Shown: positions 1 through 64,000 of the stretch, one piece after another | Numbering within the stretch: the first letter of the stretch is position 1 | Layout: each line of letters opens with the position of its first letter | Source: Oscillospiraceae bacterium | GTDB lineage: Bacteria; Bacillota; Clostridia; UMGS1810 | Assembly: GCA_015068705.1 (NCBI GenBank) | Contig: SVJZ01000006.1 | Span: 2,851-66,850 of the forward strand | DNA: 64,000 nucleotides | Direction of reading: 5' to 3' | The notes under the pieces: model-generated | Databases searched by the model: none | What the model was told of the DNA's origin: nothing | What the model saw: the letters and a program-made list of their open reading frames with translations, nothing else | Position numbers and translations under genes: made by a program

Positions 1-855
1 GATGCTGTGCCCATGCCCGGCTCGCCCAATCCCCCTGAACAATTGGCAAACACAGATATTCACAAGCTTGCCATTGTAGCAGAGGGTGTAATGGAACTGA
101 ATCTCTCGGTTGCATTCGTTCCCCTTGGCGCAGGCGAAACAGCTCCTGCAAAGATTCCTCAGGAGGTTGCACTGGCAGACTGGAGTATTCCGGATGGAGA
201 GATGCCTAAGCTGACCGGTCTTACAGTGGATGGTGCTCCGATTGACGGATTTGATGTAAATAAGACCTATTACAATGTGATGCTCTATGATGATGCGATG
301 AATCGTGTTCCTGTGGTTTCTGCTACTGCAGATGCAGGTACTAACGTTAGCATTACCCAGGCGACATCTGTTCCGGGCAGTGCAGTTATAACGGTTGAAA
401 AGGATGGTATCACCAAGACTTACACCATAGGTTTTGACGGCAAGGTGCTCAAACGTGGCGTGATTCGCGGTCAGGAGATTACCGAGTTGGATATCACTGC
501 AAGCCGTTGGGAGACAGAAGATTCTGCACCGATATTCATTTTCGATAATGACTTTACCACACGTTGGTGTTCGTATCCCAAAAACCAGTGGATTCAGATT
601 GACCTGCATAATACAGTTGAGATGAGTGACCTTGACATTGCATGGTATCAAGGTGCAGAACGTAATTATGCATTCCAGATTCTCGTATCCGAAAACGGCG
701 TTGATTGGAATATTGCCTTTGACGGTAAGAGCAGCGGAAAATCCGACCAGTATGAGACCTTTGTGTTGAACGGCACTTACAATGCTCGATATATCAGAGT
801 GGTATGTAATGGTCATGCTACCGGTGAATATAACAACATTTCTGAAATCCGTTAA
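1..855 (+). CDS. 3' fragment of a secreted multidomain glycan-active protein (cadherin-like beta-sandwich + F5/8 type C discoidin domain); 5' end lies outside the window
   Basis: The frame is open from nt 1 and stops at TAA 853-855. Motifs: LTGLTVDGAPIDGFDVNKTYYNV (cadherin-like) and FDNDFTTRWCS..WIQIDL..YIRVVCNG..NISEIR (discoidin). The C-terminal architecture matches the 1455-aa protein at 50238-54605. Confidence 0.8.
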   Translation, partial: DAVPMPGSPNPPEQLANTDIHKLAIVAEGVMELNLSVAFVPLGAGETAPAKIPQEVALADWSIPDGEMPKLTGLTVDGAPIDGFDVNKTYYNVMLYDDAMNRVPVVSATADAGTNVSITQATSVPGSAVITVEKDGITKTYTIGFDGKVLKRGVIRGQEITELDITASRWETEDSAPIFIFDNDFTTRWCSYPKNQWIQIDLHNTVEMSDLDIAWYQGAERNYAFQILVSENGVDWNIAFDGKSSGKSDQYETFVLNGTYNARYIRVVCNGHATGEYNNISEIR

Positions 856-869
856 TGGGGAGGAACACG

Positions 870-2543
870 ATGAAACGATTTTTGATTTGTCTTTTGTGTG
901 TGATCACGCTCGGTATTTCGAGCGTGGCGGCGCAGATGGATGAACCTGCGGCAGACAGTAATACCTATGCGTTGACCCTTTCCGGCAAAAGTGAAACGGC
1001 AAACGGACTTTTATCGGTTGTGGTTACAAAACCGTCGGTTACTATCGAGCAGGTTAACTTAAATACCATTGTAAATCAGACCGCTCTGGTGTATGAGATA
1101 CCCACGGGAGCGGACGGATCCTGGAGCGAGCAATTTATTCTGCCCGCTCCCCAACAGGATTCGGATTACGGCTGGTACAGTGTATATGTAAAAGGCGAGG
1201 CAATGAAACAGTTTTATCTGGCATCCCGCACCGAAATAGTAGGTGCAATTTCTGCAGTGCAGGGTGCAACCACTACGGATGAACTGCATGGTGCATTGGT
1301 TACATATACCACCAATAAAATCCTTCCCATGGATCTTAGCAAGGATTATGCCGTGTATACCAATACACCGGAAAAGAAATCATTTGTGCTCAACTCTATG
1401 CGCAATTTTGTAGACGAGTATGAAACCATGGAAGGGGAAGATGTTACCCTTTGCTTTGAAAAGGCACTGGAAACGGCACGATATGCATATGGCGATGATA
1501 TGGCAATCGAAACGGCACTGACCGATAATTTGTTGGAGATTACTTATGACACTACGGTGGATAAGGCGGAAATTGCCGAAAGATATGTAACGCTTCGTGC
1601 AGATGAAACTTATGATGCAGACGACATTAAAACGACCATTCGCTCTGCCATTGCACTGATTAAAATCAACAGGGCAACCAAGGGTGAGATGACCGATATT
1701 TTTGAAGAATACAACGACGTGCTGGAGCTTGATCTGACAGGCGATTATAGCAAGGTAAACAAGGTTAACGTGAATAAGGAACTGTTGGATGGCAACTTTG
1801 AAACCTTGGACGCGTTTCGCGATGCGTTTGATGTGGCAGTTTCCAAGGTAAAAAAGAGCCAGAACACCAGACCCACCGGAAATTCCGGTGGTGGAGGTGG
1901 TGGCGGAATGGGTGCTACCATTGCCAATGTGGAAATTACCAATCCGGCGGCAAATGACAAGCCAGTGGTGGATATTCCTGCCGTTACCAACGACAGATTT
2001 GATGACCTGGCAGATGCCGATTGGGCAAAGGATTATATCAACGAGCTTGCACAAGCCGGCGTAATCAATGGGGTGGGCTATCGCGAATTTGCCCCCAACC
2101 GCACCGTTACCCGTGAGGAATATCTGAAGATGTTAATGGGTGCTTTTGGCGTTGCGGCAACGGCAGGGGAAACTAATTTTGCCGATGTGGATTCAACTGC
2201 ATGGTACGCGCCTTACATTGCATGGGCGGTGGAAAACGGCGTGATTAACGGCGTGAGCGCGGATGCATTTGGCGTGGGGCAACCCATTACTCGCGAGCAG
2301 ATGGCGGTAATTACCGCAAGAATGATGGAAAAGCGCGGCATTTCGTTGGCGGCGGAAGAGGCAAGCTTTACAGATGGCAGCAACATTTCGGATTATGCAA
2401 AGGATGCTGTAAATAAGATTTATTCTGCACAGATTATCAGCGGAATGCCTGACGGCAGTTTTATGCCGCAGGATAATTTAACCCGTGCACAGGCGGCCAA
2501 GGTAGTTTGTCTGGCAATGAAGGCAGGTGATTTGAGTGAATAA
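870..2543 (+). CDS. SLH-domain surface protein (helical N-terminal region, poly-Gly linker, C-terminal triple SLH)
   Basis: The ORF spans 855-2543; ATG 870 is preferred because it follows a GGGGAGG SD. Signal peptide MKRFLICLLCVITLGISSVAAQ. Linker GNSGGGGGGGMG. SLH repeats DWAKDYINELAQAGVINGV, WYAPYIAWAVENGVINGV, DYAKDAVNKIYSAQIISGM. Paralog of 48406-50124. Confidence 0.85.
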   Translation: MKRFLICLLCVITLGISSVAAQMDEPAADSNTYALTLSGKSETANGLLSVVVTKPSVTIEQVNLNTIVNQTALVYEIPTGADGSWSEQFILPAPQQDSDYGWYSVYVKGEAMKQFYLASRTEIVGAISAVQGATTTDELHGALVTYTTNKILPMDLSKDYAVYTNTPEKKSFVLNSMRNFVDEYETMEGEDVTLCFEKALETARYAYGDDMAIETALTDNLLEITYDTTVDKAEIAERYVTLRADETYDADDIKTTIRSAIALIKINRATKGEMTDIFEEYNDVLELDLTGDYSKVNKVNVNKELLDGNFETLDAFRDAFDVAVSKVKKSQNTRPTGNSGGGGGGGMGATIANVEITNPAANDKPVVDIPAVTNDRFDDLADADWAKDYINELAQAGVINGVGYREFAPNRTVTREEYLKMLMGAFGVAATAGETNFADVDSTAWYAPYIAWAVENGVINGVSADAFGVGQPITREQMAVITARMMEKRGISLAAEEASFTDGSNISDYAKDAVNKIYSAQIISGMPDGSFMPQDNLTRAQAAKVVCLAMKAGDLSE

Positions 2544-5139
2544 GCGTATTATCAGTTTGGCTCTGGTGTTTTGTGTATTGTTAACTATAGCAAGTTTTGG
2601 CTCGGTTGCACAGGCGCAGAAGGATTATACCAAGGCGGTGGAATTACTGGACGGGCTGGATATTTACCATACCGAAAACGGCAACAAGGCGATTACCCGA
2701 GGCGAATTTGCTCAAATGGTATCCAATATTTTAAATCACAATATGCCCCCTGCGGTAACGAATGGGCATTTTGGGGATGTGACTGCCGCAGACAGTTTCA
2801 GTGGTGCAGTTTATAACCTGGCACAGCGCGGCATCATTTCGGGTTACGATGCTACAAGTTTTCGACCGGACGAGCCGGTGTTGCTTGAACAGGCGGTGAA
2901 AATTCTCCTGTCTGCAATGGGGTATGATACATATATTAAGGCACAGGGCGGGGCATATCCTGCACACTACATCACTTTGGCAACTTCCAATGATTTGTTT
3001 GAGGGGATTTCCTGCGCAATCGGTGAGAGTATGACCGGTTATGAGGCAATCCAGCTGGTGGCAAATGCATTGGAAATGCCTATGTTTGCTCAAACCGGTT
3101 ATGGAGATAGTGAGTCATTTGCAATCCGTGAAAATTACACCATGACTACCGAATTTCTAAAGCTGGAGAAAATCGAAGGTGTGATAACCGACAATGGTAT
3201 TACCGCACTGACAGGAAATTCTGCAGTAAAGAGCGGTAATGTAGTGATAAACGGGATTGAGTACTGGTCTGGGGCCTCTAATGCGGAAGAACTTTTGGGA
3301 TATGCGGTGGAGGCGTATGCAACCAACCAAGGCAATAGCAAGGAAACCATTGTATTTGCGCGACCAGGCGCCCGGGTAAATGCCATGGCAGTAAAGGCAG
3401 ACAGACTTTCGACAGGGGATAGCGACTTTTCCGACACCAATATCGTTTTTACCGATATTTACGGTAATGAGGATGAACTGGAGATTTTAAAGGGTGCCGA
3501 TTTTATTTACAACGGCAAGGCGTACACCAATTTGAGAGCCAATGATTTAAAAATTACTGCAGGCGAACTGATTTTGCTAGACAACAACAATGATGGTGTC
3601 TTTGAGGTGGTATTTGTATATGCCCCCACCATTAATGTGGTAAGCACCACCAACGTCGGCGCACAAGAGATCTATGTGAAAGGTAGCAAACTTCCCATTT
3701 TACTGGGAGAGGCAAAGGATGTTAAAATTATCAAAGACGGAAAAAATGCCGATTTGTCTGCCATCAATGAGTGGGATGTGGTAATGGTTTACAAGAGCAA
3801 GGATGGTCAGCTCATTACCATAGATGTGTACTCGGAAAAAGTGTCCGGTACGGTGGATAGCTTTACCAAAACCTCTCACACCATTGGGATTGACGGAGAG
3901 TACTATCATGTCAGTGATGATTCCGTTTTCGACGAGGTTGTTTTGGGTAAAATTTATGAGTTTTGCGTGGATGGCGAACGCAACATCGTTGCAGTGAAGG
4001 AAATCAGCAGTAAGGGAAATTCTGTGGCATATTTTGTGGATGCGGTAAGCTTGGGTGGACTGTTTGGCGGTCTTGAGGTAAAACTGTTTACCGCAAACGG
4101 CATTCATGTTGTGTACTCCTGTGCGCAGAAGGTGAGCGTAAATGGCGACAATAGCATGACACATGAAGAACTCGAAATCCACCTGAAAGACAATGCCTCG
4201 CGCAAGCTGGTTATTTACAGACTCAATGCTGAGGGAAAAATCAGCGAAATTAACCTGCCTTTTGTGGGGGCAGAGTTACCCAGCGACCGATCGGGTGATT
4301 TGCATTTGTATCACGATCAGGGTGGGGAGGAAATCAACTACTACTCGCCCGGCAGAACTTTTAACGGAAAAGTTGTTATGAGTCCGAGCGTGAAGATTAT
4401 TCAGGTACCTTTGACAGATGGTGCACCGGACAACGAATATTCGGTCAACGGGCTCAACTATTTCAAAAATACCAGTAAGTATAAGAATTTTGTTGCATAC
4501 AATTTTGGCGATGAGGATGCAAGAGCGGATTATATTCTTCATTTTGCCGAGGCAAAGAGTGAGTATGGCTATCCGGTCGTGGTGTCTTCGATAAAAAAGG
4601 TATTGACCAGTGACGGTGAAAATCGTGAGTGTATCACCGGTTTTACCACTTCGGGTGCTGTGGAATATACGTCGGCAGAGGAAAAAACATTCTCCAGCAA
4701 AAAAATTGCCATAGGTGATATCGTGCGTTGTGCGCTCAATATCAATGGCGAGGTTGCGGATGTAATCAGAAACTTTGATGGCACCCAAAAAGTGGTGGAC
4801 GATACCACCAAAATTGTAACCTCCATGCCGTACAATCCCGATTCGGGCTTTGTGGGAGATGTTTACCACAACTATGATGGTTTGATTGGTCTGACGACAT
4901 TGGATATGACTCAATCTACTGCTACGGCAATCAAGAACAGTCTTCTCCTGACCGATGTGTCAGCATCCAAAATTTATGTGTTTGACGAAACCGGATACCG
5001 TCCTGAGGTGATTGTTGGAAATGCCGGCTTGGTATATGATTATCTCAAAACCGGCAAGGGCTATTCCACGGTGTTTGTAAACTTCTCGGAGAGCCGTCCG
5101 GTAATGGTTGTGGTATATCAGAAAGGAAACGCACAATAG
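2536..5139 (+). CDS. SLH-domain surface protein with a long beta-rich C-terminal region of unknown function
   Basis: GTG start overlaps the upstream stop by 8 nt. Signal peptide ends in VAQAQ. N-terminal SLH-like repeats (FGDVTAADSFSGAVYNLAQRGIISGYDATSFRPDEP). The remainder consists of repeated beta-strand modules. Confidence 0.8.
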   Translation: MNKRIISLALVFCVLLTIASFGSVAQAQKDYTKAVELLDGLDIYHTENGNKAITRGEFAQMVSNILNHNMPPAVTNGHFGDVTAADSFSGAVYNLAQRGIISGYDATSFRPDEPVLLEQAVKILLSAMGYDTYIKAQGGAYPAHYITLATSNDLFEGISCAIGESMTGYEAIQLVANALEMPMFAQTGYGDSESFAIRENYTMTTEFLKLEKIEGVITDNGITALTGNSAVKSGNVVINGIEYWSGASNAEELLGYAVEAYATNQGNSKETIVFARPGARVNAMAVKADRLSTGDSDFSDTNIVFTDIYGNEDELEILKGADFIYNGKAYTNLRANDLKITAGELILLDNNNDGVFEVVFVYAPTINVVSTTNVGAQEIYVKGSKLPILLGEAKDVKIIKDGKNADLSAINEWDVVMVYKSKDGQLITIDVYSEKVSGTVDSFTKTSHTIGIDGEYYHVSDDSVFDEVVLGKIYEFCVDGERNIVAVKEISSKGNSVAYFVDAVSLGGLFGGLEVKLFTANGIHVVYSCAQKVSVNGDNSMTHEELEIHLKDNASRKLVIYRLNAEGKISEINLPFVGAELPSDRSGDLHLYHDQGGEEINYYSPGRTFNGKVVMSPSVKIIQVPLTDGAPDNEYSVNGLNYFKNTSKYKNFVAYNFGDEDARADYILHFAEAKSEYGYPVVVSSIKKVLTSDGENRECITGFTTSGAVEYTSAEEKTFSSKKIAIGDIVRCALNINGEVADVIRNFDGTQKVVDDTTKIVTSMPYNPDSGFVGDVYHNYDGLIGLTTLDMTQSTATAIKNSLLLTDVSASKIYVFDETGYRPEVIVGNAGLVYDYLKTGKGYSTVFVNFSESRPVMVVVYQKGNAQ

Positions 5140-5149
5140 GAGGAATATC

Positions 5150-7330
5150 ATGCCAATTGTATTTGACAAAGAAAATCGCGTGTTTTATTTGCATACCAAA
5201 CATACCAGCTATATCATGGGCTTTTTGGAGAATTATCTGGTTCATGTTTACTGGGGGAAACGATTGGAAGATATTGGGGAAATGGATACGGCTGTACCTT
5301 ATCGCAGCCGTTCCTGCGCCCCTTACAGTAATCCCGAAAACGCCGACCTGCAGGCGGATCATATTCCGTTGGAATTTCCTACTTACGGAAGCACCGATTT
5401 GCGTATGCCTGCGTATCATGCGCAGTACGCGGATGGAAGTACGGTCAGCGATTTCCGATATGTTTCGCATCGCATCTTTGGGGGAAAGCCCATTTTAAAG
5501 GGGCTACCAGCTACATATGCAGATGAGAGCGAGGCGCAAACGCTTGAACTTTGCATGCGTGATGAAAAGACCGGTGTGGCGCTTTATCTGTTGTACACGG
5601 TTTTTGAGCACAAGGATGCAATTACGCGGAGTGTGCGGGTTGAAAATAACGGAACATCTGTGGTGAATATCCAGAAATTGTTGAGTGCTAATGTGGATTT
5701 TTACGGAATGGATTATGACCTCATTACGCTATGTGGTGCGACCATAAGAGAACGTTATGTACAGAGAAAACCGCTCGCATATGGCACCATGACGGTGGAA
5801 AGTGCCAGAGGTGCATCCAGCCACGGCAGAAATCCGTTTATTGCACTGGTAAGCCGCAATGCCACCGAAAATTCCGGCGAGGCATATGGTATGAGCTTTG
5901 TGTACAGTGGTAATTTTACCGCAGGCGTGTCGGTAGACTTGTATGATATGAGCCGGATGTTTATCGGACTTAACCCGTTTGATTTCAATTGGCGATTGGA
6001 AGCAGGGGAAACCTTTACTGCTCCTGAGGTGGTGATGGTGTATTCTGATTGCGGAATCGGCGGTATGTCCAGAATTTATCACAGCCTTTACCGCGATAAT
6101 CTTTGCAGAGGAAAATATGCAAAGGAACCTCGTCCGGTATTGATCAACAGTTGGGAAACGGTCTATTTTGATTTTAATGAAGAAAAACTGTTGGAGATTG
6201 CCCGAAATGCGAAGGAAATCGGCGTGGAGCTGATGGTATTGGATGACGGTTGGTTTGGTGAGAGAAATGATGACAAATCCTCTTTGGGAGATTGGACAGA
6301 AAACAAAGCCAAATTACCAAACGGGCTAAAAGGTCTGGCGGACAAGGTCGAGGATATGGGCATGAAATTCGGCTTGTGGCTTGAGCCGGAGATGATTTCC
6401 CCTGTCAGCAAGCTCTATGAAGAGCATCCCGATTGGTGTCTGCATGTGCCGGGGCGCACACGGTCTTTGGGCAGAAACCAATTGATACTGGATTTTGCAA
6501 ATCCCGAGGTGTGCGACTACATATATCATGTCATCCGCAACATTTTAAAGAGTGCAAAAATCTCTTATATCAAGTGGGACATGAACCGCAACATGTCCGA
6601 AATCGGGTCTGCATATCTTCCCCCGGAGCGTCAACGGGAAACGGCGCATCGGTATATGCTTGGCCTGTATGGAATGCTGGAAAAACTGGTAACCGAGTTT
6701 GACCAGGTGTTGTTTGAAAGTTGCAGTGCCGGTGGTGGCAGGTTTGATGCAGGTATGCTTTATTATATGCCTCAGACATGGACGAGCGACAACAGCGATG
6801 CGGTGGAGCGGATGAAAATTCAGTATGGTACCAGTCTGGTATATCCGGCACTTACCATGGGGGCGCATATATCCGCGGTTCCCAATCATCAGGTGCACCG
6901 AACCACCAGCATGGAAACGCGTGGTAATATTGCCATAATGGGTCAATTTGGATTGGAGTTGGATTTAAAAAATATTACCGAGCAGGAGAGAGAGGCGGCG
7001 GCAGAGTGCATTCGCCGGTTCAAAGCGCTTCGCAACACCATTCATTATGGTGATATGTATCGCTTGAATTCTCCGTTTGACGGAAATATTGCGACTTGGC
7101 AATTTATTTCGGAGGACAAAAAGCAGGTTGTGATATGCGTATGCAACATCCTTGCAGAGGCAAACGGACCATTTCACATCATAAAGCCGGAAGGGTTAGA
7201 ACCGGATGGCATCTATGAGGATACGGAAAATGGCATTGTGCGCAAAGGAAGTACGCTCATGCAAATCGGGTTACCTCATCTGACTCCTTCGGATTTTGGC
7301 AGTAAGATTTATGTGTTTAACAAAAGATAG
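5150..7330 (+). CDS. alpha-galactosidase, glycoside hydrolase family 36 (cytoplasmic)
   Basis: ATG 5150 follows an AGGAGG SD. Motifs: MVLDDGWF, YIKWDMNR, CSAGGGRFD, WTSDNSDA. No signal peptide. Only 10 nt separate it from the upstream SLH gene. Confidence 0.9.
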   Translation: MPIVFDKENRVFYLHTKHTSYIMGFLENYLVHVYWGKRLEDIGEMDTAVPYRSRSCAPYSNPENADLQADHIPLEFPTYGSTDLRMPAYHAQYADGSTVSDFRYVSHRIFGGKPILKGLPATYADESEAQTLELCMRDEKTGVALYLLYTVFEHKDAITRSVRVENNGTSVVNIQKLLSANVDFYGMDYDLITLCGATIRERYVQRKPLAYGTMTVESARGASSHGRNPFIALVSRNATENSGEAYGMSFVYSGNFTAGVSVDLYDMSRMFIGLNPFDFNWRLEAGETFTAPEVVMVYSDCGIGGMSRIYHSLYRDNLCRGKYAKEPRPVLINSWETVYFDFNEEKLLEIARNAKEIGVELMVLDDGWFGERNDDKSSLGDWTENKAKLPNGLKGLADKVEDMGMKFGLWLEPEMISPVSKLYEEHPDWCLHVPGRTRSLGRNQLILDFANPEVCDYIYHVIRNILKSAKISYIKWDMNRNMSEIGSAYLPPERQRETAHRYMLGLYGMLEKLVTEFDQVLFESCSAGGGRFDAGMLYYMPQTWTSDNSDAVERMKIQYGTSLVYPALTMGAHISAVPNHQVHRTTSMETRGNIAIMGQFGLELDLKNITEQEREAAAECIRRFKALRNTIHYGDMYRLNSPFDGNIATWQFISEDKKQVVICVCNILAEANGPFHIIKPEGLEPDGIYEDTENGIVRKGSTLMQIGLPHLTPSDFGSKIYVFNKR

Positions 7331-7359
7331 AGTTATGTATGAATGAAACGGAGTGTTAT

Positions 7360-8130
7360 ATGATGCATATGCGAAAAAGCAGTATTTTAAGAAAAATTAG
7401 AGCCGGTGAAACGGCAGTATCCTGCAAGTTGAATTTTTCAGACCCCAGAGGAGCAGAGCTTGCGGCGATGTGCGGTTTTGATGCGCTTTGGATTGACCTG
7501 GAGCATGTTCCCGGCGGATTTCATGATGTGGAGAATATCGTAAGGGCCGCAAAAAACCATGATTGTGATGTAATTACCCGTGTGGCAAAGGGGTGTTACA
7601 GTGACTATATCAGACCCTTGGAGGCGGATTCTGCGGCGATTATGGTACCGCACCTGATGAGCCTTGCCGAGGCAAAAGAAATTGTGTATTATACCAAATT
7701 TCATCCCGTTGGCAGACGTCCCATCGACGGAGGAAATGCCGATGGTTCGTATTGCCTGATTGACGGGAACGAATATATGAAGCAGGCAAACCAAGAAAGA
7801 ATTACCATTGTGCAGATTGAAGATCCTGAGCCTTTGGACGAATTGGAAGAAATTGCGGCTCTGGACGGCATTGATATGCTGTTTTTCGGTCCGGCAGACT
7901 TTTCGCAGGGAATCGGAACTCCGAATGATTTTTCCAATCCCATGATTGCAGAAACCAGAAAACGGGTGGCAGAATGTGCGGCACGCCATGGAAAATATGC
8001 CGGTACAACAGGAAGCCCCGACAATTTTTATGAGCTAAAAGCGTTGGGTTACCACTTGATTAACGTGACTGCGGATGTGGTTGTACTTGGCAGAGAGTAT
8101 AAAGCGGCGCTTGAAAAAATAAGCAGATAA
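7360..8130 (+). CDS. HpcH/HpaI-family aldolase (2-keto-3-deoxy sugar acid aldolase-like)
   Basis: Motifs: FDALWIDLEHVPG, IVQIEDPE, MLFFGPADFS. The ORF opens at 7339, but ATG 7360 sits 6 nt after an ACGGAG SD. The exact start is uncertain. Confidence 0.8.
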   Translation: MMHMRKSSILRKIRAGETAVSCKLNFSDPRGAELAAMCGFDALWIDLEHVPGGFHDVENIVRAAKNHDCDVITRVAKGCYSDYIRPLEADSAAIMVPHLMSLAEAKEIVYYTKFHPVGRRPIDGGNADGSYCLIDGNEYMKQANQERITIVQIEDPEPLDELEEIAALDGIDMLFFGPADFSQGIGTPNDFSNPMIAETRKRVAECAARHGKYAGTTGSPDNFYELKALGYHLINVTADVVVLGREYKAALEKISR

Positions 8131-8155
8131 CATTATTTTACACGAGGTGAATACA

Positions 8156-9193
8156 ATGAGTAAAAAAATCAAGTTGGGTATCATTGGTGCAAGCAGTTTT
8201 GCGCAGTACCACCTGGATGGTATTGCGGAGTGCAAGAATGCCGAAGTGGCAGTGATTTGCGATATTGATATGGAACGTGCCAAAAAACTGGCAGATAAAT
8301 ATAATATTCCGGAATACTGCGAAAATTACCATGATGTGTTAGCACGCGAGGACATTGATGCAGTTACCCTGCCTTTGCCCGACCAGGTGCACTGCCAGGT
8401 GACGGTGGATGCACTGATGGCAGGCAAGCATGTGTTGTGTGAAAAACCTATGGCGCTGAATCTAGATGATTGCCGCAAGATGATTGATGCCGCAAAGAAG
8501 AGTGGCAAGCAGCTGATGGTTGGTCAGATTTGCCGCTACACCGATGCATTTATCAAGGCAAAAGCCATGGTGGAAGATGGTGAAATCGGCGAGTTGTTCT
8601 TTGTGGAGTCGGAGTATGCACACGATTACTCCAGAATTGGCGGTGTGGGTAACTGGCGTGTAACTCCTGAACGTCATCCCATCGTGGGTGGCGGATGCCA
8701 TGCAGTCGATTTGCTTCGGTGGATTGCGGGCAATCCCGAAGAGGTAAAGGCATATTCCAACAACAAAGTGCTTACCGATTGGCCCATTCAGGACTGCACC
8801 ATCGGCATTTTTAAGTTCCCCAACAATGTAATCGGTAAGGTAATGACTTCGGTTGGCTGCAAACGTAATTATACCATGCGCACGGTTCTATATGGTACTG
8901 AGGGCACCATTATTGTCGACAATACTTCTCCGACACTTTCTATTTTCAAGGATGTATTCAGAGGAGAAGAACGCTACAGAGGTGGCTTGCAGGAGAATGT
9001 GGAAATCAAAGTTCCGGTGAGCATCAACAGTCATAATACGGCTGCAGAAATCAGTGATTTCTGTCAATGTCTGCTGGAGGATCGTCCGGTTCCGACCACC
9101 GGAGTTGAGGGAGCAATTACCGTTGCCGCTTGCCTTGCAGTGGTAGAAGCAGCAAAAACCAACGAAAATGTAAAGATTTCTTACGATTTTTAA
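8156..9193 (+). CDS. Gfo/Idh/MocA-family NAD(P)-dependent oxidoreductase
   Basis: N-terminal Rossmann motif KLGIIGASSFAQ and the family motif CEKPMAL. ATG 8156 follows a GAGGTG SD. Confidence 0.85.
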   Translation: MSKKIKLGIIGASSFAQYHLDGIAECKNAEVAVICDIDMERAKKLADKYNIPEYCENYHDVLAREDIDAVTLPLPDQVHCQVTVDALMAGKHVLCEKPMALNLDDCRKMIDAAKKSGKQLMVGQICRYTDAFIKAKAMVEDGEIGELFFVESEYAHDYSRIGGVGNWRVTPERHPIVGGGCHAVDLLRWIAGNPEEVKAYSNNKVLTDWPIQDCTIGIFKFPNNVIGKVMTSVGCKRNYTMRTVLYGTEGTIIVDNTSPTLSIFKDVFRGEERYRGGLQENVEIKVPVSINSHNTAAEISDFCQCLLEDRPVPTTGVEGAITVAACLAVVEAAKTNENVKISYDF

Positions 9194-9288
9194 ACTGTTA
9201 TTTCATAAAAGCTGATATTTTCTGTATGGATTTTTACGATCAAATGCATTTTTAGATGGATTGCAGTGCATAGACAAAGGGTGATTAT

Positions 9289-10740
9289 ATGAAATATTGT
9301 GTATTGAATCCACATGAGTACGAGAAACAGTATGGGCAGAAACTGGGGGAGATTTCCCCCTTTGATGCCGGTATACCGCTTTTGGACGTGGAAGATAAAA
9401 TCATCGAGCAGGTGTACTATTATCGGTGGAATGTGTTTTGCAAGCACATCAGAAAAACCCCCGAGGGGCATGTGATTACCGAGTTTTATCCGTCTGTTCC
9501 CTGGGCAAAAAAATATAATACCATCAACTGTCCGGCAGGGCACCATCTGTATGAGGGGCGTTGGTTGCACAATCAGGAGTACATTAACGATTATGCAACA
9601 TTCTGGTTTGAAGACCCGGAGGCACAACCCCGGCAATATAGCTTTTGGGTGGCTGATGCAATCTACAACGTATGTAAGGTGACAGATGATTTTTCGATTG
9701 CCGAAAAGCTTTATGAAAAGTTAAAAGAAAATTATGCCGCATGGGAAAAGAGCCACGGCATGGAAAACGGGCTTTTCTATCAGATTGACGATCGTGACGG
9801 CATGGAGTATTCTGCCGGTGGAAGCGGGTGCAGACCCACCATCAATTCTTATATGTATGCCGATGCGCTTGCCTTATCCCGCATGGCACAACGGATGGGA
9901 AAGGGCGAGGATGCAAAGGCTTATGCAGAAAAAGCAGCCGATTTAAAGAAAAAAATCAATTCCATGCTCTGGAATGACGAAGCGCAGTTTTTTGAAACGC
10001 TTGCCGAAGAGAAGAACTATCAATTTTCTGGTGTTCGCGAAGAGGTCGGTTTTGTTCCCTGGTATTTCAATGTGCCGGATTCTGACAAATCAGTTGCCTG
10101 GAAATTTTTGATGGACGACGAATATTTTTGGGCGCCGTATGGACCAACTACTACCGAGCAGATTTGCCCCGATTTTATGAAGGAGTTTAACCACGAATGC
10201 TTGTGGAATGGTCCTTCCTGGCCGTTCGCAACATCGCAAACGGCTACGGCATTGGGGAATCTGCTGTGCAATTATAAGCAGACGGTGATGACAAACGGAG
10301 ATTATTACAAGCTACTGCATACCTATGCCAATTCACAGTTTGACGTAAAGGAAAACGGAGAACGAGTGCCGTATGTGGATGAAAACCTCGATCCGTTTAC
10401 CGGCGAATGGATTGCCCGGGCGCAATTGCGCAAGATGGAAAAACCACCCGGCGGTGCGGACAGAGGCGAGGACTACAACCATTCTACTTTTTGCGATTTG
10501 GTGCTAAATGGTTTGGTTGGGATTCGTCCCCGTGAGGGAGAAGGTGTTTTAATCAATCCACTTTTTGATGAAGATGACCTTGCATATCTGTGTGCAGATG
10601 GGATTTTATATCACGGGAAATACATTTGCGTATTATGGGATCGAACCGGCAAGCATTACGGAAAAGGGCACGGACTTCGTATTTATTGTGATGGTGAGGA
10701 AATTTTGTGGAGCTCCAAGCTGGTCGAAGTGGAAATATAA
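9289..10740 (+). CDS. intracellular (alpha/alpha)6-barrel glycoside hydrolase, GH63 / MGH1 / trehalase-like
   Basis: Motifs: RPTINSYMYADA, EYFWAPYGPTT, LWNGPSWPFATSQ. These are typical of six-hairpin glycosidases. No signal peptide. Family assignment is by resemblance only. Confidence 0.6.
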   Translation: MKYCVLNPHEYEKQYGQKLGEISPFDAGIPLLDVEDKIIEQVYYYRWNVFCKHIRKTPEGHVITEFYPSVPWAKKYNTINCPAGHHLYEGRWLHNQEYINDYATFWFEDPEAQPRQYSFWVADAIYNVCKVTDDFSIAEKLYEKLKENYAAWEKSHGMENGLFYQIDDRDGMEYSAGGSGCRPTINSYMYADALALSRMAQRMGKGEDAKAYAEKAADLKKKINSMLWNDEAQFFETLAEEKNYQFSGVREEVGFVPWYFNVPDSDKSVAWKFLMDDEYFWAPYGPTTTEQICPDFMKEFNHECLWNGPSWPFATSQTATALGNLLCNYKQTVMTNGDYYKLLHTYANSQFDVKENGERVPYVDENLDPFTGEWIARAQLRKMEKPPGGADRGEDYNHSTFCDLVLNGLVGIRPREGEGVLINPLFDEDDLAYLCADGILYHGKYICVLWDRTGKHYGKGHGLRIYCDGEEILWSSKLVEVEI

Positions 10741-10742
10741 CA

Positions 10743-10774
10743 AAAAGGCACTTGCGTCTTCGCAAGTGCCTTTT
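10743..10774. terminator. bidirectional rho-independent terminator between convergent genes
   Basis: Perfect 14-bp stem AAAAGGCACTTGCG / CGCAAGTGCCTTTT with loop TCTT. A/T runs lie on both sides. Confidence 0.85.
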
Positions 10775-10778
10775 GGAT

Positions 10779-12098
10779 TTACGGAATTAACCGTTGGAAC
10801 CCGCTGTGACGAACCGGACCGCCGATGGCAGAGAGAACATTATCGATATCATCCGTTTTAAGAATTTGGCTCATTTGCTCAAATACATGGTCGATGGCAT
10901 TTTCATACAGTTTCATAATTTCGGGTGTGTGCGCAAGAGTCGGATAAAGACTGTCGTTGCCCAAAAATCCCTCTTTGAGCATCAGGACAGTATAGAGGGT
11001 TTTGAGTTCCTTGGGATACTTGGTATAAGCGATATGTACAAGGCAGGGAAATCCGCTTACTTTTGCAGGGATGTTGTGCTTTTGGATGAGCCTGCTCCAG
11101 ATGTCTTTCAACATGCTGCCAATTTTTTCTGCATGCTCCCACACACGGGTCTCTTCCATCTTTTTGATGGTTGCCAGTGCGGCGGTTGGGCCAACACCCT
11201 CTGTCCAGTAGGTACTGCTGATGAAGGAGTCTTCTGCACCGTGCATGGCGGATTTTGTGCCAATCACTGCGGCAATCGGGTGGCCGTTTCCGAGTGCTTT
11301 TGCAAATACCGCCATATCGGGTGTGATTCCCAGCATGCGGTGCGAGCCGCCAAAGGTGAGACGCCAACCGATGGTGATTTCATCAAAAATCAAAAGTCCA
11401 CCGGCTTTGTGAATGCCATCCCGTATATATTCCAGAAATCCTTCCTCCGGCATGGAGTTTCTGACCGGCTCCATAATAACACAAGCAAGACGATCGCCGT
11501 ACAGGCGAATGATTTGGTCAAATTCTTCTTTATTGTTATAGTGGAATGTGACGGCGGAATTGCGCAATGCCTTGGGAACGCCTGCCGGTTTTAAGCCGGG
11601 GAGCAGTTGGCCATCCAGTGCATCATTTTCGCCCAGATTTGCAGAAATATACCAGTCACTCCACCCGTGATATCCGCAGATGGCAACCATATCACGTCCG
11701 ATTGTGGCACGGGCAATTCGCACAGCGACCGCACAGATTTCTCCACCGGTACGGGCAAAACGTACCTGGGATGCCCAGGGGTGGATTTCGCAGAGTTTGT
11801 CGGCAAGTTTCACTTCCTCGGGTGAATTGAGGGTGGACATGGAGCCATTCCGGATACGGTCCATGACCGCTTTGTTTACATCCGGATCGGCATAACCCAG
11901 CAGGCATGCACCGATTCCGTTTGTGGTCATGTCATAATAATGATTTCCATCCAGATCCCAGAGTTCGCACCCTTGTGCCTTGGAAAAATATGCCGGCCAT
12001 TGGTCGGGGGCAAATTGCTCGGGACGTTTGCTGAGCAGTTGTGTTCCGCCGGGGATGTGCTCTTTTGCATGGCGGTATAGCGATTGTGTAACAGACAT
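10779..12098 (-). CDS. class-III PLP aminotransferase (glutamate-1-semialdehyde aminomutase-like)
   Basis: Motifs: ARTGGEICAVAVRIAR, ICGYHGWSDWY, LIFDEITIGWR, and FAKALGNGHP (putative Schiff-base Lys). The ORF reaches 12104; the third-codon ATG at 12098 is better spaced from the AAGGAG SD. Confidence 0.8.
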   Translation of the reverse strand: MSVTQSLYRHAKEHIPGGTQLLSKRPEQFAPDQWPAYFSKAQGCELWDLDGNHYYDMTTNGIGACLLGYADPDVNKAVMDRIRNGSMSTLNSPEEVKLADKLCEIHPWASQVRFARTGGEICAVAVRIARATIGRDMVAICGYHGWSDWYISANLGENDALDGQLLPGLKPAGVPKALRNSAVTFHYNNKEEFDQIIRLYGDRLACVIMEPVRNSMPEEGFLEYIRDGIHKAGGLLIFDEITIGWRLTFGGSHRMLGITPDMAVFAKALGNGHPIAAVIGTKSAMHGAEDSFISSTYWTEGVGPTAALATIKKMEETRVWEHAEKIGSMLKDIWSRLIQKHNIPAKVSGFPCLVHIAYTKYPKELKTLYTVLMLKEGFLGNDSLYPTLAHTPEIMKLYENAIDHVFEQMSQILKTDDIDNVLSAIGGPVRHSGFQRLIP

Positions 12099-12237
12099 AA
12101 TCATACTCCTTTCCGGATTTTACTTGCATTTTCAGGTTGGTTATATTATAATGTGGAATGGACGGGAAGTAAACGAATAAAACAGACGAAATTCACATAG
12201 ATATGATACCTTTTTTGGTTTGGAAAGGGGGAGAATC

Positions 12238-13104
12238 TTGAATAGAGATACGGTAATACGTTTGGAAATCGGCAATGTGGGGATCCATGTTTTGCTCAAC
12301 GGATTTCGTCATGCCGGATATAAAGCGGGAGAAGAGATGCACAGCCATGCATCATATGAACTGCATGTTTTGCTTAATGGCTCCGCCATCCTGGAAACCG
12401 ATAGCGCATGTGTGCCATTGCATGCAGATGATAATGTGATTGTTGTACCGGATGTATTTCATGATTTCAAAGAGCAGGAGAAGGGCTCGAGTATTGTCAG
12501 TTTTACATTTACGGTGAATATGGGCAGAAAAAAGGGGTGTGCCGACTATAGCAGGGTAATCGAAAGGCTGACACAGCAAAACGAAAACATTATGGTGGCA
12601 AATCATCCGGGCATTTCGGAACTTGTCAGAAAGATTATGGCAAATATGTATTCGGAGCATATGTTTGCATACGAAAAGGTTCGGGCGGCATTGTATATGT
12701 TGTTTGCCGAGTTGTTTTCCCAGATTATAGAGGAAGACGGAACGCATACGGCTTATGAGAGTTTTGCAGTGGAGCAGGACACGAGAATTTATATGATGGA
12801 AGAGTACTTTAATGAGTATTATATGGAGGATATTTCGTTAAAGAAACTGGCGGAACTTTTGTATCTGAGCGAAAAGCAGACCGAGCGCATGGTGCAAAAA
12901 GCATTTGGTGAGGGATTTCGTGCACGACTTACCAGAGTTCGTCTGATGAGTGCAAAAAAACTCCTGAAAGAAACCGATCTGGAAATACAGGAAATTGTCC
13001 GCAGGGTGGGGTATCAATCGTATAACGGATTTTATATGGCATTTAAAAAGAGGGAAAATTGTACACCGCAGGAATATCGTGATAAGGAGAAAAAAAGCGT
13101 ATAA
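12238..13104 (+). CDS. AraC-family transcriptional regulator (cupin sensor + HTH)
   Basis: TTG 12238 follows an AGGGGGAG SD. The C-terminal AraC HTH includes ISLKKLAELLYLSEKQTERMV and VGYQSYNGFYMAFKKRENCTPQEYR. Confidence 0.85.
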   Translation: MNRDTVIRLEIGNVGIHVLLNGFRHAGYKAGEEMHSHASYELHVLLNGSAILETDSACVPLHADDNVIVVPDVFHDFKEQEKGSSIVSFTFTVNMGRKKGCADYSRVIERLTQQNENIMVANHPGISELVRKIMANMYSEHMFAYEKVRAALYMLFAELFSQIIEEDGTHTAYESFAVEQDTRIYMMEEYFNEYYMEDISLKKLAELLYLSEKQTERMVQKAFGEGFRARLTRVRLMSAKKLLKETDLEIQEIVRRVGYQSYNGFYMAFKKRENCTPQEYRDKEKKSV

Positions 13105-13213
13105 GGTGAAAAAACAACACATTTTCTGCTCATTTTTGCTTTGTCGCTTCACTTGTAAGGCGACAGGGGAAATGCTAAAATATAAGAAAACAATATGGTC
13201 AGGAGTGTGTATA

Positions 13214-14404
13214 ATGGGAATCATCGAAAGAATCGGTGCGAAAGAAAGAGAATATGTAAATGAAGTGTTGGACGGTGGGTTTCGTTCGTCCGTAGGATAT
13301 AAAATGACCGGACGTCTGGAACGGGCATTCGCAGAAAAATTTGACAGTAAATATGCCATCGCGATTTGCAATGGTACCGCTACATTACACATTGCGTTAG
13401 AAGCAGCAGGAGTTGGCATGGGCGACGAAGTGATTGTACCGCCGCTTACCATGTCCAGCACCACCTTTGGCGTGCTTCATGCAAATGCTACGCCGGTGTT
13501 TGCAGATGTGGATCCTGATACTTTTCAAATCAGTGCGGCTTCCATCGAACAGTGTATTACTCCTAAAACAAAGGCAATTATTGCGGTATCCCTCTTTGGA
13601 CTGGCACCCGATTTTGACGCCATCAACGCCATTGCCAAAAAGCACGGACTTGCAGTGATAGAGGATGATGCACAATGCTTTTTGGGGAAATATAAAGGAA
13701 AAATGGTAGGAACACTGGGGGATATTTCCAGCTTTAGTTTTCAATCGTCCAAACATATGACGAGCGGTGAGGGAGGCATGCTGATTACCCAAAGTGAGGA
13801 ACTTGCTGAAAAAATTCGAAAATACTCTTGTCTTGGATATGCGGGTGTAAGCACCGGAAAGGGAAAAATTTCCAAGACGGATATTCAGGACCCCGACTAT
13901 TGCCGTCATGTTTCGCTCGGCTGGAATTACCGCATGAGTGATGTGTGCAGTGCAGTGGCGTTGGGACAATTGGAACATCTGGATGAGTTGGTGGATATGA
14001 GAAAACGCTCTGCAAAAATCTTTCACGATGCCATTGCCGGGAATGGGTTGCTGATTGAACAAAAAACCGATGCGGAGTATGAGAATGCATATTGGGCATA
14101 TACGGCAAAATTGGCAGATGACAGCATCTCCTGGCATGCATTTCGTGACAAATATCTGGAATTGGGCGGCGATGGAGTATATGCGGCGTGGAAGCTTACC
14201 TATCAGGAACCGTTTTTCAGAGAGATGAATTTCCTGGGAAGAGATGCGTTGCTTGGAAAGGGTGTAAGCTATACAGACGGCATCTGTCCGGTTGCGGAGG
14301 CGATTCAGCCGAGATTGATGCAGTTTAAAACCAACTATTTTGATGAGGAAATTGCAACAATCAAAGCAGAGGCACTTGCAAAAACCATCGCATATTTTAA
14401 ATAG
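13214..14404 (+). CDS. DegT/DnrJ/EryC1/StrS-family PLP-dependent sugar aminotransferase
   Basis: ATG 13214 follows an AGGAG SD. Motifs: CNGTATLHIAL, DEVIVPPLT, VIEDDAQ, and SFSFQSSKHMTSGEGG (catalytic Lys context). The upstream part of ORF 12995-14404 overlaps the AraC gene and is discounted. Confidence 0.88.
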   Translation: MGIIERIGAKEREYVNEVLDGGFRSSVGYKMTGRLERAFAEKFDSKYAIAICNGTATLHIALEAAGVGMGDEVIVPPLTMSSTTFGVLHANATPVFADVDPDTFQISAASIEQCITPKTKAIIAVSLFGLAPDFDAINAIAKKHGLAVIEDDAQCFLGKYKGKMVGTLGDISSFSFQSSKHMTSGEGGMLITQSEELAEKIRKYSCLGYAGVSTGKGKISKTDIQDPDYCRHVSLGWNYRMSDVCSAVALGQLEHLDELVDMRKRSAKIFHDAIAGNGLLIEQKTDAEYENAYWAYTAKLADDSISWHAFRDKYLELGGDGVYAAWKLTYQEPFFREMNFLGRDALLGKGVSYTDGICPVAEAIQPRLMQFKTNYFDEEIATIKAEALAKTIAYFK

Positions 14405-14419
14405 AGGTGAAGGGCATAT

Positions 14420-15199
14420 ATGAAAAATATATTTGATTTAAACGGAAAAACAGTGGTTGTAATGGGTGGCTCGGGAAATCTCGGGACAGCAGAAGTAGAC
14501 GCGGTTGCTACGTTTGGTGCAAATGTGGTAAGTGTTCATCTACCGGAAGAGAACCTTTCAGAAACCCGAAATAATGTGTTTCATGTGGATGCGGATTTTT
14601 CGGACAAACAAGCCCATCTTGCGGTATTTGAAAGGATAAAGAGGGAATTTGGAAGTATTGATGTGCTCATCAACAATGCTGCATATGGCGGTGGAAGTGG
14701 TGGAAAAGGATTGAGCCTGGAAATTGAAAATTTCCATGATGAGGCGTGGTACTCGGGAATTGACGGAAATCTAGGATTGACATTTCGCAGTATGCGGGAG
14801 GCCATTCCCATGATGAAGGAAAAGGGCGGCAGTATCATCAATATTGCTTCCATGTATGGCGTGGTTTCGCCCGACCCCGGTATTTATGGGGATAGTGGCA
14901 GCAACAGTCCGGTTACATACGGAGTGGCAAAGGCAGGGGTATTACAACTGACCAGATATGCCGCAGCACACCTTGCCAAGTATGGGATTCGCGTCAATGC
15001 CATCACACCGGGACCATTCCCGAACAAGGCAACTCTTGCAAACAAAGAATTTGCTGCAAGACTGGCAGACAAGACCATGCTCAAGCGAACCGGAGAACGC
15101 TCTGAAATGGCGGGTGCAATTGTGCTTCTGGCATCCGATGCCTCCACCTTTATGACCGGTAGCAATATAACAGTTGACGGCGGTTGGACTGCGTGGTAA
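14420..15199 (+). CDS. short-chain dehydrogenase/reductase (SDR)
   Basis: Motifs: VMGGSGNLG (Rossmann), NNAA, catalytic YGVAKAG (YxxxK), and C-terminal ITVDGGW. Confidence 0.88.
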   Translation: MKNIFDLNGKTVVVMGGSGNLGTAEVDAVATFGANVVSVHLPEENLSETRNNVFHVDADFSDKQAHLAVFERIKREFGSIDVLINNAAYGGGSGGKGLSLEIENFHDEAWYSGIDGNLGLTFRSMREAIPMMKEKGGSIINIASMYGVVSPDPGIYGDSGSNSPVTYGVAKAGVLQLTRYAAAHLAKYGIRVNAITPGPFPNKATLANKEFAARLADKTMLKRTGERSEMAGAIVLLASDASTFMTGSNITVDGGWTAW

Positions 15200-15204
15200 A
15201 ATAA

Positions 15205-15236
15205 AAACGGACTGGCATATGTCGGTCCGTTTTGTG
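15205..15236 (+). terminator. rho-independent terminator after the SDR gene
   Basis: 10-bp stem AAACGGACTG / CGGTCCGTTT (one G-U pair) followed by a T-rich tail. Confidence 0.65.
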
Positions 15237-15254
15237 CGTTTCAAAAGCGGGGTG

Positions 15255-16124
15255 ATGTGGATGAACAAACTGTTTGAATTTGAGCCGACAGAAGTGGTTT
15301 GCGATGATTTGAAAATCATTTTTATCACGGATGAAAAAATGGAGGAAACCGGAAATACCGATGTGCACATGCACTCTTTTTGGGAGATGTTTTATGTACA
15401 CGAAGGAACCCTTATCGTAGACGGTGAACAAGAACGATTTGTACTGAAGGAAAACGAATCGATCATTATTCCTCCAAACACCTATCACAACACATTATCT
15501 ACACAGGATGTTTCCAAAAAGAGTGTCTTTTTTACTTTTGAGAAGGCGAAGCCTTCCAAAGATGAAGCTTTGTTTGAGAAAGTACATGCGGCATTTTCGA
15601 GATGTGGATTTTACCGTCCGGAGAATGGCGGGTATATCGGAACTTTGCTGGGATCGGTGTTGGAATATCATGCGGGCGAAAAGATTGGCAAAACGTGGCG
15701 GATGCGTGCAGGTATAACCGAACTGATTTTTGCACTGTATGACAGTATTTCGGGAAAAGAGTTTGCAGGGGATACGCCACTTCGTGAAAACAGTACCTAT
15801 TGGGCATACAAGTATGCAATTGATCGATTGTTGGATATCAATTATACCGGCGACATCAGTTTGGATTTTTTAAGCCGGAAATTATTTTTATCGCCCCAAA
15901 ACATTACCCGTATCATTTCTTCGGCATACGGAAAAAGTTTTCACGAATTGAAACTGGAACTAAAAATGAGAAATGCCAAGAAAATGTTGGAAGAAACCAA
16001 TCTTTCGGTTGCAAAAATCGGTGAAAAGATAGGGTATTCCAGTATGAGAGGGTTTTTGACGGCGTTTTTAAAATATGAAGGGTGTACGCCGAGCGAGTAT
16101 CGGGAACGGTCCAAAGAAAACTAA
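15255..16124 (+). CDS. AraC-family transcriptional regulator (cupin sensor + HTH)
   Basis: The first ATGs downstream of the terminator are 15255 and 15261. HTH motifs: ISLDFLSRKLFLSPQNITRII and IGYSSMRGFLTAFLKYEGCTPSEYR. Confidence 0.8.
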   Translation: MWMNKLFEFEPTEVVCDDLKIIFITDEKMEETGNTDVHMHSFWEMFYVHEGTLIVDGEQERFVLKENESIIIPPNTYHNTLSTQDVSKKSVFFTFEKAKPSKDEALFEKVHAAFSRCGFYRPENGGYIGTLLGSVLEYHAGEKIGKTWRMRAGITELIFALYDSISGKEFAGDTPLRENSTYWAYKYAIDRLLDINYTGDISLDFLSRKLFLSPQNITRIISSAYGKSFHELKLELKMRNAKKMLEETNLSVAKIGEKIGYSSMRGFLTAFLKYEGCTPSEYRERSKEN

Positions 16125-16136
16125 AAAAGATGCATG

Positions 16137-16173
16137 GCACCCCTATGCTTTCTGTTGACGGGGGTGCTTTCTT
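16137..16173 (+). terminator. rho-independent terminator
   Basis: Stem GCACCCC / GGGGTGC followed by TTTCTT. Confidence 0.6.
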
Positions 16174-16214
16174 GTGATAAACTATAAGTACATTTTGGTA
16201 ATTAGGAGAGGCAC

Positions 16215-17768
16215 ATGAGTATTTTAAATGCAGAAAATATCAGCCACAGTTTTGGTGGAAGACAGATTTTGGAGGACGCCAGCTTTCGGTTGCTCAAAGG
16301 AGAGCACATTGGTCTGATTGGTGCAAATGGCGAGGGAAAATCTACCTTTTTGAAGATTATAACCGGTGAGGTACACCCGGAAAACGGTAAGGTGGAGTGG
16401 TGTCGGCATATTACATATGGTTATCTGGACCAGTATTCTACCCTCGAAAAGGGAAAAACCATCCGCGATGTATTGCGGGATGCATTTTCGCATCTTTCGG
16501 AACTGGAAGCGGAAATGATTGCCATTTATGATAAAATGGGCAGCGCAAGCGACGATGAAATGGGCGCAATGATGGAGGAAGTGGGAGAAATGCAGGAAAT
16601 CCTTGACTCCTCGGGATATTATACCATTGATACCAAAATCTCCGAATATGCAAACGGTCTGGGGCTTGGAGAAATCGGACTGGACAGAGATGTTACCGAA
16701 CTTTCTGGCGGACAGAGAGCGAAGGTGCTGCTTGCAAAAGTGTTGTTAGAAAATCCCATGATTCTTATTTTGGACGAGCCTACCAACTTTTTGGACGAAA
16801 ACCACATCAACTGGTTGACCGAATTTTTGCAAAATTACGAAAATGCGTTTATTCTGGTTTCGCATGATATGCCCTTTCTTACCAAGGTGACCAATGTGAT
16901 TTATCACCTGGAAAATACTGCTCTTACCAGATACAAAGGCACATACGAGGACTTTTTAAGAATGTATGACCTGAAAAAACAACAGGTGGAGCAGGCATAC
17001 AAAAAACAACAGAAAAAGATTGCCGATCTGGAGGAATTTGTGGCAAGGAACAAAGCCCGTGCAGCGACGGCGACGTTGGCACGTTCCAGACAAAAAGAAC
17101 TGGACAAAATGGAACGCATTAACCTGGCACCAGAGAAAATCAAACCGGTATTTCATTTTCAGGTCGACAGAACACCGGGGAGAGTGGTAATCTCTGCCAA
17201 GGAACTGGTGATTGGATACGATGTGCCGTTGACACGGAAAATTGATATCAAAATTGAACGCAACCAAAAAATTGCCATCAAGGGCGTAAATGGATTGGGC
17301 AAATCCACCCTGCTCAAAACTCTGCTGAAACTCATTCCGCCGTTGGAGGGGGAAATTGAGCATGACCAGTTTATGAATGTGGGATATTTTGAGCAGGAGG
17401 AGAGCAACTCAGACAAAACGGCATTGCAGGAGTTTTGGGATGAATTTCCCTCGCTGACCAACGCAGAAGCACGCGCAGCTCTGGCAAAATGTGGATTGAC
17501 CAACGAGCATATCACCACCCAAATGCGCGTTTTGTCTGGTGGTGAAAACGCAAAGGTACGCCTGTGCAAGGTGATGCAAAGCCCAGCCAATATTCTGGTG
17601 CTGGACGAGCCTACCAACCATCTGGACATAGTTGCAAAGGAAGAACTCGCCCGTGCAATCAAGGAGTTTCGCGGCACAGTTTTGCTGGTTTGCCACGAGA
17701 GTGAATTTTATACCGATGTGGTAGATGAGGTGTGGGATGTTTCTGATTGGAGCACCAAAATTATTTGA
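16215..17768 (+). CDS. ABC-F family ATPase (two ABC cassettes, no membrane domain)
   Basis: Walker A motifs GANGEGKST and GVNGLGKST. Signature motifs LSGGQRAKV and LSGGENAKV. A K/Q/E-rich interdomain linker (KKQQVEQAYKKQQKKIADLEEFVARNKARA). No TM segments. Confidence 0.9.
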   Translation: MSILNAENISHSFGGRQILEDASFRLLKGEHIGLIGANGEGKSTFLKIITGEVHPENGKVEWCRHITYGYLDQYSTLEKGKTIRDVLRDAFSHLSELEAEMIAIYDKMGSASDDEMGAMMEEVGEMQEILDSSGYYTIDTKISEYANGLGLGEIGLDRDVTELSGGQRAKVLLAKVLLENPMILILDEPTNFLDENHINWLTEFLQNYENAFILVSHDMPFLTKVTNVIYHLENTALTRYKGTYEDFLRMYDLKKQQVEQAYKKQQKKIADLEEFVARNKARAATATLARSRQKELDKMERINLAPEKIKPVFHFQVDRTPGRVVISAKELVIGYDVPLTRKIDIKIERNQKIAIKGVNGLGKSTLLKTLLKLIPPLEGEIEHDQFMNVGYFEQEESNSDKTALQEFWDEFPSLTNAEARAALAKCGLTNEHITTQMRVLSGGENAKVRLCKVMQSPANILVLDEPTNHLDIVAKEELARAIKEFRGTVLLVCHESEFYTDVVDEVWDVSDWSTKII

Positions 17769-17796
17769 GATTTTTGCTGAGAACTAGAGGTAGAAA

Positions 17797-19158
17797 ATGA
17801 AGTTGACAAAGGATTTTACACAAGGAAATATACCAAGGCAACTGCTGATGTTTACATTGCCCTTTATGGCATCCAATGCGCTGCAGGTGTTTTACAGTAC
17901 CATAGACATGATGATTGTGGGACGGTTTGTGGGCACGGCCGGACTTTCTGCAGTGGCGCAGAGCAGCCAGATCGTGAATTTTGCCACCATGGTTTGCTTG
18001 GGCGTTTCCAACGCCGGGCAGGTAATGGTTTCTCAGGCAATCGGTGCCGGCAAGCGTGATAGGCTTACGCCAATCATCGGGACGCTATTTTCCATCCTGG
18101 TGATTCTGGCACTGGTATTTTCGGGTGTGTTTCTGGGGTTTTGTACCCCCATACTCCGGTTGGTACAAATTCCGCAGGAATCATTCGAAATGGCGAAAGA
18201 ATATCTGGTCATTTGCGGATATGGGATGATATTTACCGCCGGATACAACATGGTTTCTGCGGTGCTACGCGGGATGGGGGACTCCAAACGACCGCTTTTG
18301 TTTATTGTGATTGCGTCGGTAACAAATCTGGTATTGGATATCTTGTTTACCGGCATACTGGGGTTTGGTGTGCCGGGCGCTGCGTGGGCAACCGTAATCG
18401 GGCAGGCGGTTTCATTTTTATTTTCCATCTATTATCTCTACCGAAACAAATACGAGTTTGGCTTTGATTTCAGAATGGAGAGTTTTCGGATGGAAAAGAA
18501 TTATGCGCGTATGATTATCAGTCTGGGTGCACCCATGGCTGTACAATCCGGATTTATCAATCTTTCCATGTTGTTTGTCAATGCCATTGTCAATCAGGTG
18601 GGTGTGGTTGCGTCTGCTACGTTTGGCGTGGGATGCAGGATTGATGATATTGTAAATAAAATATCTCAGGGAATCCAGTATGCTGCAGTGCCGATGATTA
18701 GTCAGAACATTGCCGCAAACCAGAAGGGACGTGCAAAAAAGGTGGTTTACTGGGCGCTGGTGTATTCGGTAGTGATGACGGTGTTTTTCATGACCCTGTA
18801 TATTCTGTTTGGCAAGCAGTTGTTTATGCTGTTTTCGGATGATTTGCAGGTACACGAAATGTCCGAAACATTTATTCGCGCAATTTTATGGATGTTCCCT
18901 GCGTTTGCCGTGATGCGAGGAAGTGGTGCATTCATTCAGGGAATCGGTCATGCACGGCTTACCATGGTGCTTGCTATGCTCGATGGCGTGATTTTACGCA
19001 TTGGGTTGAGCTGGCTGCTGGGTATCGGATTTGGCTGGGGATTTTATGGATTTGTATTAGGCTATGCGCTTGCACCTTACGGCTATGCCGTGCCAAGCAT
19101 GGTGTATTTTCTGTCGGGCAGGTGGGAAAAACGAAAGACACTGGCAGAGGAAATGTAG
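17797..19158 (+). CDS. MATE-family efflux transporter
   Basis: About 12 hydrophobic segments. The N-terminus matches the MATE pattern (NIPRQLLMFTLPFMASNALQVFYSTIDMMIVGRFVG). Confidence 0.85.
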   Translation: MKLTKDFTQGNIPRQLLMFTLPFMASNALQVFYSTIDMMIVGRFVGTAGLSAVAQSSQIVNFATMVCLGVSNAGQVMVSQAIGAGKRDRLTPIIGTLFSILVILALVFSGVFLGFCTPILRLVQIPQESFEMAKEYLVICGYGMIFTAGYNMVSAVLRGMGDSKRPLLFIVIASVTNLVLDILFTGILGFGVPGAAWATVIGQAVSFLFSIYYLYRNKYEFGFDFRMESFRMEKNYARMIISLGAPMAVQSGFINLSMLFVNAIVNQVGVVASATFGVGCRIDDIVNKISQGIQYAAVPMISQNIAANQKGRAKKVVYWALVYSVVMTVFFMTLYILFGKQLFMLFSDDLQVHEMSETFIRAILWMFPAFAVMRGSGAFIQGIGHARLTMVLAMLDGVILRIGLSWLLGIGFGWGFYGFVLGYALAPYGYAVPSMVYFLSGRWEKRKTLAEEM

Positions 19159-19164
19159 CAATAA

Positions 19165-19199
19165 AAAAAGGATATGTCCTTTAAGGGCATATCCTTTTT
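19165..19199. terminator. bidirectional terminator between convergent MATE and AKR genes
   Basis: Stem AAAAAGGATATGTCC / GGGCATATCCTTTTT (one G-U pair), loop TTTAA. Confidence 0.8.
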
Positions 19200-19203
19200 C
19201 TGC

Positions 19204-20154
19204 TTATATATTGAGTTCTTTGAGTTTGGCATCAATCAACTGCATTTCTTTATCGGTAAGCGTCCATTTGAATGCCTCGCAATTTTCCTTTGCCTCTTTT
19301 ACATTTCGCACACCGCAAAGGGCGGTGCCCACATATTCTTTCTGGGTGCTCCAGTTGAGTGCAATCTGTGCCAACGGGTGCCCGTTTTTGGCAGAAACTT
19401 CATCGAGGGTGTTGAGCAACTCCATACATTTTGAAAATTTCGGTTCTTTGTAAAAATCGTAGAAGGTAAAGCGGAAATCGAGCGGATCCCAATCGGGGAT
19501 GGAACGGATTGCACCGGTTAAGATACCCGACCCCAGGCTGCCGTAAGAGAAAGAGGAAATTCCTTTTTCGTCGCACCACTGCATGAGTTCCTTTTCGGAT
19601 TCATTTACCATGGAGTAGGGCGGTTGAAACGCATCAATCATGGTAGTTTTCAGGCACTCTTCAATCATAGGCTTGTCAAAGTTTGAAACACCGATATAAC
19701 GGATTTTACCTTGCTTTTTTAGTTCCAGCATGGCATCCATGGTTTCTGCGATGGGGGTATTGGCATCCGGCCAGTGTACAAAGTAAAAGTCGATATAATC
19801 CACACCGAGTCTTCTCAAAGAATTCTCACATTCTGTAAAACACGCCTTTCGGGAGGCATCTCTCGGAATAACTCCAGCGGTATCCAAACCGTCACCAATA
19901 CCGAATTTGGTGGAGATAAATACTTTGCCGCGATATCCACCCTTGAGAGCGCGACCCACAATTTCTTCGGATGCGCCGCAGTTGTATGCAGGGGCAGTGT
20001 CAATGAGGTTGACACCGTTATCAATCATATAATGGATGGCATCGATGGAGTCTTTTTCGTTTACCTCGCCATATCTGGCGCCGCCGATTGCCCAGGTGCC
20101 GATGGCAAGAGAGGAAACTTCCACATGTGCGTTTTTAAAATATTTATATCTCAT
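19204..20154 (-). CDS. aldo/keto reductase
   Basis: Motifs: GVNLIDTAPAYNCGASEEIVGRAL, YFVHWPD, IRYIGVSNF. A GGAGGT SD precedes the ATG. Confidence 0.9.
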   Translation of the reverse strand: MRYKYFKNAHVEVSSLAIGTWAIGGARYGEVNEKDSIDAIHYMIDNGVNLIDTAPAYNCGASEEIVGRALKGGYRGKVFISTKFGIGDGLDTAGVIPRDASRKACFTECENSLRRLGVDYIDFYFVHWPDANTPIAETMDAMLELKKQGKIRYIGVSNFDKPMIEECLKTTMIDAFQPPYSMVNESEKELMQWCDEKGISSFSYGSLGSGILTGAIRSIPDWDPLDFRFTFYDFYKEPKFSKCMELLNTLDEVSAKNGHPLAQIALNWSTQKEYVGTALCGVRNVKEAKENCEAFKWTLTDKEMQLIDAKLKELNI

Positions 20155-20357
20155 GTTTTTACCTCCGTAAATGGATTTGGCTTTATTTTAGCATGAAAAT
20201 GGCGATGTTGCAATAGAGAGGGGGTATACGTTTGGTGGAGTTGAAAAAAGGGAAAAAAGTATGCAAATAATGGGTGAGATGGTTGCTATTTTTGCTTTTT
20301 TGTGATAGGATAGGTTATGTTATGTGAATTTTTATGTTACAATACAATGAGGTGCTG

Positions 20358-21029
20358 ATGGTGAAGCGAATCAATTATGAATTATGGCTATTTTATACGG
20401 CGGTGTTTATCGGCGGTTTTTTTGGTGGATATGCTATGATGCGCAGTGGTATGTTTGCGTCGTCCCAGACCATGAATATTATTTCCATGGCACTCAATTT
20501 GCTGGAGTGTGATTTTGGAGAGTTTCTGGTGCGGTTCGGCATTATGGTATTATATGCCGGTGCCATTGCGCTAGGGGTACTTGTTCCAAGATACACCAGG
20601 TGGGATATACGATTGTTGAGCATAGGGGTAACCGCCCTTGCATCTTTGGTGATGGCGTTCATTCCACCCCGTATCACAAGCACGCTTTCTCTGCTTCCGA
20701 TATTTGTAGCGATGGCGTTGCAGTGGAGTGCCTTTCCGGGGGCAATAGGGTATCAGGCGGCGTGCATTTTTCTTACCAATAACTTCCGGCAGACGGTTCT
20801 GGGTGGGGTAAACTACCTGTGTACCAAAGAAAAACAATACATATCTCAGTTTTTGTTTTATGCAGGGGACATATTCTTTTTCTTTTTGGGATTTGTGGTG
20901 TGCTATGTGGGCATCAAATTTGCAGGATTTCGTTCTGTGGCAATACTTTTGCCGGTGACTGTGTTGATGTTTGGGTTGATTTTGAACGAAAAGAAAACGA
21001 CTTGCAGTACAACACAGAGAACGTTATGA
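20358..21029 (+). CDS. YoaK-family (DUF1275) membrane protein
   Basis: Multi-pass hydrophobic protein with FIGGFFGGYAMMRSGMFASSQTMN at the N-terminus. The start is ATG 20358 or GTG 20361, after a GAGGTG SD. Confidence 0.65.
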   Translation: MVKRINYELWLFYTAVFIGGFFGGYAMMRSGMFASSQTMNIISMALNLLECDFGEFLVRFGIMVLYAGAIALGVLVPRYTRWDIRLLSIGVTALASLVMAFIPPRITSTLSLLPIFVAMALQWSAFPGAIGYQAACIFLTNNFRQTVLGGVNYLCTKEKQYISQFLFYAGDIFFFFLGFVVCYVGIKFAGFRSVAILLPVTVLMFGLILNEKKTTCSTTQRTL

Positions 21030-21077
21030 GGAAATCATTCAAAAGTGCACCGGAATTGGATCAAAGGGGGATTTGTT

Positions 21078-21719
21078 TTGTTTGAAAAAGCAGTAATACT
21101 GGATATGGATGGTACCATTCTTGATTCCATGCCGGCATGGGAAAATGTGGGTGGCGATTATTTGCGTTCGCATGGGGTAACACCACCGGACGGATTTGTT
21201 AATACGGTTCGTGCGATGAGTTTTGAAGAATCGTCGCGGTATATGGTGGATGAATTTTCGCTTCCCGTAACCTATGAAGAACTGATGCAGGCGATTTTTG
21301 ATGCAGTTGCTAACAAGTATCGGCATCAATTGTTGTTAAAACCGGATGCAGGGGAGTTTGTGCGTGCGTTACACCAAAACGGGATTCCGGTGTGTATTGC
21401 CACGGCTACCAATATAGAGCTGGCAAAGGCGGCGATGGAACGTTTGAACATGACCGGATATCTGGAGTTTATCCTTTCGTGCGACGAGGTGGGGTCTGGC
21501 AAAGAACGTCCGGATGTGTTTTTGGAGGCGGCGCGCAGAATGGGCGTTTGTCCGCAGGATACCTGGGTATTTGAAGATTCTTTGATGTGCATACGCACCG
21601 CAAAGGGTGCAGGGTTTCGTACGGTGGGGATCTGGGATGCGGCATCTTCTGGTAATTGGGAAGAAATCTGCCGTGTGGCAGACCGCGCTGTTAAGAGTTT
21701 TGATGAGCTGCTGGTGTGA
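21078..21719 (+). CDS. HAD-superfamily hydrolase (beta-phosphoglucomutase/phosphatase-like)
   Basis: Motif I is ILDMDGTILDS. Also IATATN and VFEDS. TTG 21078 follows an AAAGGGGGA SD; the ORF opens at GTG 21045. Confidence 0.8.
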   Translation: MFEKAVILDMDGTILDSMPAWENVGGDYLRSHGVTPPDGFVNTVRAMSFEESSRYMVDEFSLPVTYEELMQAIFDAVANKYRHQLLLKPDAGEFVRALHQNGIPVCIATATNIELAKAAMERLNMTGYLEFILSCDEVGSGKERPDVFLEAARRMGVCPQDTWVFEDSLMCIRTAKGAGFRTVGIWDAASSGNWEEICRVADRAVKSFDELLV

Positions 21720-21778
21720 TGATGAATTTTAGAATGCCGGTGGTAAAAACCCGAAAAATATAATGAGGTGTGTAGCCA

Positions 21779-22456
21779 ATGAAGAAAAAGAAAAATTTAA
21801 TTGTTTCTTTTATTGTGATTATTTGCCTGATTGCGGTAGGGAGCGCATCGGTTTTAGGGGCGAATGCGTATGTGAAGATGATTGGCGGTAAAAGGATAAT
21901 TTCACCCGAAAAGGCGACAGAACTTACCGATGTTGATTGCATTATTATTCTTGGTTGTGGAGTGGATGCGAACGGGAACCCAAGCTGGATGCTTGAAGAC
22001 AGGCTGAAAAAGGGAATTGAACTATATAAAAAGGGGGCTGCTCATAAAATTTTAATGAGCGGCGACCATGGAAGGAAATTTTATGATGAAGTCAATACAA
22101 TGAAACAATTTGCGATGGATACGGGAGTTCCGTCGAGTGACATTTTTATGGATCACGCCGGATTTTCCACCTATGAGAGTATGTACCGTGCAAAAGAGAT
22201 ATTTGAGGCGGAGTCTGTGATTATCGTGACGCAGGAATATCATTTGTACAGAGCGGTTTATATTGCGGAAAAGCTGGGGTTAAAAGCATATGGTGTGAGC
22301 GCAACCGAACGCGTTTATGGCGGGGAAACATATTTTGAACAGAGAGAAATTCTTGCAAGGTGCAAGGACTTTCTCATAACCATTTTAAAACCGAAACCGA
22401 CATATTTGGGAGAGGTTATTCCTGTAAGTGGTGATGGGAATATCACAAATGATTGA
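21779..22456 (+). CDS. SanA/YdcF-family (DUF218) membrane-anchored protein
   Basis: N-terminal TM segment. Motifs: DCIIILGCGV, ILMSGDHG, MDHAGFSTYESMYRAKEIF. Confidence 0.8.
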   Translation: MKKKKNLIVSFIVIICLIAVGSASVLGANAYVKMIGGKRIISPEKATELTDVDCIIILGCGVDANGNPSWMLEDRLKKGIELYKKGAAHKILMSGDHGRKFYDEVNTMKQFAMDTGVPSSDIFMDHAGFSTYESMYRAKEIFEAESVIIVTQEYHLYRAVYIAEKLGLKAYGVSATERVYGGETYFEQREILARCKDFLITILKPKPTYLGEVIPVSGDGNITND

Positions 22457-22629
22457 GAAAACGGCGCATTCAGGGGTGTTTCGCGTTGTGCGTGTAACGT
22501 ACAGGCAGACAAAAACCGAGGTTATGTTACACAAATATTAAATCTGTAAAGAAAAAGCTTTATTTCTGAAAAAAAGTATGTTATACTATATCTAACTGTA
22601 AATTTGTATGCGATTTTTGAGGTGAACAC

Positions 22630-23706
22630 ATGTTTGACAAGTTATCCTTCATCGAGGAACGGTTTGCAGATTTGGAGCAAAAAATCAGCAATCCTGACAT
22701 CATTGCCGATCAGGAAACATGGCGCAAGCTTTGTAAAGAACGGTCGGATTTAGAGCCTATCGTTGCCAAATATAAAGAATATAAGCTATTGCTTGAAAAC
22801 ATCGAGGAAGCCAAGGAAATGCTTTCCGGTCAGTTGGAAAAGGATTTTCGCGAGATGGTGGAACTTGAGTTGGACGAGTGCAAAGCGCAGATTCCCGGGG
22901 TGGAGGATGCTCTTAAAATTCTGCTTTTGCCCAAAGACCCCAATGACGAAAAGAATGTTATCGTGGAAATCCGTGGCGGTGCAGGAGGGGATGAGGCGGC
23001 ACTCTTTGCCGGAGATTTGCTCCGGATGTATTCCATGTATGCCGAAACGCGCCGTTGGAAGGTGGAAATGCTCAATGCAAATCAGACCGACATTGGCGGT
23101 TATAAAGAGGTTTCCTTTGCTATCAATGGCGAGAGTGCATACAGCCGGTTGAAATTTGAGAGCGGTGTGCACCGTGTACAAAGAATCCCTGCAACCGAAT
23201 CGGGTGGCAGAATTCATACATCCACCGTAACGGTGGCAGTATTGCCCGAGGTGGAGGAAGTGGAAATCGACATCAATCCCAATGACCTGCGCATTGATGT
23301 ATTTCGTGCAGGCGGACCGGGTGGACAGTGCGTAAACACCACCGATTCGGCGGTTCGTATCACTCACTTGCCTACCGGTCTTGTGGTAAGTTGTCAGGAT
23401 GAAAAATCCCAACATAAAAACAAAGACAAGGCAATGAAAATTTTGCGTTCGCGTATTTTTGACAAGGCGTTGCAGGAACAAAATGCCGCCATTTCGGCAG
23501 AACGCAAAAGTCAGGTGGGTACCGGTGACCGGAGCGAACGAATCCGCACCTATAATTTCCCGCAAGGGCGAGTAACCGACCATCGGATCGGGCTTACCCT
23601 GCATCGGTTGGAATCCGTGCTCAACGGTGATCTGGATGAAGTCATTGATGCGCTCATCACCACCGACCAGAGCGAAAAACTCAAATACAGCAATTCGGGT
23701 GAATAG
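22630..23706 (+). CDS. prfA: peptide chain release factor 1
   Basis: GGQ motif ([25 protein letters not shown]) and the RF1-specific PxT tripeptide (RIPATES). Confidence 0.97.
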
Positions 23707-23707
23707 A

Positions 23708-24712
23708 TTGAATACCAAGGTGATTACAGCGGAATATCTTTCCCAGGCAGCGCAGGCACTGCGTGATGGCGGAACGGTTGTGTTTCCGACCGAAACGGTG
23801 TATGGGCTGGGGGCTGACGGGTTAAATGACGCGGCAGTCGGGAAAATATACGAGGCGAAAGGTCGCCCGGGCGATAATCCGTTGATTATCCATATTGCAG
23901 ACAAGGCTGATGTGGCACAACTGGTTCGGGAAATACCTCCCGCAGCACAACTTCTGATGCAGCGATACTGGCCGGGGCCGCTTACCCTTATTTTCCCCAA
24001 ATCCGAACGGGTGGGGCGGGTGGTAACCGCAGGTCTGGACACGGTGGCGGTGCGTATGCCGTCCAACCGGATTGCAAGAGCGCTCATCCGTGAAAGCGGC
24101 GTGTATGTTGCCGCACCTTCTGCGAACCTCTCGGGCAGCCCAAGCCCGACTACTGTGGAACATGTGATTGACGATCTGGATGGCAGAGTAAACTTTATCA
24201 TAGACGGCACCGGTTGTGAAATCGGTCTGGAATCCACCGTGGTGGATGTGAGTGTGACACCACCGGTATTGCTTCGTCCAGGAGCGGTTACCCTCGAAGA
24301 ATTAAGGGAACTTTTTCCGGACATTGTGACAGGCAGACAGGAAGAAGAAAACGCGCCCAAATGTCCCGGGATGAAATACACGCATTATGCGCCAAAAGCG
24401 CAGGTGACTGTGGTGTATGGACCAAAGGGCAGGCGGCAGGAATATATCAAAGAGTGCCTGAAAGGTGAGCCAAACGCAGGCGTTTTAACATACCGGGGCG
24501 GGCGTTATGAAGATGCCAAACTGGTAATTGATGCCGGTGAAAGTATGCAAGCGTATGCATCCGGCTTGTTTGCCAATCTGCGCAACTTTGACACACATCA
24601 AATCCGTGTGATTTATGCTGAATTTGAACAGGCGGGCGGCATGGGCCGTGCAGTACAGAATCGTCTTTACAAAGCAGCAGGATACCGCGTGATTAATTTA
24701 TATGAAAAGTGA
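23708..24712 (+). CDS. tsaC: L-threonylcarbamoyladenylate synthase (Sua5/YwlC type, two-domain)
   Basis: Motifs: VVFPTETVYGLGA, KGRPGDNPLIIH, VAVRMP, APSANLSG. TTG 23708 lies immediately after the prfA stop. The upstream ORF extension overlaps prfA and is discounted. Confidence 0.9.
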   Translation: MNTKVITAEYLSQAAQALRDGGTVVFPTETVYGLGADGLNDAAVGKIYEAKGRPGDNPLIIHIADKADVAQLVREIPPAAQLLMQRYWPGPLTLIFPKSERVGRVVTAGLDTVAVRMPSNRIARALIRESGVYVAAPSANLSGSPSPTTVEHVIDDLDGRVNFIIDGTGCEIGLESTVVDVSVTPPVLLRPGAVTLEELRELFPDIVTGRQEEENAPKCPGMKYTHYAPKAQVTVVYGPKGRRQEYIKECLKGEPNAGVLTYRGGRYEDAKLVIDAGESMQAYASGLFANLRNFDTHQIRVIYAEFEQAGGMGRAVQNRLYKAAGYRVINLYEK

Positions 24713-24728
24713 GGAGAAAATCAAAACT

Positions 24729-25187
24729 ATGAACATTCTTTTGGTCTGTACGGGTAATACGTGCAGAAGTCCGATGGCAAAAGGACTATTGGAAAAACTG
24801 CTCGACGAAGAAGGCTATCACAGTATTAACGTAGACTCGGCCGGTATTAACGTGTACGTGTCTACGGAAGCCAGTGAAAATGCAATCCAAGTGATGCGGG
24901 ATATGGATATTGATATTTCGGATCATATGTCACGTCAGGTGACACGGGAGGATATTGAAGAGGCAGATATCATTCTTGGCATGACTCCCAGTCATCGAAA
25001 TGTGCTCATTGACCTCTATCCGCAGTATGCTGATAAGTTTCATACCTTAAAAGAATATGCCTTTGGCATTGATGAGGCAATATCCGATCCGTTTGGCGAG
25101 GATATTGAGGCGTATGCAGAATGTGCGACGGAAATTTCTGAGGCAATTGAGGCAGTGTTCCAAAAGATAAAAGAAGATGAGGTTTGA
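24729..25187 (+). CDS. low-molecular-weight protein phosphatase (YwlE-like arginine/tyrosine phosphatase)
   Basis: CX5R(S/T) P-loop: ILLVCTGNTCRSPMAKG. ATG 24729 follows a GAGGAG SD. Confidence 0.88.
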   Translation: MNILLVCTGNTCRSPMAKGLLEKLLDEEGYHSINVDSAGINVYVSTEASENAIQVMRDMDIDISDHMSRQVTREDIEEADIILGMTPSHRNVLIDLYPQYADKFHTLKEYAFGIDEAISDPFGEDIEAYAECATEISEAIEAVFQKIKEDEV

Positions 25188-25611
25188 TTGTTTACATGCC
25201 GATTATATCGGCGAAATTGTTGCAATAGAACGGGCGTGCTTTGCAGACCCGTGGTCGCAGCGCCAGTTTGAGCAAGAACTTTCCAATGAGCTTGCGCATT
25301 ATGTGGTTGCGCTGATGGATGATCAGGTTGTTGGTTATGGCGGCGTTTGGTCCATCAGCGGAGAGGGGAATATCACCAACATTGCAGTGCATCCGGATTT
25401 TCGCAAACGCGGTATCGGACAAGCAGTGGTGGAACGGTTGATCTCCTATGCGCAGGAACTTGGGTTGGAATTTCTCACACTGGAAGTGCGCGAAAGTAAT
25501 CAAGGTGCCATTTCTCTGTACCGGAAAAACGGGTTTGAGCAGGTGGGGGCACGAAAGGGCTATTATGCCGACAATGGTGAAACTGCCCTGTTGATGACAA
25601 AATATCTGTAA
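25177..25611 (+). CDS. rimI: ribosomal-protein-alanine N-acetyltransferase (GNAT)
   Basis: GNAT motif A (RKRGIGQAVVERL). Its position directly upstream of tsaD matches the conserved rimI-tsaD arrangement. Confidence 0.8.
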   Translation: MRFDCLHADYIGEIVAIERACFADPWSQRQFEQELSNELAHYVVALMDDQVVGYGGVWSISGEGNITNIAVHPDFRKRGIGQAVVERLISYAQELGLEFLTLEVRESNQGAISLYRKNGFEQVGARKGYYADNGETALLMTKYL

Positions 25612-25623
25612 GGCGGTGATGGA

Positions 25624-26634
25624 TTGGCATATATCTTAGGCATCGAGTCCTCCTGTGATGAAACCGCGGCAGCGGTAGTGCAAGACGGGCGGATGGTGCG
25701 CTCCAATGTGATTACATCTCAGATTGACATACATAAGCAGTATGGCGGCGTGGTGCCGGAAATTGCTTCCCGAAAGCATCTGGAGGCGGTCAATGCCGTT
25801 ATCGCGCAGGCAGTGGACGAGGCAGGGATTACCTTTGCTGATATTCACGCGGTGGGTGTTACCTATGCACCTGGGTTGGTAGGGGCACTGTTGGTGGGTG
25901 TGTCTGCCGCAAAGGCACTTGCCTATGCATTGGGAGTACCGCTGATTCCCGTGCATCACATTCGTGGTCATATTTGCGCCAACTATATTGCGCATCCGGA
26001 GCTGGAACCGCCGTTTTTGTGCCTTGTGGCATCGGGTGGACATAGTCATATTGTGTTGGTGGAAAGTTATACCGGTTACCGCATCCTTGGAAGAACCCGG
26101 GATGATGCGGCTGGTGAGGCGTTTGACAAGGTGGCACGGGTACTGGGGTTGGGTTATCCCGGCGGACCGGCAATCTCCAAAGCCGCACTTGACGGTGATG
26201 AAAATGCAGTAAAATTCAAAAAAGTTTCCTTTGGTGAAGGAAATCGTGATTTTAGTTTTAGCGGAATCAAAACCGGTGTGATCAATCACCTGCACAATTT
26301 AGAACAAAAGGGGATTGCGTACCGGAAAGAGGATATTGCCGCAAGCTTTCAGAAATCGGTGGTGGAAACACTGGTTGACCATTTGCTGGAAGCAGCAGAA
26401 GAACATCATGTAAACAAAATTGCACTGGCTGGTGGTGTGGCGTCCAACAAGCGATTACGCGAGGAATTGGAAAGCCGTGCCGAGGGACGTGAGATTTATT
26501 ATCCGGCTCCGGTACTTTGCACCGACAATGCGGCGATGATTGCATCCTGTGCTTATTATGAGTGGGGAGCAGGAAATATCGCGGATTTGTCTCTTAATGC
26601 AATTCCCAACCTGGAAATTGACACCCTGACTTAA
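25624..26634 (+). CDS. tsaD: tRNA N6-adenosine threonylcarbamoyltransferase
   Basis: Motifs: [39 protein letters not shown] start after an AAGGCGGTGA SD. Confidence 0.95.
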
Positions 26635-26713
26635 TGTTGTTACCTTATGCGTTGTGCCATGTGCAGCGCATTGTAAATGAAATACAATATAATTATATAA
26701 GGAGGGTTTACCC

Positions 26714-28549
26714 ATGAAAAAGAGAATGAGAGGTTTGTTGGCAGTTGTATTGCTGCTTGCACTGACGGTGACGCAGGTGTTTGCGGCTACTTTCCCGGAT
26801 GTTCCGTCCGAGAAGTACAGTTGGGCAGTGAAGGAAATCGATTCCATGGCATCCGACGGCATCGTAAAAGGTTTTGAGGATGGCACATTCCGCCCTGAAA
26901 ACGTGGTTACCAAACTGGATGCACTGCTGTTGGTTGCTCGTATTCTGGGCGCAAATGACAGCGAAAACGAACTGCTTTGTGAGGTTGCTGCCGAGGTATT
27001 TGGCGATGTTGTGGATGGATTTGAGTTGCCTTATGGTAAGAACGAGATTGCATTTCTTCTGATGAAGGGTGTGATGACCGAGGATGAACTCAAGGATTAT
27101 GTGACCAGCGACAACCGTAGCAACGGTTTGAAACGTTATGAAGTTGCCATGCTCCTGACCAAGGCAATGGGCGCAGAGGCAAGCGTGAAAGAATCGGTGA
27201 TCAGTGTACTGGAATATTCCGATACTACCGAAATCCCTGCCAATGCGAAAAAATATGTGGAGTATGTAACCACTCAGGGTCTGATGCAGGGTATGGATGC
27301 AGAACTCAATACATTTGTTCCCATGGGCAATGTAACCCGCGCGCAGGCAGCAGTTGTACTTTCCAAACTGCGTGACAAGATGGCATATGAGAATCTGCAG
27401 GGTATTGTGACCAGCGTGGATGCAACCGGCAAAACCATCAAGATCAAAGGAATTGATGGCGAGAGCTACGGATATACTGTGCTAAACAGTGTTGCTCTGC
27501 GGTTTGAGGGCGATTTGATTGCCCTTTCGGATGTAAAAGCCGGCATGGAAGTGGTAATTACCCTGAGCAACGATGCTTTGTTTGCACTGGATTTTGTTAC
27601 TGCACAGGTGGACGAAGAAGTTTCCGGCAAGATTAAGAGCGTGGTACGGGATGTACAGTATGGCACCACCATCAAGATTGACAAAGGCAATCTGGCAAAG
27701 GCAGATGTTGTGGAGTACAAGGTATCCGATTCTGTTGTGGTAACTTACAACGGCAAAGCCGCTACTCTCAATGATGTTAAGAGCAACGATTATGCTGTGC
27801 TGACCGTAAAGGGCGGCAAGGTAACCGTAATTGCAGCGGAAGCCGGCAGCAAGAAAGTAAGCGGTTCTGTTCTTGAAATTGGTTTTGACCCCACGCTGAA
27901 CATTACCATCTCGGTTAATGGCAGTGACGAGGAAAATTACGAGGTAAACAGCGATGTTGCAGTGATCAAGAATGGCGAGCACGCTGATATGCGTGAAATT
28001 CTGGTTGGTGACCGTGTAACTTTGACCATCAAGAGCAATACGGTTGCAGAGATTGACGCTACCAGCACTACCACCACCAAAAACGGCGTGGTTGATTCTC
28101 TCTACATTTCTTCCAACGGTTGTGAGATTGGATTGAAAGTGGATGGCAAAGTAACCGAGTATCCGCTTGCTTCCAATGCACAGATTTCGTTGGACGGCAG
28201 AGATGGCAACATGTATGATTTGCGTGTGGGCGTGGGTGCAAAGGTGAAGGTGGAGAGCAACACCATCGTTTCCATCAATACCAGTGCGGTTGAAACGGTA
28301 ACCCAGATGCAGGGCAAGATCGAAGTGATGAATGCTTCTTACGGCATGATTCAGATTACCTATTATGACAGTGCACTTTCCCAGCAACGTACCGAACAGA
28401 TTTTCATCAAGGATAATGCCAAGATTGTGGACAACACCACCGGCAGAGATATCAAGGTGAAAAATCTTGAGGTTGGAAAGACGGTATCTGTAATCGGTGC
28501 GCTCAACAATGGCGTATTTGAGGCAAGCACGGTTATCGTAATCGGCTAA
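26714..28549 (+). CDS. SLH-domain surface protein with five tandem ~70-80 aa beta modules
   Basis: Signal peptide ends in VFAATF. N-terminal SLH repeats (FPDVPSEKYSWAVKEIDSMASDGIVKGFEDGTFRPEN). Five C-terminal modules share the pattern G-x-[IV]-x-S-[VIL] .. D[VIL]..G..V. Confidence 0.85.
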   Translation: MKKRMRGLLAVVLLLALTVTQVFAATFPDVPSEKYSWAVKEIDSMASDGIVKGFEDGTFRPENVVTKLDALLLVARILGANDSENELLCEVAAEVFGDVVDGFELPYGKNEIAFLLMKGVMTEDELKDYVTSDNRSNGLKRYEVAMLLTKAMGAEASVKESVISVLEYSDTTEIPANAKKYVEYVTTQGLMQGMDAELNTFVPMGNVTRAQAAVVLSKLRDKMAYENLQGIVTSVDATGKTIKIKGIDGESYGYTVLNSVALRFEGDLIALSDVKAGMEVVITLSNDALFALDFVTAQVDEEVSGKIKSVVRDVQYGTTIKIDKGNLAKADVVEYKVSDSVVVTYNGKAATLNDVKSNDYAVLTVKGGKVTVIAAEAGSKKVSGSVLEIGFDPTLNITISVNGSDEENYEVNSDVAVIKNGEHADMREILVGDRVTLTIKSNTVAEIDATSTTTTKNGVVDSLYISSNGCEIGLKVDGKVTEYPLASNAQISLDGRDGNMYDLRVGVGAKVKVESNTIVSINTSAVETVTQMQGKIEVMNASYGMIQITYYDSALSQQRTEQIFIKDNAKIVDNTTGRDIKVKNLEVGKTVSVIGALNNGVFEASTVIVIG

Positions 28550-28559
28550 TAAGATAAAC

Positions 28560-28596
28560 AATAAATATCCCCCCGTTATACGGGGGGATATTTATT
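28560..28596 (+). terminator. strong rho-independent terminator
   Basis: Perfect 17-bp inverted repeat AATAAATATCCCCCCGT / ACGGGGGGATATTTATT with loop TAT. Confidence 0.9.
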
Positions 28597-28658
28597 ACGA
28601 TTGGTCCGGGTTGCGGTGGTGTTTTTTGCAAAAAATAGGTCGTTTTATAAAAAAGCTA

Positions 28659-28687
28659 TTGAAATAAACGAAAAAATGTTGTATAAT
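28659..28687 (+). promoter_or_regulatory. sigma-A-type promoter for the SRP RNA
   Basis: TTGAAA (28659-28664), a 17-nt spacer, then TATAAT (28682-28687). It ends 7 nt before the predicted RNA 5' end. Confidence 0.7.
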
Positions 28688-28694
28688 AATCTTT

Positions 28695-28961
28695 GGTCGT
28701 ACAGCCGGGGCGGTAGCGGTGCCCTGTACTTGCAATCCGCTATAGCAAGGGTGATGCTTTATTGAGGACTATGTTTTATACGGTTTGTGTTTTGTAAGCG
28801 GTGTTGAGAGTCGGGTCTTGCGCAACAAGTGCTCGTGAACCTGGTCAGGTGAGGAATCAAGCAGCCATAAGCGATGTTGCTTGTGTGCCGCGAGGATGCC
28901 CGATTTGAGCTGGCTGCAGAATAACGCGTATGAGGATGGCTCGACTATAAGGCGTACGACC
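28695..28961 (+). ncRNA. ffs: signal recognition particle RNA, large Bacillus-type (scRNA, ~267 nt, with Alu domain)
   Basis: Terminal helix GGTCGTAC...GTACGACC. Alu-domain segment GGCGGTAGCGGTGCCCTGTACTTGCAATCCGCTATAGCAAGG. Domain IV segment GTGAACCTGGTCAGGTGAGGAATCAAGCAGCCATAAG. The position upstream of dnaX matches B. subtilis scr-dnaX. Confidence 0.9.
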
Positions 28962-29015
28962 ATTTTGTTTTAGAAAAAACGGGTTTGTCCCGGGATGATA
29001 AAAAGGGGAATGGAC

Positions 29016-30686
29016 ATGGCGTATCAGGCGTTGTACCGCAAATGGCGACCGCTTACCTTTGATGATGTGGTCGGGCAGGAGCATATTACTACCACCCTTC
29101 GCAGAGAGATCGCGGAGGGGCGTGTTGCGCATGCGTATTTATTTACCGGCACACGTGGAACGGGAAAAACCTCTACTGCCAAGATATTTTCCCGCGCGGT
29201 AAACTGCCTTCATCCGCACAATGGAAATCCCTGTAACGAGTGTGAGATTTGTACGGGGATATTGGACGAGAGTATTCTGGATGTTGTGGAAATGGACGCC
29301 GCTTCCAATACCGGTGTGGAAAACATCCGTTCTGTGATTGAACAGGTGCAATATGCAGCGGCGGTAAGCCGTTATCGGGTATACATCATCGACGAGGTGC
29401 ATATGCTTTCAACCGGTGCGTTCAACGCATTGCTCAAAACGCTGGAAGAGCCACCTGCACATGTAATTTTTATTTTGGCAACCACCGAAATTCACAAGGT
29501 TCCGGCAACCATTTTGTCCCGTTGTCAGCGGTTTGATTTTAAAACCATCACAGGTGTAGATATTGCCAATCGCCTGGAATACATCCTTAGCCAGGAAAAC
29601 ATTCGTGCAGATAAAGATGCACTTTCCTATGTGGCGCATCTGGGAGATGGTTCCATGCGAGATTCCCTTAGCATTTTGGACCAATGTCTTGCCTTTTGCG
29701 GAAATGACCTGACATATACACAAGTGGCTGATATTGTGGGGGCACTGGATGATTCGCACTTGTTTTCGTTGGCAAAAATGATTGCTGCAGGGGATGTGGC
29801 AGGCACAATAAAGCAGTTTGATGAGTGCATGGCAGAAGGTCGCAACTGCGACCACTTTGTAAGCGGATTGCTGGATGTATATCGTGAATTGCTGATGGCG
29901 GCAGTGACCGGTATATATGGTGGCTATAGTCCCCGACACACGGCGCTTTTAGAGGAAACAGCAGGATTATATACCAAAGAACGATTGTTGTACTGCATTG
30001 ATGTGCTTTCGGCATTATTAAGCGAAATTAAGAGTGCGGTTTCGGTTCGGGTGATGATAGAGGTTGCGCTCATTAAATTGGCAAATCCTGCGCTGGATGA
30101 TAGCAACGCCGCTTTGCTGGCGAGAATTGCTGAATTAGAGCAGAAAATGGTTTGTGGAGTGCCAACCTGCACCGTGCCGGTAGCGCAACCCGTAAAACCG
30201 CAAAAAGAACCGATAGAAGAGGAATTACCCCCCTGGGATACGGATGAGTTTGTTCCGCCCGAGCAAGTGGATTACCCGGAGGTGTTGCCTGCAACTCCTG
30301 CCGTGCAGGAAGAGCCTATGCAAGCGCAGGAGGGTACATCAGATGCGGCAAGAGTGGTGGATAACTGGAAGGATGTTATGAACTCGGTCAGTGCCGGGGG
30401 TGCATTGACACTGTATATGTCTTTGTTTGGCGCAAAGCCGTATGCAAAATCAAACCAATTGGTTTTGTTGTTTGAACGGGAAGATCAGGCAAAAAACATG
30501 TCCAAGCCCGAAAATATGGAACTGCTTTGTAAGCATATTGTTTCGGTTACGGGCGTTGGTGTTCCGGTTGTCTGCGAATGTGGTGAATTGCCCACAGAAA
30601 GTGAGCAGCAAACGCAGTCGGGAGATATATTCAGTAACATTGAGGAGTTTTCCAGAAAATTCCCCAAAAACATTCATGTAGATTAA
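29016..30686 (+). CDS. dnaX: DNA polymerase III subunit gamma/tau
   Basis: Motifs: YRKWRPLTFDDVVGQEH, FTGTRGTGKTS (Walker A), zinc module CLHPHNGNPCNECEIC, IIDEVHMLS, SRCQRFDF. Confidence 0.97.
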   Translation: MAYQALYRKWRPLTFDDVVGQEHITTTLRREIAEGRVAHAYLFTGTRGTGKTSTAKIFSRAVNCLHPHNGNPCNECEICTGILDESILDVVEMDAASNTGVENIRSVIEQVQYAAAVSRYRVYIIDEVHMLSTGAFNALLKTLEEPPAHVIFILATTEIHKVPATILSRCQRFDFKTITGVDIANRLEYILSQENIRADKDALSYVAHLGDGSMRDSLSILDQCLAFCGNDLTYTQVADIVGALDDSHLFSLAKMIAAGDVAGTIKQFDECMAEGRNCDHFVSGLLDVYRELLMAAVTGIYGGYSPRHTALLEETAGLYTKERLLYCIDVLSALLSEIKSAVSVRVMIEVALIKLANPALDDSNAALLARIAELEQKMVCGVPTCTVPVAQPVKPQKEPIEEELPPWDTDEFVPPEQVDYPEVLPATPAVQEEPMQAQEGTSDAARVVDNWKDVMNSVSAGGALTLYMSLFGAKPYAKSNQLVLLFEREDQAKNMSKPENMELLCKHIVSVTGVGVPVVCECGELPTESEQQTQSGDIFSNIEEFSRKFPKNIHVD

Positions 30687-30708
30687 GGATTTGTAGGCAA
30701 AAGAGAAA

Positions 30709-30737
30709 TTGACAAAACAGATGCTTTGTGGTAAAAT
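30709..30737 (+). promoter_or_regulatory. near-consensus sigma-A promoter for hom-thrB
   Basis: TTGACA (30709-30714), a 17-nt spacer ending in TGG (extended -10), then TAAAAT (30732-30737). Confidence 0.7.
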
Positions 30738-30794
30738 ATTGGATTAATGAACAGACGATTTTTGTCTGTTGTGGCAGAAAAAGGGGATGAACCA

Positions 30795-32024
30795 ATGATG
30801 AAAATCGGCGTGATTGGCTTTGGAGTTGTAGGCTCCGGTGTATACGAGGTAATTCGAAAGAATAGAGAAAGCATTGCCCGCAAGGCAGGGCAGGAGGTGG
30901 ATATTAAGTACATACTTGATATCCGAGATTTTTCCGATCATCCGGAAAAGGAATTATTTGTCAAGGATTTTGATACCATGGTCAATGATGCCGAGGTTGG
31001 AATTATTGTCGAGGTAATGGGTGGTCTGGATCCTGCATATGAATATACCAAGCGCGCGCTTTGTGCAGGCAAGCATGTGGTTACCTCCAACAAGGAATTG
31101 GTAGCAACATACGGCGATGAATTACTTGCACTTGCCAACAAGAATGGCGTAAGCTATCTGTTTGAGGCAAGTGTTGGTGGCGGTATTCCTATTATCCGTC
31201 CGCTCAACCAATGCCTTGCGGCAAATGAAATCAGCGCAATTGTGGGTATCTTGAACGGAACTACCAACTATATCCTGACCCAGATGTTTAAAAATGGCAA
31301 GGATTTCGATGTTGCCCTGAAAGATGCACAGGAAAAAGGCTATGCCGAGCGCAATCCTGCTGCAGACGTAGAAGGCTACGATGCCTGCCGCAAAATTTGT
31401 ATTTTATCCTCACTGGCTTTTGGTAAGCATGTCGATTATCGTGAGGTTTATACCGAGGGCATCACCGCACTGACCCTGCGTGATATTGCCTACGCGGAAG
31501 AAATGGGTTGTGTGGTCAAACTTTTGGGCTACAGCAAGCTGCTTGATGACGGCAGAATTGATATCAAGGTTGCCCCCATGATGATCCCCAACGAGCAACC
31601 GCTCGCAACCGTTTCGGATGTATACAACGGCATTCAGGTGCGCGGAAACGCCATTGGTGATGCGATGTTTTATGGCCCCGGTGCAGGCAAATTGCCCACC
31701 GCAAGCGCGGTTGTTGCAGATGTGATTGATATTGCCAAGGCACCCGAACGTGCAGGACGCGTGATGTGGGTCCGCACCGATGAAAAATTGGTATTGCCTG
31801 CTGACGAGGCGTGCGCAAGCTACTTTGTTCGTGTGGAAACTGCCGATAAAAATGCAGTGTCTGTATCGGCAAAGGCAGAGTTTGATGGTGCGACTATTAT
31901 TGATAAATTTGACAACGAGCTGGGTATTCTGACCGGATGCATGAGCGAGGGCGAGCTAAAAGGCAAGCTCTCCAATCTGCCCGGCAAGGTAATCGGCTTC
32001 CTGCGTGTGTTGCCGCAGGCGTAA
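30795..32024 (+). CDS. hom: homoserine dehydrogenase
   Basis: Motifs: KIGVIGFGVVGSGV (Rossmann), VVTSNKEL, EASVGGGIPII, NGTTNYIL, plus a C-terminal ACT-like region. ATG 30795 follows an AAAGGGGA SD. Confidence 0.93.
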   Translation: MMKIGVIGFGVVGSGVYEVIRKNRESIARKAGQEVDIKYILDIRDFSDHPEKELFVKDFDTMVNDAEVGIIVEVMGGLDPAYEYTKRALCAGKHVVTSNKELVATYGDELLALANKNGVSYLFEASVGGGIPIIRPLNQCLAANEISAIVGILNGTTNYILTQMFKNGKDFDVALKDAQEKGYAERNPAADVEGYDACRKICILSSLAFGKHVDYREVYTEGITALTLRDIAYAEEMGCVVKLLGYSKLLDDGRIDIKVAPMMIPNEQPLATVSDVYNGIQVRGNAIGDAMFYGPGAGKLPTASAVVADVIDIAKAPERAGRVMWVRTDEKLVLPADEACASYFVRVETADKNAVSVSAKAEFDGATIIDKFDNELGILTGCMSEGELKGKLSNLPGKVIGFLRVLPQA

Positions 32025-32046
32025 CATATAACCCTGGAGGATACGG

Positions 32047-32949
32047 ATGATCAGAGTCAGAGTTCCTGCTACATCTGCCAATCTCGGTCCGGGTTTTGAT
32101 TGTATGGGCGTTGCACTTACCATGTATAATGAGGTGTGCGTGGAAGAAATCGAACGTGGGTTGGAGATTGTTGTTTTAGATGATAGTAAGCGGTTTTTGC
32201 CGCAGGACGAAAACAATTATGTATATGCCGCCATGCAAAAGGTATTTGCAGAGGCGGGGCACAGCGTAAAGGGTCTTCGCCTCACGCTCAACAGTAACAT
32301 TCCGGTCACACGCGGTTTGGGCAGCAGCTCTGCCGGTATTGTGTCGGGATTGGTGGCGGCAAATCACATGATTGGCTCGCCATTGCCCAAAGAGAGATTG
32401 CTCACACTGGCCACCGAATTGGAGGGACATCCCGATAATGTGGCACCTGCATTATATGGTGGTTTTGTGGTATCAGTGCAGGATCATAAACGAGTATACG
32501 CTTGTAAAAACCAGATTTCCGAGCGATTAAAGTTTGCTGCTATGATACCGAATTTTTATTTGCAGACCAAAAAATCGCGTTCGGTATTGCCGCGTTATAC
32601 CAGTTATCGAAATGCCGTGTACAACATCGGGCACGCTTCACTTTTGACCGCAGCACTGATTAGTGGCGATTTTGACGCCATTACCGCAGGCATGCGCGAC
32701 CGATTACATGAAAGCTACCGATTGCCCTATATCAAAGGCGGAGAGTGTATCATGAAAAATGCCATTCGGTCAGGCGCATTGGGCACATATGTCAGCGGTG
32801 CTGGACCTACCATCATTTCTGTGATTGACAGAAATTATAATGGCTTTGAAACGAGCATGAACAATCTCATTCGAACCCGATTAAACAATTGGTCTTTTAA
32901 GTTGTTCAGCGTGGATAATGGCGGTGCAAAAATTATGGAAGAAAATTAA
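32047..32949 (+). CDS. thrB: homoserine kinase
   Basis: Motifs: VRVPATSANLGPGFDCMGVAL and the GHMP kinase motif IPVTRGLGSSSAGIV. Confidence 0.95.
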   Translation: MIRVRVPATSANLGPGFDCMGVALTMYNEVCVEEIERGLEIVVLDDSKRFLPQDENNYVYAAMQKVFAEAGHSVKGLRLTLNSNIPVTRGLGSSSAGIVSGLVAANHMIGSPLPKERLLTLATELEGHPDNVAPALYGGFVVSVQDHKRVYACKNQISERLKFAAMIPNFYLQTKKSRSVLPRYTSYRNAVYNIGHASLLTAALISGDFDAITAGMRDRLHESYRLPYIKGGECIMKNAIRSGALGTYVSGAGPTIISVIDRNYNGFETSMNNLIRTRLNNWSFKLFSVDNGGAKIMEEN

Positions 32950-33012
32950 AAAGCACCAGCGGGGAAATAATATCATCCGCTGCTTTAATAAAAAACACAA
33001 TTTTAGAAAGGT

Positions 33013-34230
33013 GTGATTTCATTGGGGCTGATCGTACAGAAGTTCGGCGGTAGCTCGGTTGCCGATGCGCAGCGTGTGATGAATGTAGCACAGCGCGTAC
33101 TTGACACGTATAAGCAAGGAAATTCAGTTGTGGTGGTAGTATCTGCACAAGGCGATACAACCGATGACCTGATTGAAAAAGCGAAGGAAATTAATCCCAA
33201 AGCCTCCAAACGCGAGATGGATATGCTCTTGTCCACTGGCGAGCAGATTTCCATTTCTCTGTTGGCTATGGCAATTCAGAAATTGGGCGGAAATGCAGTT
33301 TCCCTTACCGGTTGGCAGGCAGGAATGCATACCGATAGCAATTACGGTACCTCACGTATTCACAAGATTATGTCCGAACGTTTGAAAAAAGAGCTGGATG
33401 CAGGTAATATTGTCATTGTTGCAGGGTTCCAGGGTATCAACAAATACGATGACATCACCACCCTCGGACGCGGTGGTTCGGATACTTCCGCAGTTGCCAT
33501 TGCGGCTGCACTGGGAGCTGATTTGTGCGAAATTTACACCGACGTGGACGGCGTATATACCGCGGATCCGCGCATTGTAAAGGGTGCAAAAAAGTTAGAT
33601 GACATTTCTTATGATGAAATGTTGGAGCTTGCAAGCCTTGGTGCAAATGTGTTGCACAACCGTTCGGTAGAGATGGCAAAGAAATATAATGTAAAACTGG
33701 TTGTTCGTTCGAGTTTAAATCACAATGAAGGAACCATTGTTAAGGAGGTAAATAAAGTGGAAAAAATGTTGGTGCGCGGGGTTGCCCGTGATAATGATGT
33801 GGCGCGTATTGCATTGGTAAATATTGTTGATGAACCGGGTGTTGCATTCCGCATCTTTTCGCTTCTTGCCAAAAAGGGTATCAATGTTGACATTATTCTG
33901 CAGTCCATTGGACGTGAGGGCAAGAAGGACATTAGCTTTACTGTAAACGAAAGCAATCTGGATGCTGCGGTTGATCTACTCAACGAGCACAAGGAAACCA
34001 TCGGCTTTGAGGAAATCAAGACCACTTCTGAAGTTTCCAAAGTTTCCATCGTTGGTGCCGGTATGGTAAATAATCCCGGTGTTGCCGCTTCCATGTTTGA
34101 GGCACTGTATGATGCCAATATCAACATTCACATGATTGCTACCTCGGAAATCAAGGTGTCGGTGCTCATTAACGAGAAGAACGCCGAGAAGGCTGTAAAT
34201 GCAATTCACGATAAATTCCACTTTGCATAA
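33013..34230 (+). CDS. lysC: aspartate kinase (with C-terminal ACT domains)
   Basis: Motifs: IVQKFGGSSV, VVVVSAQGDTTD, LGRGGSDTSAVA, TDVDGVYTADPR. The start is GTG 33013 or TTG 33022. Confidence 0.93.
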   Translation: MISLGLIVQKFGGSSVADAQRVMNVAQRVLDTYKQGNSVVVVVSAQGDTTDDLIEKAKEINPKASKREMDMLLSTGEQISISLLAMAIQKLGGNAVSLTGWQAGMHTDSNYGTSRIHKIMSERLKKELDAGNIVIVAGFQGINKYDDITTLGRGGSDTSAVAIAAALGADLCEIYTDVDGVYTADPRIVKGAKKLDDISYDEMLELASLGANVLHNRSVEMAKKYNVKLVVRSSLNHNEGTIVKEVNKVEKMLVRGVARDNDVARIALVNIVDEPGVAFRIFSLLAKKGINVDIILQSIGREGKKDISFTVNESNLDAAVDLLNEHKETIGFEEIKTTSEVSKVSIVGAGMVNNPGVAASMFEALYDANINIHMIATSEIKVSVLINEKNAEKAVNAIHDKFHFA

Positions 34231-34327
34231 ACGGTGTGCCTTTTTTGCACAAATAATAGGGGATGTTCTGTGTTGACGGGGCATTCCCTAAACTGCATTT
34301 TGCCGTTTGTAAACAAAAGCAGGATGT

Positions 34328-35101
34328 ATGAAAGGAACAATTACCATGGATTATGAGGTTAATACAGACAAAATAGAGGGTCGCAATCCGGTGATGGAGG
34401 CGTTGCGCTCGGGCAGAGAAATAGACAAGCTTCTGGTTGCCAAGGGAGAGAAAAACGGTTCCATTGTAAAAATCGTTGCTCGTGCAAAGGCGGAGGGAAT
34501 TGTGGTGTCCGAGGTAGAAAGAGCCAAATTGGATGCCATGAGCGAAACCAAGGCGCACCAGGGCGTAATTGCCCTGACGGCAGTGAAGGCATATGCGAGT
34601 GTAGCGGATTTACTAGAAAGGGCAAAGCGAAAAGGAGAGCCGCCTTTTCTGGTTATTTGCGATGAGGTAACAGACCCGCACAATTTGGGAGCAATCATCC
34701 GCACTGCAAATGCGGCAGGTGCACACGGGGTGATTATTCCCAAACGCCGTTCTGCAGGGCTAAACGCCGTTGTTGCAAAAACATCGGCTGGTGCGGTGGA
34801 ATTTACACCGGTAGCAAGAGTTTCCAATATTGCACAAACCATCGAAAAGCTCAAAAAAGAGAATGTGTGGGTAATTGGTGCAGATATGGACGGCGCAAAC
34901 GATATCTATGCACAGGATTTTTCGGGTGCAGTGGCGATTGTAATTGGCAGCGAGGGAAATGGCATATCGCCGTTGGTCAAGCAGCAGTGCGATTTTCTTA
35001 CCCGTATCCCCATGTTGGGAGAAATTACCTCGCTCAATGCATCGGTTGCAGGTGCGTTGATGATTTACGAGGTGGTACGCGCAAGAAAGGCGGTCAAATA
35101 A
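34328..35101 (+). CDS. rlmB: TrmH-family 23S rRNA (guanosine-2'-O)-methyltransferase
   Basis: SpoU substrate-binding N-domain (EGRNPVMEAL). SPOUT motifs: DEVTDPHNLGAIIRTA, IGSEGNGIS, SLNASVAGALMIYE. Confidence 0.85.
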   Translation: MKGTITMDYEVNTDKIEGRNPVMEALRSGREIDKLLVAKGEKNGSIVKIVARAKAEGIVVSEVERAKLDAMSETKAHQGVIALTAVKAYASVADLLERAKRKGEPPFLVICDEVTDPHNLGAIIRTANAAGAHGVIIPKRRSAGLNAVVAKTSAGAVEFTPVARVSNIAQTIEKLKKENVWVIGADMDGANDIYAQDFSGAVAIVIGSEGNGISPLVKQQCDFLTRIPMLGEITSLNASVAGALMIYEVVRARKAVK

Positions 35102-35102
35102 T

Positions 35103-37325
35103 ATGACACAGTCAAAATTTAACGTAACAGGGATGTCTTGTGCGGTTTGTGCCGGAAATGTGGAAAAGGCAGTTGCGGCACTGGATGGCGTGGAACAGGC
35201 GCAGGTAAATCTTGCCACCACAACCCTCGAAGTGTCTTATGATGAATCGCTATTGAATGCCGATGATATCAAGCAGGCGGTAGTAGATGCCGGATATGGA
35301 ATCAATACCGATAGCTTTGAAAACAACTATGCCAAACGAGAAAAATCTGCGCAACAGGTATTTGTGAAGTTTATCTGGTCACTCGTTTTTACCTTGCCGC
35401 TTTTTTATATCTCGATGGGGCACATGATAGGATTGCCTGTGCCAACCATAATTTCGCCCGAAGTGTATCCCTTGCGGTATGCACTTACCCAACTGATACT
35501 TGCTCTGGGCAGCATGATTGTGGGATATCAATTTTACACGCACGGATATGCAAATCTGTTTCGCGCAAAACCTAATATGGATTCTTTGGTCGCGGTTGGA
35601 ACGACTGCCGCCTTTGCATATGGATTGTATGTTTCCTACGGCTTGTGGAAGGGCGGAGCCGTTACTGTTCACGAATTGTATTTTGAATCGGTTGGGGTAA
35701 TCATTACCCTGATTTTGCTTGGAAAATCACTGGAGAATCGCTCTAAACTGAAAACCAATGACGCAATCAGGAAACTCATTGAGCTTTCCCCCAAAACGGC
35801 TACGGTGATTCGTAACGGTGAGGAACTTACCCTGCCGGTAGAAGAAATTATCATGGGTGACCTGGTATTGATTTCGCCAGGCGAAAAGGTAAGCGTGGAT
35901 GGAATCGTTGACGAGGGGAAAAGTACGGTGGATGAATCCATGCTCACCGGAGAAAGTGTTCCGGCGGAAAAATCGGTGGGAGATAAGGTGTATGCCGGAT
36001 CCATCAATAAGTACGGGTATATCAAAATCCGTGCTACCGAGGTTTCGGGAGCAACCCTACTTTCGCAAATTATCCGGATGGTAGAGCATGCAAGCGGTTC
36101 CAAACCGCAGATTGCACGTCTGGCAGATAAGATAGCCGGTATTTTTGTTCCGTCGGTAATCGGCATTGCGTTGTTATCTGCACTGGTGTGGACATTGCTT
36201 GGAAAAGATGCAGAATTTATCATTCGTATTTTTGTTTCTGTTTTGGTGATTGCGTGCCCTTGTGCACTTGGTCTGGCAACCCCTACTGCGGTGATTGTGG
36301 CGGTGGGACGCGCGGCATCCATGGGAATTTTGGTAAAGGATTCTGGTGCACTTGAGATTTTGCACAAGGTGGACACGGTGGTATTTGATAAAACCGGCAC
36401 CCTTACGGTTGGCGAACCAAAGGTAACGGATGTGTTGCCAGGAGAGGGATTTGACAGAGAAAGTATATTGTGCTATGCGGTGTCGGTAGAAAAGATATCC
36501 GAACATCCGCTTGGTGATGCGATTGTAGAACTGGCGTTTGAAGAGGGTGTCGCCGAACTGCCTGTCAGTGATTTTGAAGCGGAAATCGGGCGCGGTGTGC
36601 GTGCCACAGTTGGTGGTAAGGTGATCTTGCTTGGAAACTCCCGTTTACTGGAGGAAAATGGTGTTATAAATCCGTCGCCCGAATTGATTCGTTCCCTGGC
36701 AGAGCAAGGGAAAACGCCCATGCTCCTTGCAGTGGATGGACAGTATGCCGGTGTGATTGCAGCAATGGATCAAATCAGAAAAGATGCGGCTGATGCAATT
36801 GAAACCATTCATAAATCCGGAAAACAAGCCATAGTATTAACCGGGGACAATCGCTATGTTGCCAAAGCAGTGGCAAAAATGGTAGGGGCAGACCAAGTGA
36901 TTTACGAGGTGCTCCCGGATGCCAAGGCACAGGAAATTTCCCGTTTGCAGAAAGAGGGCAGATGTGTTGCTATGGTAGGTGACGGTATCAATGATTCTGT
37001 CGCGATTGCCACTGCAGATGTGGGGATTTCTGTCGGAAGCGGAACCGAAATTGCCATAGAATCGGCAGACATTGTGGTGATGCGAAATGATATGACCGAC
37101 ATCACCCGTGCGATTGCATTGAGTAATCTGACCATGAAAAATATCAAGCAAAACCTGCTTTTTGCATTTGGTTACAACACCATTCTCATTCCGCTTGCGG
37201 CAGGTGTTCTCTATGGTACGGGAATATTGCTCAACCCCATGATTGCCGCAGGTGCAATGGCGTTGAGCTCTGTTTCGGTGGTGACCAATGCACTGCGACT
37301 AAGAACGGTTAAGGTAAAAAGATAA
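35103..37325 (+). CDS. copA: copper-translocating P1B-type ATPase
   Basis: HMA domain GMSCAVCAGNVEKAV. TM6 CPC motif (ACPCALGLATP). Also DKTGTLT, SEHPL, GDGINDS. The start is 1 nt after the rlmB stop. Confidence 0.93.
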   Translation: MTQSKFNVTGMSCAVCAGNVEKAVAALDGVEQAQVNLATTTLEVSYDESLLNADDIKQAVVDAGYGINTDSFENNYAKREKSAQQVFVKFIWSLVFTLPLFYISMGHMIGLPVPTIISPEVYPLRYALTQLILALGSMIVGYQFYTHGYANLFRAKPNMDSLVAVGTTAAFAYGLYVSYGLWKGGAVTVHELYFESVGVIITLILLGKSLENRSKLKTNDAIRKLIELSPKTATVIRNGEELTLPVEEIIMGDLVLISPGEKVSVDGIVDEGKSTVDESMLTGESVPAEKSVGDKVYAGSINKYGYIKIRATEVSGATLLSQIIRMVEHASGSKPQIARLADKIAGIFVPSVIGIALLSALVWTLLGKDAEFIIRIFVSVLVIACPCALGLATPTAVIVAVGRAASMGILVKDSGALEILHKVDTVVFDKTGTLTVGEPKVTDVLPGEGFDRESILCYAVSVEKISEHPLGDAIVELAFEEGVAELPVSDFEAEIGRGVRATVGGKVILLGNSRLLEENGVINPSPELIRSLAEQGKTPMLLAVDGQYAGVIAAMDQIRKDAADAIETIHKSGKQAIVLTGDNRYVAKAVAKMVGADQVIYEVLPDAKAQEISRLQKEGRCVAMVGDGINDSVAIATADVGISVGSGTEIAIESADIVVMRNDMTDITRAIALSNLTMKNIKQNLLFAFGYNTILIPLAAGVLYGTGILLNPMIAAGAMALSSVSVVTNALRLRTVKVKR

Positions 37326-37340
37326 AATGGAGAGGTCATA

Positions 37341-38027
37341 ATGAATGGATTTCTGACACTGTTTTTTCAAGCATTGTGCATGGTAGGAATTGCAGAGATG
37401 GGTGATAAAACCCAACTGGTGGTAATTGCCCTGACCAAACGATACAGGGCACAGAAAGTAGCACTGGGGATGTTTCTGGCAATTTTAGCGGACAATCTGA
37501 TTGCCGTTATCCTTGGACGGGTGTTGGCAACATTGATTGAGCCTACCACACTTTCGCTGATTGCCGGCGCACTCTTTTTGTATTTTGCTATTACGTCTGT
37601 GCGTGCAGGAGAGGAAGAAACCGAAAACACAGCCAATCGGTTAGGACCGGTGTTTTCGGTGGCACTGACCTTTTTTCTTGCGGAGTTTGGAGATAAAACC
37701 CAACTTTCCGCAGCAAATCTTGCGGCAACTTCGCAGGTTTCGTTTGCGTTTTTAGCGGTATTGCTTGGTGCAACTGCCGGCATGCTACTGGCGAATTTGC
37801 TGGCGTTGATTGTGGGGGTAAAACTTGGAAAATGTATTCCCGACCATGTGTTTCGGTGGGTGTCGGTGTTTGTATTTGCCATCTTTGGCGCAATTACGCT
37901 TTATCAGCCGCTTTGTATATTGCTGGGTGATACAAATGGTGTGATTTCACTGGGGATGATTTTGGTGATTGCCGGCTTGATCGGATGGTTAGTCTATCGT
38001 AATGATACAAGGAGGAAAAACAAATGA
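37341..38027 (+). CDS. GDT1/TMEM165 (UPF0016) family cation transporter
   Basis: Two copies of the family signature E-x-G-D-K-T (EMGDKTQL and EFGDKTQL) in a six-TM-like protein. Confidence 0.85.
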   Translation: MNGFLTLFFQALCMVGIAEMGDKTQLVVIALTKRYRAQKVALGMFLAILADNLIAVILGRVLATLIEPTTLSLIAGALFLYFAITSVRAGEEETENTANRLGPVFSVALTFFLAEFGDKTQLSAANLAATSQVSFAFLAVLLGATAGMLLANLLALIVGVKLGKCIPDHVFRWVSVFVFAIFGAITLYQPLCILLGDTNGVISLGMILVIAGLIGWLVYRNDTRRKNK

Positions 38028-38293
38028 GAGCAGTTATTTCGGTATTGGGTAAGGATCGTGTAGGGATTATCTGTGCGGTTGCAAATGTATTGGCGGATGC
38101 AAATGTGAATATTCTGGATATTTCCCAGACCATTTTGCAGGGGATGTTTACCATGATGATGATTGTGGACGTAGCACAAAGCAAGTTGGAATTTGCCGTT
38201 TTGTCAAAGAAACTGGAAGAAACGGGGAATGAGTTGGGCGTGACAATAAAAATCCAGCACGAGGACATTTTTAATTCCATGCACAGAATTTAA
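38024..38293 (+). CDS. ACT-domain protein (UPF0237 family)
   Basis: 89 aa beginning MRAVISVLGKDRVGIICAVANVLAD (ACT fold). ATGA overlap with the upstream stop. It precedes a DUF711 gene, which is the conserved pairing. Confidence 0.8.
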   Translation: MRAVISVLGKDRVGIICAVANVLADANVNILDISQTILQGMFTMMMIVDVAQSKLEFAVLSKKLEETGNELGVTIKIQHEDIFNSMHRI

Positions 38294-38317
38294 TGGGGCG
38301 GCGAGAGGAGAAAGAAC

Positions 38318-39676
38318 ATGATTAATCAATTTGAAGTGATTGAAACGCTGAAAATGATCAGTGAGGAAAATCTGGACATCCGTACCATTACCATGGGTAT
38401 TTCCTTGTTGGACTGTGCTTGCGACGATATCGAGATTTCCGCGCAAAAGGTTTATGATAAGATTACAAAAAAAGCCGAACATCTGGTGAAGGTGGGCGAG
38501 GATATCGAACGTGAATATGGTATTCCCATCATCAACAAGCGGATCTCGGTAACACCAATTTCCCTGATTGGCGGTGCAACCGGTGCAAAGAGCTATGTAC
38601 CATATGCGCGTGCGCTTGATCGTGCCGCAAAGCAGGTGGGCGTGAATTTTATTGGTGGGTTTTCTGCGTTGGTGCACAAAGGGGAAACGGTAGGGGACAC
38701 TGTTCTCATCAATTCCATCCCCGAGGCGTTGTCTACCACTGATATCGTATGCTCTTCGGTTAATGTTGGCTCCACCCGTGCAGGTATCAATATGGACGCA
38801 GTGGCACGGATGGGAGAAATTATCAAAGAAACTGCAGAACGAACTGCAGATAGTGATGGATTTGGTTGTGCAAAACTGGTTGTATTTTGTAACGCCGTTG
38901 AGGACAACCCCTTTATGGCAGGGGCATTTCACGGTGTGGGTGAGGCTGACAGTATTATCAATGTCGGCGTCAGTGGTCCCGGCGTGGTAAAATGCGCATT
39001 GGAGCAGGTAAAGGGCGAGCCGTTTGGTGTGGTTGCCGAAACGGTGAAAAAAACTGCGTTTAAGATTACCCGAATGGGGCAGTTGGTGGCGCAGGAGGCA
39101 TCCCGCCGGTTGGGCGTGCCGTTTGGCATTGTGGACCTGTCCCTTGCACCCACTCCTGCGGTAGGTGACAGTGTTGCTTATATTCTGGAGGAGATGGGTC
39201 TGGAAAAATGCGGAACGCATGGAACTACCGCTGCACTGGCTCTTTTAAATGACGCAGTAAAGAAAGGCGGCGTTTTTGCATCCTCCTATGTAGGTGGTCT
39301 GTCGGGCGCATTTATTCCCGTCAGCGAGGATGCCGGTATGATCAGTGCGGCATCGTGCGGTGCACTGTCTTTGGAAAAACTGGAAGCAATGACCTGCGTG
39401 TGCTCGGTGGGATTGGACATGATTGTTGTACCGGGTGACACTTCTGCTCAGACTATTTCTGGTATCATTGCCGATGAAGCGGCAATTGGTATGGTGAATA
39501 ACAAGACCACTGCCGTACGTTTAATCCCTGCCCCGGGCAAAAAAGTGGGGGATGTGGTGGAATTTGGTGGCTTGCTCGGAACCGGACCGGTTATGGCGGT
39601 AAGCAGCTACGACAACAGCGCATTTATCGGTCGCGGCGGAAGAATTCCTGCGCCCATTCATAGCCTGCGCAACTAA
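38318..39676 (+). CDS. UPF0210 / DUF711 (PFL-like) family protein
   Basis: 452 aa. Motifs: [46 protein letters not shown]. These match the UPF0210 family, which is usually partnered with the ACT protein. Confidence 0.8.
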
Positions 39677-39734
39677 TGGGTTCGACAAATTTCATCATTT
39701 TTTAAAAATGGGACTACTCAAACGGAGATTTGTG

Positions 39735-39791
39735 TGTTAAAATGAAATGTACAGCACGATAAAATGTGCAACACATTAAGATGTACAGCGC
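39735..39791 (+). promoter_or_regulatory. putative extended -10 promoter followed by three 11-nt direct repeats at exact 17-nt spacing
   Basis: TGTTAAAAT at 39735-39743. Repeats ATGTACAGCAC (39747), ATGTGCAACAC (39764) and ATGTACAGCGC (39781). Located upstream of the DnaD-like gene. Confidence 0.45.
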
Positions 39792-39830
39792 ATTTTTGCG
39801 TTCCACATGATACATATGGAGGTTAGTCGA

Positions 39831-40811
39831 TTGTCTGCGATACATATTCGTCAAAAATCTGCATCTTTTTCGGTGCCCGTCCGTTTTGTGGACGAGCTTC
39901 TTCGGGATGCAAACCCGACCTTTGTTAAGGTGTATTTATATGCCCTGCGCCATTGTTGTGACAGTGACGCGCTTTCGGTTTCCCGTATCGCAGAGGCACT
40001 CGATATTCTGGCAACCGATGTGTTGATTGCATTCCGGTATTGGAACGGGGTATCAGCACTGCGTTTTTCGGAAAATGAGGATGGCAGTTTTGAACTGGCA
40101 TTTGACGAGATTCCTTTGACCAAACGAAGCGAAACTCAACAAATCACCGAAAAGCCTGCCAAAAAGCAGGTGAGGGGTGTACCGGCATATTCCATTGATG
40201 ATGTCAATCAATCGGCGCAAAATCCTGCGCTTAAAAATATGTATATGATTTGTGGGCAGATTTTGAATAAAACCTTAAACCACAATGATTTGCGATTGCT
40301 CTACGGATTTTATGACTGGTATCAGCTTCCGGTAGAGGTAATCATGATGCTTCTGGAATATTGTGTGTCCATCGGAAAGACAGACATGCGCTATATCGAA
40401 AAGGTTGCCTGCACCTGGGCAGACAATAATATTGTTACTCTGGATGCTGCAAATACCTATGTGCAAAAGCAAACAACAGACCGATTGATGGAAAAACGGA
40501 TTATGCGTATCCTGCAAATCAGTGGAAGAGAACTGACCGAAACAGAACGGCGATATATCAACACCTGGGTGAATGTCTATAAAGCGACCGATGCCCAGAT
40601 TAAGTCAGCTTACGAAACCACTGTGCTCAACACCGGCAAGGTTGCGTTTAAATATCTGGACACAGTGCTCAAAAATGCCAATGCACCTGCAAAACCAAAT
40701 CAAAATACACCAACGCGCAATAGCGGTTTGCGTAATTTTACAACCGAAACCGAATTGTCTGAACTGGAACTGTCTATGGTGCGTAGCAGAATTGCCAAGG
40801 GTGGCAACTGA
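39831..40811 (+). CDS. DnaD-domain replication initiation / helicase-loading protein (DnaB/DnaD-like)
   Basis: TTG 39831 lies 6 nt after a GGAGGT SD. N-terminal winged-helix-like FVKVYLYALRH. DDBH2 signature Y-x3-[IV]-x3-W in MRYIEKVACTWADN. Confidence 0.75.
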   Translation: MSAIHIRQKSASFSVPVRFVDELLRDANPTFVKVYLYALRHCCDSDALSVSRIAEALDILATDVLIAFRYWNGVSALRFSENEDGSFELAFDEIPLTKRSETQQITEKPAKKQVRGVPAYSIDDVNQSAQNPALKNMYMICGQILNKTLNHNDLRLLYGFYDWYQLPVEVIMMLLEYCVSIGKTDMRYIEKVACTWADNNIVTLDAANTYVQKQTTDRLMEKRIMRILQISGRELTETERRYINTWVNVYKATDAQIKSAYETTVLNTGKVAFKYLDTVLKNANAPAKPNQNTPTRNSGLRNFTTETELSELELSMVRSRIAKGGN

Positions 40812-40846
40812 ACATTTGTACAAAGGAGGTAATCCCCATCGACCGA

Positions 40847-41857
40847 ATGAATCGAATCAGAGAAATGGTATTGTCGCAATATACACAGATGCAACAGGCG
40901 CGAAAGGCGCAGGCAGAGGCACGCGCAAGGGCGATTGAGGAGCAAATACCGGAAATTGCGCAGATCGACCACGAAATCGCAACACTTGGCATCAAAAGTG
41001 CGGCGGCAATGATAAAAACCGGCGCAGATGCCCAGGATTGCCTTAAGGATATGAAAGAGGCAGTTGCATTACTCAAAGAAAGAAAAAACAAGCTTTTGGA
41101 AGAACATGGCGTGGGCGAAGGCTATGCCGACCTCCCGTATGCGTGTGATACCTGCCGGGATACCGGTATGGTTGATGGTGTACCCTGTCGGTGCTATCGT
41201 GATAAGGTAAAAAAACTCATTACCGAAACAGCATCCCGTTTGTCCGGTCCTGCTCCTGATTTGGAATCACAGAATTTTTCCAAGTTTGATTTTCGATATT
41301 TTGATGCAAATCGTACGGACGCTTTGTTGGGGATAACTCCGCTGGAAAATATGAAAAGTATCTATGGGGTGTGCAAAGAGTTTTGCGATCAATTTTCCAG
41401 GGAAAATAAAAATCTGTTTTTATATGGTGCTCCCGGAACAGGAAAAACCTTTATGACCTGTTGCATCACAAAAGAGCTTTCAGACAAAGGTTTTGCCGTG
41501 CTTTATCAGAGTGCCTACAAATTATTTTCCTTTTTAGAGGATTTAAAATTTGACCGTGTGGACCGGTCGGATGGCTCTTTACTGAAAGAGGCAATTTATG
41601 GTTGCGATTTGCTGGTGATTGACGACTTTGGCACAGAGTATGCAGGTCCGTTTGCACAGGCGGCATTTTTTGATTTGCTCAATTCCCGTCTGATGGATAA
41701 AAAGAGCACGGTAATCAGTTCCAATATGGGGCTTTCGGATATTGAAAAAACTTATTCCGGTCGGGTATCCTCGCGCATTGCGGGAGAATTTATGCTTCTG
41801 CGTTTTGCAGGAGAGGATATTCGTTGTCTGAAACAAAAAGAACGTTACAACGGATAA
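40847..41857 (+). CDS. DnaC/DnaI-like AAA+ helicase loader
   Basis: N-terminal Cys cluster YACDTCRDTGMVDGVPCRCY. Walker A LYGAPGTGKTF. Walker B LLVIDDFGTE. Confidence 0.85.
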   Translation: MNRIREMVLSQYTQMQQARKAQAEARARAIEEQIPEIAQIDHEIATLGIKSAAAMIKTGADAQDCLKDMKEAVALLKERKNKLLEEHGVGEGYADLPYACDTCRDTGMVDGVPCRCYRDKVKKLITETASRLSGPAPDLESQNFSKFDFRYFDANRTDALLGITPLENMKSIYGVCKEFCDQFSRENKNLFLYGAPGTGKTFMTCCITKELSDKGFAVLYQSAYKLFSFLEDLKFDRVDRSDGSLLKEAIYGCDLLVIDDFGTEYAGPFAQAAFFDLLNSRLMDKKSTVISSNMGLSDIEKTYSGRVSSRIAGEFMLLRFAGEDIRCLKQKERYNG

Positions 41858-41882
41858 ATTTGCTGCATGGAGGGAACAACCT

Positions 41883-42749
41883 ATGTTGTTGGCTGATGGT
41901 TGGAAGGATTATAGATTAATAGATGCCGCACATGGCGAAAAATTGGAATATTGGGGGAAATACTGCTTGCGTCGTCCTGATCCGCAGGCAATCTGGGCTG
42001 ATCGCTCGGATGCCCCAGCGTGGAAAAGAGCAGATGCCCATTACCACCGCAGCTCTTCGGGTGGTGGTCACTGGGAGTATGCCAGAAAACTTCCCGAAAA
42101 TTGGCAGATTTCCTATCGCAACCTGACTTTTAATATCAAGCCAATGGGATTTAAGCATACCGGCTTGTTTCCCGAACAGGCGGCTAACTGGGACTATATG
42201 ACCGATGTGATTTCAAAGCAAAAGCAACCAGTGAGACTTCTCAACCTTTTTGCCTATACCGGCGGTGCAACGGTTGCTGCTGCAGCGGCAGGTGCCGAGG
42301 TGGTGCATGTGGATGCGGCAAAGGGAATGGTTTCTTGGGCAAAGGAAAATGCCGCATCTTCCGGTTTGGCAGACTGTCCCATCCGATATATCGTGGATGA
42401 TGTGGTAAAATTTGTCGAACGTGAAATACGGCGCGGTCGCAGTTATGAATGTATCGTAATGGATCCACCCTCTTACGGGAGAGGACCCAAGGGGGAGGTT
42501 TGGAAATTTGAAGACGAACTTTACCCATTGGTGGAAAAATGTGCAAAGCTTTTGTCGGACAGGGCGCTCTTTCTGATGGTAAATTCCTATACCACTGGCA
42601 TTTCACCGACTGTGGTAAAGAATGTATTAAATCTTACCCTGACTCGTACCCGTGGTGGGCGCGCAACCGCAGACGAACTTGCGTTGCCCATAGGAAAAAC
42701 AGGAATGGTGTTACCCTGCGGTTCTACCGCCCGGTGGCAAAGCTTTTGA
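41883..42749 (+). CDS. class I SAM-dependent methyltransferase (RlmI/RlmK-like catalytic domain, no PUA)
   Basis: SAM-binding motif LNLFAYTGGATVAAAAAGA and the CIVMDPPSYG (DPP) motif. Confidence 0.75.
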   Translation: MLLADGWKDYRLIDAAHGEKLEYWGKYCLRRPDPQAIWADRSDAPAWKRADAHYHRSSSGGGHWEYARKLPENWQISYRNLTFNIKPMGFKHTGLFPEQAANWDYMTDVISKQKQPVRLLNLFAYTGGATVAAAAAGAEVVHVDAAKGMVSWAKENAASSGLADCPIRYIVDDVVKFVEREIRRGRSYECIVMDPPSYGRGPKGEVWKFEDELYPLVEKCAKLLSDRALFLMVNSYTTGISPTVVKNVLNLTLTRTRGGRATADELALPIGKTGMVLPCGSTARWQSF

Positions 42750-42776
42750 TAAACGCAATATAAGGAGGAACCATCC

Positions 42777-43616
42777 TTGATCGAGATACAAAACCTCACA
42801 TATACCTATGATGATGCCGAAAATGAAGTGGGAAAACTGGTGCTAAATGGCGTAAATCTTACCATTGCCGATGGTGAATTTGTAGCAGTACTTGGACGCA
42901 ACGGATCGGGAAAATCCACTCTTGCCAAGCAAATCAATGCCATATTGCTTCCCATGGGGGGCTATGTGTATGTGGATGGAATGGATACATTAGATGAAAA
43001 CAAATTATGGGATATCCGCCGCCGTGCTGCAATGGTTTTTCAAAATCCGGATAATCAGATTGTGGCTACCATTGTGGAGGAGGATGTGGCGTTCGCCGCG
43101 GAAAATCTGGGCGTTCCTTCTGCGGAAATCCGTCGTCGGGTGGATGACGCATTGGAAACGGTTGGCATGACCAAATATGCAAAGTATGCCCCTCATCTGC
43201 TTTCGGGTGGTCAGAAACAACGCATTGCCATTGCAGGGGTAATTGCCATGGAACCGGACATTATCGTGTTTGATGAGCCTACTGCGATGCTTGACCCCAT
43301 CGGCAGACGAGAGGTGCTTCGCACCATACGGCGGTTGAATCGAGAGTTGGGGATGACCATTGTGCTCATTACCCATAATATGGATGAGGCAGTGATGGCG
43401 GACCGCGTGGTAGTAATGGACCGCGGTCGTGTGATTGTGGACGATAAACCCCGTACGGTGTTTTCGGATGTGGAACGGATGAGAGAACTCGGGTTGGATG
43501 TCCCGCAGGCAACCCATCTGGCGTACCTGCTTCGAAAGGCGGGGATGGATATCCGTGCTGATATACTGGATGCGGAAGAATGTGTGGAGGAGCTGCTGAA
43601 ACAATGCCGATTGTAG
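42777..43616 (+). CDS. ecfA1: energy-coupling factor transporter ATPase
   Basis: TTG start after an AAGGAGG SD. Walker [10 protein letters not shown], signature [13 protein letters not shown], Walker B IIVFDEPT. Conserved ecfA1-ecfA2-ecfT-truA synteny. Confidence 0.92.
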
Positions 43617-44464
43617 TAAAAAACTTAATGCATACCTACGCCAAAAACGGTCCGTTTGAAAAAAATGCACTCAACAACATTTCGTTTTCGATAGAAGACG
43701 GCGAGTTTGTTGCGCTCATCGGGCATACCGGATCGGGAAAATCCACCCTGATTCAGCACCTGAATGGTTTGCTCAAGCCCGATTCCGGCTCGATTGAAAT
43801 AGACGGGGTGGATATTACTCAAAAGGGGGTAAAACTGTCTGCCGTCCGCGAAAAAGTCGGAATTGTGTTTCAGTATCCCGAATACCAGTTGTTTGAGGAA
43901 ACGGTATATAAAGATATTGCGTTCGGCCCGTCCAATCTTGGCTTGGATAAAGAAGAAATTGACCGCCGTGTACGTTCGGTTGCCGAGGCGGTGGGGCTTG
44001 CGGAAAAACATCTTACACGCTCTCCCTTTGAGCTTTCGGGTGGGCAAAAACGTCGTGTGGCAATTGCCGGCGTGCTTGCCATGGAGCCAAAAGTGCTGAT
44101 ACTGGACGAACCTACTGCCGGTCTTGATCCCGTGGGACGAGACGAGATTTTAAATCGTATCTGTGCACTCCATCGTGATCGTGGGATCACGGTCATTCTG
44201 GTGTCGCATTCCATGGAGGATGTGGCGCGCGTGGCACAACGGGTCATGGTTATGGCAGATGGCGAACTGAAACTGTTTGATACGGTTGACAAGGTGTTTC
44301 GTCATGCAGATCTACTCACTTCCATTGGATTGAATGTGCCGCAGGTAAGCCGCATTGTAGAGGCGCTCCGTGCAAGCGGCATGGACCTTTCGCCCGATAT
44401 TTACACAGTGGAACGCGCTGCCGAAGAAATATTGCGTTACCGGAAGGAGGCAGGATTATGCTAA
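43604..44464 (+). CDS. ecfA2: energy-coupling factor transporter ATPase
   Basis: Walker [10 protein letters not shown], signature [13 protein letters not shown], Walker [11 protein letters not shown] 43604 overlaps the ecfA1 3' end. Confidence 0.92.
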
Positions 44465-45276
44465 AAGACATCACGCTTGGTCAGTTTTATCCTGCAGAAT
44501 CTCCTGTTCATCGCATGGATCCCCGGGTAAAAATCATGGCAGCTCTGGCGTTTATCGTAGCAATCTTTTTTGTAGACAATCTGTGGGGATTTTTGTTTAC
44601 GGCTATTTTTGTGATTTGTGTGACAAAACTTTCTTCCCTGCGTCTTTCCATGGTGGTGCGTGGAATTAAACCAATTTTGTTTCTGGTGATGTTTACCGCG
44701 CTCATCAATATGTTTATGACCGGCGGTGAAATCGTAGTTTTGTTTGGTTATCCGCTGGAGTGGGGTCCTTTAAAGGTGTCAAGAGAGGGCGTATATAACG
44801 CCGTGGTGATGGCGCTTCGTTTGGTATTTCTGGTAACCGGTACATCCCTGCTTACTCTGACCACCTCACCCATTTTACTTACCGACGGAATTGAACGCCT
44901 GCTTTCGCCTTTCCGGAGGATCGGACTTCCGGCACATGAACTTGCCATGATGATGACCATTGCGCTGCGATTTATTCCGACATTATTGGAGGAAACCGAT
45001 AAAATCATGAAAGCGCAGATGGCACGAGGTGCGGATTTCGAAAGTGGCAACCTGATAAAACGTGCTAAGGCACTGATTCCTATATTGGTGCCACTATTTA
45101 TCAGCTCCTTCCGCCGTGCCGACGAACTGGCAACAGCCATGGAATGCCGTTGCTATCGGGGCGGAGAGGGGCGAACCCGGTTGCGTGAGCTGAAGATTTG
45201 TGGACGGGACTACGGTGCCGGAATTATCATGTTTTGCTTTATAACGGGCATCGCATTGCTTGGAATATACTGCTAA
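44458..45276 (+). CDS. ecfT: energy-coupling factor transporter transmembrane (T) component
   Basis: Multi-pass membrane protein carrying the EcfT coupling-helix Ala-Arg-Gly motif ([12 protein letters not shown], plus a degenerate second copy in the [11 protein letters not shown] stretch). Overlaps the ecfA2 stop. Confidence 0.9.
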
Positions 45277-45294
45277 ATGGGGGTAATTTTGCCC

Positions 45295-46029
45295 ATGCGA
45301 AATTTGAAAATAACCCTTTGTTATGACGGAACAGACTATCATGGATGGCAACTCCAACCCGATTTAATTACCGTGCAGGAGGTTGTGCAGACTGCGCTGG
45401 AAAAAGTGTTTAAGGAAAAGGTGACGGTAAACGGATGCAGCCGCACCGATGCTGGTGTTCATGCAAGACAGTTTGTGTGCAATTGCCGCACCGGATGCTC
45501 CATTCCCGCATGCAAGGTGCCTGTGGCGGTAAACACTTATCTACCGTTGGATGTATCCATCTTAAAGTGCGAAGAGGTAGATGAGGAATTTCATGCACGG
45601 TTTGATACACTGGAAAAAACCTATTGCTACACCATATGGACGGGCGAGTTCCGGGATGTGTTTGCCAGAAACCATGAGTGGCATTATCACCGTACCTTGG
45701 ATGTTGATGCCATGCGGCGTGCGGCGGCTTATCTGATAGGAACACACGATTTTACCGCTTTTATGGCGGCAGGGAGTAATATCAAAACCACCGTTCGTAC
45801 AGTGCGTGATTTGCGAATCGATCAAGAGGGCGAGAGGATACGCATTTTTATTACTGCCGATGGTTACCTCTACAATATGGTGCGCATTATTGTTGGAACA
45901 TTGACCAATGTGGGAATTGGAAAAACCGCCCCCCATGATTTGCCTGATATTATTGCTTCGTGCGACAGAGTGCAGGCAGGGCCTACTGCACCGCCATGGG
46001 GACTGATGCTCTATGAGGTCCGTTATTGA
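45295..46029 (+). CDS. truA: tRNA pseudouridine(38-40) synthase
   Basis: Motifs: YDGTDYHGWQLQP, GCSRTDAGVHA (catalytic Asp), YLYNMVRIIVGTL. Confidence 0.93.
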   Translation: MRNLKITLCYDGTDYHGWQLQPDLITVQEVVQTALEKVFKEKVTVNGCSRTDAGVHARQFVCNCRTGCSIPACKVPVAVNTYLPLDVSILKCEEVDEEFHARFDTLEKTYCYTIWTGEFRDVFARNHEWHYHRTLDVDAMRRAAAYLIGTHDFTAFMAAGSNIKTTVRTVRDLRIDQEGERIRIFITADGYLYNMVRIIVGTLTNVGIGKTAPHDLPDIIASCDRVQAGPTAPPWGLMLYEVRY

Positions 46030-46032
46030 GCA

Positions 46033-46073
46033 AAAAAGCCGACTCCGTTCGAAATGACGGATGTCGGCTTTTT
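46033..46073. terminator. bidirectional terminator between convergent truA and deacetylase genes
   Basis: Stem AAAAAGCCGACTCCGT / ACGGATGTCGGCTTTTT with one bulge, flanked by A and T runs. Confidence 0.85.
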
Positions 46074-46081
46074 GTATGCAA

Positions 46082-46873
46082 TCATTGTAATGTTTCGGTA
46101 ATCTGCTCATTTGGAATTTGCTTGCCGGAATGATCAACGGTAAAGTTTTCTTTGTAAATCAGCTCGGAAATCGGTACAATGCGGTATCCGTCGTTAATGA
46201 GACTTTCAAGAATACGGGGCAGTGCTGCAGGGGTGTTTTTTGCGGCGTTATGAAATAGCACAATTGACCCCGGTTTTACACGTTTTACCACACGGTCATA
46301 AATGGCGTCCGGAGATAAATCTTTCCAGTCGAGAGAATCTACGTCCCATTGGATGGTATAATGCCCTGCCTCGCGCAAATTTTCAACCACAGCATCGTTG
46401 TAATCGCCATAGGGAGGACGAAACAGGGTAGGGCGCGCTCCGGTAATTGCCTCTATTTTATCATCGCACCCCTTTACCTGCGTGAGCATTTGTTCTTTGG
46501 AAAGTTTTGTCATATGTGGGTGGGTGTCCGAGTGATTCATAATTTCGTGCCCGGCTTGGTGCAATTCCTTTACCGATTCCGGAAATTTTTCCACCCATTC
46601 GCCCACCACAAAAAATGTAGTTTTTACTCCGTACTTTCCAAGGATTTCTATCAGGTCATGGGTATCTTCATTTCCCCAAGCGGCATCAAAACTGATGGAA
46701 CAGACCTTTTCATCTTTTTTATCTACGCAGTAAATAGGGAGGTCGCGTTTTGGGGAAGCAGATTCAAACACCGATACCGCTGAATCCCAGTTTAATCCGA
46801 TTAATCCGCAAACCAATACTGCAATCAAACAGTAAATAATAAGATTGTCTTTATGTATCACAAAAATTTTCAT
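46082..46873 (-). CDS. NodB-type polysaccharide deacetylase, membrane-anchored
   Basis: NodB motifs: SFDAAWG, HSDTHPH, RPPYG. N-terminal TM helix. ATG 46873 is preferred over the ORF start at 46936. Confidence 0.85.
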   Translation of the reverse strand: MKIFVIHKDNLIIYCLIAVLVCGLIGLNWDSAVSVFESASPKRDLPIYCVDKKDEKVCSISFDAAWGNEDTHDLIEILGKYGVKTTFFVVGEWVEKFPESVKELHQAGHEIMNHSDTHPHMTKLSKEQMLTQVKGCDDKIEAITGARPTLFRPPYGDYNDAVVENLREAGHYTIQWDVDSLDWKDLSPDAIYDRVVKRVKPGSIVLFHNAAKNTPAALPRILESLINDGYRIVPISELIYKENFTVDHSGKQIPNEQITETLQ

Positions 46874-46969
46874 AAAATCACTCCTGAAAAAAGATATATG
46901 TTTTATTTTATGGGATAAGAAGAGGGGATATACCAAATTTAAACCTCTGGATTTTTTTGTGCAAAATCA

Positions 46970-46998
46970 TTGACAAAGAAAAAAAATAAAGGTATAAT
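46970..46998 (+). promoter_or_regulatory. perfect-consensus sigma-A promoter (TTGACA-17-TATAAT) 160 nt upstream of the AraC gene
   Basis: TTGACA 46970-46975, a 17-nt spacer, then TATAAT 46993-46998. Confidence 0.65.
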
Positions 46999-47160
46999 CA
47001 TTTATAAATCCATTGGAGTAATTAGCTGATTTGATGTAAAAGGGCACAAAACTGTATAACAGGCAGTTTATTCTTTTACATGCAAAAACATACATTTACA
47101 TGTTGTTTGGGATTTGATATAATAAGTTTGCGTTCTTTTTTATAAAGGAGGGCGATTGCG

Positions 47161-48033
47161 TTGGGTGAAGATTTGGCATTTGGTAATGTGCCGCGTTTAA
47201 CCATGGATGAATACGATGGATGGAAAAGCGGGATTTATGTTAAACGCCAGATTGTAAACAGGGTGTTTTCCAATCACTGGCATGATCATTACGAGATTGA
47301 ATATATCACCGAGGGAACCGGCACACATATTTTTAACGGAGCAAAATATCCTATTTATCCCGGCACGCTGCACCTGCTTACCCCAACAGATTTTCATGAG
47401 CTGATTCCGGACGGCGTATTCCACGGTATCAAGATCAATTATCGGGAAAGCGATGTAGACCCCTTTATTTTAAATACCATTGTCGGTCTTTCCACCGGTG
47501 CGCCGGTATATATATCGCAAGAAGAACGACCGTTTTTCGACAATTTGTTTCAGCTGGTGGCACAGGAAACAGAATTGTACAAGCAATCCCCATATTTTGT
47601 GTCATCCCTGCAAAAGCTTGTTGAAATCATTTTGCTCAATATTGTCAACCATTTCAAACATAGCAGCGAAGACTCTGCCGATTTGAAGGGGGACTTTAAG
47701 GCGAATAACGAAAAAATCCAACATATTCTGGTGTATATTCATCAGAACTTCAAAAAATCATTGGATTTAAAAACAGTTGCAGAGGCAGCGCATTATTCCC
47801 CGTCCTATCTGAGCCGGATATTCCATCGTACCATGGGAATTTCCTTTAAGGCATATATCACCAATTTACGGATGAATTTTGCGGCAAATCTGATTTCCAA
47901 TACAGATATGAAAATTACCGATATCGGCTATGAAACGGGATTTAGCACGCTTTCGAATTTTACCAAGGAATTTAAAAGGATTTATCACATGTCCCCATCT
48001 GATTATCGGATGGCAAACAAACAACGCGACTAA
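47161..48033 (+). CDS. AraC-family transcriptional regulator (cupin sensor + HTH) heading the surface glycan locus
   Basis: TTG 47161 lies 8 nt after an AAGGAGGG SD. HTH motifs: LDLKTVAEAAHYSPSYLSRIFHRTMG and IGYETGFSTLSNFTKEFKRIYHMSPSDYR. Confidence 0.85.
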   Translation: MGEDLAFGNVPRLTMDEYDGWKSGIYVKRQIVNRVFSNHWHDHYEIEYITEGTGTHIFNGAKYPIYPGTLHLLTPTDFHELIPDGVFHGIKINYRESDVDPFILNTIVGLSTGAPVYISQEERPFFDNLFQLVAQETELYKQSPYFVSSLQKLVEIILLNIVNHFKHSSEDSADLKGDFKANNEKIQHILVYIHQNFKKSLDLKTVAEAAHYSPSYLSRIFHRTMGISFKAYITNLRMNFAANLISNTDMKITDIGYETGFSTLSNFTKEFKRIYHMSPSDYRMANKQRD

Positions 48034-48047
48034 TATAAAAGACCCAC

Positions 48048-48084
48048 AAAGACGTCAGAATTTTTTGGCGTCTTTTTCTTTATT
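48048..48084 (+). terminator. rho-independent terminator after the AraC gene
   Basis: Stem AAAGACGTC / GGCGTCTTT (one G-U pair) followed by TTCTTTATTT. Confidence 0.7.
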
Positions 48085-48165
48085 TAGCAAAAATTTTTTT
48101 GAAAATACCAAGAGAGGGGAGAAACATCAAAATCGCAAGAAAATATTCGAAAAATAGTTAAAACT

Positions 48166-48252
48166 GTCATTTTTTTGTTGATAAAAAGTCGTTTTTTTGT
48201 AAAAAGCAAGAAAACATTTGTTAAAACTTATCCAATGTTGGTCATTTTTTGT
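48166..48252 (+). promoter_or_regulatory. three direct repeats GTC[AG]T(6-7)GT, helically phased, upstream of the SLH-gene promoter (candidate AraC operator)
   Basis: GTCATTTTTTTGT 48166, GTCGTTTTTTTGT 48188 and GTCATTTTTTGT 48241. Spacings are 22 and 53 bp. The last repeat ends 19 nt before the putative -35. Confidence 0.4.
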
Positions 48253-48270
48253 CATCATAACATACAAATA

Positions 48271-48299
48271 TTGCAAAACTTTTTGATCTATTGTATACT
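48271..48299 (+). promoter_or_regulatory. putative sigma-A promoter of the surface glycan operon
   Basis: TTGCAA 48271-48276, a 17-nt spacer, then TATACT 48294-48299. About 105 nt upstream of ATG 48406. Confidence 0.5.
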
Positions 48300-48405
48300 A
48301 TACACAATGGTATGATGTGTATTTTTCGTTTGTGCAGGTGGAAGTGCCAAAAAAAATACTGCGATATGCGTGATAATGACAATATTTTTATAGGAGGAAA
48401 AGACA

Positions 48406-50124
48406 ATGAAGAAAAGCGTAGGTTTAATGGTAGGGTTGTTGGTGTTGACCATGGTAACGCAAGCATTTGCATTGGATTGTGCAATTAGCTACAATGCGGC
48501 AACAAACGAGGTCAACCTGGTTGGAACAGCAAAAGCCCCGGTTTCTGTGCTGATATTGCCGGAGGATGTTGATCCGTCAACCATCGACGAGGAAAATGCG
48601 GTGGCGGCAGCGCAGTATGAATGGCGCGGCGTAACCGAGTTTGATGAAACCATTTTGTTGGACAAAAACCTGCCCAGCGGTACATACAATGTAACACTCA
48701 AAAGTAACGAACAGTACATGTTAACAACAACGGAAGAAGTCAACGATATACCGGCTCGTATTTATGGTACTATTACCGATAATATCAAATCTGTTTCGGG
48801 TTCCTTGTACCACATCAATATTGATGACGGCGAAGAAATGGTTGCCGATCTCAACACGGTAAAAACAGATGCGGATGCACTGTATGACATGATTGCAACC
48901 GGAAAGACGGGTGATGACAGTACCCCTGCCGAGGATAGAGTTCCGTATACCGAATTGATTGGTGTTACCCCCGAAGGATTTGCACAGTTTGGTGCATATG
49001 TTTCGGAGCAGATGGTGGGCACAAAAGATGGAGAGGATTTTACAGATATACAAGAAGTAATTGATTTAATGAATGAGTACCGAGTGCTTTATATGGCAAT
49101 CAACTCATCCACCCCCTCGGCAGTGATTAGCCAGAATGCAGAGTTCTATACGGCAGATGTTGCCCGTTTTGTAACGGCATTGGATGAACTGTCTGTCGCA
49201 AAATTCGACCTGCTTCTCAAAAATTTCAAGGCGGATGGCAGAAGCCTGTCGGAGGAATTGCCCGAACTTTCCGCACTGGCAACCGTGCAGGGTGCAGACA
49301 GATGGCAGACCATCGAAACGGTGGTAACCGATAGTCATGAGGAAATTGTAAACATCGACTATGATGTAGACAACCGCGACAGAGTATTCCAGCAGATGAT
49401 GGATTATACCTACGAAACCTTCCTTGATATTGAAGATAATTTTGCAAAAGCAAATTCCGAGGTAAACAAAGTGGATTACAAACCGGTAGTTCGCCCCAAC
49501 AAAGGTAATGGCGGCGGAGGCGGTGGAGGAGGAATCGGTGCATTTGAGATTGCCCCCTCCCGTCCCGAACAGCGCTACGAAGAAGTTGATGCAAAATCCT
49601 TCTCGGATGTGCCGGCTGATTTCTGGGGCAAGGATGCCATCAGCCAACTGGCTGCAAAAAATGTCATCTCGGGCTATCCGGACGGCTCTTTCCGTCCCGA
49701 GGGCAATGTAACCCGTGCCGAGTTTGTAAAAATGCTTACCACGGCATTCGGGCTTGCAACTGCGGCAGAAATTCCCTTTGCCGATGTAACCACTTCGGAT
49801 TGGTATTATAACTACATTCGCGCAGCATATGCAAGTGGTATCATCACCGGCGGCACTGATGGCACATTCAATCCCAACGGCGAGATTACCCGTGAGGATG
49901 CATGTGTGATTGTATATCGATATCTGTCCGGTATCGGCGTGCTGGATGCAGCCAAGGCAAGCTTTGCTGATGAGGGAGAATTTGCTTCCTACGCAGTAGA
50001 CGCCATTGCAACTCTTGCAGGAAACGGCATTGTAAACGGAGTGGGGAACAACCGCTTTGACGGCAAGGCAAGCATCAACCGTGCAAGCTGTGCAGTGCTT
50101 ATCTTAAACTGCTTGAATAAGTAA
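48406..50124 (+). CDS. SLH-domain surface protein (paralog of 870-2543)
   Basis: AGGAGG SD. Signal peptide ends in TQAFA. Linker GNGGGGGGGGIG. C-terminal triple SLH (FWGKDAISQLAAKNVISGY, DWYYNYIRAAYASGIITGG, SYAVDAIATLAGNGIVNGV). Confidence 0.88.
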   Translation: MKKSVGLMVGLLVLTMVTQAFALDCAISYNAATNEVNLVGTAKAPVSVLILPEDVDPSTIDEENAVAAAQYEWRGVTEFDETILLDKNLPSGTYNVTLKSNEQYMLTTTEEVNDIPARIYGTITDNIKSVSGSLYHINIDDGEEMVADLNTVKTDADALYDMIATGKTGDDSTPAEDRVPYTELIGVTPEGFAQFGAYVSEQMVGTKDGEDFTDIQEVIDLMNEYRVLYMAINSSTPSAVISQNAEFYTADVARFVTALDELSVAKFDLLLKNFKADGRSLSEELPELSALATVQGADRWQTIETVVTDSHEEIVNIDYDVDNRDRVFQQMMDYTYETFLDIEDNFAKANSEVNKVDYKPVVRPNKGNGGGGGGGGIGAFEIAPSRPEQRYEEVDAKSFSDVPADFWGKDAISQLAAKNVISGYPDGSFRPEGNVTRAEFVKMLTTAFGLATAAEIPFADVTTSDWYYNYIRAAYASGIITGGTDGTFNPNGEITREDACVIVYRYLSGIGVLDAAKASFADEGEFASYAVDAIATLAGNGIVNGVGNNRFDGKASINRASCAVLILNCLNK

Positions 50125-50237
50125 TCATTGATTGTAGGACCTGGCGTCCCCGACAATTCGTATGGTTTTGCATATACAATATATAAAGGAAGAAACTCGA
50201 TTTTTTAACACATTTTAGCAAACGGAGGTAATAAAGT

Positions 50238-53200
50238 ATGGTAATGAAGAAACTGACAAGCATACTGGTTGCAGCACTGATGATCATCACTTGCATGGCA
50301 CCTGTTACAGGCTTTGCGGCAGAGAGCACCGTACTGTTTAGCGAAGGCTTCAACGCTTCGGCTACATACGGCAATGCTCCTTCTGTAATTGCAGTCGATG
50401 GCGGCAGCGGTAACGGCGTTATCGACCTGGGCGAGGAAAATAAGGCGTTTTCCATCGGCTTGGACCACACTGTGGCAAACATAAGCTTTGCCGCATCTCC
50501 TTCATCCGGTGTGGTTTGGTATGGTATGCGTTTTCGTGTCAATGGCACATTGGAAGGCGGCGCAATGTTTCAGCTGATTGATAGCGCCGGCGCAAAGACC
50601 AACCTGATTAACATCTCCAATAATGGTGCATCTCTTTATGACGGCAAATATTTCGGCAAGGTGCAGAAAAACATCTGGTCGGATATGCATGTAAAGATTG
50701 ACTACACAAACAAACTCTATTCGGTGTATGTAAATGGCGAATGTGTGCAGAAAGACTGGAAGATTACCGGCACCGTTCCCACTGCAGCACGTATCGGCTT
50801 TGAGTTTATCAATAACGCAAGTATCGGCTCGGTGGAAATTGACCACATTGTTGCCTACCGCGACAATAAAGTAATGACAAAATATCCCAAACAGGAGTTT
50901 AATCCCGAGGTTGCAGAGGTAGAAGAGGGTAGTGCCGAAAAGGTAAAACGTCTGTATGTGTTTGACGATTTTAACTACCTTGGCGGTCTTGACTGTACTT
51001 ATATAAGTACTGTGCCGGGTAAGGGTGTCATCGGCACACGTAGCCAGAAGGGTATGTCATATTACACCGAGGGTGACCGCATGTATCTGCACATGGAGGT
51101 GGATGCAGGCATTGCCAACGCACCTCACTTTGACGTTGTAATGAAGCGGTTTAATTCCACCCAGTATGTCATTGATATGATGCTTAATATCTTCCAGTTG
51201 GACAGCCGTATCTTCCAGATGGGTCTGCAAAAGGGCTACAATTCCGGCTCCAAATGGCTGATGGCCGCCGAAACAAATGGTGTTATCAGGTGTGGCGGCG
51301 ATGTATTTAATGAACTTACCTACAACCGTTGGACCCGTGTTTCCTTTGCGATAGACGCTACCAAGTCCACTTTTGACGTGTACATTGACGGCGTGCTGGT
51401 GCGCGAGGGCTGCACCATCACCGGAAATGCGCGCGATATCGACCGTATCTCGGTTGACTTCAGTGCAGGCTCGGGTGCTGCCTCTCTGGGTATTGACGCC
51501 CTTGCCATTTACGAGGGCACCGAGTTGATGCCCAGCCTGGAGCAAAAAGATTACACCGGTTATTTTGTAAATAGTTATGAATGGGACGACCAGGAAGTAA
51601 ACGCCTGGATTGGTAATAAGGCAATCTATTGTAATACCAACTCTGCCTTCTATAAGGAGGGCGTGAAGAAGGAGTATGATGGAGAAAACGAAAAATACGG
51701 TTATGTAACCATCGAAGGTACTCCGATGGGTATTGTAAAAACCATGGCAGAGGCATACGGCTTGACCGCTGACTATAATGAAGAAACTCAAATCGTTACT
51801 TTAAGTGACGGCACCACCATGAAGGTAGGGGACAACGTATTCATTAAGGATGGCAAAGAGATTTCTGCCGGCGGAAACATTGAGTTCAAAAACGGCGAGG
51901 TATTTGCACCGTTGCGGCCCTTCTTTGAAAAGATTCATGGTAAGACGACCACCTATGAAAGCACTTGGGAGTTGCTCTTTATCACCGAGGACGGCACTTC
52001 AGTGGATACCACCAATGCCGAAATGATGAAGATGATCATGCACCTGATGATTTTCCGCCGTATGAGCGGTGAAGAGGCACTTGCCACCATTCAGGAACGC
52101 TGGCCTAATCAACAGCATCCTCGTCTGTGTGCAACCGAAGAGGCGGTAGCACAGGTGCGTAAAAACATCGAAACCGACGAAAATGCAAAAAAACTGTACG
52201 AGTATTTGCGTGCGACATGTGACGGTGTGTTGAGCGCACAACCGAATCAGTGGAGAGACCTTGGCAATGGTCGATTAGACATGGTTCGAACCACCGAAGA
52301 TCGTTTGTCCAACCTGGGATATATGTATCACATTTCGGGTGATGAGCGCTATGCAGAGCGTGCAATGGTGGAGATAGACGATATTCTTACGCGACCATAT
52401 TTTGCCGATGCACATCCGCTCAACCGTGCGGCAATTATGGGCGGTCTGTCCCGTTGCTATGATTTGTTTTTCGATCATTTAGGGGAAGAACGCCGTGCAA
52501 AAATCCGCAAGATTGTGAAGGGCTTATGGGAGGATGTTCTCTTTGACGGCTCGGATGCTACTGCGATGCGCGCACACACCTGGATGCGTACCGGAGACAA
52601 CTTTGGTTCGGTACACAACGGAACCTATCTGGAATCTACACTGACCTTTATGGATCATCCCGAAATGCAGGAATATGGCACACTGCTCTTTGAACAGATG
52701 CTCCGCCATCACGAATATGCAACACAGGATTATGCGCCGGACGGCGCATGGCCAGAGGGTGTTGGATACTGGAAATATACCATGCTGGAATGGGCACCTG
52801 CTACCATGAGCTTGCGTAGTGTACTTGGCGACACCATGGGTCGTGAGGACCATCTGGGCCTTAGAAATGCAGGTTACTTCTTGGTAGACGTTACCGGTAT
52901 GGCGCATGCAAACCTGTTCCATGACTCTGGTACCGGAGCCAAGCAGTATTCCAGAAAAGACGTGGTAGAGCAGTCTCATGCTCACTTTGCACTTTCCACA
53001 CTGTATCAGGACCCCAACATCTTAAATGCTTGGATGGGCTTTATCGATAACTTCCTGTATAACAACGAAGGAACCTCACTAATGTGGTATAACCCCAATC
53101 TGCAGGGCGGCGATGATGGAGCTTTGGATCATCGCTACAGAGGTGAGCTGGACATGGTAGCGCTTCGTTCTTCCTGGGAAGACGAAAATGCAATGCTCCT

Positions 53201-54605
53201 TACCGCACATTCCGGTCAGAACTATATGAGTCACTCCCACATTGACGGTGGCACCTATGTAATGGACGCCATGGGATATAGCTGGGTAATTGACGTGGGT
53301 ACCGAGGATTATTCCAATCCATATAGCCCGGTAGAAGGTAATTTCTATGTAACCCGTCCCGAGGCACACAATGTGTACCTCATTAATCCTCGTGCAGGGT
53401 ATCAGGGACAGGATCTGTATGAAAAGAGTGCTACTACCATGTTTGAAACCAGTGACCGTGAGGGCTTTGCGGTTGTCAACATGCAGCCCTATTATAAAGA
53501 GGATGTTATCACTGCGCAGCGTGGATTTAAGATGGCAGATGACCGCCGGCACCTGATTGTTCGGGATGAGATGGTACTGAAGAACGCATCCGAGGTATAC
53601 AGTTTCATCCACACAAAGGCAAATATTGAGATTATCGATAATAATACCGCCATCTTTGAGCAGTTTGGCAAGAAGATGCTGGTAGAGGTATTTACCAACG
53701 GACGTGACCTGACAATCGAGGAGATGGAATGTGAAATCCTGCCGGTTTACAATAAACCCAAGCAGCCTAGAGCGCGTGATATGAGTGAATACCGCAAGCT
53801 GGGTATCAAACTCAATGCGAACGGTTCGCTGAATATCACTGTAAAATACACGCCGCTCTATGAGGATATCACCGAAACAGAGTATGAGGACGAAATGCTT
53901 GCTCTGTGGAAGTGCGCCGAGGGCGAGTTGCAGTTGCCCCGCCTGACCGACGTACTGGTAGACGGCGTTTCGGCAGAGCGCTTTAATCCGCTCAACAGCC
54001 AGGTAACCGTTACCCTGCCGGCAAAAACCACCAAAGTTCCGGTAATTACCGCAACCGCAGATGAAAAGTATAACGTAGAGGTAAGACAAAACGCTTCCGA
54101 TACACTCATGGACGATGTTATCATCAAGGTGAGCGAAAAGGCAAACCCCGACAACGCTTGGTATTACACCGTGCGGTTTGACCTGACTCAGTACGGCATT
54201 GAAAGTCTGGATGGATTAAAACTTGCCAATATCCAGAGCATCATCGAAGAGGATACCGGCGCGGTTATCATGGATCCCCTTACCGACCGCAATTTCGCTA
54301 CCGAGCGTTATGAGAGTTTGGGTGGTTTTGATTATCTGATTGACCTTGGTAGTGTACAGGAACTGGATTCCATCGTTACCGCGTGGGGCTATATAAAAGA
54401 CCAGAAGTACTACTTTGACGTGGCATACTCGGAGGATGGCGAGAATTGGGAGCTCAAGACTTGTCATATTTCAGCCGGTACCGAGGGCTATGAACGGCTC
54501 CATCTGGACGAGGGTGCACATGCTCGTTACATCCGCATTTCGCCCAATGGTCGTATTGGCGGAATGGTTTCGCGCCTCAACGAGGTTGCTATCGTAGTAA
54601 AATAA
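50238..54605 (+). CDS. secreted 1455-aa multidomain putative polysaccharide lyase (2 LamG-like + Cu-amine-oxidase-N-like + heparinase II/III-like core + cadherin-like + discoidin domain)
   Basis: Signal peptide ends in GFAAES. LamG signatures: WSDMHVKIDYTNKLYSVYVNGE and WTRVSFAIDATKSTFDVYIDGV. Stalk-like domain GLTADYNEETQIVTLSDGTTMKVGDNVFIKDGKE. Lyase N-toroid motifs QHPRLCATEE and YHISGDERYAERA. Beta-sandwich motif HSHIDGGTYVMDAMGYSWVIDVG. C-terminal motifs VLVDGVSAERFNP and HARYIRISPNG. Confidence 0.85.
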   Translation: MVMKKLTSILVAALMIITCMAPVTGFAAESTVLFSEGFNASATYGNAPSVIAVDGGSGNGVIDLGEENKAFSIGLDHTVANISFAASPSSGVVWYGMRFRVNGTLEGGAMFQLIDSAGAKTNLINISNNGASLYDGKYFGKVQKNIWSDMHVKIDYTNKLYSVYVNGECVQKDWKITGTVPTAARIGFEFINNASIGSVEIDHIVAYRDNKVMTKYPKQEFNPEVAEVEEGSAEKVKRLYVFDDFNYLGGLDCTYISTVPGKGVIGTRSQKGMSYYTEGDRMYLHMEVDAGIANAPHFDVVMKRFNSTQYVIDMMLNIFQLDSRIFQMGLQKGYNSGSKWLMAAETNGVIRCGGDVFNELTYNRWTRVSFAIDATKSTFDVYIDGVLVREGCTITGNARDIDRISVDFSAGSGAASLGIDALAIYEGTELMPSLEQKDYTGYFVNSYEWDDQEVNAWIGNKAIYCNTNSAFYKEGVKKEYDGENEKYGYVTIEGTPMGIVKTMAEAYGLTADYNEETQIVTLSDGTTMKVGDNVFIKDGKEISAGGNIEFKNGEVFAPLRPFFEKIHGKTTTYESTWELLFITEDGTSVDTTNAEMMKMIMHLMIFRRMSGEEALATIQERWPNQQHPRLCATEEAVAQVRKNIETDENAKKLYEYLRATCDGVLSAQPNQWRDLGNGRLDMVRTTEDRLSNLGYMYHISGDERYAERAMVEIDDILTRPYFADAHPLNRAAIMGGLSRCYDLFFDHLGEERRAKIRKIVKGLWEDVLFDGSDATAMRAHTWMRTGDNFGSVHNGTYLESTLTFMDHPEMQEYGTLLFEQMLRHHEYATQDYAPDGAWPEGVGYWKYTMLEWAPATMSLRSVLGDTMGREDHLGLRNAGYFLVDVTGMAHANLFHDSGTGAKQYSRKDVVEQSHAHFALSTLYQDPNILNAWMGFIDNFLYNNEGTSLMWYNPNLQGGDDGALDHRYRGELDMVALRSSWEDENAMLLTAHSGQNYMSHSHIDGGTYVMDAMGYSWVIDVGTEDYSNPYSPVEGNFYVTRPEAHNVYLINPRAGYQGQDLYEKSATTMFETSDREGFAVVNMQPYYKEDVITAQRGFKMADDRRHLIVRDEMVLKNASEVYSFIHTKANIEIIDNNTAIFEQFGKKMLVEVFTNGRDLTIEEMECEILPVYNKPKQPRARDMSEYRKLGIKLNANGSLNITVKYTPLYEDITETEYEDEMLALWKCAEGELQLPRLTDVLVDGVSAERFNPLNSQVTVTLPAKTTKVPVITATADEKYNVEVRQNASDTLMDDVIIKVSEKANPDNAWYYTVRFDLTQYGIESLDGLKLANIQSIIEEDTGAVIMDPLTDRNFATERYESLGGFDYLIDLGSVQELDSIVTAWGYIKDQKYYFDVAYSEDGENWELKTCHISAGTEGYERLHLDEGAHARYIRISPNGRIGGMVSRLNEVAIVVK

Positions 54606-54615
54606 CAAAGCCATA

Positions 54616-54644
54616 GGAGAGGACGGCAACGCTCGTCCCTCTCC
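54616..54644 (+). other. intercistronic stem-loop without a U-tract
   Basis: GGAGAGGACG / CGTCCCTCTCC, a 10-bp stem with a 1-nt bulge. It lies between the lyase gene and the 829-aa gene. Confidence 0.5.
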
Positions 54645-54683
54645 AAACGGCGTTATCATAATTTTAAGGAGGCGTGATATATC

Positions 54684-57173
54684 ATGAAGAAATTTGTTGC
54701 AATTTTGGTTGCGGCAATTATGCTGGTATCGCTTGTGCCGACTTCGTTTGCGGCACCGGCAACCGACTATTATGCGGATATGATTTGTACTTTTACCGGC
54801 AACAAGTTGTACAATAGTGTCGGGGCATACACCCAGTATGAGATGGTACAAAATGTCAATCGCACCGAGGATTTTTGTACCGGATTTATTGCGGCTGGCG
54901 ATTTGTCTGCGCGAAAAAATGCAGATGACACAATGATGGTAAACCAGGTTTATTCGGATACCAAAAGCAACTCCAACTGGTTTGGGGGAATTTTGAGAAG
55001 CGTACCGCTTACTTATTCAGCCGGCGAAAAGGCATACATGAGAGCACAGTGGTACATTCCAAGTACCAATACCTATGGTGATTCTCTTGTAAATTACAAT
55101 GACGAACTTGTTGTTCGCATGACCGCAGCGGTAGAGGGCATAACGGAAACGAACGTAATTGGTTTTGCTCGCACCGGAACCACCGGCGGAGAAATTCGTT
55201 TCCGTAATGACGCAGGATTGGTCGCCGACCAGACCTGGGCATACGACACATGGTATACCATAGAGGCGGTTGTCACTTTTGGTAATCCTGCAAAACTTTC
55301 GGTATATGTAGATGGCCAGCCCCTTACCTTTACTGACAAAGCGATTGCAAATTCGGTGGATGTTTCGTTAGGCGCAGCCGGGACAAAAATTACCGAGCAT
55401 CGCCCCATTTATATGATTACTAAATGGAAGATGAACCCCACACTGTCCAGACAGGTATTTAGTGACAACTGGGCTTATGAATCCTATGAGGCAGACGAGC
55501 CTGTATCCCTCTGGACTCCGCCGGTGTATAACCCCATTTCCTTTGATGGGTTTACCAACGGCAGCAAACTTGATATCGAAACCTTTACCCAAGCAACTGT
55601 GACGGTTGGAAGGGAAGAGTGCACCGAGGTGAGCCTCTATATTGATGGCGAGTCGCTGGGCACCTTGACCGAGGCGCCTTATACCTTTAACATTCCTTCG
55701 AGTATAGAGTTGGGTAATGCTACCATCAAAGCGATCGCAAAAACAGAAACCGAGACCTTTGAACGTAGTGTAAATATCATACTCACCGAGATTTATGCCA
55801 GAAAAGCCATGGACCAGAACATGGATGCTTACGGCACATTTACCGATGTGGCAAACGGTGGATGGTACAGCCCTAGTTCACGTTTCTCGCTTTCCGGACT
55901 TGTGCCGAACGGATGGTTTATGAACCCAGAAGTGGTGCAGGATAAGGCGAAAAAGAGCTTTGGCAAGGCAGTTAAATTTGGCTGCAATCCCGAATCGGGA
56001 GAAAAATATATTGCACAGAGCGATTATAGTTACGATTACATTGATTTTGGATATACAGGGTTCAATGCTACCGGAGGCAGTATTTCAGGATATACCGCAG
56101 ACCTGAATTTCCAGATGTACATGGATAATGGTATGCTTAATACAAACAAAACTGATGCGTTTACGCTGACTACGGGGCAGGAGTTGTTCCGTTGGGATCA
56201 CACCGAGCAGAAACTCAAGTGGAATGTTAAGGGTGATCCGGTTTATACGCCGGTAAAATATCAATATTGGCAAAACTATGCGGTGGAACTTGACATGTCT
56301 GGCACTACGACAAAAATGTCTCTTTCCATTGATGGCGAGAAGATTTTTGAAGACAGAGAACTGGCGTCTATCATTTCGAATTTCAATATCATCAAATGGC
56401 ATTATGCCCCCAATCCTGTAACAGGTAATTTTGTGGCAATAGACGAGGTTTTGCTCATGCACTATACGCCCCGTCCGGGCTTTGGCGAAGCAACCTTCTA
56501 TCGTGGTGAAACCGAGAATATCGATTTGGACAATATTTCTTCCTTGACTGATACCATTACCATCAACATGGGCAAGGATTTGATGCCCAACATGCTTAAT
56601 GAGTATGTTAAGTTTTACGAAAACGGCAAGGAGCTTACCTTTACCGATGACGATGGTGTAATCAATAAAACCTCCGTTTTGCTCTACAACGGTTTACTGT
56701 ATCTGGTGCCTCCCTGTCCGCTTTTAAGCGACACCGAATACTCGGTTTCTCTGGACAAAAATGCACTCTTTGCAGACGGTGTCAAGATTGGTTATGACCA
56801 GACCTTTACCTTTAAAACTGCAAAAGCAGATTTGGACGTGGTGGATGTTACCTATTACAAAAACGGCACTGCTGTTGAAGACCTCGACGCCGTAACCTTT
56901 GCGGCAGGGGATAAGATTAAGGCAGAGATTACCGTTTGCAACGCCAACATTTTGGACGAGGATGTATATGTGATGCTCCTCGGCTATAACGGCAAGCTCC
57001 TCACCGCATCCGATATCACGCTGGCAACTGCAGTTGCCGAGAAAGCGGACAATGTATTTGAAACCGCTGAAATTACAATTACCGACCCCGTTGCATTTTC
57101 TGCATCGGCAGCAGTATGGAATGGTGACTTCCTTCCGATTGCGAACGCAACCATCGCGTCGGGGAATCAATAA
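54684..57173 (+). CDS. secreted 829-aa LamG-like / Ig-like repeat protein; no recognisable catalytic domain
   Basis: Signal peptide ends in TSFAAP. LamG signatures: WYTIEAVVTFGNPAKLSVYVDGQP and WQNYAVELDMSGTTTKMSLSIDGEK. Ig-like module VSLYIDGESLGTLTEAPYTFNI. SbsA/Big_5-like module (TITINMG..YSVSLDKNALFADG..FTFKT). Confidence 0.8.
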   Translation: MKKFVAILVAAIMLVSLVPTSFAAPATDYYADMICTFTGNKLYNSVGAYTQYEMVQNVNRTEDFCTGFIAAGDLSARKNADDTMMVNQVYSDTKSNSNWFGGILRSVPLTYSAGEKAYMRAQWYIPSTNTYGDSLVNYNDELVVRMTAAVEGITETNVIGFARTGTTGGEIRFRNDAGLVADQTWAYDTWYTIEAVVTFGNPAKLSVYVDGQPLTFTDKAIANSVDVSLGAAGTKITEHRPIYMITKWKMNPTLSRQVFSDNWAYESYEADEPVSLWTPPVYNPISFDGFTNGSKLDIETFTQATVTVGREECTEVSLYIDGESLGTLTEAPYTFNIPSSIELGNATIKAIAKTETETFERSVNIILTEIYARKAMDQNMDAYGTFTDVANGGWYSPSSRFSLSGLVPNGWFMNPEVVQDKAKKSFGKAVKFGCNPESGEKYIAQSDYSYDYIDFGYTGFNATGGSISGYTADLNFQMYMDNGMLNTNKTDAFTLTTGQELFRWDHTEQKLKWNVKGDPVYTPVKYQYWQNYAVELDMSGTTTKMSLSIDGEKIFEDRELASIISNFNIIKWHYAPNPVTGNFVAIDEVLLMHYTPRPGFGEATFYRGETENIDLDNISSLTDTITINMGKDLMPNMLNEYVKFYENGKELTFTDDDGVINKTSVLLYNGLLYLVPPCPLLSDTEYSVSLDKNALFADGVKIGYDQTFTFKTAKADLDVVDVTYYKNGTAVEDLDAVTFAAGDKIKAEITVCNANILDEDVYVMLLGYNGKLLTASDITLATAVAEKADNVFETAEITITDPVAFSASAAVWNGDFLPIANATIASGNQ

Positions 57174-57201
57174 AAATTTTTAAGAAAAGGAGAGAAGAAA
57201 C

Positions 57202-58836
57202 ATGAGAAAAAAAGCAAAGCAACTTGTTGCACTGGCGCTGGCAGGCATGATGTTACTGTTGTGCGGCTGCGGCGGTGGCGGTACTACGGTAAGCTCCACC
57301 GAGTATGACTTCGAGGTTACCATGGCACCCGGTTACCCCATCGACAATACCCAGGAAATCGAGTGGTGGGTACCCATCAATGTTGGCGTTACCACCAAAT
57401 ATGGTAACCTGACCGACACACCGTTTGCGGCAATGCTCAAAGAAAACACCGGTGCAAACATCAAATTCATCCATCCGCCTACGGGTCAGGAGGCTTCCCA
57501 GTTTAATATCGTGGTATCCTCGGGTCAACTCCCCGATATCATGAGCTATAGCTGGGGCAATTACGCAAACGGCGGTTCTGCCGGTGCGGTGCGTGACAAC
57601 CTGATTCTTCCCATCAACAAGATTTTGGAAAAGGGTGGAGCACCTGCACTCAAAGCACTGCTTGACAGCAACCCGGTATGGAAAGACAGCGTATATACCG
57701 ACGAAGGTTGGCTCCCCGGTTTCCCGAGTGTTGGTGCATTGAGCCAGGTAGTTTATTCGGGACCCATGATTCGTAAAGACCTTCTGGATAAAGCAGGTCT
57801 TGGCATCCCCGAAACCATCGCAGAAATCGAAACTGCACTGTATGCGTTCAAAGAGCAGGGCATCAAAATCCCGCTCGAGGTTGAGCTTGGCAAACACATG
57901 GTTGCCGGTAACGCAGTGGTAGGCGGTTTCGGTATCGGCGCATCCTACTATGTAGACAACGGCAAAGTAAAATACGGTCCCGCACAGCCGGAATTCAAAG
58001 AGTTCCTCGCTACCATGAACAAGTGGTTCAATGACGGCTTGTACGACAGAGAATTCTCCACCTTGCAAGGTTCGGGTCGTATGACCTCTGAATTGTTGGC
58101 AGGTAATATCGGTCTGGCGTTCGGTGCAAACGGCGGTAACTGGGGTAAATATCTCCCTGCATTGGAAGAAACCCGTCCCGACGTGAAATTTGTTACCATG
58201 CCGTTCCCGACCACCGAGAAGGGCAAAAAACCCGAATTCGGTCACATGGAAAACCGCGCAGGCGGTGCATACACTGCCATCACCACCGGTTGTGACAATA
58301 TCGAACTGGCTGCAAAACTTCTCGACTATGCTTACACCGAAGAAGGTCATTTGGCTACCAACTACGGTAAAAAAGGTCGCGACTGGGAGTATGATGCAGA
58401 TGGTATTGTAAGATTTACCGATGCATTCACCAACCAGAATTCCGAAATGAATGGCGGTCAGTCTGTATCCGACATGATGGGTCAGCACACTGCAAGCGGC
58501 AGCGTAGCATTTGGTCGTGTGCAGGACGAGGGAATCCTGAACGTACTGTTCTCTCGTGAGGACCAGAAGGAAAACGTTCGTATCTGGACTCAGACCAACA
58601 TGGCAGAACACCAGTTCCCGAATGTGCAGTATACCACCGAGGAAGCACAGGAAATCGCTTCTCTCAAAACTGCAATCGAAACCCACATGCATGAGATGAT
58701 GTATAAGTTCATCGCAGGTACCGAGTCCCTGGATAAATGGGATACCTACCTTGCAAACTACGAAACCATCGGTCTTTCCCGTGCATTGGAAATCATGCAG
58801 GCTGCATACGACAGATATGTCGCACGTACGAAATAA
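57202..58836 (+). CDS. lipoprotein, ABC-transporter extracellular solute-binding protein (family 1, large LplA/LipO-like type)
   Basis: Lipobox MMLLLCGCGGGG. 544 aa with typical SBP features (IKFIHPP, PDIMSY, NKWFNDGLYDREF). No permease or ATPase genes are adjacent. Confidence 0.85.
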   Translation: MRKKAKQLVALALAGMMLLLCGCGGGGTTVSSTEYDFEVTMAPGYPIDNTQEIEWWVPINVGVTTKYGNLTDTPFAAMLKENTGANIKFIHPPTGQEASQFNIVVSSGQLPDIMSYSWGNYANGGSAGAVRDNLILPINKILEKGGAPALKALLDSNPVWKDSVYTDEGWLPGFPSVGALSQVVYSGPMIRKDLLDKAGLGIPETIAEIETALYAFKEQGIKIPLEVELGKHMVAGNAVVGGFGIGASYYVDNGKVKYGPAQPEFKEFLATMNKWFNDGLYDREFSTLQGSGRMTSELLAGNIGLAFGANGGNWGKYLPALEETRPDVKFVTMPFPTTEKGKKPEFGHMENRAGGAYTAITTGCDNIELAAKLLDYAYTEEGHLATNYGKKGRDWEYDADGIVRFTDAFTNQNSEMNGGQSVSDMMGQHTASGSVAFGRVQDEGILNVLFSREDQKENVRIWTQTNMAEHQFPNVQYTTEEAQEIASLKTAIETHMHEMMYKFIAGTESLDKWDTYLANYETIGLSRALEIMQAAYDRYVARTK

Positions 58837-58855
58837 TGTCAGCTATTTGACTTGT

Positions 58856-58937
58856 GGGGAATGCCCAATGTGGCTTGCCGCAGGAACTCCCCAAGGAGTA
58901 ACAGGGCATTCTCCATGGAATTTCGCCGATGGGCGAA
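58856..58937 (+). other. structured intercistronic RNA element (long-range 11-bp stem plus a second hairpin)
   Basis: GGGGAATGCCC (58856-58866) pairs with GGGCATTCTCC (58904-58914), including one G-U pair. An alternative pairing is TGGGGA with TCCCCA (58888-58893). A second hairpin is TTCGCC-GATG-GGCGAA (58922-58937). No U-tract. Confidence 0.45.
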
Positions 58938-58994
58938 CTCTTGCAACATAGTAGTTTCAAAAAATCACTTTAATCCGAAAGGAAGGATTTTGTA

Positions 58995-61900
58995 ATGAAA
59001 CGTTTGATTAGTTTGTTGGTAACACTCGCTATGCTCGCCGGTATGTGCGTAAGCGTTGGCGCGGCATTACCTGCGACAACCGAGTATGCGCCTGTTGAAT
59101 CTCCCGGTGCAGAACTAAAAACTCCGTTTTCACATTATGTGGCAAATGCATATGAAAACGAATTTGTACCCGGAAAAGGTCTTGCCGGCAAGGAACAGGA
59201 TTTGGTCTACAAGATTACCACCACCAAGGGTCGCTCGGATGCGCAACTGAGATTAACAGATGCTGCTCTGGCTGCACATACCACCTACGAGGATGGCGAA
59301 AAGGTGCACATGACCACCGAGATCATGATTCCGTCCGGAACAGAGTTTTACTACCTCTCAAGCCCCGCTATAAACGTAGAGGTTTTGACTGGCGAAAAGG
59401 GCGGAGAGTTGACGGCAAACGGTATTGGTGTAAAGAACAAGGGCGCAAAATCACGTACGACTGCCTCCAATCTGATTTCAGGTCACCAAAAACAGTTGGT
59501 CGTATTTAACACTACAAACAAGCACTTTGAATTGTTTGGCAGAGGTGTTTATACCGATACATCTTGGGAATATGACCAGTGGTATCGCTTTGATATCGTA
59601 CTCACCATGGGCAGCAATCCGCGTGCATCCATTTATGTGGATGGAGAGCCGATGAGAATTAACGTAGATTACGGCAATGGTGTAGGATACCATCACAATG
59701 ATTCGGATGCAACCTTCGATGGAAGCAGAACCACCTCGGAGGATGTAAAGATTGGTTACTATGACTCTTCTTGGAATTATTTTGACACCGGTATTTGGGG
59801 TGTAAAAGGCTTTTGTCCGGTAGTTACTGTTATGGGTCCCACGCAGGGAGCAGAGGATTTCAACACAATATATGCAGACAATGTAAGCTACAAGGTACTT
59901 GCAAAGGGTGTTGAGGCAAATATCCCCGAGGCACTCGGTATTGCCGGTTATGCAGACGGCGCAACGGTTGATCCGTCTCTCCTCAATGAGGTTACTGTAA
60001 ATCCGCCCTCCTGGTCGGCACACAAGGTTTCCAAGGTTACATTGTCGGTAGACGGCGCAACTGCACAGGAGGATACCGAGGCGCCGTATACTTTTGATTT
60101 GTCCAATCTTGAACGTGGTGTGCGTCATATCACGTTGACAGCATATGATTCTCAAGATTTGATAATCAAACAGAGAGTGCAGACCATGGTGGTTGCAGGT
60201 AACGAAAAACGCATCTATTTAGATGAAAACTTTAATGAATTTGCAAATACCAACGCACTTCTTTCCGGAAAATTTTACGGCAGATCTACCAGAGTAGAAA
60301 ATCTTGATGGCACTACCAGAAACATTACGTTGGAGTCGGTTACGGATTCTACCGATGTGACGCATGAGAAGGCAGTAAAGATTTTCTCAAATGGCGCAGA
60401 CGTTGACTTCAAATGGGGCGCAAACCCCAATAGTGCCGACTCTGTAGCCGGCTGGCCTTCGATGAAGCAAGGCTCTACAGGTCTTATGAAGGTAGAGTAT
60501 GATGTATATCTGTCGGATATGACAAACGTGAGCAAATTGTATGTTAGCCTCAACAACAATGGAGCTAACTATGTGATTTGGGATGCTGCCACCCAAAAAT
60601 TCACCACCTTCGATCAGGGCGGTTGGGCAGGTATCAACACGTCTGCAAGCTTTGACCCCGTGGTTGGCAAGTGGCACAAATGGCAGTGGGAAATCGATCA
60701 CTTCAAGGGCAAGGCATCCTTGTGGGTAGATGGTCAGCTCGTGTTGGACAGAGGCAATATTCATTCTGCCACAGCAGGACTTGGTGATGGTGTTGGCTTT
60801 ACCTTTAATGTTGCTGAAGGCACCGGTGCCTTCATGGCAGTGGACAATATGAAAGTGTCCAGCGAAACCGCACCCGCTACCATCGAAAAGGTAATGAAGA
60901 GCGTGAATAGCGGTACCCTTTACAGCACCATGGATTGGGCAACCCAGATTTATCCGAACGAAGGCTTTATTGGAAAGAATGGAGATGCTGTGACCTTACC
61001 CGCCGGCGCAACCGCAAGCGGTGTAAAAGGTGCGGTAGTATATGGAGAAGATGGCGAAACACCGCTCAATGCGAATTTTGGAGAGAGTCTGGTGGTAGAA
61101 TTCAGTGACCAGGATACGGTTGGTGCATCTTCCCAGATCATGATTCCCATTGCAATTGGTGTAGGTCAGTATAATGATACCTCTCCGCATTTCACCAATA
61201 CAGTAGTAGAATTTGATATGTATCGTTCCAATACCAATCATGGTGATTTTGCTATGGCTGTTGCAACCAACGTTGCTTTGAAAGTGGCTGCCGGCACATC
61301 TCGTATCAAGGTTAATCCACAGGGCTATTACGATTCGTATACTGATATGGCAGTCGGACAGTGGCAACATCATCGGTTAGAGTTTGATTATAGCGGTTCG
61401 TTTGCAGGTCCTTTGAAATATTATGTGGACGGTAAGCTGGTTTATCACGGATCCAGCGGGTATAACTTCACGCATGAAACAAGTCGCCAGGGTCGGTTGA
61501 GATTTATGTTCAATGGTGCAAAAGATGAAACAACTGGCAAATTTAAACCGTGTAAATTTGCTATTGACAATGTGAAGGTAAATTATACTCCCATCGTACC
61601 CTATATCCATGGTGTTGACTTTGGAACAGGCAATGGTTCGGGCAATCTGGTAAAAGCAGGTACCATGACTCCGGTGGTAAATATTACCGGTCACGGTCTG
61701 AATTTTACTAACCTGGCAACCCTTCTTACCGTAACCGACGAAAAAGGAAATCCGGCAACTATGGGTACTCCGGTAGGAACGTCTAACTATGGACAAATGG
61801 GTGCTACCATTTCCCTCACAGATTTGGTGTTGGAGCCCAACAAAACCTATACCATCAAATTGGCGGCAGGTTTGCCCTACGATGGTGGTCGTGCTATGAA

Positions 61901-62405
61901 AACACATGAACCCATGAGCTACACCTTTAAAACAGTGGCAGAACTGCCCACTGTTACACCGGTACCCGGCGACGGCGTTGCAGGTGATATCACAGTAACG
62001 GGTGTTCGTATGAATTCGTATGGTCCGTATATGATGGGTGACTATATGGTAGAAGCATACGCAGGTGGCGAGATTTCAAACAACAGACGGTTGCGTGCAG
62101 ATGTGTTGGTAAGCAATGCATCGGAAGAGACTCAGACCTTCCGTGCAATCATTGCAACCTATTCGGATGGTAAACTGACTAATGTTTCTCTGGGCGAGCC
62201 CTGCGTGGTAAATCCCTTGGATAAAAACGTTCTCGTTTCCAGTGGTGAGGTTACCGTAATCAGAACAGAGAATGAGGATGAAGAAGCGCTCGACCAATTC
62301 GTTGACGAATTTACCGCAAAAGCATTCCTGGTAAATGACATGGCTACCTTTACTCCCATCTCTTATTCGTACGACATTTTTGGTAATATTGCAAGTGTAG
62401 AGTAA
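58995..62405 (+). CDS. secreted 1136-aa LamG-like / Ig-like repeat protein (paralog of 54684-57173); no recognisable catalytic domain
   Basis: Signal peptide ends in SVGAAL. Three LamG signatures: WYRFDIVLTMGSNPRASIYVDGEP, WHKWQWEIDHFKGKASLWVDGQL, WQHHRLEFDYSGSFAGPLKYYVDGKL. Ig-like module VTLSVDGATAQEDTEAPYTFDL. Big_5-like module ending YTFKT. Confidence 0.8.
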   Translation: MKRLISLLVTLAMLAGMCVSVGAALPATTEYAPVESPGAELKTPFSHYVANAYENEFVPGKGLAGKEQDLVYKITTTKGRSDAQLRLTDAALAAHTTYEDGEKVHMTTEIMIPSGTEFYYLSSPAINVEVLTGEKGGELTANGIGVKNKGAKSRTTASNLISGHQKQLVVFNTTNKHFELFGRGVYTDTSWEYDQWYRFDIVLTMGSNPRASIYVDGEPMRINVDYGNGVGYHHNDSDATFDGSRTTSEDVKIGYYDSSWNYFDTGIWGVKGFCPVVTVMGPTQGAEDFNTIYADNVSYKVLAKGVEANIPEALGIAGYADGATVDPSLLNEVTVNPPSWSAHKVSKVTLSVDGATAQEDTEAPYTFDLSNLERGVRHITLTAYDSQDLIIKQRVQTMVVAGNEKRIYLDENFNEFANTNALLSGKFYGRSTRVENLDGTTRNITLESVTDSTDVTHEKAVKIFSNGADVDFKWGANPNSADSVAGWPSMKQGSTGLMKVEYDVYLSDMTNVSKLYVSLNNNGANYVIWDAATQKFTTFDQGGWAGINTSASFDPVVGKWHKWQWEIDHFKGKASLWVDGQLVLDRGNIHSATAGLGDGVGFTFNVAEGTGAFMAVDNMKVSSETAPATIEKVMKSVNSGTLYSTMDWATQIYPNEGFIGKNGDAVTLPAGATASGVKGAVVYGEDGETPLNANFGESLVVEFSDQDTVGASSQIMIPIAIGVGQYNDTSPHFTNTVVEFDMYRSNTNHGDFAMAVATNVALKVAAGTSRIKVNPQGYYDSYTDMAVGQWQHHRLEFDYSGSFAGPLKYYVDGKLVYHGSSGYNFTHETSRQGRLRFMFNGAKDETTGKFKPCKFAIDNVKVNYTPIVPYIHGVDFGTGNGSGNLVKAGTMTPVVNITGHGLNFTNLATLLTVTDEKGNPATMGTPVGTSNYGQMGATISLTDLVLEPNKTYTIKLAAGLPYDGGRAMKTHEPMSYTFKTVAELPTVTPVPGDGVAGDITVTGVRMNSYGPYMMGDYMVEAYAGGEISNNRRLRADVLVSNASEETQTFRAIIATYSDGKLTNVSLGEPCVVNPLDKNVLVSSGEVTVIRTENEDEEALDQFVDEFTAKAFLVNDMATFTPISYSYDIFGNIASVE

Positions 62406-62420
62406 TTTCATTCCTGTTTG

Positions 62421-62450
62421 TGTATGATGCGCCTTCCGGCGCATCATACA
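62421..62450 (+). terminator. 13-bp perfect hairpin after the 1136-aa gene (terminator or RNA-stability element; no U-tract)
   Basis: TGTATGATGCGCC - TTCC - GGCGCATCATACA. Confidence 0.45.
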
Positions 62451-62489
62451 CAGGCAATATTAAAAATCTATAGAATTCAGGTGACCCGA

Positions 62490-64000
62490 ATGAATTGGAA
62501 AAAAATCAAAAATTTCATAATGCTTGGTTTGTTGTTTGCGTGTGTAATCGTATTGCCCGCATATGCACGGGTTTATCTGGAAGACTTTGAAAAGAGCACC
62601 ATGTTTCGCCCCGGCTATGATTATGTAGGAGGGGGCTATATTAACGGAACCTATCTTTGTCCCCATTCTGCTTCTACCATCCATGTGCAAGATGGTGCGC
62701 TTTACTATGATTTCAGTGCTGAAGAAAAGGATGGAAACTGGAAGAACTCCATTGCTTTTCAAAAGTATATTTCCATCGATCAAAATTCCTATGTGGATTT
62801 TACCTTTACCCGCGATTCGATTGATAACACGGGCGTATATCTGTGTTTGGACAACTGGGACAGCACCGGCGGAGACAGATCTATTACCCCGTTTCATCTA
62901 AAGGGAGATACCATCACACTTGGCTATAGTGATAATGGGGGCGGTGAAACCATTACCTATACCGGATTGACTGGGCATGTAGCAGCGTATGCTGAGAATT
63001 TACCCACTGGTGGATGTCGTGTTACCGTATGGCTCAATGGTGAACAGGTTTATAGCTATGTGAATCCTTATTATACCATCACCGCAAAACAGAATCAGAT
63101 TCAAACACAGTTTGTTGCAATGGCAAAGATGGATGTAGGGGATACACTACCTACAATTACCATTGATAATGTAAAAATCCTGCAGGATGAGGGAATGCCC
63201 ACCGAGGCAGTTTATGCCGGAGACCCCGAACTGCAATTTGACTACGAAAACGGCGGAATGTTTTTCATGAGTGAAAATACATTTCCTTTCCATAGAGTAA
63301 AAAGTGTAAGACAAATCGCAAATTTCAGCCATCAGGTGCAGACTGTTGAAAATGTACTGGCACAGTATGGCGATGCAGATAGATATAAAATACAGAAAGA
63401 AACCCTGCAACCGGGCGAGGTGTTGGTTGCAGAACTACTCGACAATGCCGCAGACCTGGATGGCGTAAAGGATGTAAAATCCTTTGTTTGGGATAAAATG
63501 ACCAATCTGACACCCCTGGTGCAAGGATTTGGCGTGGAAGAATCCATTGCAAAGGCAGACCGTCCCGAGGTGCTGGCACAAAAGCTGATAAGAGTAGGGG
63601 ATACCCACCCCCGTATTCTCACCACCGCAGCAGAGCTTGCCAAGGTAGAGCAATACAAAGAGGATGAAACCTTTGCCGATATGTACACCTCGTTGGTGGA
63701 TTGGAGAAACACCCAGAACAGTGGCTCGTATATGACGGCCGGCATTCCCAACCACGGGAGTGGCACAGGTTCTATCTGCGACATGATTTATGATCGTGCA
63801 ACCGTGTGGGGTTATCTCTATCAGACCACAGGCGACGAGCAATATGCAGCAGACCTCATGCGAGACATGGTGAAGGTTGCAGAATATGATAACTGGTATG
63901 ACGAAGTAAACTATGGCGGAAACGGACGGTTTTTATATACCGCTCACATCGCCGCTGCACTTGCCATTGGTTATGATATGACCTATGACTATTTGAGTAA
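62490..64000 (+). CDS. 5' part of a secreted LamG-like + heparinase II/III-like protein; continues beyond the window (absent from the supplied ORF track)
   Basis: ATG 62490 follows a CAGGTGA SD. I translated 503 codons by hand with no stop up to nt 64000. Signal peptide MNWKKIKNFIMLGLLFACVIVLPAYA. LamG signature CRVTVWLNGEQV. Lyase N-domain motifs GDTHPRILTTAAELAKV and YQTTGDEQYAADLMRDM, parallel to those in the 1455-aa protein. Confidence 0.85.
   Translation, partial: MNWKKIKNFIMLGLLFACVIVLPAYARVYLEDFEKSTMFRPGYDYVGGGYINGTYLCPHSASTIHVQDGALYYDFSAEEKDGNWKNSIAFQKYISIDQNSYVDFTFTRDSIDNTGVYLCLDNWDSTGGDRSITPFHLKGDTITLGYSDNGGGETITYTGLTGHVAAYAENLPTGGCRVTVWLNGEQVYSYVNPYYTITAKQNQIQTQFVAMAKMDVGDTLPTITIDNVKILQDEGMPTEAVYAGDPELQFDYENGGMFFMSENTFPFHRVKSVRQIANFSHQVQTVENVLAQYGDADRYKIQKETLQPGEVLVAELLDNAADLDGVKDVKSFVWDKMTNLTPLVQGFGVEESIAKADRPEVLAQKLIRVGDTHPRILTTAAELAKVEQYKEDETFADMYTSLVDWRNTQNSGSYMTAGIPNHGSGTGSICDMIYDRATVWGYLYQTTGDEQYAADLMRDMVKVAEYDNWYDEVNYGGNGRFLYTAHIAAALAIGYDMTYDYLS

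Follow-up and report, generated by a model that had tools for sequence, protein, structure and literature searches.

What does a string of genes for giant, probably secreted proteins, two of them with a heparinase II/III-like core, do for an uncultured bacterium of rumen or gut (Clostridia; Oscillospiraceae/Ruminococcaceae), and on which glycan does it act? The question is raised by a window of 64,000 nt, the whole stretch of DNA that was analysed (Oscillospiraceae bacterium, contig SVJZ01000006.1 of GCA_015068705.1, positions 2,851-66,850 of the forward strand). We think, with a probability of roughly 70%, that the region is a Gram-positive polysaccharide utilization locus (gpPUL) for a uronate-containing polymer, possibly of the GlcA-HexNAc type. 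By the published definition a gpPUL combines enzyme, transporter and regulator, and this combination is found in the locus (PMC5320581). An earlier note on this DNA had likewise proposed a Gram-positive counterpart of a polysaccharide utilization locus for an acidic glycan, and two independent lines agree with it, namely the lyase triad with its Mn2+ site and the homology of the solute-binding protein (SBP). The note had also not recognized the domain combination and gene order as those of a described system. That is too broad for the gpPUL type and for the lyase family PL35, which are both known, but it stands for the architecture and the gene set: we found no earlier description of modular PL35-like proteins of giant size together with a conserved SLH protein and the LamG/Ig giants.

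The features are collected in the table. The ORF calls bear out, coordinates included, that an AraC gene is followed by six plus-strand genes whose products carry predicted signal peptides (basic n-region, hydrophobic core and AxA-type site at the N-terminus). The genes had been listed correctly but in the wrong order, as the SBP gene sits between those for the 829-aa and 1136-aa proteins. A Shine-Dalgarno sequence is present ahead of each locus gene. In the window the locus has housekeeping genes as its neighbors, and a divergent polysaccharide deacetylase gene (46082-46936) adjoins the AraC gene.

Table. Features of the locus, in window coordinates; 'secreted' stands for a prediction from the signal peptide.
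Feature	Position	Strand	Basis or description
Two promoter-like sites 5' of the AraC gene	46970-47123	+	12/12 and 11/12 consensus matches
AraC-family regulator, 290 aa	47161-48033	+	cupin-type ligand-binding domain, two HTH motifs
Intrinsic-terminator-like hairpin	48048-48075	+	12 bp stem, then T run
AT-rich direct repeats between the AraC and SLH genes (372-nt spacer)	48093-48225	+	two-copy repeat families
Promoter-like site in the AraC-SLH intergenic region	48271-48299		consensus scan
Secreted SLH protein, 572 aa	48406-50124	+	three C-terminal SLH repeats
Secreted modular PL35-like lyase, 1455 aa	50238-54605	+	Pfam, phmmer, profile search, Foldseek
PL35-type catalytic module of the lyase, aa 620-1154	52095-53699	+	alpha/alpha toroid and antiparallel beta-sheet domain
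F5/8 type C (discoidin, CBM32-like) module, lyase C-terminus	54339-54563	+	Pfam 34.1 bits vs cut-off 28.2
Secreted 829-aa protein	54684-57173	+	LamG-like jelly roll, Big_7 Ig, LamG-like jelly roll, more Ig-like beta domains
Lipoprotein SBP of a CUT1-type ABC importer, 544 aa	57202-58836	+	SBP_bac_1 8e-20, lipobox LLLCG|C
Secreted 1136-aa protein	58995-62405	+	three to four LamG-like jelly rolls, Big_7 Ig, C-terminal Ig-like domains
Perfect 19-bp stem-loop 3' of the 1136-aa gene, ahead of the last ORF	62415-62456	+	without U tract
Second secreted PL35-like lyase, first 503 aa, ORF cut by the window end	62490-64000	+	orthologue comparison

The 1455-aa protein begins with a signal peptide and two LamG-like modules (~aa 30-440), which are followed by a Cu_amine_oxidN1 domain, the PL35-type catalytic module, a beta-sandwich (~aa 1230-1300) and, at the C-terminus, an F5/8 type C domain that resembles CBM32 (aa ~1316-1442). 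Pfam matches were counted when above the curated cut-offs, and three of the domains named earlier, the Cu-amine-oxidase-N-like, the heparinase II/III-like and the discoidin domain, pass on these terms (Cu_amine_oxidN1, aa 493-571; Hepar_II_III_C, aa 992-1176; F5_F8_type_C, aa 1368-1442). The other calls are more tentative. Laminin_G_3 reaches 24.6 bits against a cut-off of 27.6 in the window lyase, while the paralogue P0003 passes with 30.0; DUF4962, which had been suggested as a check, stays at 20.7 bits against 28.7, although homologues exceed this cut-off; and for the supposed cadherin-like domain an E-value of 0.16 was obtained, so that the beta-sandwich may be cadherin-like. Of the two sequence motifs reported before, HSH lies at aa 999 (nt 53232) as claimed, and HPR is indeed present at aa 627, but it starts at nt 52116 and not 52115.

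The earlier note had left the heparinase II/III-like core unplaced among PL12/15/17/21-like folds, a view that is superseded by profile and structure searches. When the single lyase sequence is compared with the PDB by phmmer, 8khv (2.7e-34), 9o3q (6e-27) and 8khw (2.6e-26) are matched across the whole catalytic module, whereas other heparinases reach only 0.12. A family profile matches the three solved PL35 lyases at 3e-107, 3e-100 and 1e-90, compared with 1.5e-19 for PL17, 1.4e-18 for PL33, 5.7e-18 for PL15, 3.8e-14 for PL21 and 3.9e-8 for dermatan-sulfate (DS) epimerase. Also in Foldseek the three PL35 structures rank first (E ~1e-18 to 1e-19, TM ~0.58), with an AF2 model that is of low confidence around His999 (pLDDT ~40). 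Judged from sequence and model, the catalytic module is closest to CAZy PL35 and is best called PL35-like, within the family or adjacent to it. PL35 lyases have been characterized biochemically and structurally (PMC11262172, PMC12088678, PMC12269599), and mutagenesis of GAGase II has shown Asn192, Tyr246 and His401 as well as the Mn ligands His403, Asp405, Asp421 and His457 to be essential (PMC12088678). These residues align with N788, Y844, H999, H1001, D1003, D1019 and H1044 of the window lyase. The catalytic Tyr/His/Asn constellation on which the earlier proposal depended is complete by alignment, with the Mn2+ ligands kept, and no homologue that extends over the triad positions deviates from it. 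The residue preceding the neutralizing Asn is an Asp in the window lyase and variable among homologues, and the basic substrate-binding Arg87 and Arg88 of GAGase II are not conserved, being replaced by Asn677 and Gly678. As the identity to the characterized PL35 enzymes is only ~22-25%, their substrate specificity cannot be transferred.

The product of the last ORF opens with a signal peptide and an N-terminal region rich in beta structure, and the window ends soon after its toroid has begun (HPR at aa 373). A Pfam search with the fragment gave no match, but the earlier description of this ORF as heparinase-like is upheld through its orthologues: the fragment is 46-48% identical to the N-termini of 1350-aa (L003) and 1372-aa (L002) proteins, such orthologues carry Hepar_II_III_C and match PL35 structures at 1e-28, and the fragment itself shares 29% identity with the toroid start of the 1455-aa protein (aa 627-748). 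The related loci (labelled L here) also bear on the SBP, which had been called an orphan. This is true within the window, but probably only because the window ends before the permease genes: orthologous loci have two permease genes at this point, as in L003, where two BPD_transp_1 genes (14050-15983) lie directly 3' of the second lyase gene, and in the distant locus L008 permease genes (5205-7004) are found 5' of the SBP gene. By this comparison the SBP is very probably not an orphan, and two permeases are expected just past the window end. More generally, loci of Clostridia whose lyases show 57%, 50%, 26% and 22% identity repeat one cassette, in which an SLH protein of ~550 aa and a PL35-like lyase of giant size are accompanied by large proteins rich in beta structure and by an ABC importer.

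Our best guess for the substrate is an unsulfated polymer built from GlcA and N-acetylhexosamine, chondroitin-, hyaluronan- or heparosan-like and of host or microbial origin. This guess would follow from the characterized PL35 substrates and from the neighborhood of L001, an orthologous locus that lies directly 3' of nagB, nagA, uxuA and a D-mannonate oxidoreductase gene; nagA, uxuA and the oxidoreductase gene score above NCBIfam cut-offs, and the nagA/uxuA neighborhood is present in this one orthologous locus only. A GlcA-HexNAc polymer is the main substrate of all characterized PL35 enzymes (PMC11262172, PMC12269599). The SBP, with 72-74% identity to its orthologues the best-conserved gene product of the locus, matches over its full length Smon0123 (5.6e-39), the SBP of an importer for unsaturated GAG disaccharides (PMC5430744), and the alginate-binding AlgQ1/AlgQ2 (~3e-30); these are its closest solved relatives, with Smon0123 ahead by ~9 orders of magnitude, and for unsaturated GAG disaccharides and alginate oligosaccharides no other SBPs have been solved. 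A less favored but still quite possible alternative is that the same apparatus serves a non-GAG acidic polysaccharide, such as a microbial exopolysaccharide or capsule, glucuronan, glucuronomannan, an alginate-like polymer or a plant glucuronate-bearing glycan in rumen or gut. It would fit the low identity to GAG-active PL35 enzymes with the partial loss of basic substrate-binding residues, the presence of AlgQ1/2 among the top SBP matches, and a discoidin module that is closest to the CBM32s of alginate lyases (family profile against 5zu6 and 7w12, ~1e-23 to 1e-22). One PL35 enzyme also cuts alginate (PMC12088678). A variant locus, L004/L005, is without SBP and with a GH130-like gene, which points towards beta-mannosides. 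In none of the loci did we see a gene for a sulfatase, a GH88/GH105 unsaturated uronyl hydrolase or KduI/KduD. The MAG of L004 is the Oscillospiraceae isolate 'SIG433', from a series that we take to come from cattle rumen, where GAGs are presumably scarce. Against this alternative stand the better match to Smon0123, the nagA, nagB and uxuA genes and the main substrate of every characterized PL35 enzyme, and we keep the GlcA-HexNAc type as the preferred guess.

The 829-aa and 1136-aa proteins are made up of LamG-like and Ig modules and belong to a family with very few members, and they are the fastest-evolving gene products of the locus (30-39% identity, compared with 72-74% for the SBP; 36-39% for the orthologues of the 829-aa protein). 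The 829-aa protein aligns collinearly with ~600 aa at the start of the 1136-aa protein (23% identity, E 1e-18) and yields only weak Pfam matches (Big_7, TS_C, GH131_N). One LamG-like module of the 1136-aa protein recurs at the N-terminus of the 1455-aa lyase family (hhalign probability 81%, E 1.2e-5) and also in the C-terminal portion of the second lyase. No catalytic signature was found in either protein, in agreement with what had been read from the sequence before, and 14 homologues show no conserved cluster of His, Arg, Lys, Glu or Gln. We propose that both are glycan-binding accessory proteins. It is unlikely that they are enzymes of unrecognized families, by analogy with the beta-jelly-roll PL7, PL14, PL18, PL20, GH16 and GH131, in which case the locus would have more catalytic diversity than its two PL35-like genes. 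Their position is kept in orthologous loci, and there are matches to Polysacc_lyase PF14099 (E 1e-4, aa 551-593) and GH131_N, but these lie below the curated cut-offs; Foldseek lists GH131 and a PL7 lyase amid many lectin folds, but lectin, LamG and CBM40-type domains match the structure best, in a model with low confidence (pLDDT 58). Moreover, the invariant or near-invariant residues of the 14 homologues are Gly, Pro, aromatics, Asp and one Asn, the fast evolution fits surface binding proteins, and the same module type is an appendage on the lyases.

In the utilization pathway that we envisage, the AraC-type regulator would sense a breakdown product via its cupin domain and switch on the downstream genes. 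The two large lyases would then depolymerize the glycan extracellularly by Mn2+-assisted beta-elimination, in which, judged from the PL35 mutagenesis, Asn788 would neutralize the carboxylate and His999 and Tyr844 would act as base and acid. LamG-like and CBM32-like modules of the lyases, together with the LamG-like modules of the giants, may hold the polymer at the cell surface. The SBP would capture the unsaturated oligosaccharides and, with two permeases of the kind seen in the orthologous loci, pass them on for import and cytoplasmic catabolism. The SLH protein is the only one in the locus with a wall-anchoring module (Pfam SLH 4e-39, 3 stretches), and, given its conserved co-occurrence with the other genes, it probably holds the apparatus close to the wall. 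Its SLH repeats follow a Gly-rich linker and a ~390-aa N-terminal region, which had no match in Pfam or the PDB and is kept in the orthologous loci (59-60% identity) as well as in the distant loci L008 and L010. The same genome has several loci paralogous to this one and a large number of SLH proteins. This paralogy, the neighboring deacetylase gene and the fact that each locus has an SLH protein could also suit a non-nutritional role, in the remodeling or turnover of the cell's own envelope polymer (capsule, exopolysaccharide or secondary cell-wall polymer) or in adhesion; we regard this as quite improbable, since a sugar-responsive AraC-type regulator and an oligosaccharide ABC importer in one gene string are the signature of a catabolic locus, and genes for glycosyltransferase, flippase and polymerase are absent from it (Pfam). 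That the heparinase II/III-like cores act not as lyases but as uronate C5-epimerases, or as binding domains without activity, is barely credible, because, although DS-epimerase has the same fold and PF16332 is now named 'DSE-like_N' in Pfam, the match to DS-epimerase is ~100 orders of magnitude weaker than that to PL35 (3.9e-8 vs 3e-107), the complete lyase triad and Mn site are conserved, and the context is a catabolic locus.

The regulator itself is clearly assigned (HTH_18 7e-25, HTH_AraC 5e-21, AraC_binding 2e-12) and shares 48% identity with the AraC protein encoded at the same position in L001. The hairpin behind its gene is predicted to end the AraC transcription unit. The intergenic repeats, among them a pair of 18-nt copies that lie 22 nt apart (48161-48200), could be operator sites for the regulator, although two-copy families in AT-rich DNA may also arise by chance. 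The promoter-like sites are consensus matches only, and their regional total is not above that of shuffled sequence. The stem-loop behind the 1136-aa gene, which was not called by the terminator scan, has a folding energy of -33.2 kcal/mol (z = -9.5 vs shuffles) and is probably an intercistronic hairpin with an RNA-stabilizing or attenuating role.

PL35 is a young lyase family with an unusually broad GAG specificity, represented so far by single-module enzymes of Bacteroidota and Victivallis, and the catalytic module of the 1455-aa protein lies closest to it. When this protein was compared with all PDB chains (phmmer), only three PL35 lyases matched strongly, namely GAGase II (8KHV, E 2.7e-34), BcPL35 (9O3Q, 6e-27) and GAGase VII (8KHW, 2.6e-26), each over aa 620-1154, and other heparinases reached 0.12 at best. 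A family profile comprising the protein and ten homologues, searched against the PDB, scored 3e-107, 3e-100 and 1e-90 with the three PL35 structures, and 1.5e-19 with PL17, 1.4e-18 with PL33, 5.7e-18 with PL15 and 3.8e-14 with PL21. Dermatan-sulfate epimerase was also matched, but at 3.9e-8 it trails the PL35 structures by about 100 orders of magnitude, and an epimerase function was rejected for this reason. An AF2 model of aa 590-1200 (pLDDT 67, with low confidence near His999 and for some stretches of the beta domain) has a toroid of helices and then a beta domain, and the PL35 structures are its top three Foldseek matches (E about 1e-18 to 1e-19, TM about 0.57-0.60).

Mutagenesis of GAGase II has demonstrated that Asn192, Tyr246 and His401 are essential, and likewise the Mn2+ ligands His403, Asp405, Asp421 and His457 (PMC12088678). 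Taking into account that the chain numbering of the PDB alignment is offset by 22 from that of the paper, the triad aligns with Asn788, Tyr844 and His999, which are invariant across all homologues covering these positions, and the Mn2+ ligands align with His1001, Asp1003, Asp1019 and His1044, a site that is kept in eight of the ten homologues. The earlier note had named the lack of a Tyr/His/Asn constellation among the grounds that would refute its proposal; the constellation is present at the sequence level, and the heparinase II/III-like core that it described stands, with a family that can be read: PL35 is nearest by sequence, profile and fold. With its similarity, its predicted two-domain fold of an (alpha/alpha)6 toroid and an antiparallel beta-sheet, its Mn2+ site and a triad assigned by alignment, the module carries the features of PL35 and can be regarded as a putative lyase of that type. 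Its identity to the characterised PL35 enzymes is only about 22-25%, and two basic residues of GAGase II, Arg87 and Arg88, have given way to Asn677 and Gly678. Most GAGases have an Asn in front of the neutralising Asn, and the alginate-active GAGase III has a His there (PMC12088678); this position is Asp787 in the 1455-aa protein and variable among the homologues.

An ORF scan reproduced the gene list of the locus as first read (see the table), except that the SBP gene sits between the genes of the 829-aa and 1136-aa proteins and not after both. Each of the six products downstream of AraC has a typical signal-peptide start, as had been claimed, the SBP carries the lipobox LLLCG|C, and a Shine-Dalgarno sequence precedes every gene of the locus. 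In the 1455-aa protein the HSH motif lies at aa 999 (nt 53232) as reported, and the HPR motif is present at aa 627 with its start shifted by one to nt 52116 from the 52115 first given. Cu_amine_oxidN1 (aa 493-571) and the discoidin domain F5_F8_type_C (aa 1368-1442), both predicted before, lie above the Pfam curated cut-offs, as does Hepar_II_III_C (aa 992-1176). The proposed LamG modules are sub-threshold in the window protein, yet Laminin_G_3 passes in close homologues, and the same is true of DUF4962, whereas the cadherin-like domain stays below the Pfam threshold.

Features of the window, with the identity of the products of the locus to their counterparts in related loci
Feature	Position (nt)	Strand	Description	Identity to counterparts
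Third giant-lyase paralogue, end	7-855	+	C-terminal 282 aa; F5/8 type C domain at end	
SLH protein next to it	855-2543	+	562 aa	
Second carbohydrate/surface gene string	2536-16124			
GH36 alpha-galactosidase in this string	5108-7330			
GH63/MGH1-like hydrolase in this string	9289-10740			
SLH-domain protein	26714-28549	+	611 aa; N-terminal SLH	
Polysaccharide deacetylase	46082-46936	-	Polysacc_deac_1; N-terminal membrane anchor	
AraC regulator	47161-48033	+	290 aa; Pfam AraC_binding and HTH_18 above curated cut-offs	48%
Terminator-like hairpin	48048-48075		3' of AraC gene	
Direct repeats	48093-48225	+	AT-rich	
Two 18-nt repeat copies	48161-48200		22 nt apart	
SLH protein	48406-50124	+	572 aa; three SLH repeats, Pfam above curated cut-off	59-60%
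Multidomain protein (PL35-like lyase)	50238-54605	+	1455 aa	50-57%
LamG/Ig protein	54684-57173	+	829 aa	36-39%
SBP	57202-58836	+	544 aa; Pfam SBP_bac_1 above curated cut-off	72-74%
LamG/Ig protein	58995-62405	+	1136 aa	30-37%
Stem-loop	62415-62456	+	perfect 19 bp; -33.2 kcal/mol, z = -9.5	
Second lyase, cut off	62490 to window end	+	503 aa seen	33-48%

The ORF that is cut off by the window end shares 46-48% identity with the N-termini of two proteins, of 1350 and 1372 aa, that occupy the same position in the orthologous loci, and as these carry Hepar_II_III_C and match PL35 structures at 1e-28, the ORF is by homology the start of a predicted second lyase of PL35-like kind. A homologue search with the ORF itself returned one partial relative, and a contig scan of genomes with it as query gave no match.

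The nearest solved relative of the SBP over its full length is Smon0123 (5GUB, 5GX8 and 5XS8; E 5.6e-39; residues 68-538 of the SBP align with 38-502 of the chain), and AlgQ1 and AlgQ2, which bind alginate oligosaccharides, match over the full length at about 3e-30. In Streptobacillus moniliformis, Smon0123 serves as the binding protein of the ABC system that imports unsaturated disaccharides of hyaluronan and chondroitin (PMC5430744). This full-length homology places the SBP with the Smon0123/AlgQ-type proteins, predicts that it binds unsaturated uronate oligosaccharides, and independently supports an acidic oligosaccharide as cargo. The SBP is the transport component seen in the window, and only in that sense is it an orphan, as the earlier note had called it; the description very probably fails for the system as such, because orthologous loci carry permease genes. 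The orthologous locus of a Clostridia MAG (JAZNPF010000016.1; its parts are L001 and L003) shows conserved synteny, with AraC, the SLH protein, a 1454-aa protein, an 849-aa protein, the SBP, an 889-aa protein and the 1350-aa lyase, and two BPD_transp_1 permease genes directly follow this lyase (L003 14050-15983). Two permease genes are also found in the distant locus L008, there upstream of the SBP gene. The source contig, which carries MBE7030544.1 (E7409_03840), has a length of 68,536 bp; if the window begins close to its start, some 4.5 kb would follow the window, roughly enough for the remainder of the second lyase and about one permease gene. After the permease genes of L003 comes a short ORF (15990-16370) with an AraC-type HTH only, which may be a truncated regulator, and then a further SLH protein gene.

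In Clostridia a set recurs that consists of a giant, discoidin-bearing PL35-like protein, large beta-rich proteins, an SLH protein of about 550 aa, an SBP with two permeases, and AraC, and this set of modules is found across lineages with lyases that are only 22-57% identical. A variant, seen in Oscillospiraceae and Clostridia MAGs (L004 and L005), has a GH130-like gene instead of the SBP and a different SLH protein. In L005 (12937-16850), for example, the GH130-like gene, which has weak beta-1,2-mannobiose phosphorylase similarity, and the gene of a 913-aa protein with an SLH repeat lie after the second (985-aa) PL35-like lyase, and DeoR, MFS and S15 peptidase genes come after the 913-aa protein. 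Paralogues are found in the same genome. The window begins with the end of a third giant lyase, whose collinear counterpart in the 1455-aa protein is aa 1168-1450 (28% identity, E 1e-20), and the 562-aa SLH protein next to it is 35% identical to the 572-aa SLH protein over the linker and SLH part. Another paralogous locus, whose proteins are annotated as hypothetical in GenBank, lies on another contig of the MAG (locus tags E7409_07280 to 07305), so that, counting the main locus, this genome has three or more of these loci.

Directly upstream of the orthologous locus, L001 1-6665 contains nagB, nagA, uxuA, a D-mannonate oxidoreductase gene and two genes of the GFO/IDH/MocA type, whose fold is also that of GH109; this region encodes the catabolism of GlcNAc and glucuronate. 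Every characterised PL35 enzyme acts on GlcA-HexNAc polymers (PMC11262172, PMC12269599). On the basis of these activities and of the nagB/nagA/uxuA neighbourhood we tentatively favour a GlcA-HexNAc polymer as the substrate. Other uronate polymers are also possible candidates, because this neighbourhood is not kept in the window, because no GH88/GH105, KduI/KduD or sulfatase genes were seen in any locus studied, because the discoidin module of the lyase resembles the CBM32 of alginate lyases (family profile), and because the GH130-like gene of L004/L005 hints at a mannose-containing substrate in that lineage. In the proposed mechanism the locus would be induced in an AraC-dependent manner, the two giants, together with modules of LamG-like and CBM32-like type, would capture the polymer, and the two lyases would cleave it outside the cell by Mn2+-assisted beta-elimination. 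The SLH protein would retain the apparatus at the wall, and the ABC system would import the unsaturated oligosaccharides.

The two LamG/Ig giants are collinear with each other over about 600 residues (23% identity, E 1e-18), and no other genes of the locus evolve as fast. When 1.84 billion representative proteins were searched exhaustively (HMMER) with the giant-family profile, no more than 12 of them scored below 1e-30, most weaker matches covering the Big_7 Ig module only, and a metagenome contig scan with the 1136-aa family yielded a 1-kb fragment only. Among 14 family members, Pfam detects Big_7 in nine, Big_5 in three and Laminin_G_3 in two, the remaining matches being sub-threshold and to concanavalin-like families, and in the PDB the family profile matched Ig modules alone. 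The AF2 model of the 1136-aa protein is all-beta and poor (pLDDT 58, from a 5-sequence alignment), and its Foldseek matches are generic lectin-type jelly rolls of low TM: Vibrio cholerae sialidase, where the matched part is presumably the lectin wings, LG domains of neurexin and laminin, galectin, GH131 and PL7. The residues conserved across the 14 homologues are Gly, Pro, aromatics and Asp, and no cluster of conserved His, Arg, Lys, Glu or Gln was found among them. A module of the giant type occurs also at the N-terminus of the 1455-aa family (hhalign probability 81%, E 1.2e-5) and towards the C-terminus of the second lyase. Owing to this pattern of conserved residues, the module common to the lyases and the fast evolution, we read the giants as putative glycan-binding accessory proteins, and new enzymes are conceivable as well; they may represent new glycan-binding, or even catalytic, families.

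Anchoring modules occur neither in the lyases nor in the giants, which makes the SLH protein the sole anchor of the locus. Its N-terminal region of about 390 aa is without a Pfam or PDB relative, and it is kept in every locus seen with an SLH gene, including the distant loci L008 and L010, whose lyases are only 26% and 22% identical, respectively, to the window lyase. It is tempting to speculate that this N-terminal domain docks the otherwise anchorless lyases and binding proteins, and that the gene set, with its SLH protein of about 550 aa, giant PL35-like lyases, fast-evolving LamG/Ig giants and ABC importer, forms a cohesin/dockerin-independent, wall-anchored multiprotein "utilisome" of Gram-positive bacteria that is organised by the SLH protein. 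We consider this unlikely, with a probability of roughly 15%; if the docking were real, the apparatus would be a functional analogue of the SusCDEF/SGBP surface complexes of Bacteroides. Two established organisations were rejected: a cellulosome, as none of the seven proteins has a cohesin or dockerin match in Pfam at E<=0.01, and a Sus-type system as in Bacteroidota, as no gene of this or the related loci has a SusC/SusD match in Pfam. Another SLH-domain protein of 611 aa is encoded among the housekeeping genes, and the organism evidently has many SLH-anchored surface proteins.

Compared with the PL35 GAG lyases (GAGase II 8KHV, GAGase VII 8KHW, BcPL35 9O3Q and VvPL35), which match far better than anything else in sequence, profile and fold, the core is alike in its DUF4962-type alpha/alpha toroid, its Hepar_II_III_C beta-sheet domain, its Asn/Tyr/His triad and its His/Asp/Asp/His Mn2+ site. 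The characterised enzymes come from Spirosoma, Bacteroides and Victivallis and each consist of a single module (about 70 kDa, 624-648 aa; PMC11262172, PMC12269599), whereas here the module is embedded in proteins of about 1350-1455 aa of a Gram-positive bacterium, together with LamG-like, Cu_amine_oxidN1, Ig-like and CBM32-like modules. At the level of the locus, the Gram-positive polysaccharide-utilisation loci (gpPULs) of Roseburia and Eubacterium rectale combine an AraC-type regulator and secreted CAZymes that carry binding modules with ABC import of oligosaccharides through a lipoprotein SBP, as is predicted for the present locus, and they too are devoid of a SusC/SusD pair. The present locus fits the gpPUL definition of enzyme, transporter and regulator (PMC5320581) in its two PL35-like genes and its AraC-family gene, and probably also in its transporter, of which the SBP lies in the window and permease genes are seen in orthologous and distant loci. 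The loci of Sheridan et al. (2016) are from Lachnospiraceae and not, as here, from an Oscillospiraceae/Clostridia MAG; their whole pan-genome contained one polysaccharide lyase only, and SLH-anchored partners and giant non-catalytic LamG/Ig proteins were not described (PMC5320581).

The GAG cluster of S. moniliformis (Smon0120-0123; PMC5430744) and the AlgQ1/AlgQ2 alginate importer of Sphingomonas A1 share the full-length homologous SBP and the vicinity of lyase genes to an SBP-dependent importer of acidic oligosaccharides. They differ in their PL8 and PL12 lyases, in GH88, KduI/KduD and sulfatase beside the transporter, and in that both organisms are Gram-negative and without SLH anchoring, unlike the Gram-positive bacterium with its SLH protein studied here. 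PUL25 of Bacteroides caccae, which consists of PL35, GH88, GH109 and a GH154-type dehydratase (PMC12269599), also uses PL35 as the keystone depolymerase of a dedicated locus, and genes of the GFO/IDH/MocA type (GH109 fold) lie near one orthologous locus here. PUL25 is SusC/SusD-based, lacks an ABC importer, an SLH protein and LamG/Ig giants, and has the GH88 that none of the present loci contains.

The earlier note did not recognise the combination as a described system, which has to be qualified: the gpPUL logic and PL35 are known, but the modular architecture and the gene association seem to be undescribed. For PL35 in Gram-positive or rumen bacteria the literature gave only counts in metagenome surveys. 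What appears to be new are the embedding of PL35-like modules in modular proteins (1350-1455 aa) of Gram-positive bacteria, the constant pairing of giant lyases with a particular SLH protein and a very small LamG/Ig family, and the expansion of such loci within one genome. As loci that combine a regulator, secreted CAZymes and an ABC importer are well known in general, we regard this as an incremental and not a conceptual finding. If confirmed, the PL35-like modules in these proteins of about 160 kDa from uncultured Oscillospiraceae/Clostridia would extend PL35 to Gram-positive gut or rumen bacteria, provide new enzymes for uronate glycans, and define two families without annotated function, the SLH N-terminal domain and the LamG/Ig giants. 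Each of them always accompanies the lyases, and they may reveal how glycan machinery is held at the wall in cellulosome-free Gram-positives.

The left border of the locus is sharp, and 16-46 kb of the window holds housekeeping genes, among them RF-1, Sua5, TsaD, DnaX, the threonine pathway, an ECF transporter and TruA. From there into the locus, GC content and GC skew continue smoothly, except for one dip in GC to 0.40 in the 46-48 kb bin, which corresponds to the AT-rich intergenic regions around the AraC gene. An origin from a mobile element or plasmid was rejected, the only plasmid matches being distant heparinase II/III genes. The polysaccharide deacetylase gene, divergent from the AraC gene, may or may not be part of the locus; it is absent from the orthologous locus L001. 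The 372-nt region between the AraC and SLH genes contains direct repeats that could be AraC-type operator half-sites, or possibly chance matches. The stem-loop between the genes of the 1136-aa protein and the second lyase was not called by the terminator scan because it has no U tract, and it may act as an intercistronic stabiliser or attenuator. At the other end of the window, the 5' lyase fragment is followed by a second carbohydrate/surface gene string, which encodes an 867-aa SLH protein, the GH36 alpha-galactosidase, an HpcH-type aldolase, a GFO/IDH/MocA oxidoreductase, the GH63/MGH1-like hydrolase, class-III and DegT aminotransferases, an SDR and two AraC-family regulators.

Follow-up and report, generated by a model that had tools for sequence, protein, structure and literature searches.

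SusE/SusF-type surface glycan-binding proteins (SGBPs) show low sequence conservation, as do the two proteins described here. Those of Bacteroidota, such as the mixed-linkage-glucan SGBP-B (PDB 6E57), are non-catalytic, consist of tandem beta-sandwich or Ig-like modules, and are encoded in substrate-specific utilization loci beside enzymes and a transporter. Sas6 of the Ruminococcus bromii amylosome carries two starch-specific binding modules (bioRxiv 10.1101/2022.11.20.514607). The gpPULs of Roseburia and Eubacterium rectale are a related Gram-positive PUL concept; there the CBMs lie inside enzymes, and polysaccharide lyases are rare, with one in the pan-genome (PMC5320581). Solved structures of PL35 GAG lyases comprise GAGase II (8KHV), GAGase VII (8KHW) and a chondroitinase (9O3Q) (PMC12088678, PMC11262172). 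In the X122/Cip1/PL20 jelly-roll group, TtX122B (PDB 8Q2A) folds as a beta-jelly roll whose inner sheet bears a conserved patch, and neither activity nor binding was observed for X122 (PMC10916295).

Analysis of a window of 64,000 nucleotides from an Oscillospiraceae bacterium revealed two proteins, here called A and B, which we propose, with a probability of roughly 0.55, to be secreted non-catalytic polymer-capture or specificity proteins serving two PL35-like lyases. With like confidence, they would be Gram-positive functional analogues, without homology, of SusE/F-type binding proteins and of Sas6. A and B share with SusE/F the non-catalytic tandem architecture and the setting in a predicted substrate-specific locus beside enzymes and a transporter; unlike SusE/F, they have LamG/ConA-type binding modules and no sequence homology, their signal peptides are ordinary Sec rather than lipoprotein ones, and the host has a Gram-positive-type envelope with SLH proteins and an ABC transporter but no SusC/D pair. 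Like Sas6, they are secreted, non-catalytic, predicted glycan binders of Clostridia gut bacteria with separately encoded enzymes, but they are LamG-type rather than CBM26 plus CBM74 in an amylosome complex, lack a dockerin/cohesin match, and probably act on an acidic substrate. In contrast to described gpPULs, the locus has dedicated multi-module non-catalytic proteins plus a dedicated SLH protein, neither of which belongs to the gpPUL definition (PMC5320581). The PL35 enzymes are nearest to the neighboring lyases, not to A and B. The cassette and the regulator gene upstream are arranged as follows.

47161..48033, forward strand, AraC-family regulator upstream of the cassette (Pfam HTH_18, HTH_AraC, AraC_binding)
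48406..50124, forward strand, SLH protein, 572 aa, candidate wall anchor (three C-terminal SLH repeats, E 4e-39)
50238..54605, forward strand, lyase 1, 1455 aa (Pfam; PDB profile search 8KHV 3.5e-47, 9O3Q 7e-45, 8KHW 3e-43)
54684..57173, forward strand, protein A, whole gene (829-aa ORF)
57202..58836, forward strand, ABC solute-binding lipoprotein, 544 aa (SBP_bac_1, E 8e-20)
58995..62405, forward strand, protein B, whole gene (1136-aa ORF)
62490..64000, forward strand, lyase 2, ~996 aa, continuing past the window as far as contig position 68330, complete ORF taken from the contig (Hepar_II_III_C, DUF4962)

The order is thus AraC, SLH protein, PL35-like lyase 1, A, ABC binding protein, B and PL35-like lyase 2, with permeases next in paralogous copies (pairs 3' of lyase 2 on contig C16 and in genome G060). 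The ORF list returned the coordinates of the initial annotation (50238-54605, 54684-57173, 58995-62405, and a fourth ORF leaving the window). A strong terminator-like hairpin lies 3' of the AraC gene (48048-48075), and a pattern scan of the forward strand found no terminator-like sites between the cassette genes; the cassette in L010 likewise has an AraC gene at its side. The SLH protein is 46-59% identical to the same-position protein in L010, L011 and G060, and its N-terminal paralogues adjoin the other cassettes of this genome. No wall anchor was found in lyase 1, lyase 2, A or B, and every cassette retains the SLH-only protein. The initial annotation had not recorded that the flanking giants are PL35-like, that the genome has three copies of the cassette, or that the ABC binding protein is not an orphan.

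Both neighboring lyases are credible PL35-like enzymes, with E-values down to 3.5e-47 and, in lyase 1, conserved predicted catalytic residues. Lyase 1 comprises two N-terminal LamG-like modules, a Cu_amine_oxidN1-like module, the PL35-like core (residues 614-1151) and, at the C-terminus, an F5/8-type-C (CBM32-like) module. Its residues N788, Y844, H999, H1001 and D1003, invariant among four paralogues/orthologues, align with N192, Y246, H401, H403 and D405 of GAGase II (sites from PMC12088678); judged by this alignment, lyase 1 retains the Asn/Tyr/His catalytic set of PL35 together with two residues of the Mn site (His/Asp). Lyase 2, whose likely start is the ATG at 62490 (homologues begin at the corresponding Met), joins an N-terminal LamG-like module to a PL35-like core (PDB 8KHW 6.5e-30, 9O3Q 2.7e-28). 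On C21 and C16 and in G060 it has a C-terminal extension of a B-LamG2-type module plus Big5 (hhalign E 1.7e-33 and 4.7e-31). Carbohydrate-binding modules are often fused to enzymes in the manner of this LamG-Big5 pair, and in each cassette seen an extra LamG is carried by B, by lyase 2 or by both. Unlike the solved PL35 enzymes, to which they are ~25% identical by eye, the lyases come from Clostridia hosts, span 1000-1455 residues and bear extra LamG-like, CuAO-N1-like, CBM32-like and Big5 modules.

A and B have Sec-type signal peptides read from the sequence (MKKFVAILVAAIMLVSLVPTSFA|A and MKRLISLLVTLAMLAGMCVSVGA|A, respectively). Sequence reading and Pfam revealed no SLH repeat, LPXTG motif or C-terminal hydrophobic helix in either, and Pfam detected no cohesin, dockerin or SLH signature in them. 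Protein A is arranged as LamG1-Ig-LamG2-Big5-Cterm and B as LamG1-Ig-LamG2-LamG3-Big5-Cterm.

54831..55487, forward strand, A LamG1, residues 50-268 (beta-sandwich in the AF2 model; hhalign to B LamG1, E 7e-21)
55536..55787, forward strand, A Ig module, Big_7-like, with EAPYTF, residues 285-368 (Big_7 E 3.5e-4; hhalign to B Ig, E 9e-13)
55788..56474, forward strand, A LamG2, residues 369-597 (AF2 pLDDT ~85-95; hhalign to B LamG2, E 4e-17)
56475..56825, forward strand, A Big5-like module, C-terminal TFKT, residues 598-714 (beta module in the AF2 model)
56826..57170, forward strand, A C-terminal beta-sandwich, residues 715-829 (AF2 model; hhalign to B C-terminal module, E 3.5e-12)
59064..59903, forward strand, B LamG1, residues 24-303 (AF2 model; hhalign to A LamG1, E 7e-21)
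59934..60197, forward strand, B Ig module, Big_7-like, with EAPYTF, residues 314-401 (Big_7 E 1.4e-3)
60198..60869, forward strand, B LamG2, residues 402-625 (AF2 model)
60870..61592, forward strand, B LamG3, residues 626-866 (Laminin_G_3 E 6.5e-4, below threshold; hhalign to B LamG2, E 1.2e-12)
61593..61940, forward strand, B Big5-like module, C-terminal TFKT, residues 867-982 (Big_5 E 0.03; hhalign to the lyase 2 C-terminal extension, E 4.7e-31)
61941..62402, forward strand, B C-terminal beta-sandwich, residues 983-1136 (AF2 model; hhalign to A C-terminal module, E 3.5e-12)

BLASTP aligned A with B at 23% identity over 666 columns (E 1e-18); they are distant paralogues by sequence, in agreement with their first description as paralogous secreted giants. 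The Ig and C-terminal modules proposed to be shared are indeed shared (hhalign E 9e-13 and 3.5e-12), and the Big_5-like module is present in both with its TFKT end, although the mutual resemblance of the two copies is weak (5.7e-4). Big_7 is present in 7 of the 11 family members (best E 1.1e-10) and Big_5 in 3 of the 11, the latter above threshold in remote relatives (Pfam); the A Ig module also matched PDB 9kvu and 3pdd (E 7e-4, PDB profile search). The A LamG1 has a sub-threshold TS_C match, remote sequence relatives of LamG2 bear Pfam Laminin_G_3, and the A C-terminal sandwich matched no Pfam family. A search of 1.84 billion proteins with B placed the majority of matches on the Ig module. 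Both protein families are undescribed and rare.

The postulated expanded LamG-like family holds insofar as LamG-like modules occur in all four genes (those of the 1455-aa protein and the 62490 ORF being assigned by sub-threshold Pfam hits and profile comparisons only), but by hhalign the modules form at least three weakly inter-related classes, namely the LamG1 type, the LamG2/LamG3 type and the lyase 1 N-terminal pair, not one family. How many of the eight reported jelly-roll signatures are recovered depends on the stringency of the pattern: the strict expression W-x(2-4)-hydrophobic...[SL][VIL][YWS][VI][DN]G matched five sites, a loosened form gave 2+2+3 sites in the 1455-aa, 829-aa and 1136-aa proteins, and the bare core motif found the eighth, VWLNG, in the 62490 ORF. 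Since the loosened form also matches within the Ig module of the 1136-aa protein, the signature alone is non-specific.

AlphaFold2 models of A and B are all-beta (pLDDT 76 and 69, respectively). In whole-chain Foldseek searches, in which TM-scores were low, the B model matched Vibrio cholerae sialidase, which bears lectin wings, as well as laminin LG pairs, neurexin LNS, Gas6 LG, galectins and TtX122B (probability ~1.0), while matches of the A model include S-layer proteins, multi-Ig chains and SGBP-B 6E57. TtX122B was the best single-domain match of the B model, but a weak one (E 1.2e-5, TM 0.39-0.40 on the target, rmsd above 7 Å), and it permits no transfer of function because X122 showed neither activity nor binding.

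The cassette is present in three copies in this 1.77-Mb genome and in one copy each in 3 of 66 other family genomes; A and B occur together in the same 4 of 67 genomes. Paralogues of A on C21 and C16 are 42% and 37% identical, and those of B 33% and 30%. The order SLH protein, lyase 1, A, (binding protein), B, lyase 2 recurs in G060, two MAGs and Logan contigs, and synteny is strict in every recovered context of true A/B family members (at least 8 loci). The ABC binding protein is the most conserved component (63-72% identity), followed by lyase 1 (44-67%), A (34-55%) and B (28-37%), A and B diverging fastest. Two remote relatives differ in setting: P0039 has a heparinase-type lyase of 1458 aa and an SLH protein as neighbors, and P0027, which bears the Big5 plus C-terminal tail, lies among housekeeping genes outside any lyase or glycan locus. 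Gene content and order mark A and B as constant components of a rare, putatively polysaccharide-degrading cassette of an uncultured gut-type Clostridia bacterium. B LamG3 is, by alignment, an extra and dispensable module: its gap fraction across the family is 0.43-0.45, it is absent from the C16 row, and shorter B proteins (G060, 889 aa; P0011, 857 aa; P0013, 938 aa) give a two-piece profile match that skips it.

Pfam, NCBIfam and PDB profile searches found no catalytic family in A or B, in keeping with their initial annotation as lacking a catalytic domain, and no module proved to be a known GH/PL domain. The idea, raised at the same time, that a concanavalin-like fold hides catalysis found no support. 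In alginate and heparin systems, jelly-roll lyases of PL7 or PL13 complement enzymes of PL15, PL17 or PL21, and a module of A or B (best A-LamG2 or the LamG1 type) could by analogy be a new concanavalin-fold polysaccharide lyase or hydrolase adding, for example, endo-activity to the two toroid-type PL35-like enzymes; we regard this as quite improbable. It draws on weak matches of Polysacc_lyase (PF14099) to B-LamG2 and B-LamG3 and of GH131_N to A-LamG2, yet all are below Pfam thresholds and each family appears in only 1 of 11 members, across which Big_7 and Big_5 recur. Also in its favor, Foldseek matched TtX122B, a jelly roll of the Cip1/PL20-like kind (PMC10916295), but the top 50 matches of the A and B models include no catalytic jelly-roll structure. 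The family alignment, suggested as a search for conserved clusters, yielded a modest polar set confined to A-LamG2 and the LamG1 type. A-LamG2, the most invariant A module, is Trp/Tyr-rich with 40 of 229 residues (17%) invariant among five cassettes, its Tyr, Gln, Asn, Asp, His and Arg invariants including Y371, Y395, N461, Y479, Y521, Q530, Y532, H593 and R597; the LamG1 type has a conserved strand Lys-His/Tyr-x-Glu/Gln (K103, H105 and E109 in B, with a conserved ATFDG loop). Each could be a binding or a catalytic site, but B-LamG2 and remoter relatives do not retain the conserved polar residues of A-LamG2, B-LamG2 (11 of 224 residues invariant, 2 charged) and the dispensable LamG3 are nearly devoid of invariant polar residues, and no cassette members are less conserved than A and B. 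Invariant charged residues make up 6-8% of the PL35 cores vs 0-3.5% of A/B modules (0.9% in B-LamG2, 0% in B-LamG3).

A scaffold or S-layer-associated role, in which A and B would arrange the anchor-less lyases on the wall through protein contacts with little or no glycan binding, the Big5 and C-terminal tail for example docking to the SLH protein, is an unlikely alternative but one with several observations behind it: the lyases, A and B all lack anchors beside an SLH-only protein, the tail is common to A, B and many otherwise different non-catalytic beta-module proteins, including P0027 outside any lyase locus, and A matches S-layer proteins and multi-Ig chains. However, glycan binding is typical of LamG/ConA modules like these, the direct fusion of a LamG2-type module to lyase 2 better fits a substrate-directed role, a tightly docking pair would not be expected to show A and B diverging fast while the SLH protein diverges slowly, and cohesin, dockerin and SLH signatures are missing from A and B. 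That A and B are generic adhesin-like secreted proteins lying between lyase genes by chance is very improbable: the location of P0027 would suit it, but gene order is kept at all of the recovered loci of true family members, co-occurrence across the 67 genomes is perfect, and A and B have modules in common with lyase 2. Nor do A and B appear as generic S-layer proteins beside unrelated genes, which would have told against the first interpretation.

We therefore return to capture or specificity proteins, the best fit to synteny, divergence, scarcity of charged invariants, dispensability of LamG3 and the lyase 2 appendage; the initial reading as surface glycan-binding proteins survives in this form with indirect support, A and B being neither SusE/F homologues nor lipoproteins. 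According to pattern scans, the cassette is probably one transcription unit with a promoter downstream of the AraC gene. A and B would leave the cell via Sec and remain at the wall, probably held by the co-encoded SLH protein, because both are themselves anchor-less. The LamG/ConA-type modules of A and B may bind an acidic (uronic-acid-containing) polymer, with A-LamG2 (family-specific invariant Trp/Tyr) and the LamG1-type strand as candidate ligand surfaces and the Ig, Big5 and C-terminal modules as putative spacers or docking parts. Lyases 1 and 2 would cut the captured polymer, and the products would be imported via permeases and the binding protein whose gene separates A from B. The divergence of A and B, much faster than that of the binding protein and the lyase cores, makes them likely specificity determinants separating the three paralogous cassettes.

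Proteins A (829 aa) and B (1136 aa), both secreted, represent two undescribed protein families whose constant partners are PL35-like lyases, an SLH protein and an ABC importer. In the source genome (1.77 Mb in 36 contigs, 93% complete, contamination 0.33%) they are encoded in a cassette that runs from an SLH gene to a second lyase gene, with gaps of 28-158 bp between the cassette genes and an AraC regulator upstream:

47161-48033, plus strand: AraC regulator
48406-50124, plus strand: 572-aa protein with three C-terminal SLH repeats
50238-54605, plus strand: 1455-aa protein, lyase 1
54684-57173, plus strand: protein A, 829 aa
57202-58836, plus strand: lipoprotein ABC solute-binding protein
58995-62405, plus strand: protein B, 1136 aa
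From the likely start ATG 62490, plus strand: lyase 2, ~996 aa, an ORF that leaves the window and ends at 68330 on the contig

The mechanically called lyase-2 ORF starts at TTG 62418, while its homologues begin at a methionine matching ATG 62490 (MNWKKIKNF...), followed by a signal peptide. A pattern-level scan found a single strong terminator-like hairpin (12-bp stem, 48048-48075), directly 3' of the AraC gene, and no comparable plus-strand site between the cassette genes up to the end of the window. The solute-binding protein (57202-58836) might be taken for an orphan, but in the homologous cassettes on contig C16 of the same genome (locus L002:1126-3051, minus strand) and in G060, a genome of another genus (locus L022:17735-19668), two ABC permease genes follow lyase 2; the window's contig just ends, 206 bp after the lyase 2 stop. 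A second glycan locus occupies window positions 1-7330 and comprises the following:

Within 1-7330: C-terminus (F5/8-type-C domain) of a 1234-aa heparinase II/III-like protein
855-2543 and 2536-5139: two further SLH proteins, with N-terminal parts unlike that of the cassette SLH protein
5108-7330: GH36 alpha-galactosidase

The initial annotation had described A and B as paralogous giants carrying an expanded family of LamG-like modules, and the observation itself is real and was described correctly. Distant paralogy of A and B is evident from BLASTP, which aligns them over 666 columns at 23% identity (E 1e-18). Their AF2 models, computed from an 11-row alignment, consist of beta structure throughout, with a mean pLDDT of 76 (A) and 69 (B). 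From the strand pattern of the models, A would consist of a signal, LamG1 (50-268), an Ig module (285-368), LamG2 (369-597), a Big5-like module (598-714) and a C-terminal sandwich (715-829), and B of a signal, LamG1 (24-303), an Ig module (314-401), LamG2 (402-625), LamG3 (626-866), a Big5-like module (867-982) and a C-terminal sandwich (983-1136). Profile comparison with hhalign paired A with B module by module (LamG1, 7e-21; LamG2, 4e-17; Ig, 9e-13; C-terminal sandwich, 3.5e-12; Big5, 5.7e-4), B LamG2 with B LamG3 (1e-12), and LamGa with LamGb of lyase 1 (5e-10). LamG1-type and LamG2-type modules are scarcely related to each other (probability 36%), so that the supposed single expanded family resolves into at least three module classes sharing a common fold. 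Recovery of the eight jelly-roll signatures on which it had been based depends on how strictly the motif is written: the strict motif finds five sites, a loosened form gives two, two and three in lyase 1, A and B, respectively, and the core motif gives the eighth. Because the loosened form also matches inside an Ig module, the motif is not diagnostic alone.

The models place the LamG-like modules in the predicted LamG/concanavalin A-like lectin fold class, a two-sheet beta-sandwich. Whole-chain Foldseek, whose low TM-scores and dominance by multi-domain beta proteins leave single modules unresolved and give a fold class but not a family, matched the B model (probability ~1.0 for the top PDB matches) to Vibrio cholerae sialidase with its two lectin wings, laminin LG tandems, neurexin, Gas6 LG pairs and galectins, and also to the jelly-roll protein TtX122B and to receptor-binding fragments of clostridial neurotoxins, the N-terminal half of which is lectin-like. 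The A model matched multi-Ig chains, S-layer proteins, an adhesin, the GH43 enzyme AbnA, sialidases and the Bacteroides SGBP-B 6E57. No LamG-clan Pfam match in A or B reached the gathering score, the best being Laminin_G_3 (PF13385) on B LamG3 (20.3 bits vs 27.6), and per-module scans of the other modules returned only below-threshold matches to ConA-clan TS_C, GH131_N, Polysacc_lyase and Sialidase-like_CBM. The Laminin_G_3 cut-off is reached by the remote relatives P0039 and P0098, with P0088 slightly under it; the remote LamG2 relatives P0039, P0088, P0098 and P0149 combine Laminin_G_3 with Big_5 and/or a Big_7-type Ig module. The Ig module with its EAPYTF motif resembles Big_7 (PF17957), which 7 of 11 family members match (best E 1.1e-10) and which remains below its 24.1-bit cut-off in the window's A and B (21.6 and 19.7 bits). 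This module matches Ig and Fn3-like modules in the PDB (E 7e-4) and is the only one detected when full-length A and B were used for PDB profile searches. Big_5 was matched in 3 of the 11 members of the combined alignment when these were scanned one by one, and Pfam and NCBIfam hold no model for the A family, the B family or the C-terminal module.

By tblastn, its own 1.77-Mb genome contains three copies of the whole cassette (SLH protein, lyase 1, A, binding protein, B, lyase 2), which take up ~3% of the sequence and show 28-70% identity to each other:

C34 (the window's contig, with the window at 2851-66850): window positions 48406 onwards
C21:1-18910, with the 5' part (the SLH gene and the first 67 lyase-1 codons) at the beginning of C22
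C16:92373-110297

On account of this divergence between paralogues and the contamination of 0.33%, an origin of the three cassettes from strain variants or contamination was rejected. Elsewhere on C22 (29293-33701, minus strand, in locus L004) lies a cassette remnant in which a 599-aa SLH protein and a 519-aa N-terminal piece of lyase 1 are followed directly by 312 N-terminal residues of the binding protein; it arose by deletion or recombination or is an assembly chimera. The gene order SLH, lyase 1, A, binding protein, B, lyase 2, permease, permease is shared by C16 and G060, two MAGs ('Oscillospiraceae bacterium' and 'Clostridia bacterium') carry AraC, GH2, SLH, lyase 1, A, B, lyase 2, GH130, and pieces of the same cassette order occur in Logan contigs.

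Of the 67 species genomes in the GTDB family, which is equivalent to the whole order, four encode A, and the same four encode B. Among 399 sampled genomes of the class, family A was found in at least one, its own, a lower bound with two candidates scored per genome. The B profile has 12 matches below 1e-30 among 1.84 billion representative proteins, with most weaker ones touching the Ig module only; word-based homologue searches gave three relatives for B and one for A, and a metagenome scan with the B alignment yielded one 1-kb fragment only. When 185,579 species genomes were scanned for patterns of the A alignment, no match was obtained, which reflects failure of the two back-translated patterns and not true absence, because the lyase alignment recovered the two MAG loci carrying A and B.

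The related loci also differ in content. The remote relative P0039 (LamG-Big5-Ig-Ig-LamG-Big5-Cterm) is encoded in a similar but distinct cassette (L025:1-12670) of two permeases, an SLH protein, an 885-aa protein with no Pfam match, a 1458-aa heparinase-type lyase with an F5/8-type-C domain, and P0039 itself; another remote relative, P0027, lies among housekeeping genes. In the family A variants P0017 (L031:649-3696) and P0058 the Ig module is multiplied, P0017 having four Ig-like repeats, each ending EAPY[LV]FE, where the window's protein A has one. Extra glycosidase-type genes are found in related cassettes (L001, on C21, 4278-6640; L010:18557-19735; L010:1313-3766; L011:2-1177): on C21, two GH130 genes in tandem separate lyase 1 from A, and in the further cassette loci L010 and L011 lyase 2 is followed by a GH130 gene and a GH2 gene lies upstream; L011 encodes an AGE-type 2-epimerase as well. 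The presence of GH130, GH2 and AGE-type epimerase genes is a hint that part of the substrate contains mannose.

The components of the cassette diverge at different rates.

Identity between cassettes by component, leaving out the near-identical L010/L011 pair
Binding protein: 63-72%
Lyase 1: 44-67%
SLH protein: 46-59%
Lyase 2: 38-57%
Protein A: 34-55%
Protein B: 28-37%

Across five cassettes, 26-28% of positions are invariant in the PL35 cores and 11-19% in the A modules, with invariant charged residues making up 6-8% and 1-3.5% of all positions, respectively; the corresponding values are 5% and 0.9% for B LamG2 and 1% and 0% for B LamG3. Sequence comparison indicates that LamG3 of B is dispensable: the C16 protein lacks it (alignment A1), the profile aligns to the shorter B proteins of G060, P0011 and P0013 as two segments that leave it out, and family alignments show a gap fraction of 0.43-0.45 over this module. 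Where lyase 2 is long (C21, L001:14744-18910; C16, L002:3374-7423, minus strand; G060, L022:13665-17717), its C-terminus consists of a B-LamG2-type LamG (E 1.7e-33) and then a B-type Big5 (E 4.7e-31), and short forms (the window, L010 and the further cassette locus L007) lack this pair and accompany a B protein with LamG3. Among six cassette types, too few for statistics, the extra LamG is thus found in B only (C34, L010/L011, L007), in lyase 2 only (C16, G060) or in both (C21), and none lacks it. A module that moves between a stand-alone protein and an enzyme tail behaves like a carbohydrate-binding or helper module.

Both flanking giants are PL35-like. The lyase 1 core (residues 614-1151) matched solved PL35 structures in a PDB profile search (8KHV, 3.5e-47; 9O3Q, 7e-45; 8KHW, 3e-43), its C-terminus matches CBM32 modules, and lyase 2 matched the same set of structures with 6.5e-30 to 3.5e-23. 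In lyase 1 (P0003), to which the residue comparison was confined, N788, Y844 and H999 align with the neutralizer Asn192 and the Tyr246/His401 pair of 8KHV, and H1001 and D1003 with its Mn ligands His403 and Asp405 (residue roles from PMC12088678); all five are invariant in the four aligned lyase-1 sequences (alignment A5). Lyases 1 and 2 are thus predicted members of the PL35 homology group, with the catalytic residues and the His-x-Asp Mn pair putatively in place in lyase 1, so that the cassette already holds two credible enzymes. Known PL35 substrates are hyaluronan, chondroitin sulfate and heparan sulfate, and alginate for some members (PMC12088678, PMC11262172).

The absence of a recognizable catalytic domain from A and B, noted in the initial annotation, was borne out, as nothing in Pfam or NCBIfam scored above threshold. 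Polysacc_lyase (PF14099, which includes the PL20 type; 22.6 bits vs a cut-off of 29.9) and GH131_N (16.3 bits vs 23.1) each appeared in 1 of 11 members, and no significant match to a known jelly-roll catalytic family was reproducible across the 11. A cryptic jelly-roll enzyme, the alternative function proposed at the outset, is rather improbable; in its favor are the match to the PL20-like TtX122B, a protein whose own function is unresolved (PMC10916295), and the conserved polar residues in A LamG2 and LamG1. A LamG2 is rich in invariant Trp/Tyr residues (W394, Y395, W411, Y479, W504, W513, W529, Y532, W572) as well as N461, Q530, H593 and R597, and the LamG1 type carries a conserved Lys-His/Tyr-x-Glu/Gln row on a single strand, to which B LamG1 adds an ATFDG loop. 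These residues fit ligand-binding surfaces, though at the sequence level they look no different from a catalytic site. B LamG2 and LamG3 are nearly without invariant polar residues, and the A-specific LamG2 residues are lost in B LamG2 and the remoter relatives, which keep generic LamG features only (VTD, a Y-D-x-Y strand, W-Q/H, L-x-I/V-D-G and A-I/V-D-N/E). It would be a long shot that A LamG2, with its Tyr/Gln/His/Arg set, or the LamG1 type, with its Lys-His-x-Glu strand, founds a new lyase or hydrolase family whose endo-cleavage feeds the PL35-like enzymes, the SLH protein, lyases, A and B forming a wall-tethered depolymerizing machine in which Big5 and the C-terminal tail are a new docking module.

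A purely structural or scaffold role for A and B, for which the tail shared by the two proteins, the S-layer-like fold matches and the remote relative P0027 can be cited, is unlikely; the rapid divergence of both proteins and the fusion of a B-type LamG to lyase 2 weigh against it. Chance adjacency of A and B to the lyases is excluded for practical purposes. The most economical and best supported reading is that A and B, in a gpPUL-type cassette, are putative non-catalytic proteins serving polymer capture or specificity. Both carry SPase-I-type signal peptides; the interpretation of B as a lipoprotein was rejected, AGMC being no lipobox and VGA|A a normal SPase-I site. Neither protein has an SLH repeat, a sortase signal/LPXTG or a dockerin (Pfam and inspection of the C-termini) or a hydrophobic C-terminal helix. 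They would be exported by Sec and kept near the wall, with the co-encoded SLH protein as their probable holder, because A, B and the lyases all lack an anchor. There they may hand an acidic polysaccharide over to the two PL35-like lyases, whose products would enter via the ABC system. Because the binding protein diverges slowly and A and B fast, we infer that the three cassettes import similar oligosaccharides and recognize different polymers, as the comparison suggests.

Dedicated surface glycan-binding proteins are well described in Bacteroidota, while polymer capture in Gram-positive gut bacteria is usually credited to enzyme CBMs or ABC binding proteins. SusE/F-type SGBPs are lipoproteins tethered to the outer membrane and encoded beside a SusC/SusD pair. 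The likeness to them raised in the initial annotation would hold at the level of a putative role, the modeled architecture of non-catalytic tandem beta modules being in keeping with it; A and B differ in having SPase-I signals and in not being lipoproteins, and the locus has no SusC/D-like gene, with an ABC transporter and SLH proteins instead. A and B are likewise similar to Sas6 in proposed function but differ from it in lacking a dockerin, CBM26 and CBM74, and they have no sequence similarity to SusE/F-type SGBPs or Sas6. A gpPUL is defined by an enzyme, a transporter and a regulator (PMC5320581), which correspond here to the PL35-like lyases, the solute-binding protein and the AraC regulator, with permeases in the C16 and G060 cassettes. 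Knowledge of a substrate would raise the practical value of the finding, which for now is modest. If A and B are polymer-recognition parts, they would constitute a Gram-positive SGBP counterpart for acidic glycans and new LamG-type CBM families, and the diversification of substrate specificity could be studied in a simple setting, with three paralogous cassettes inside a single genome.
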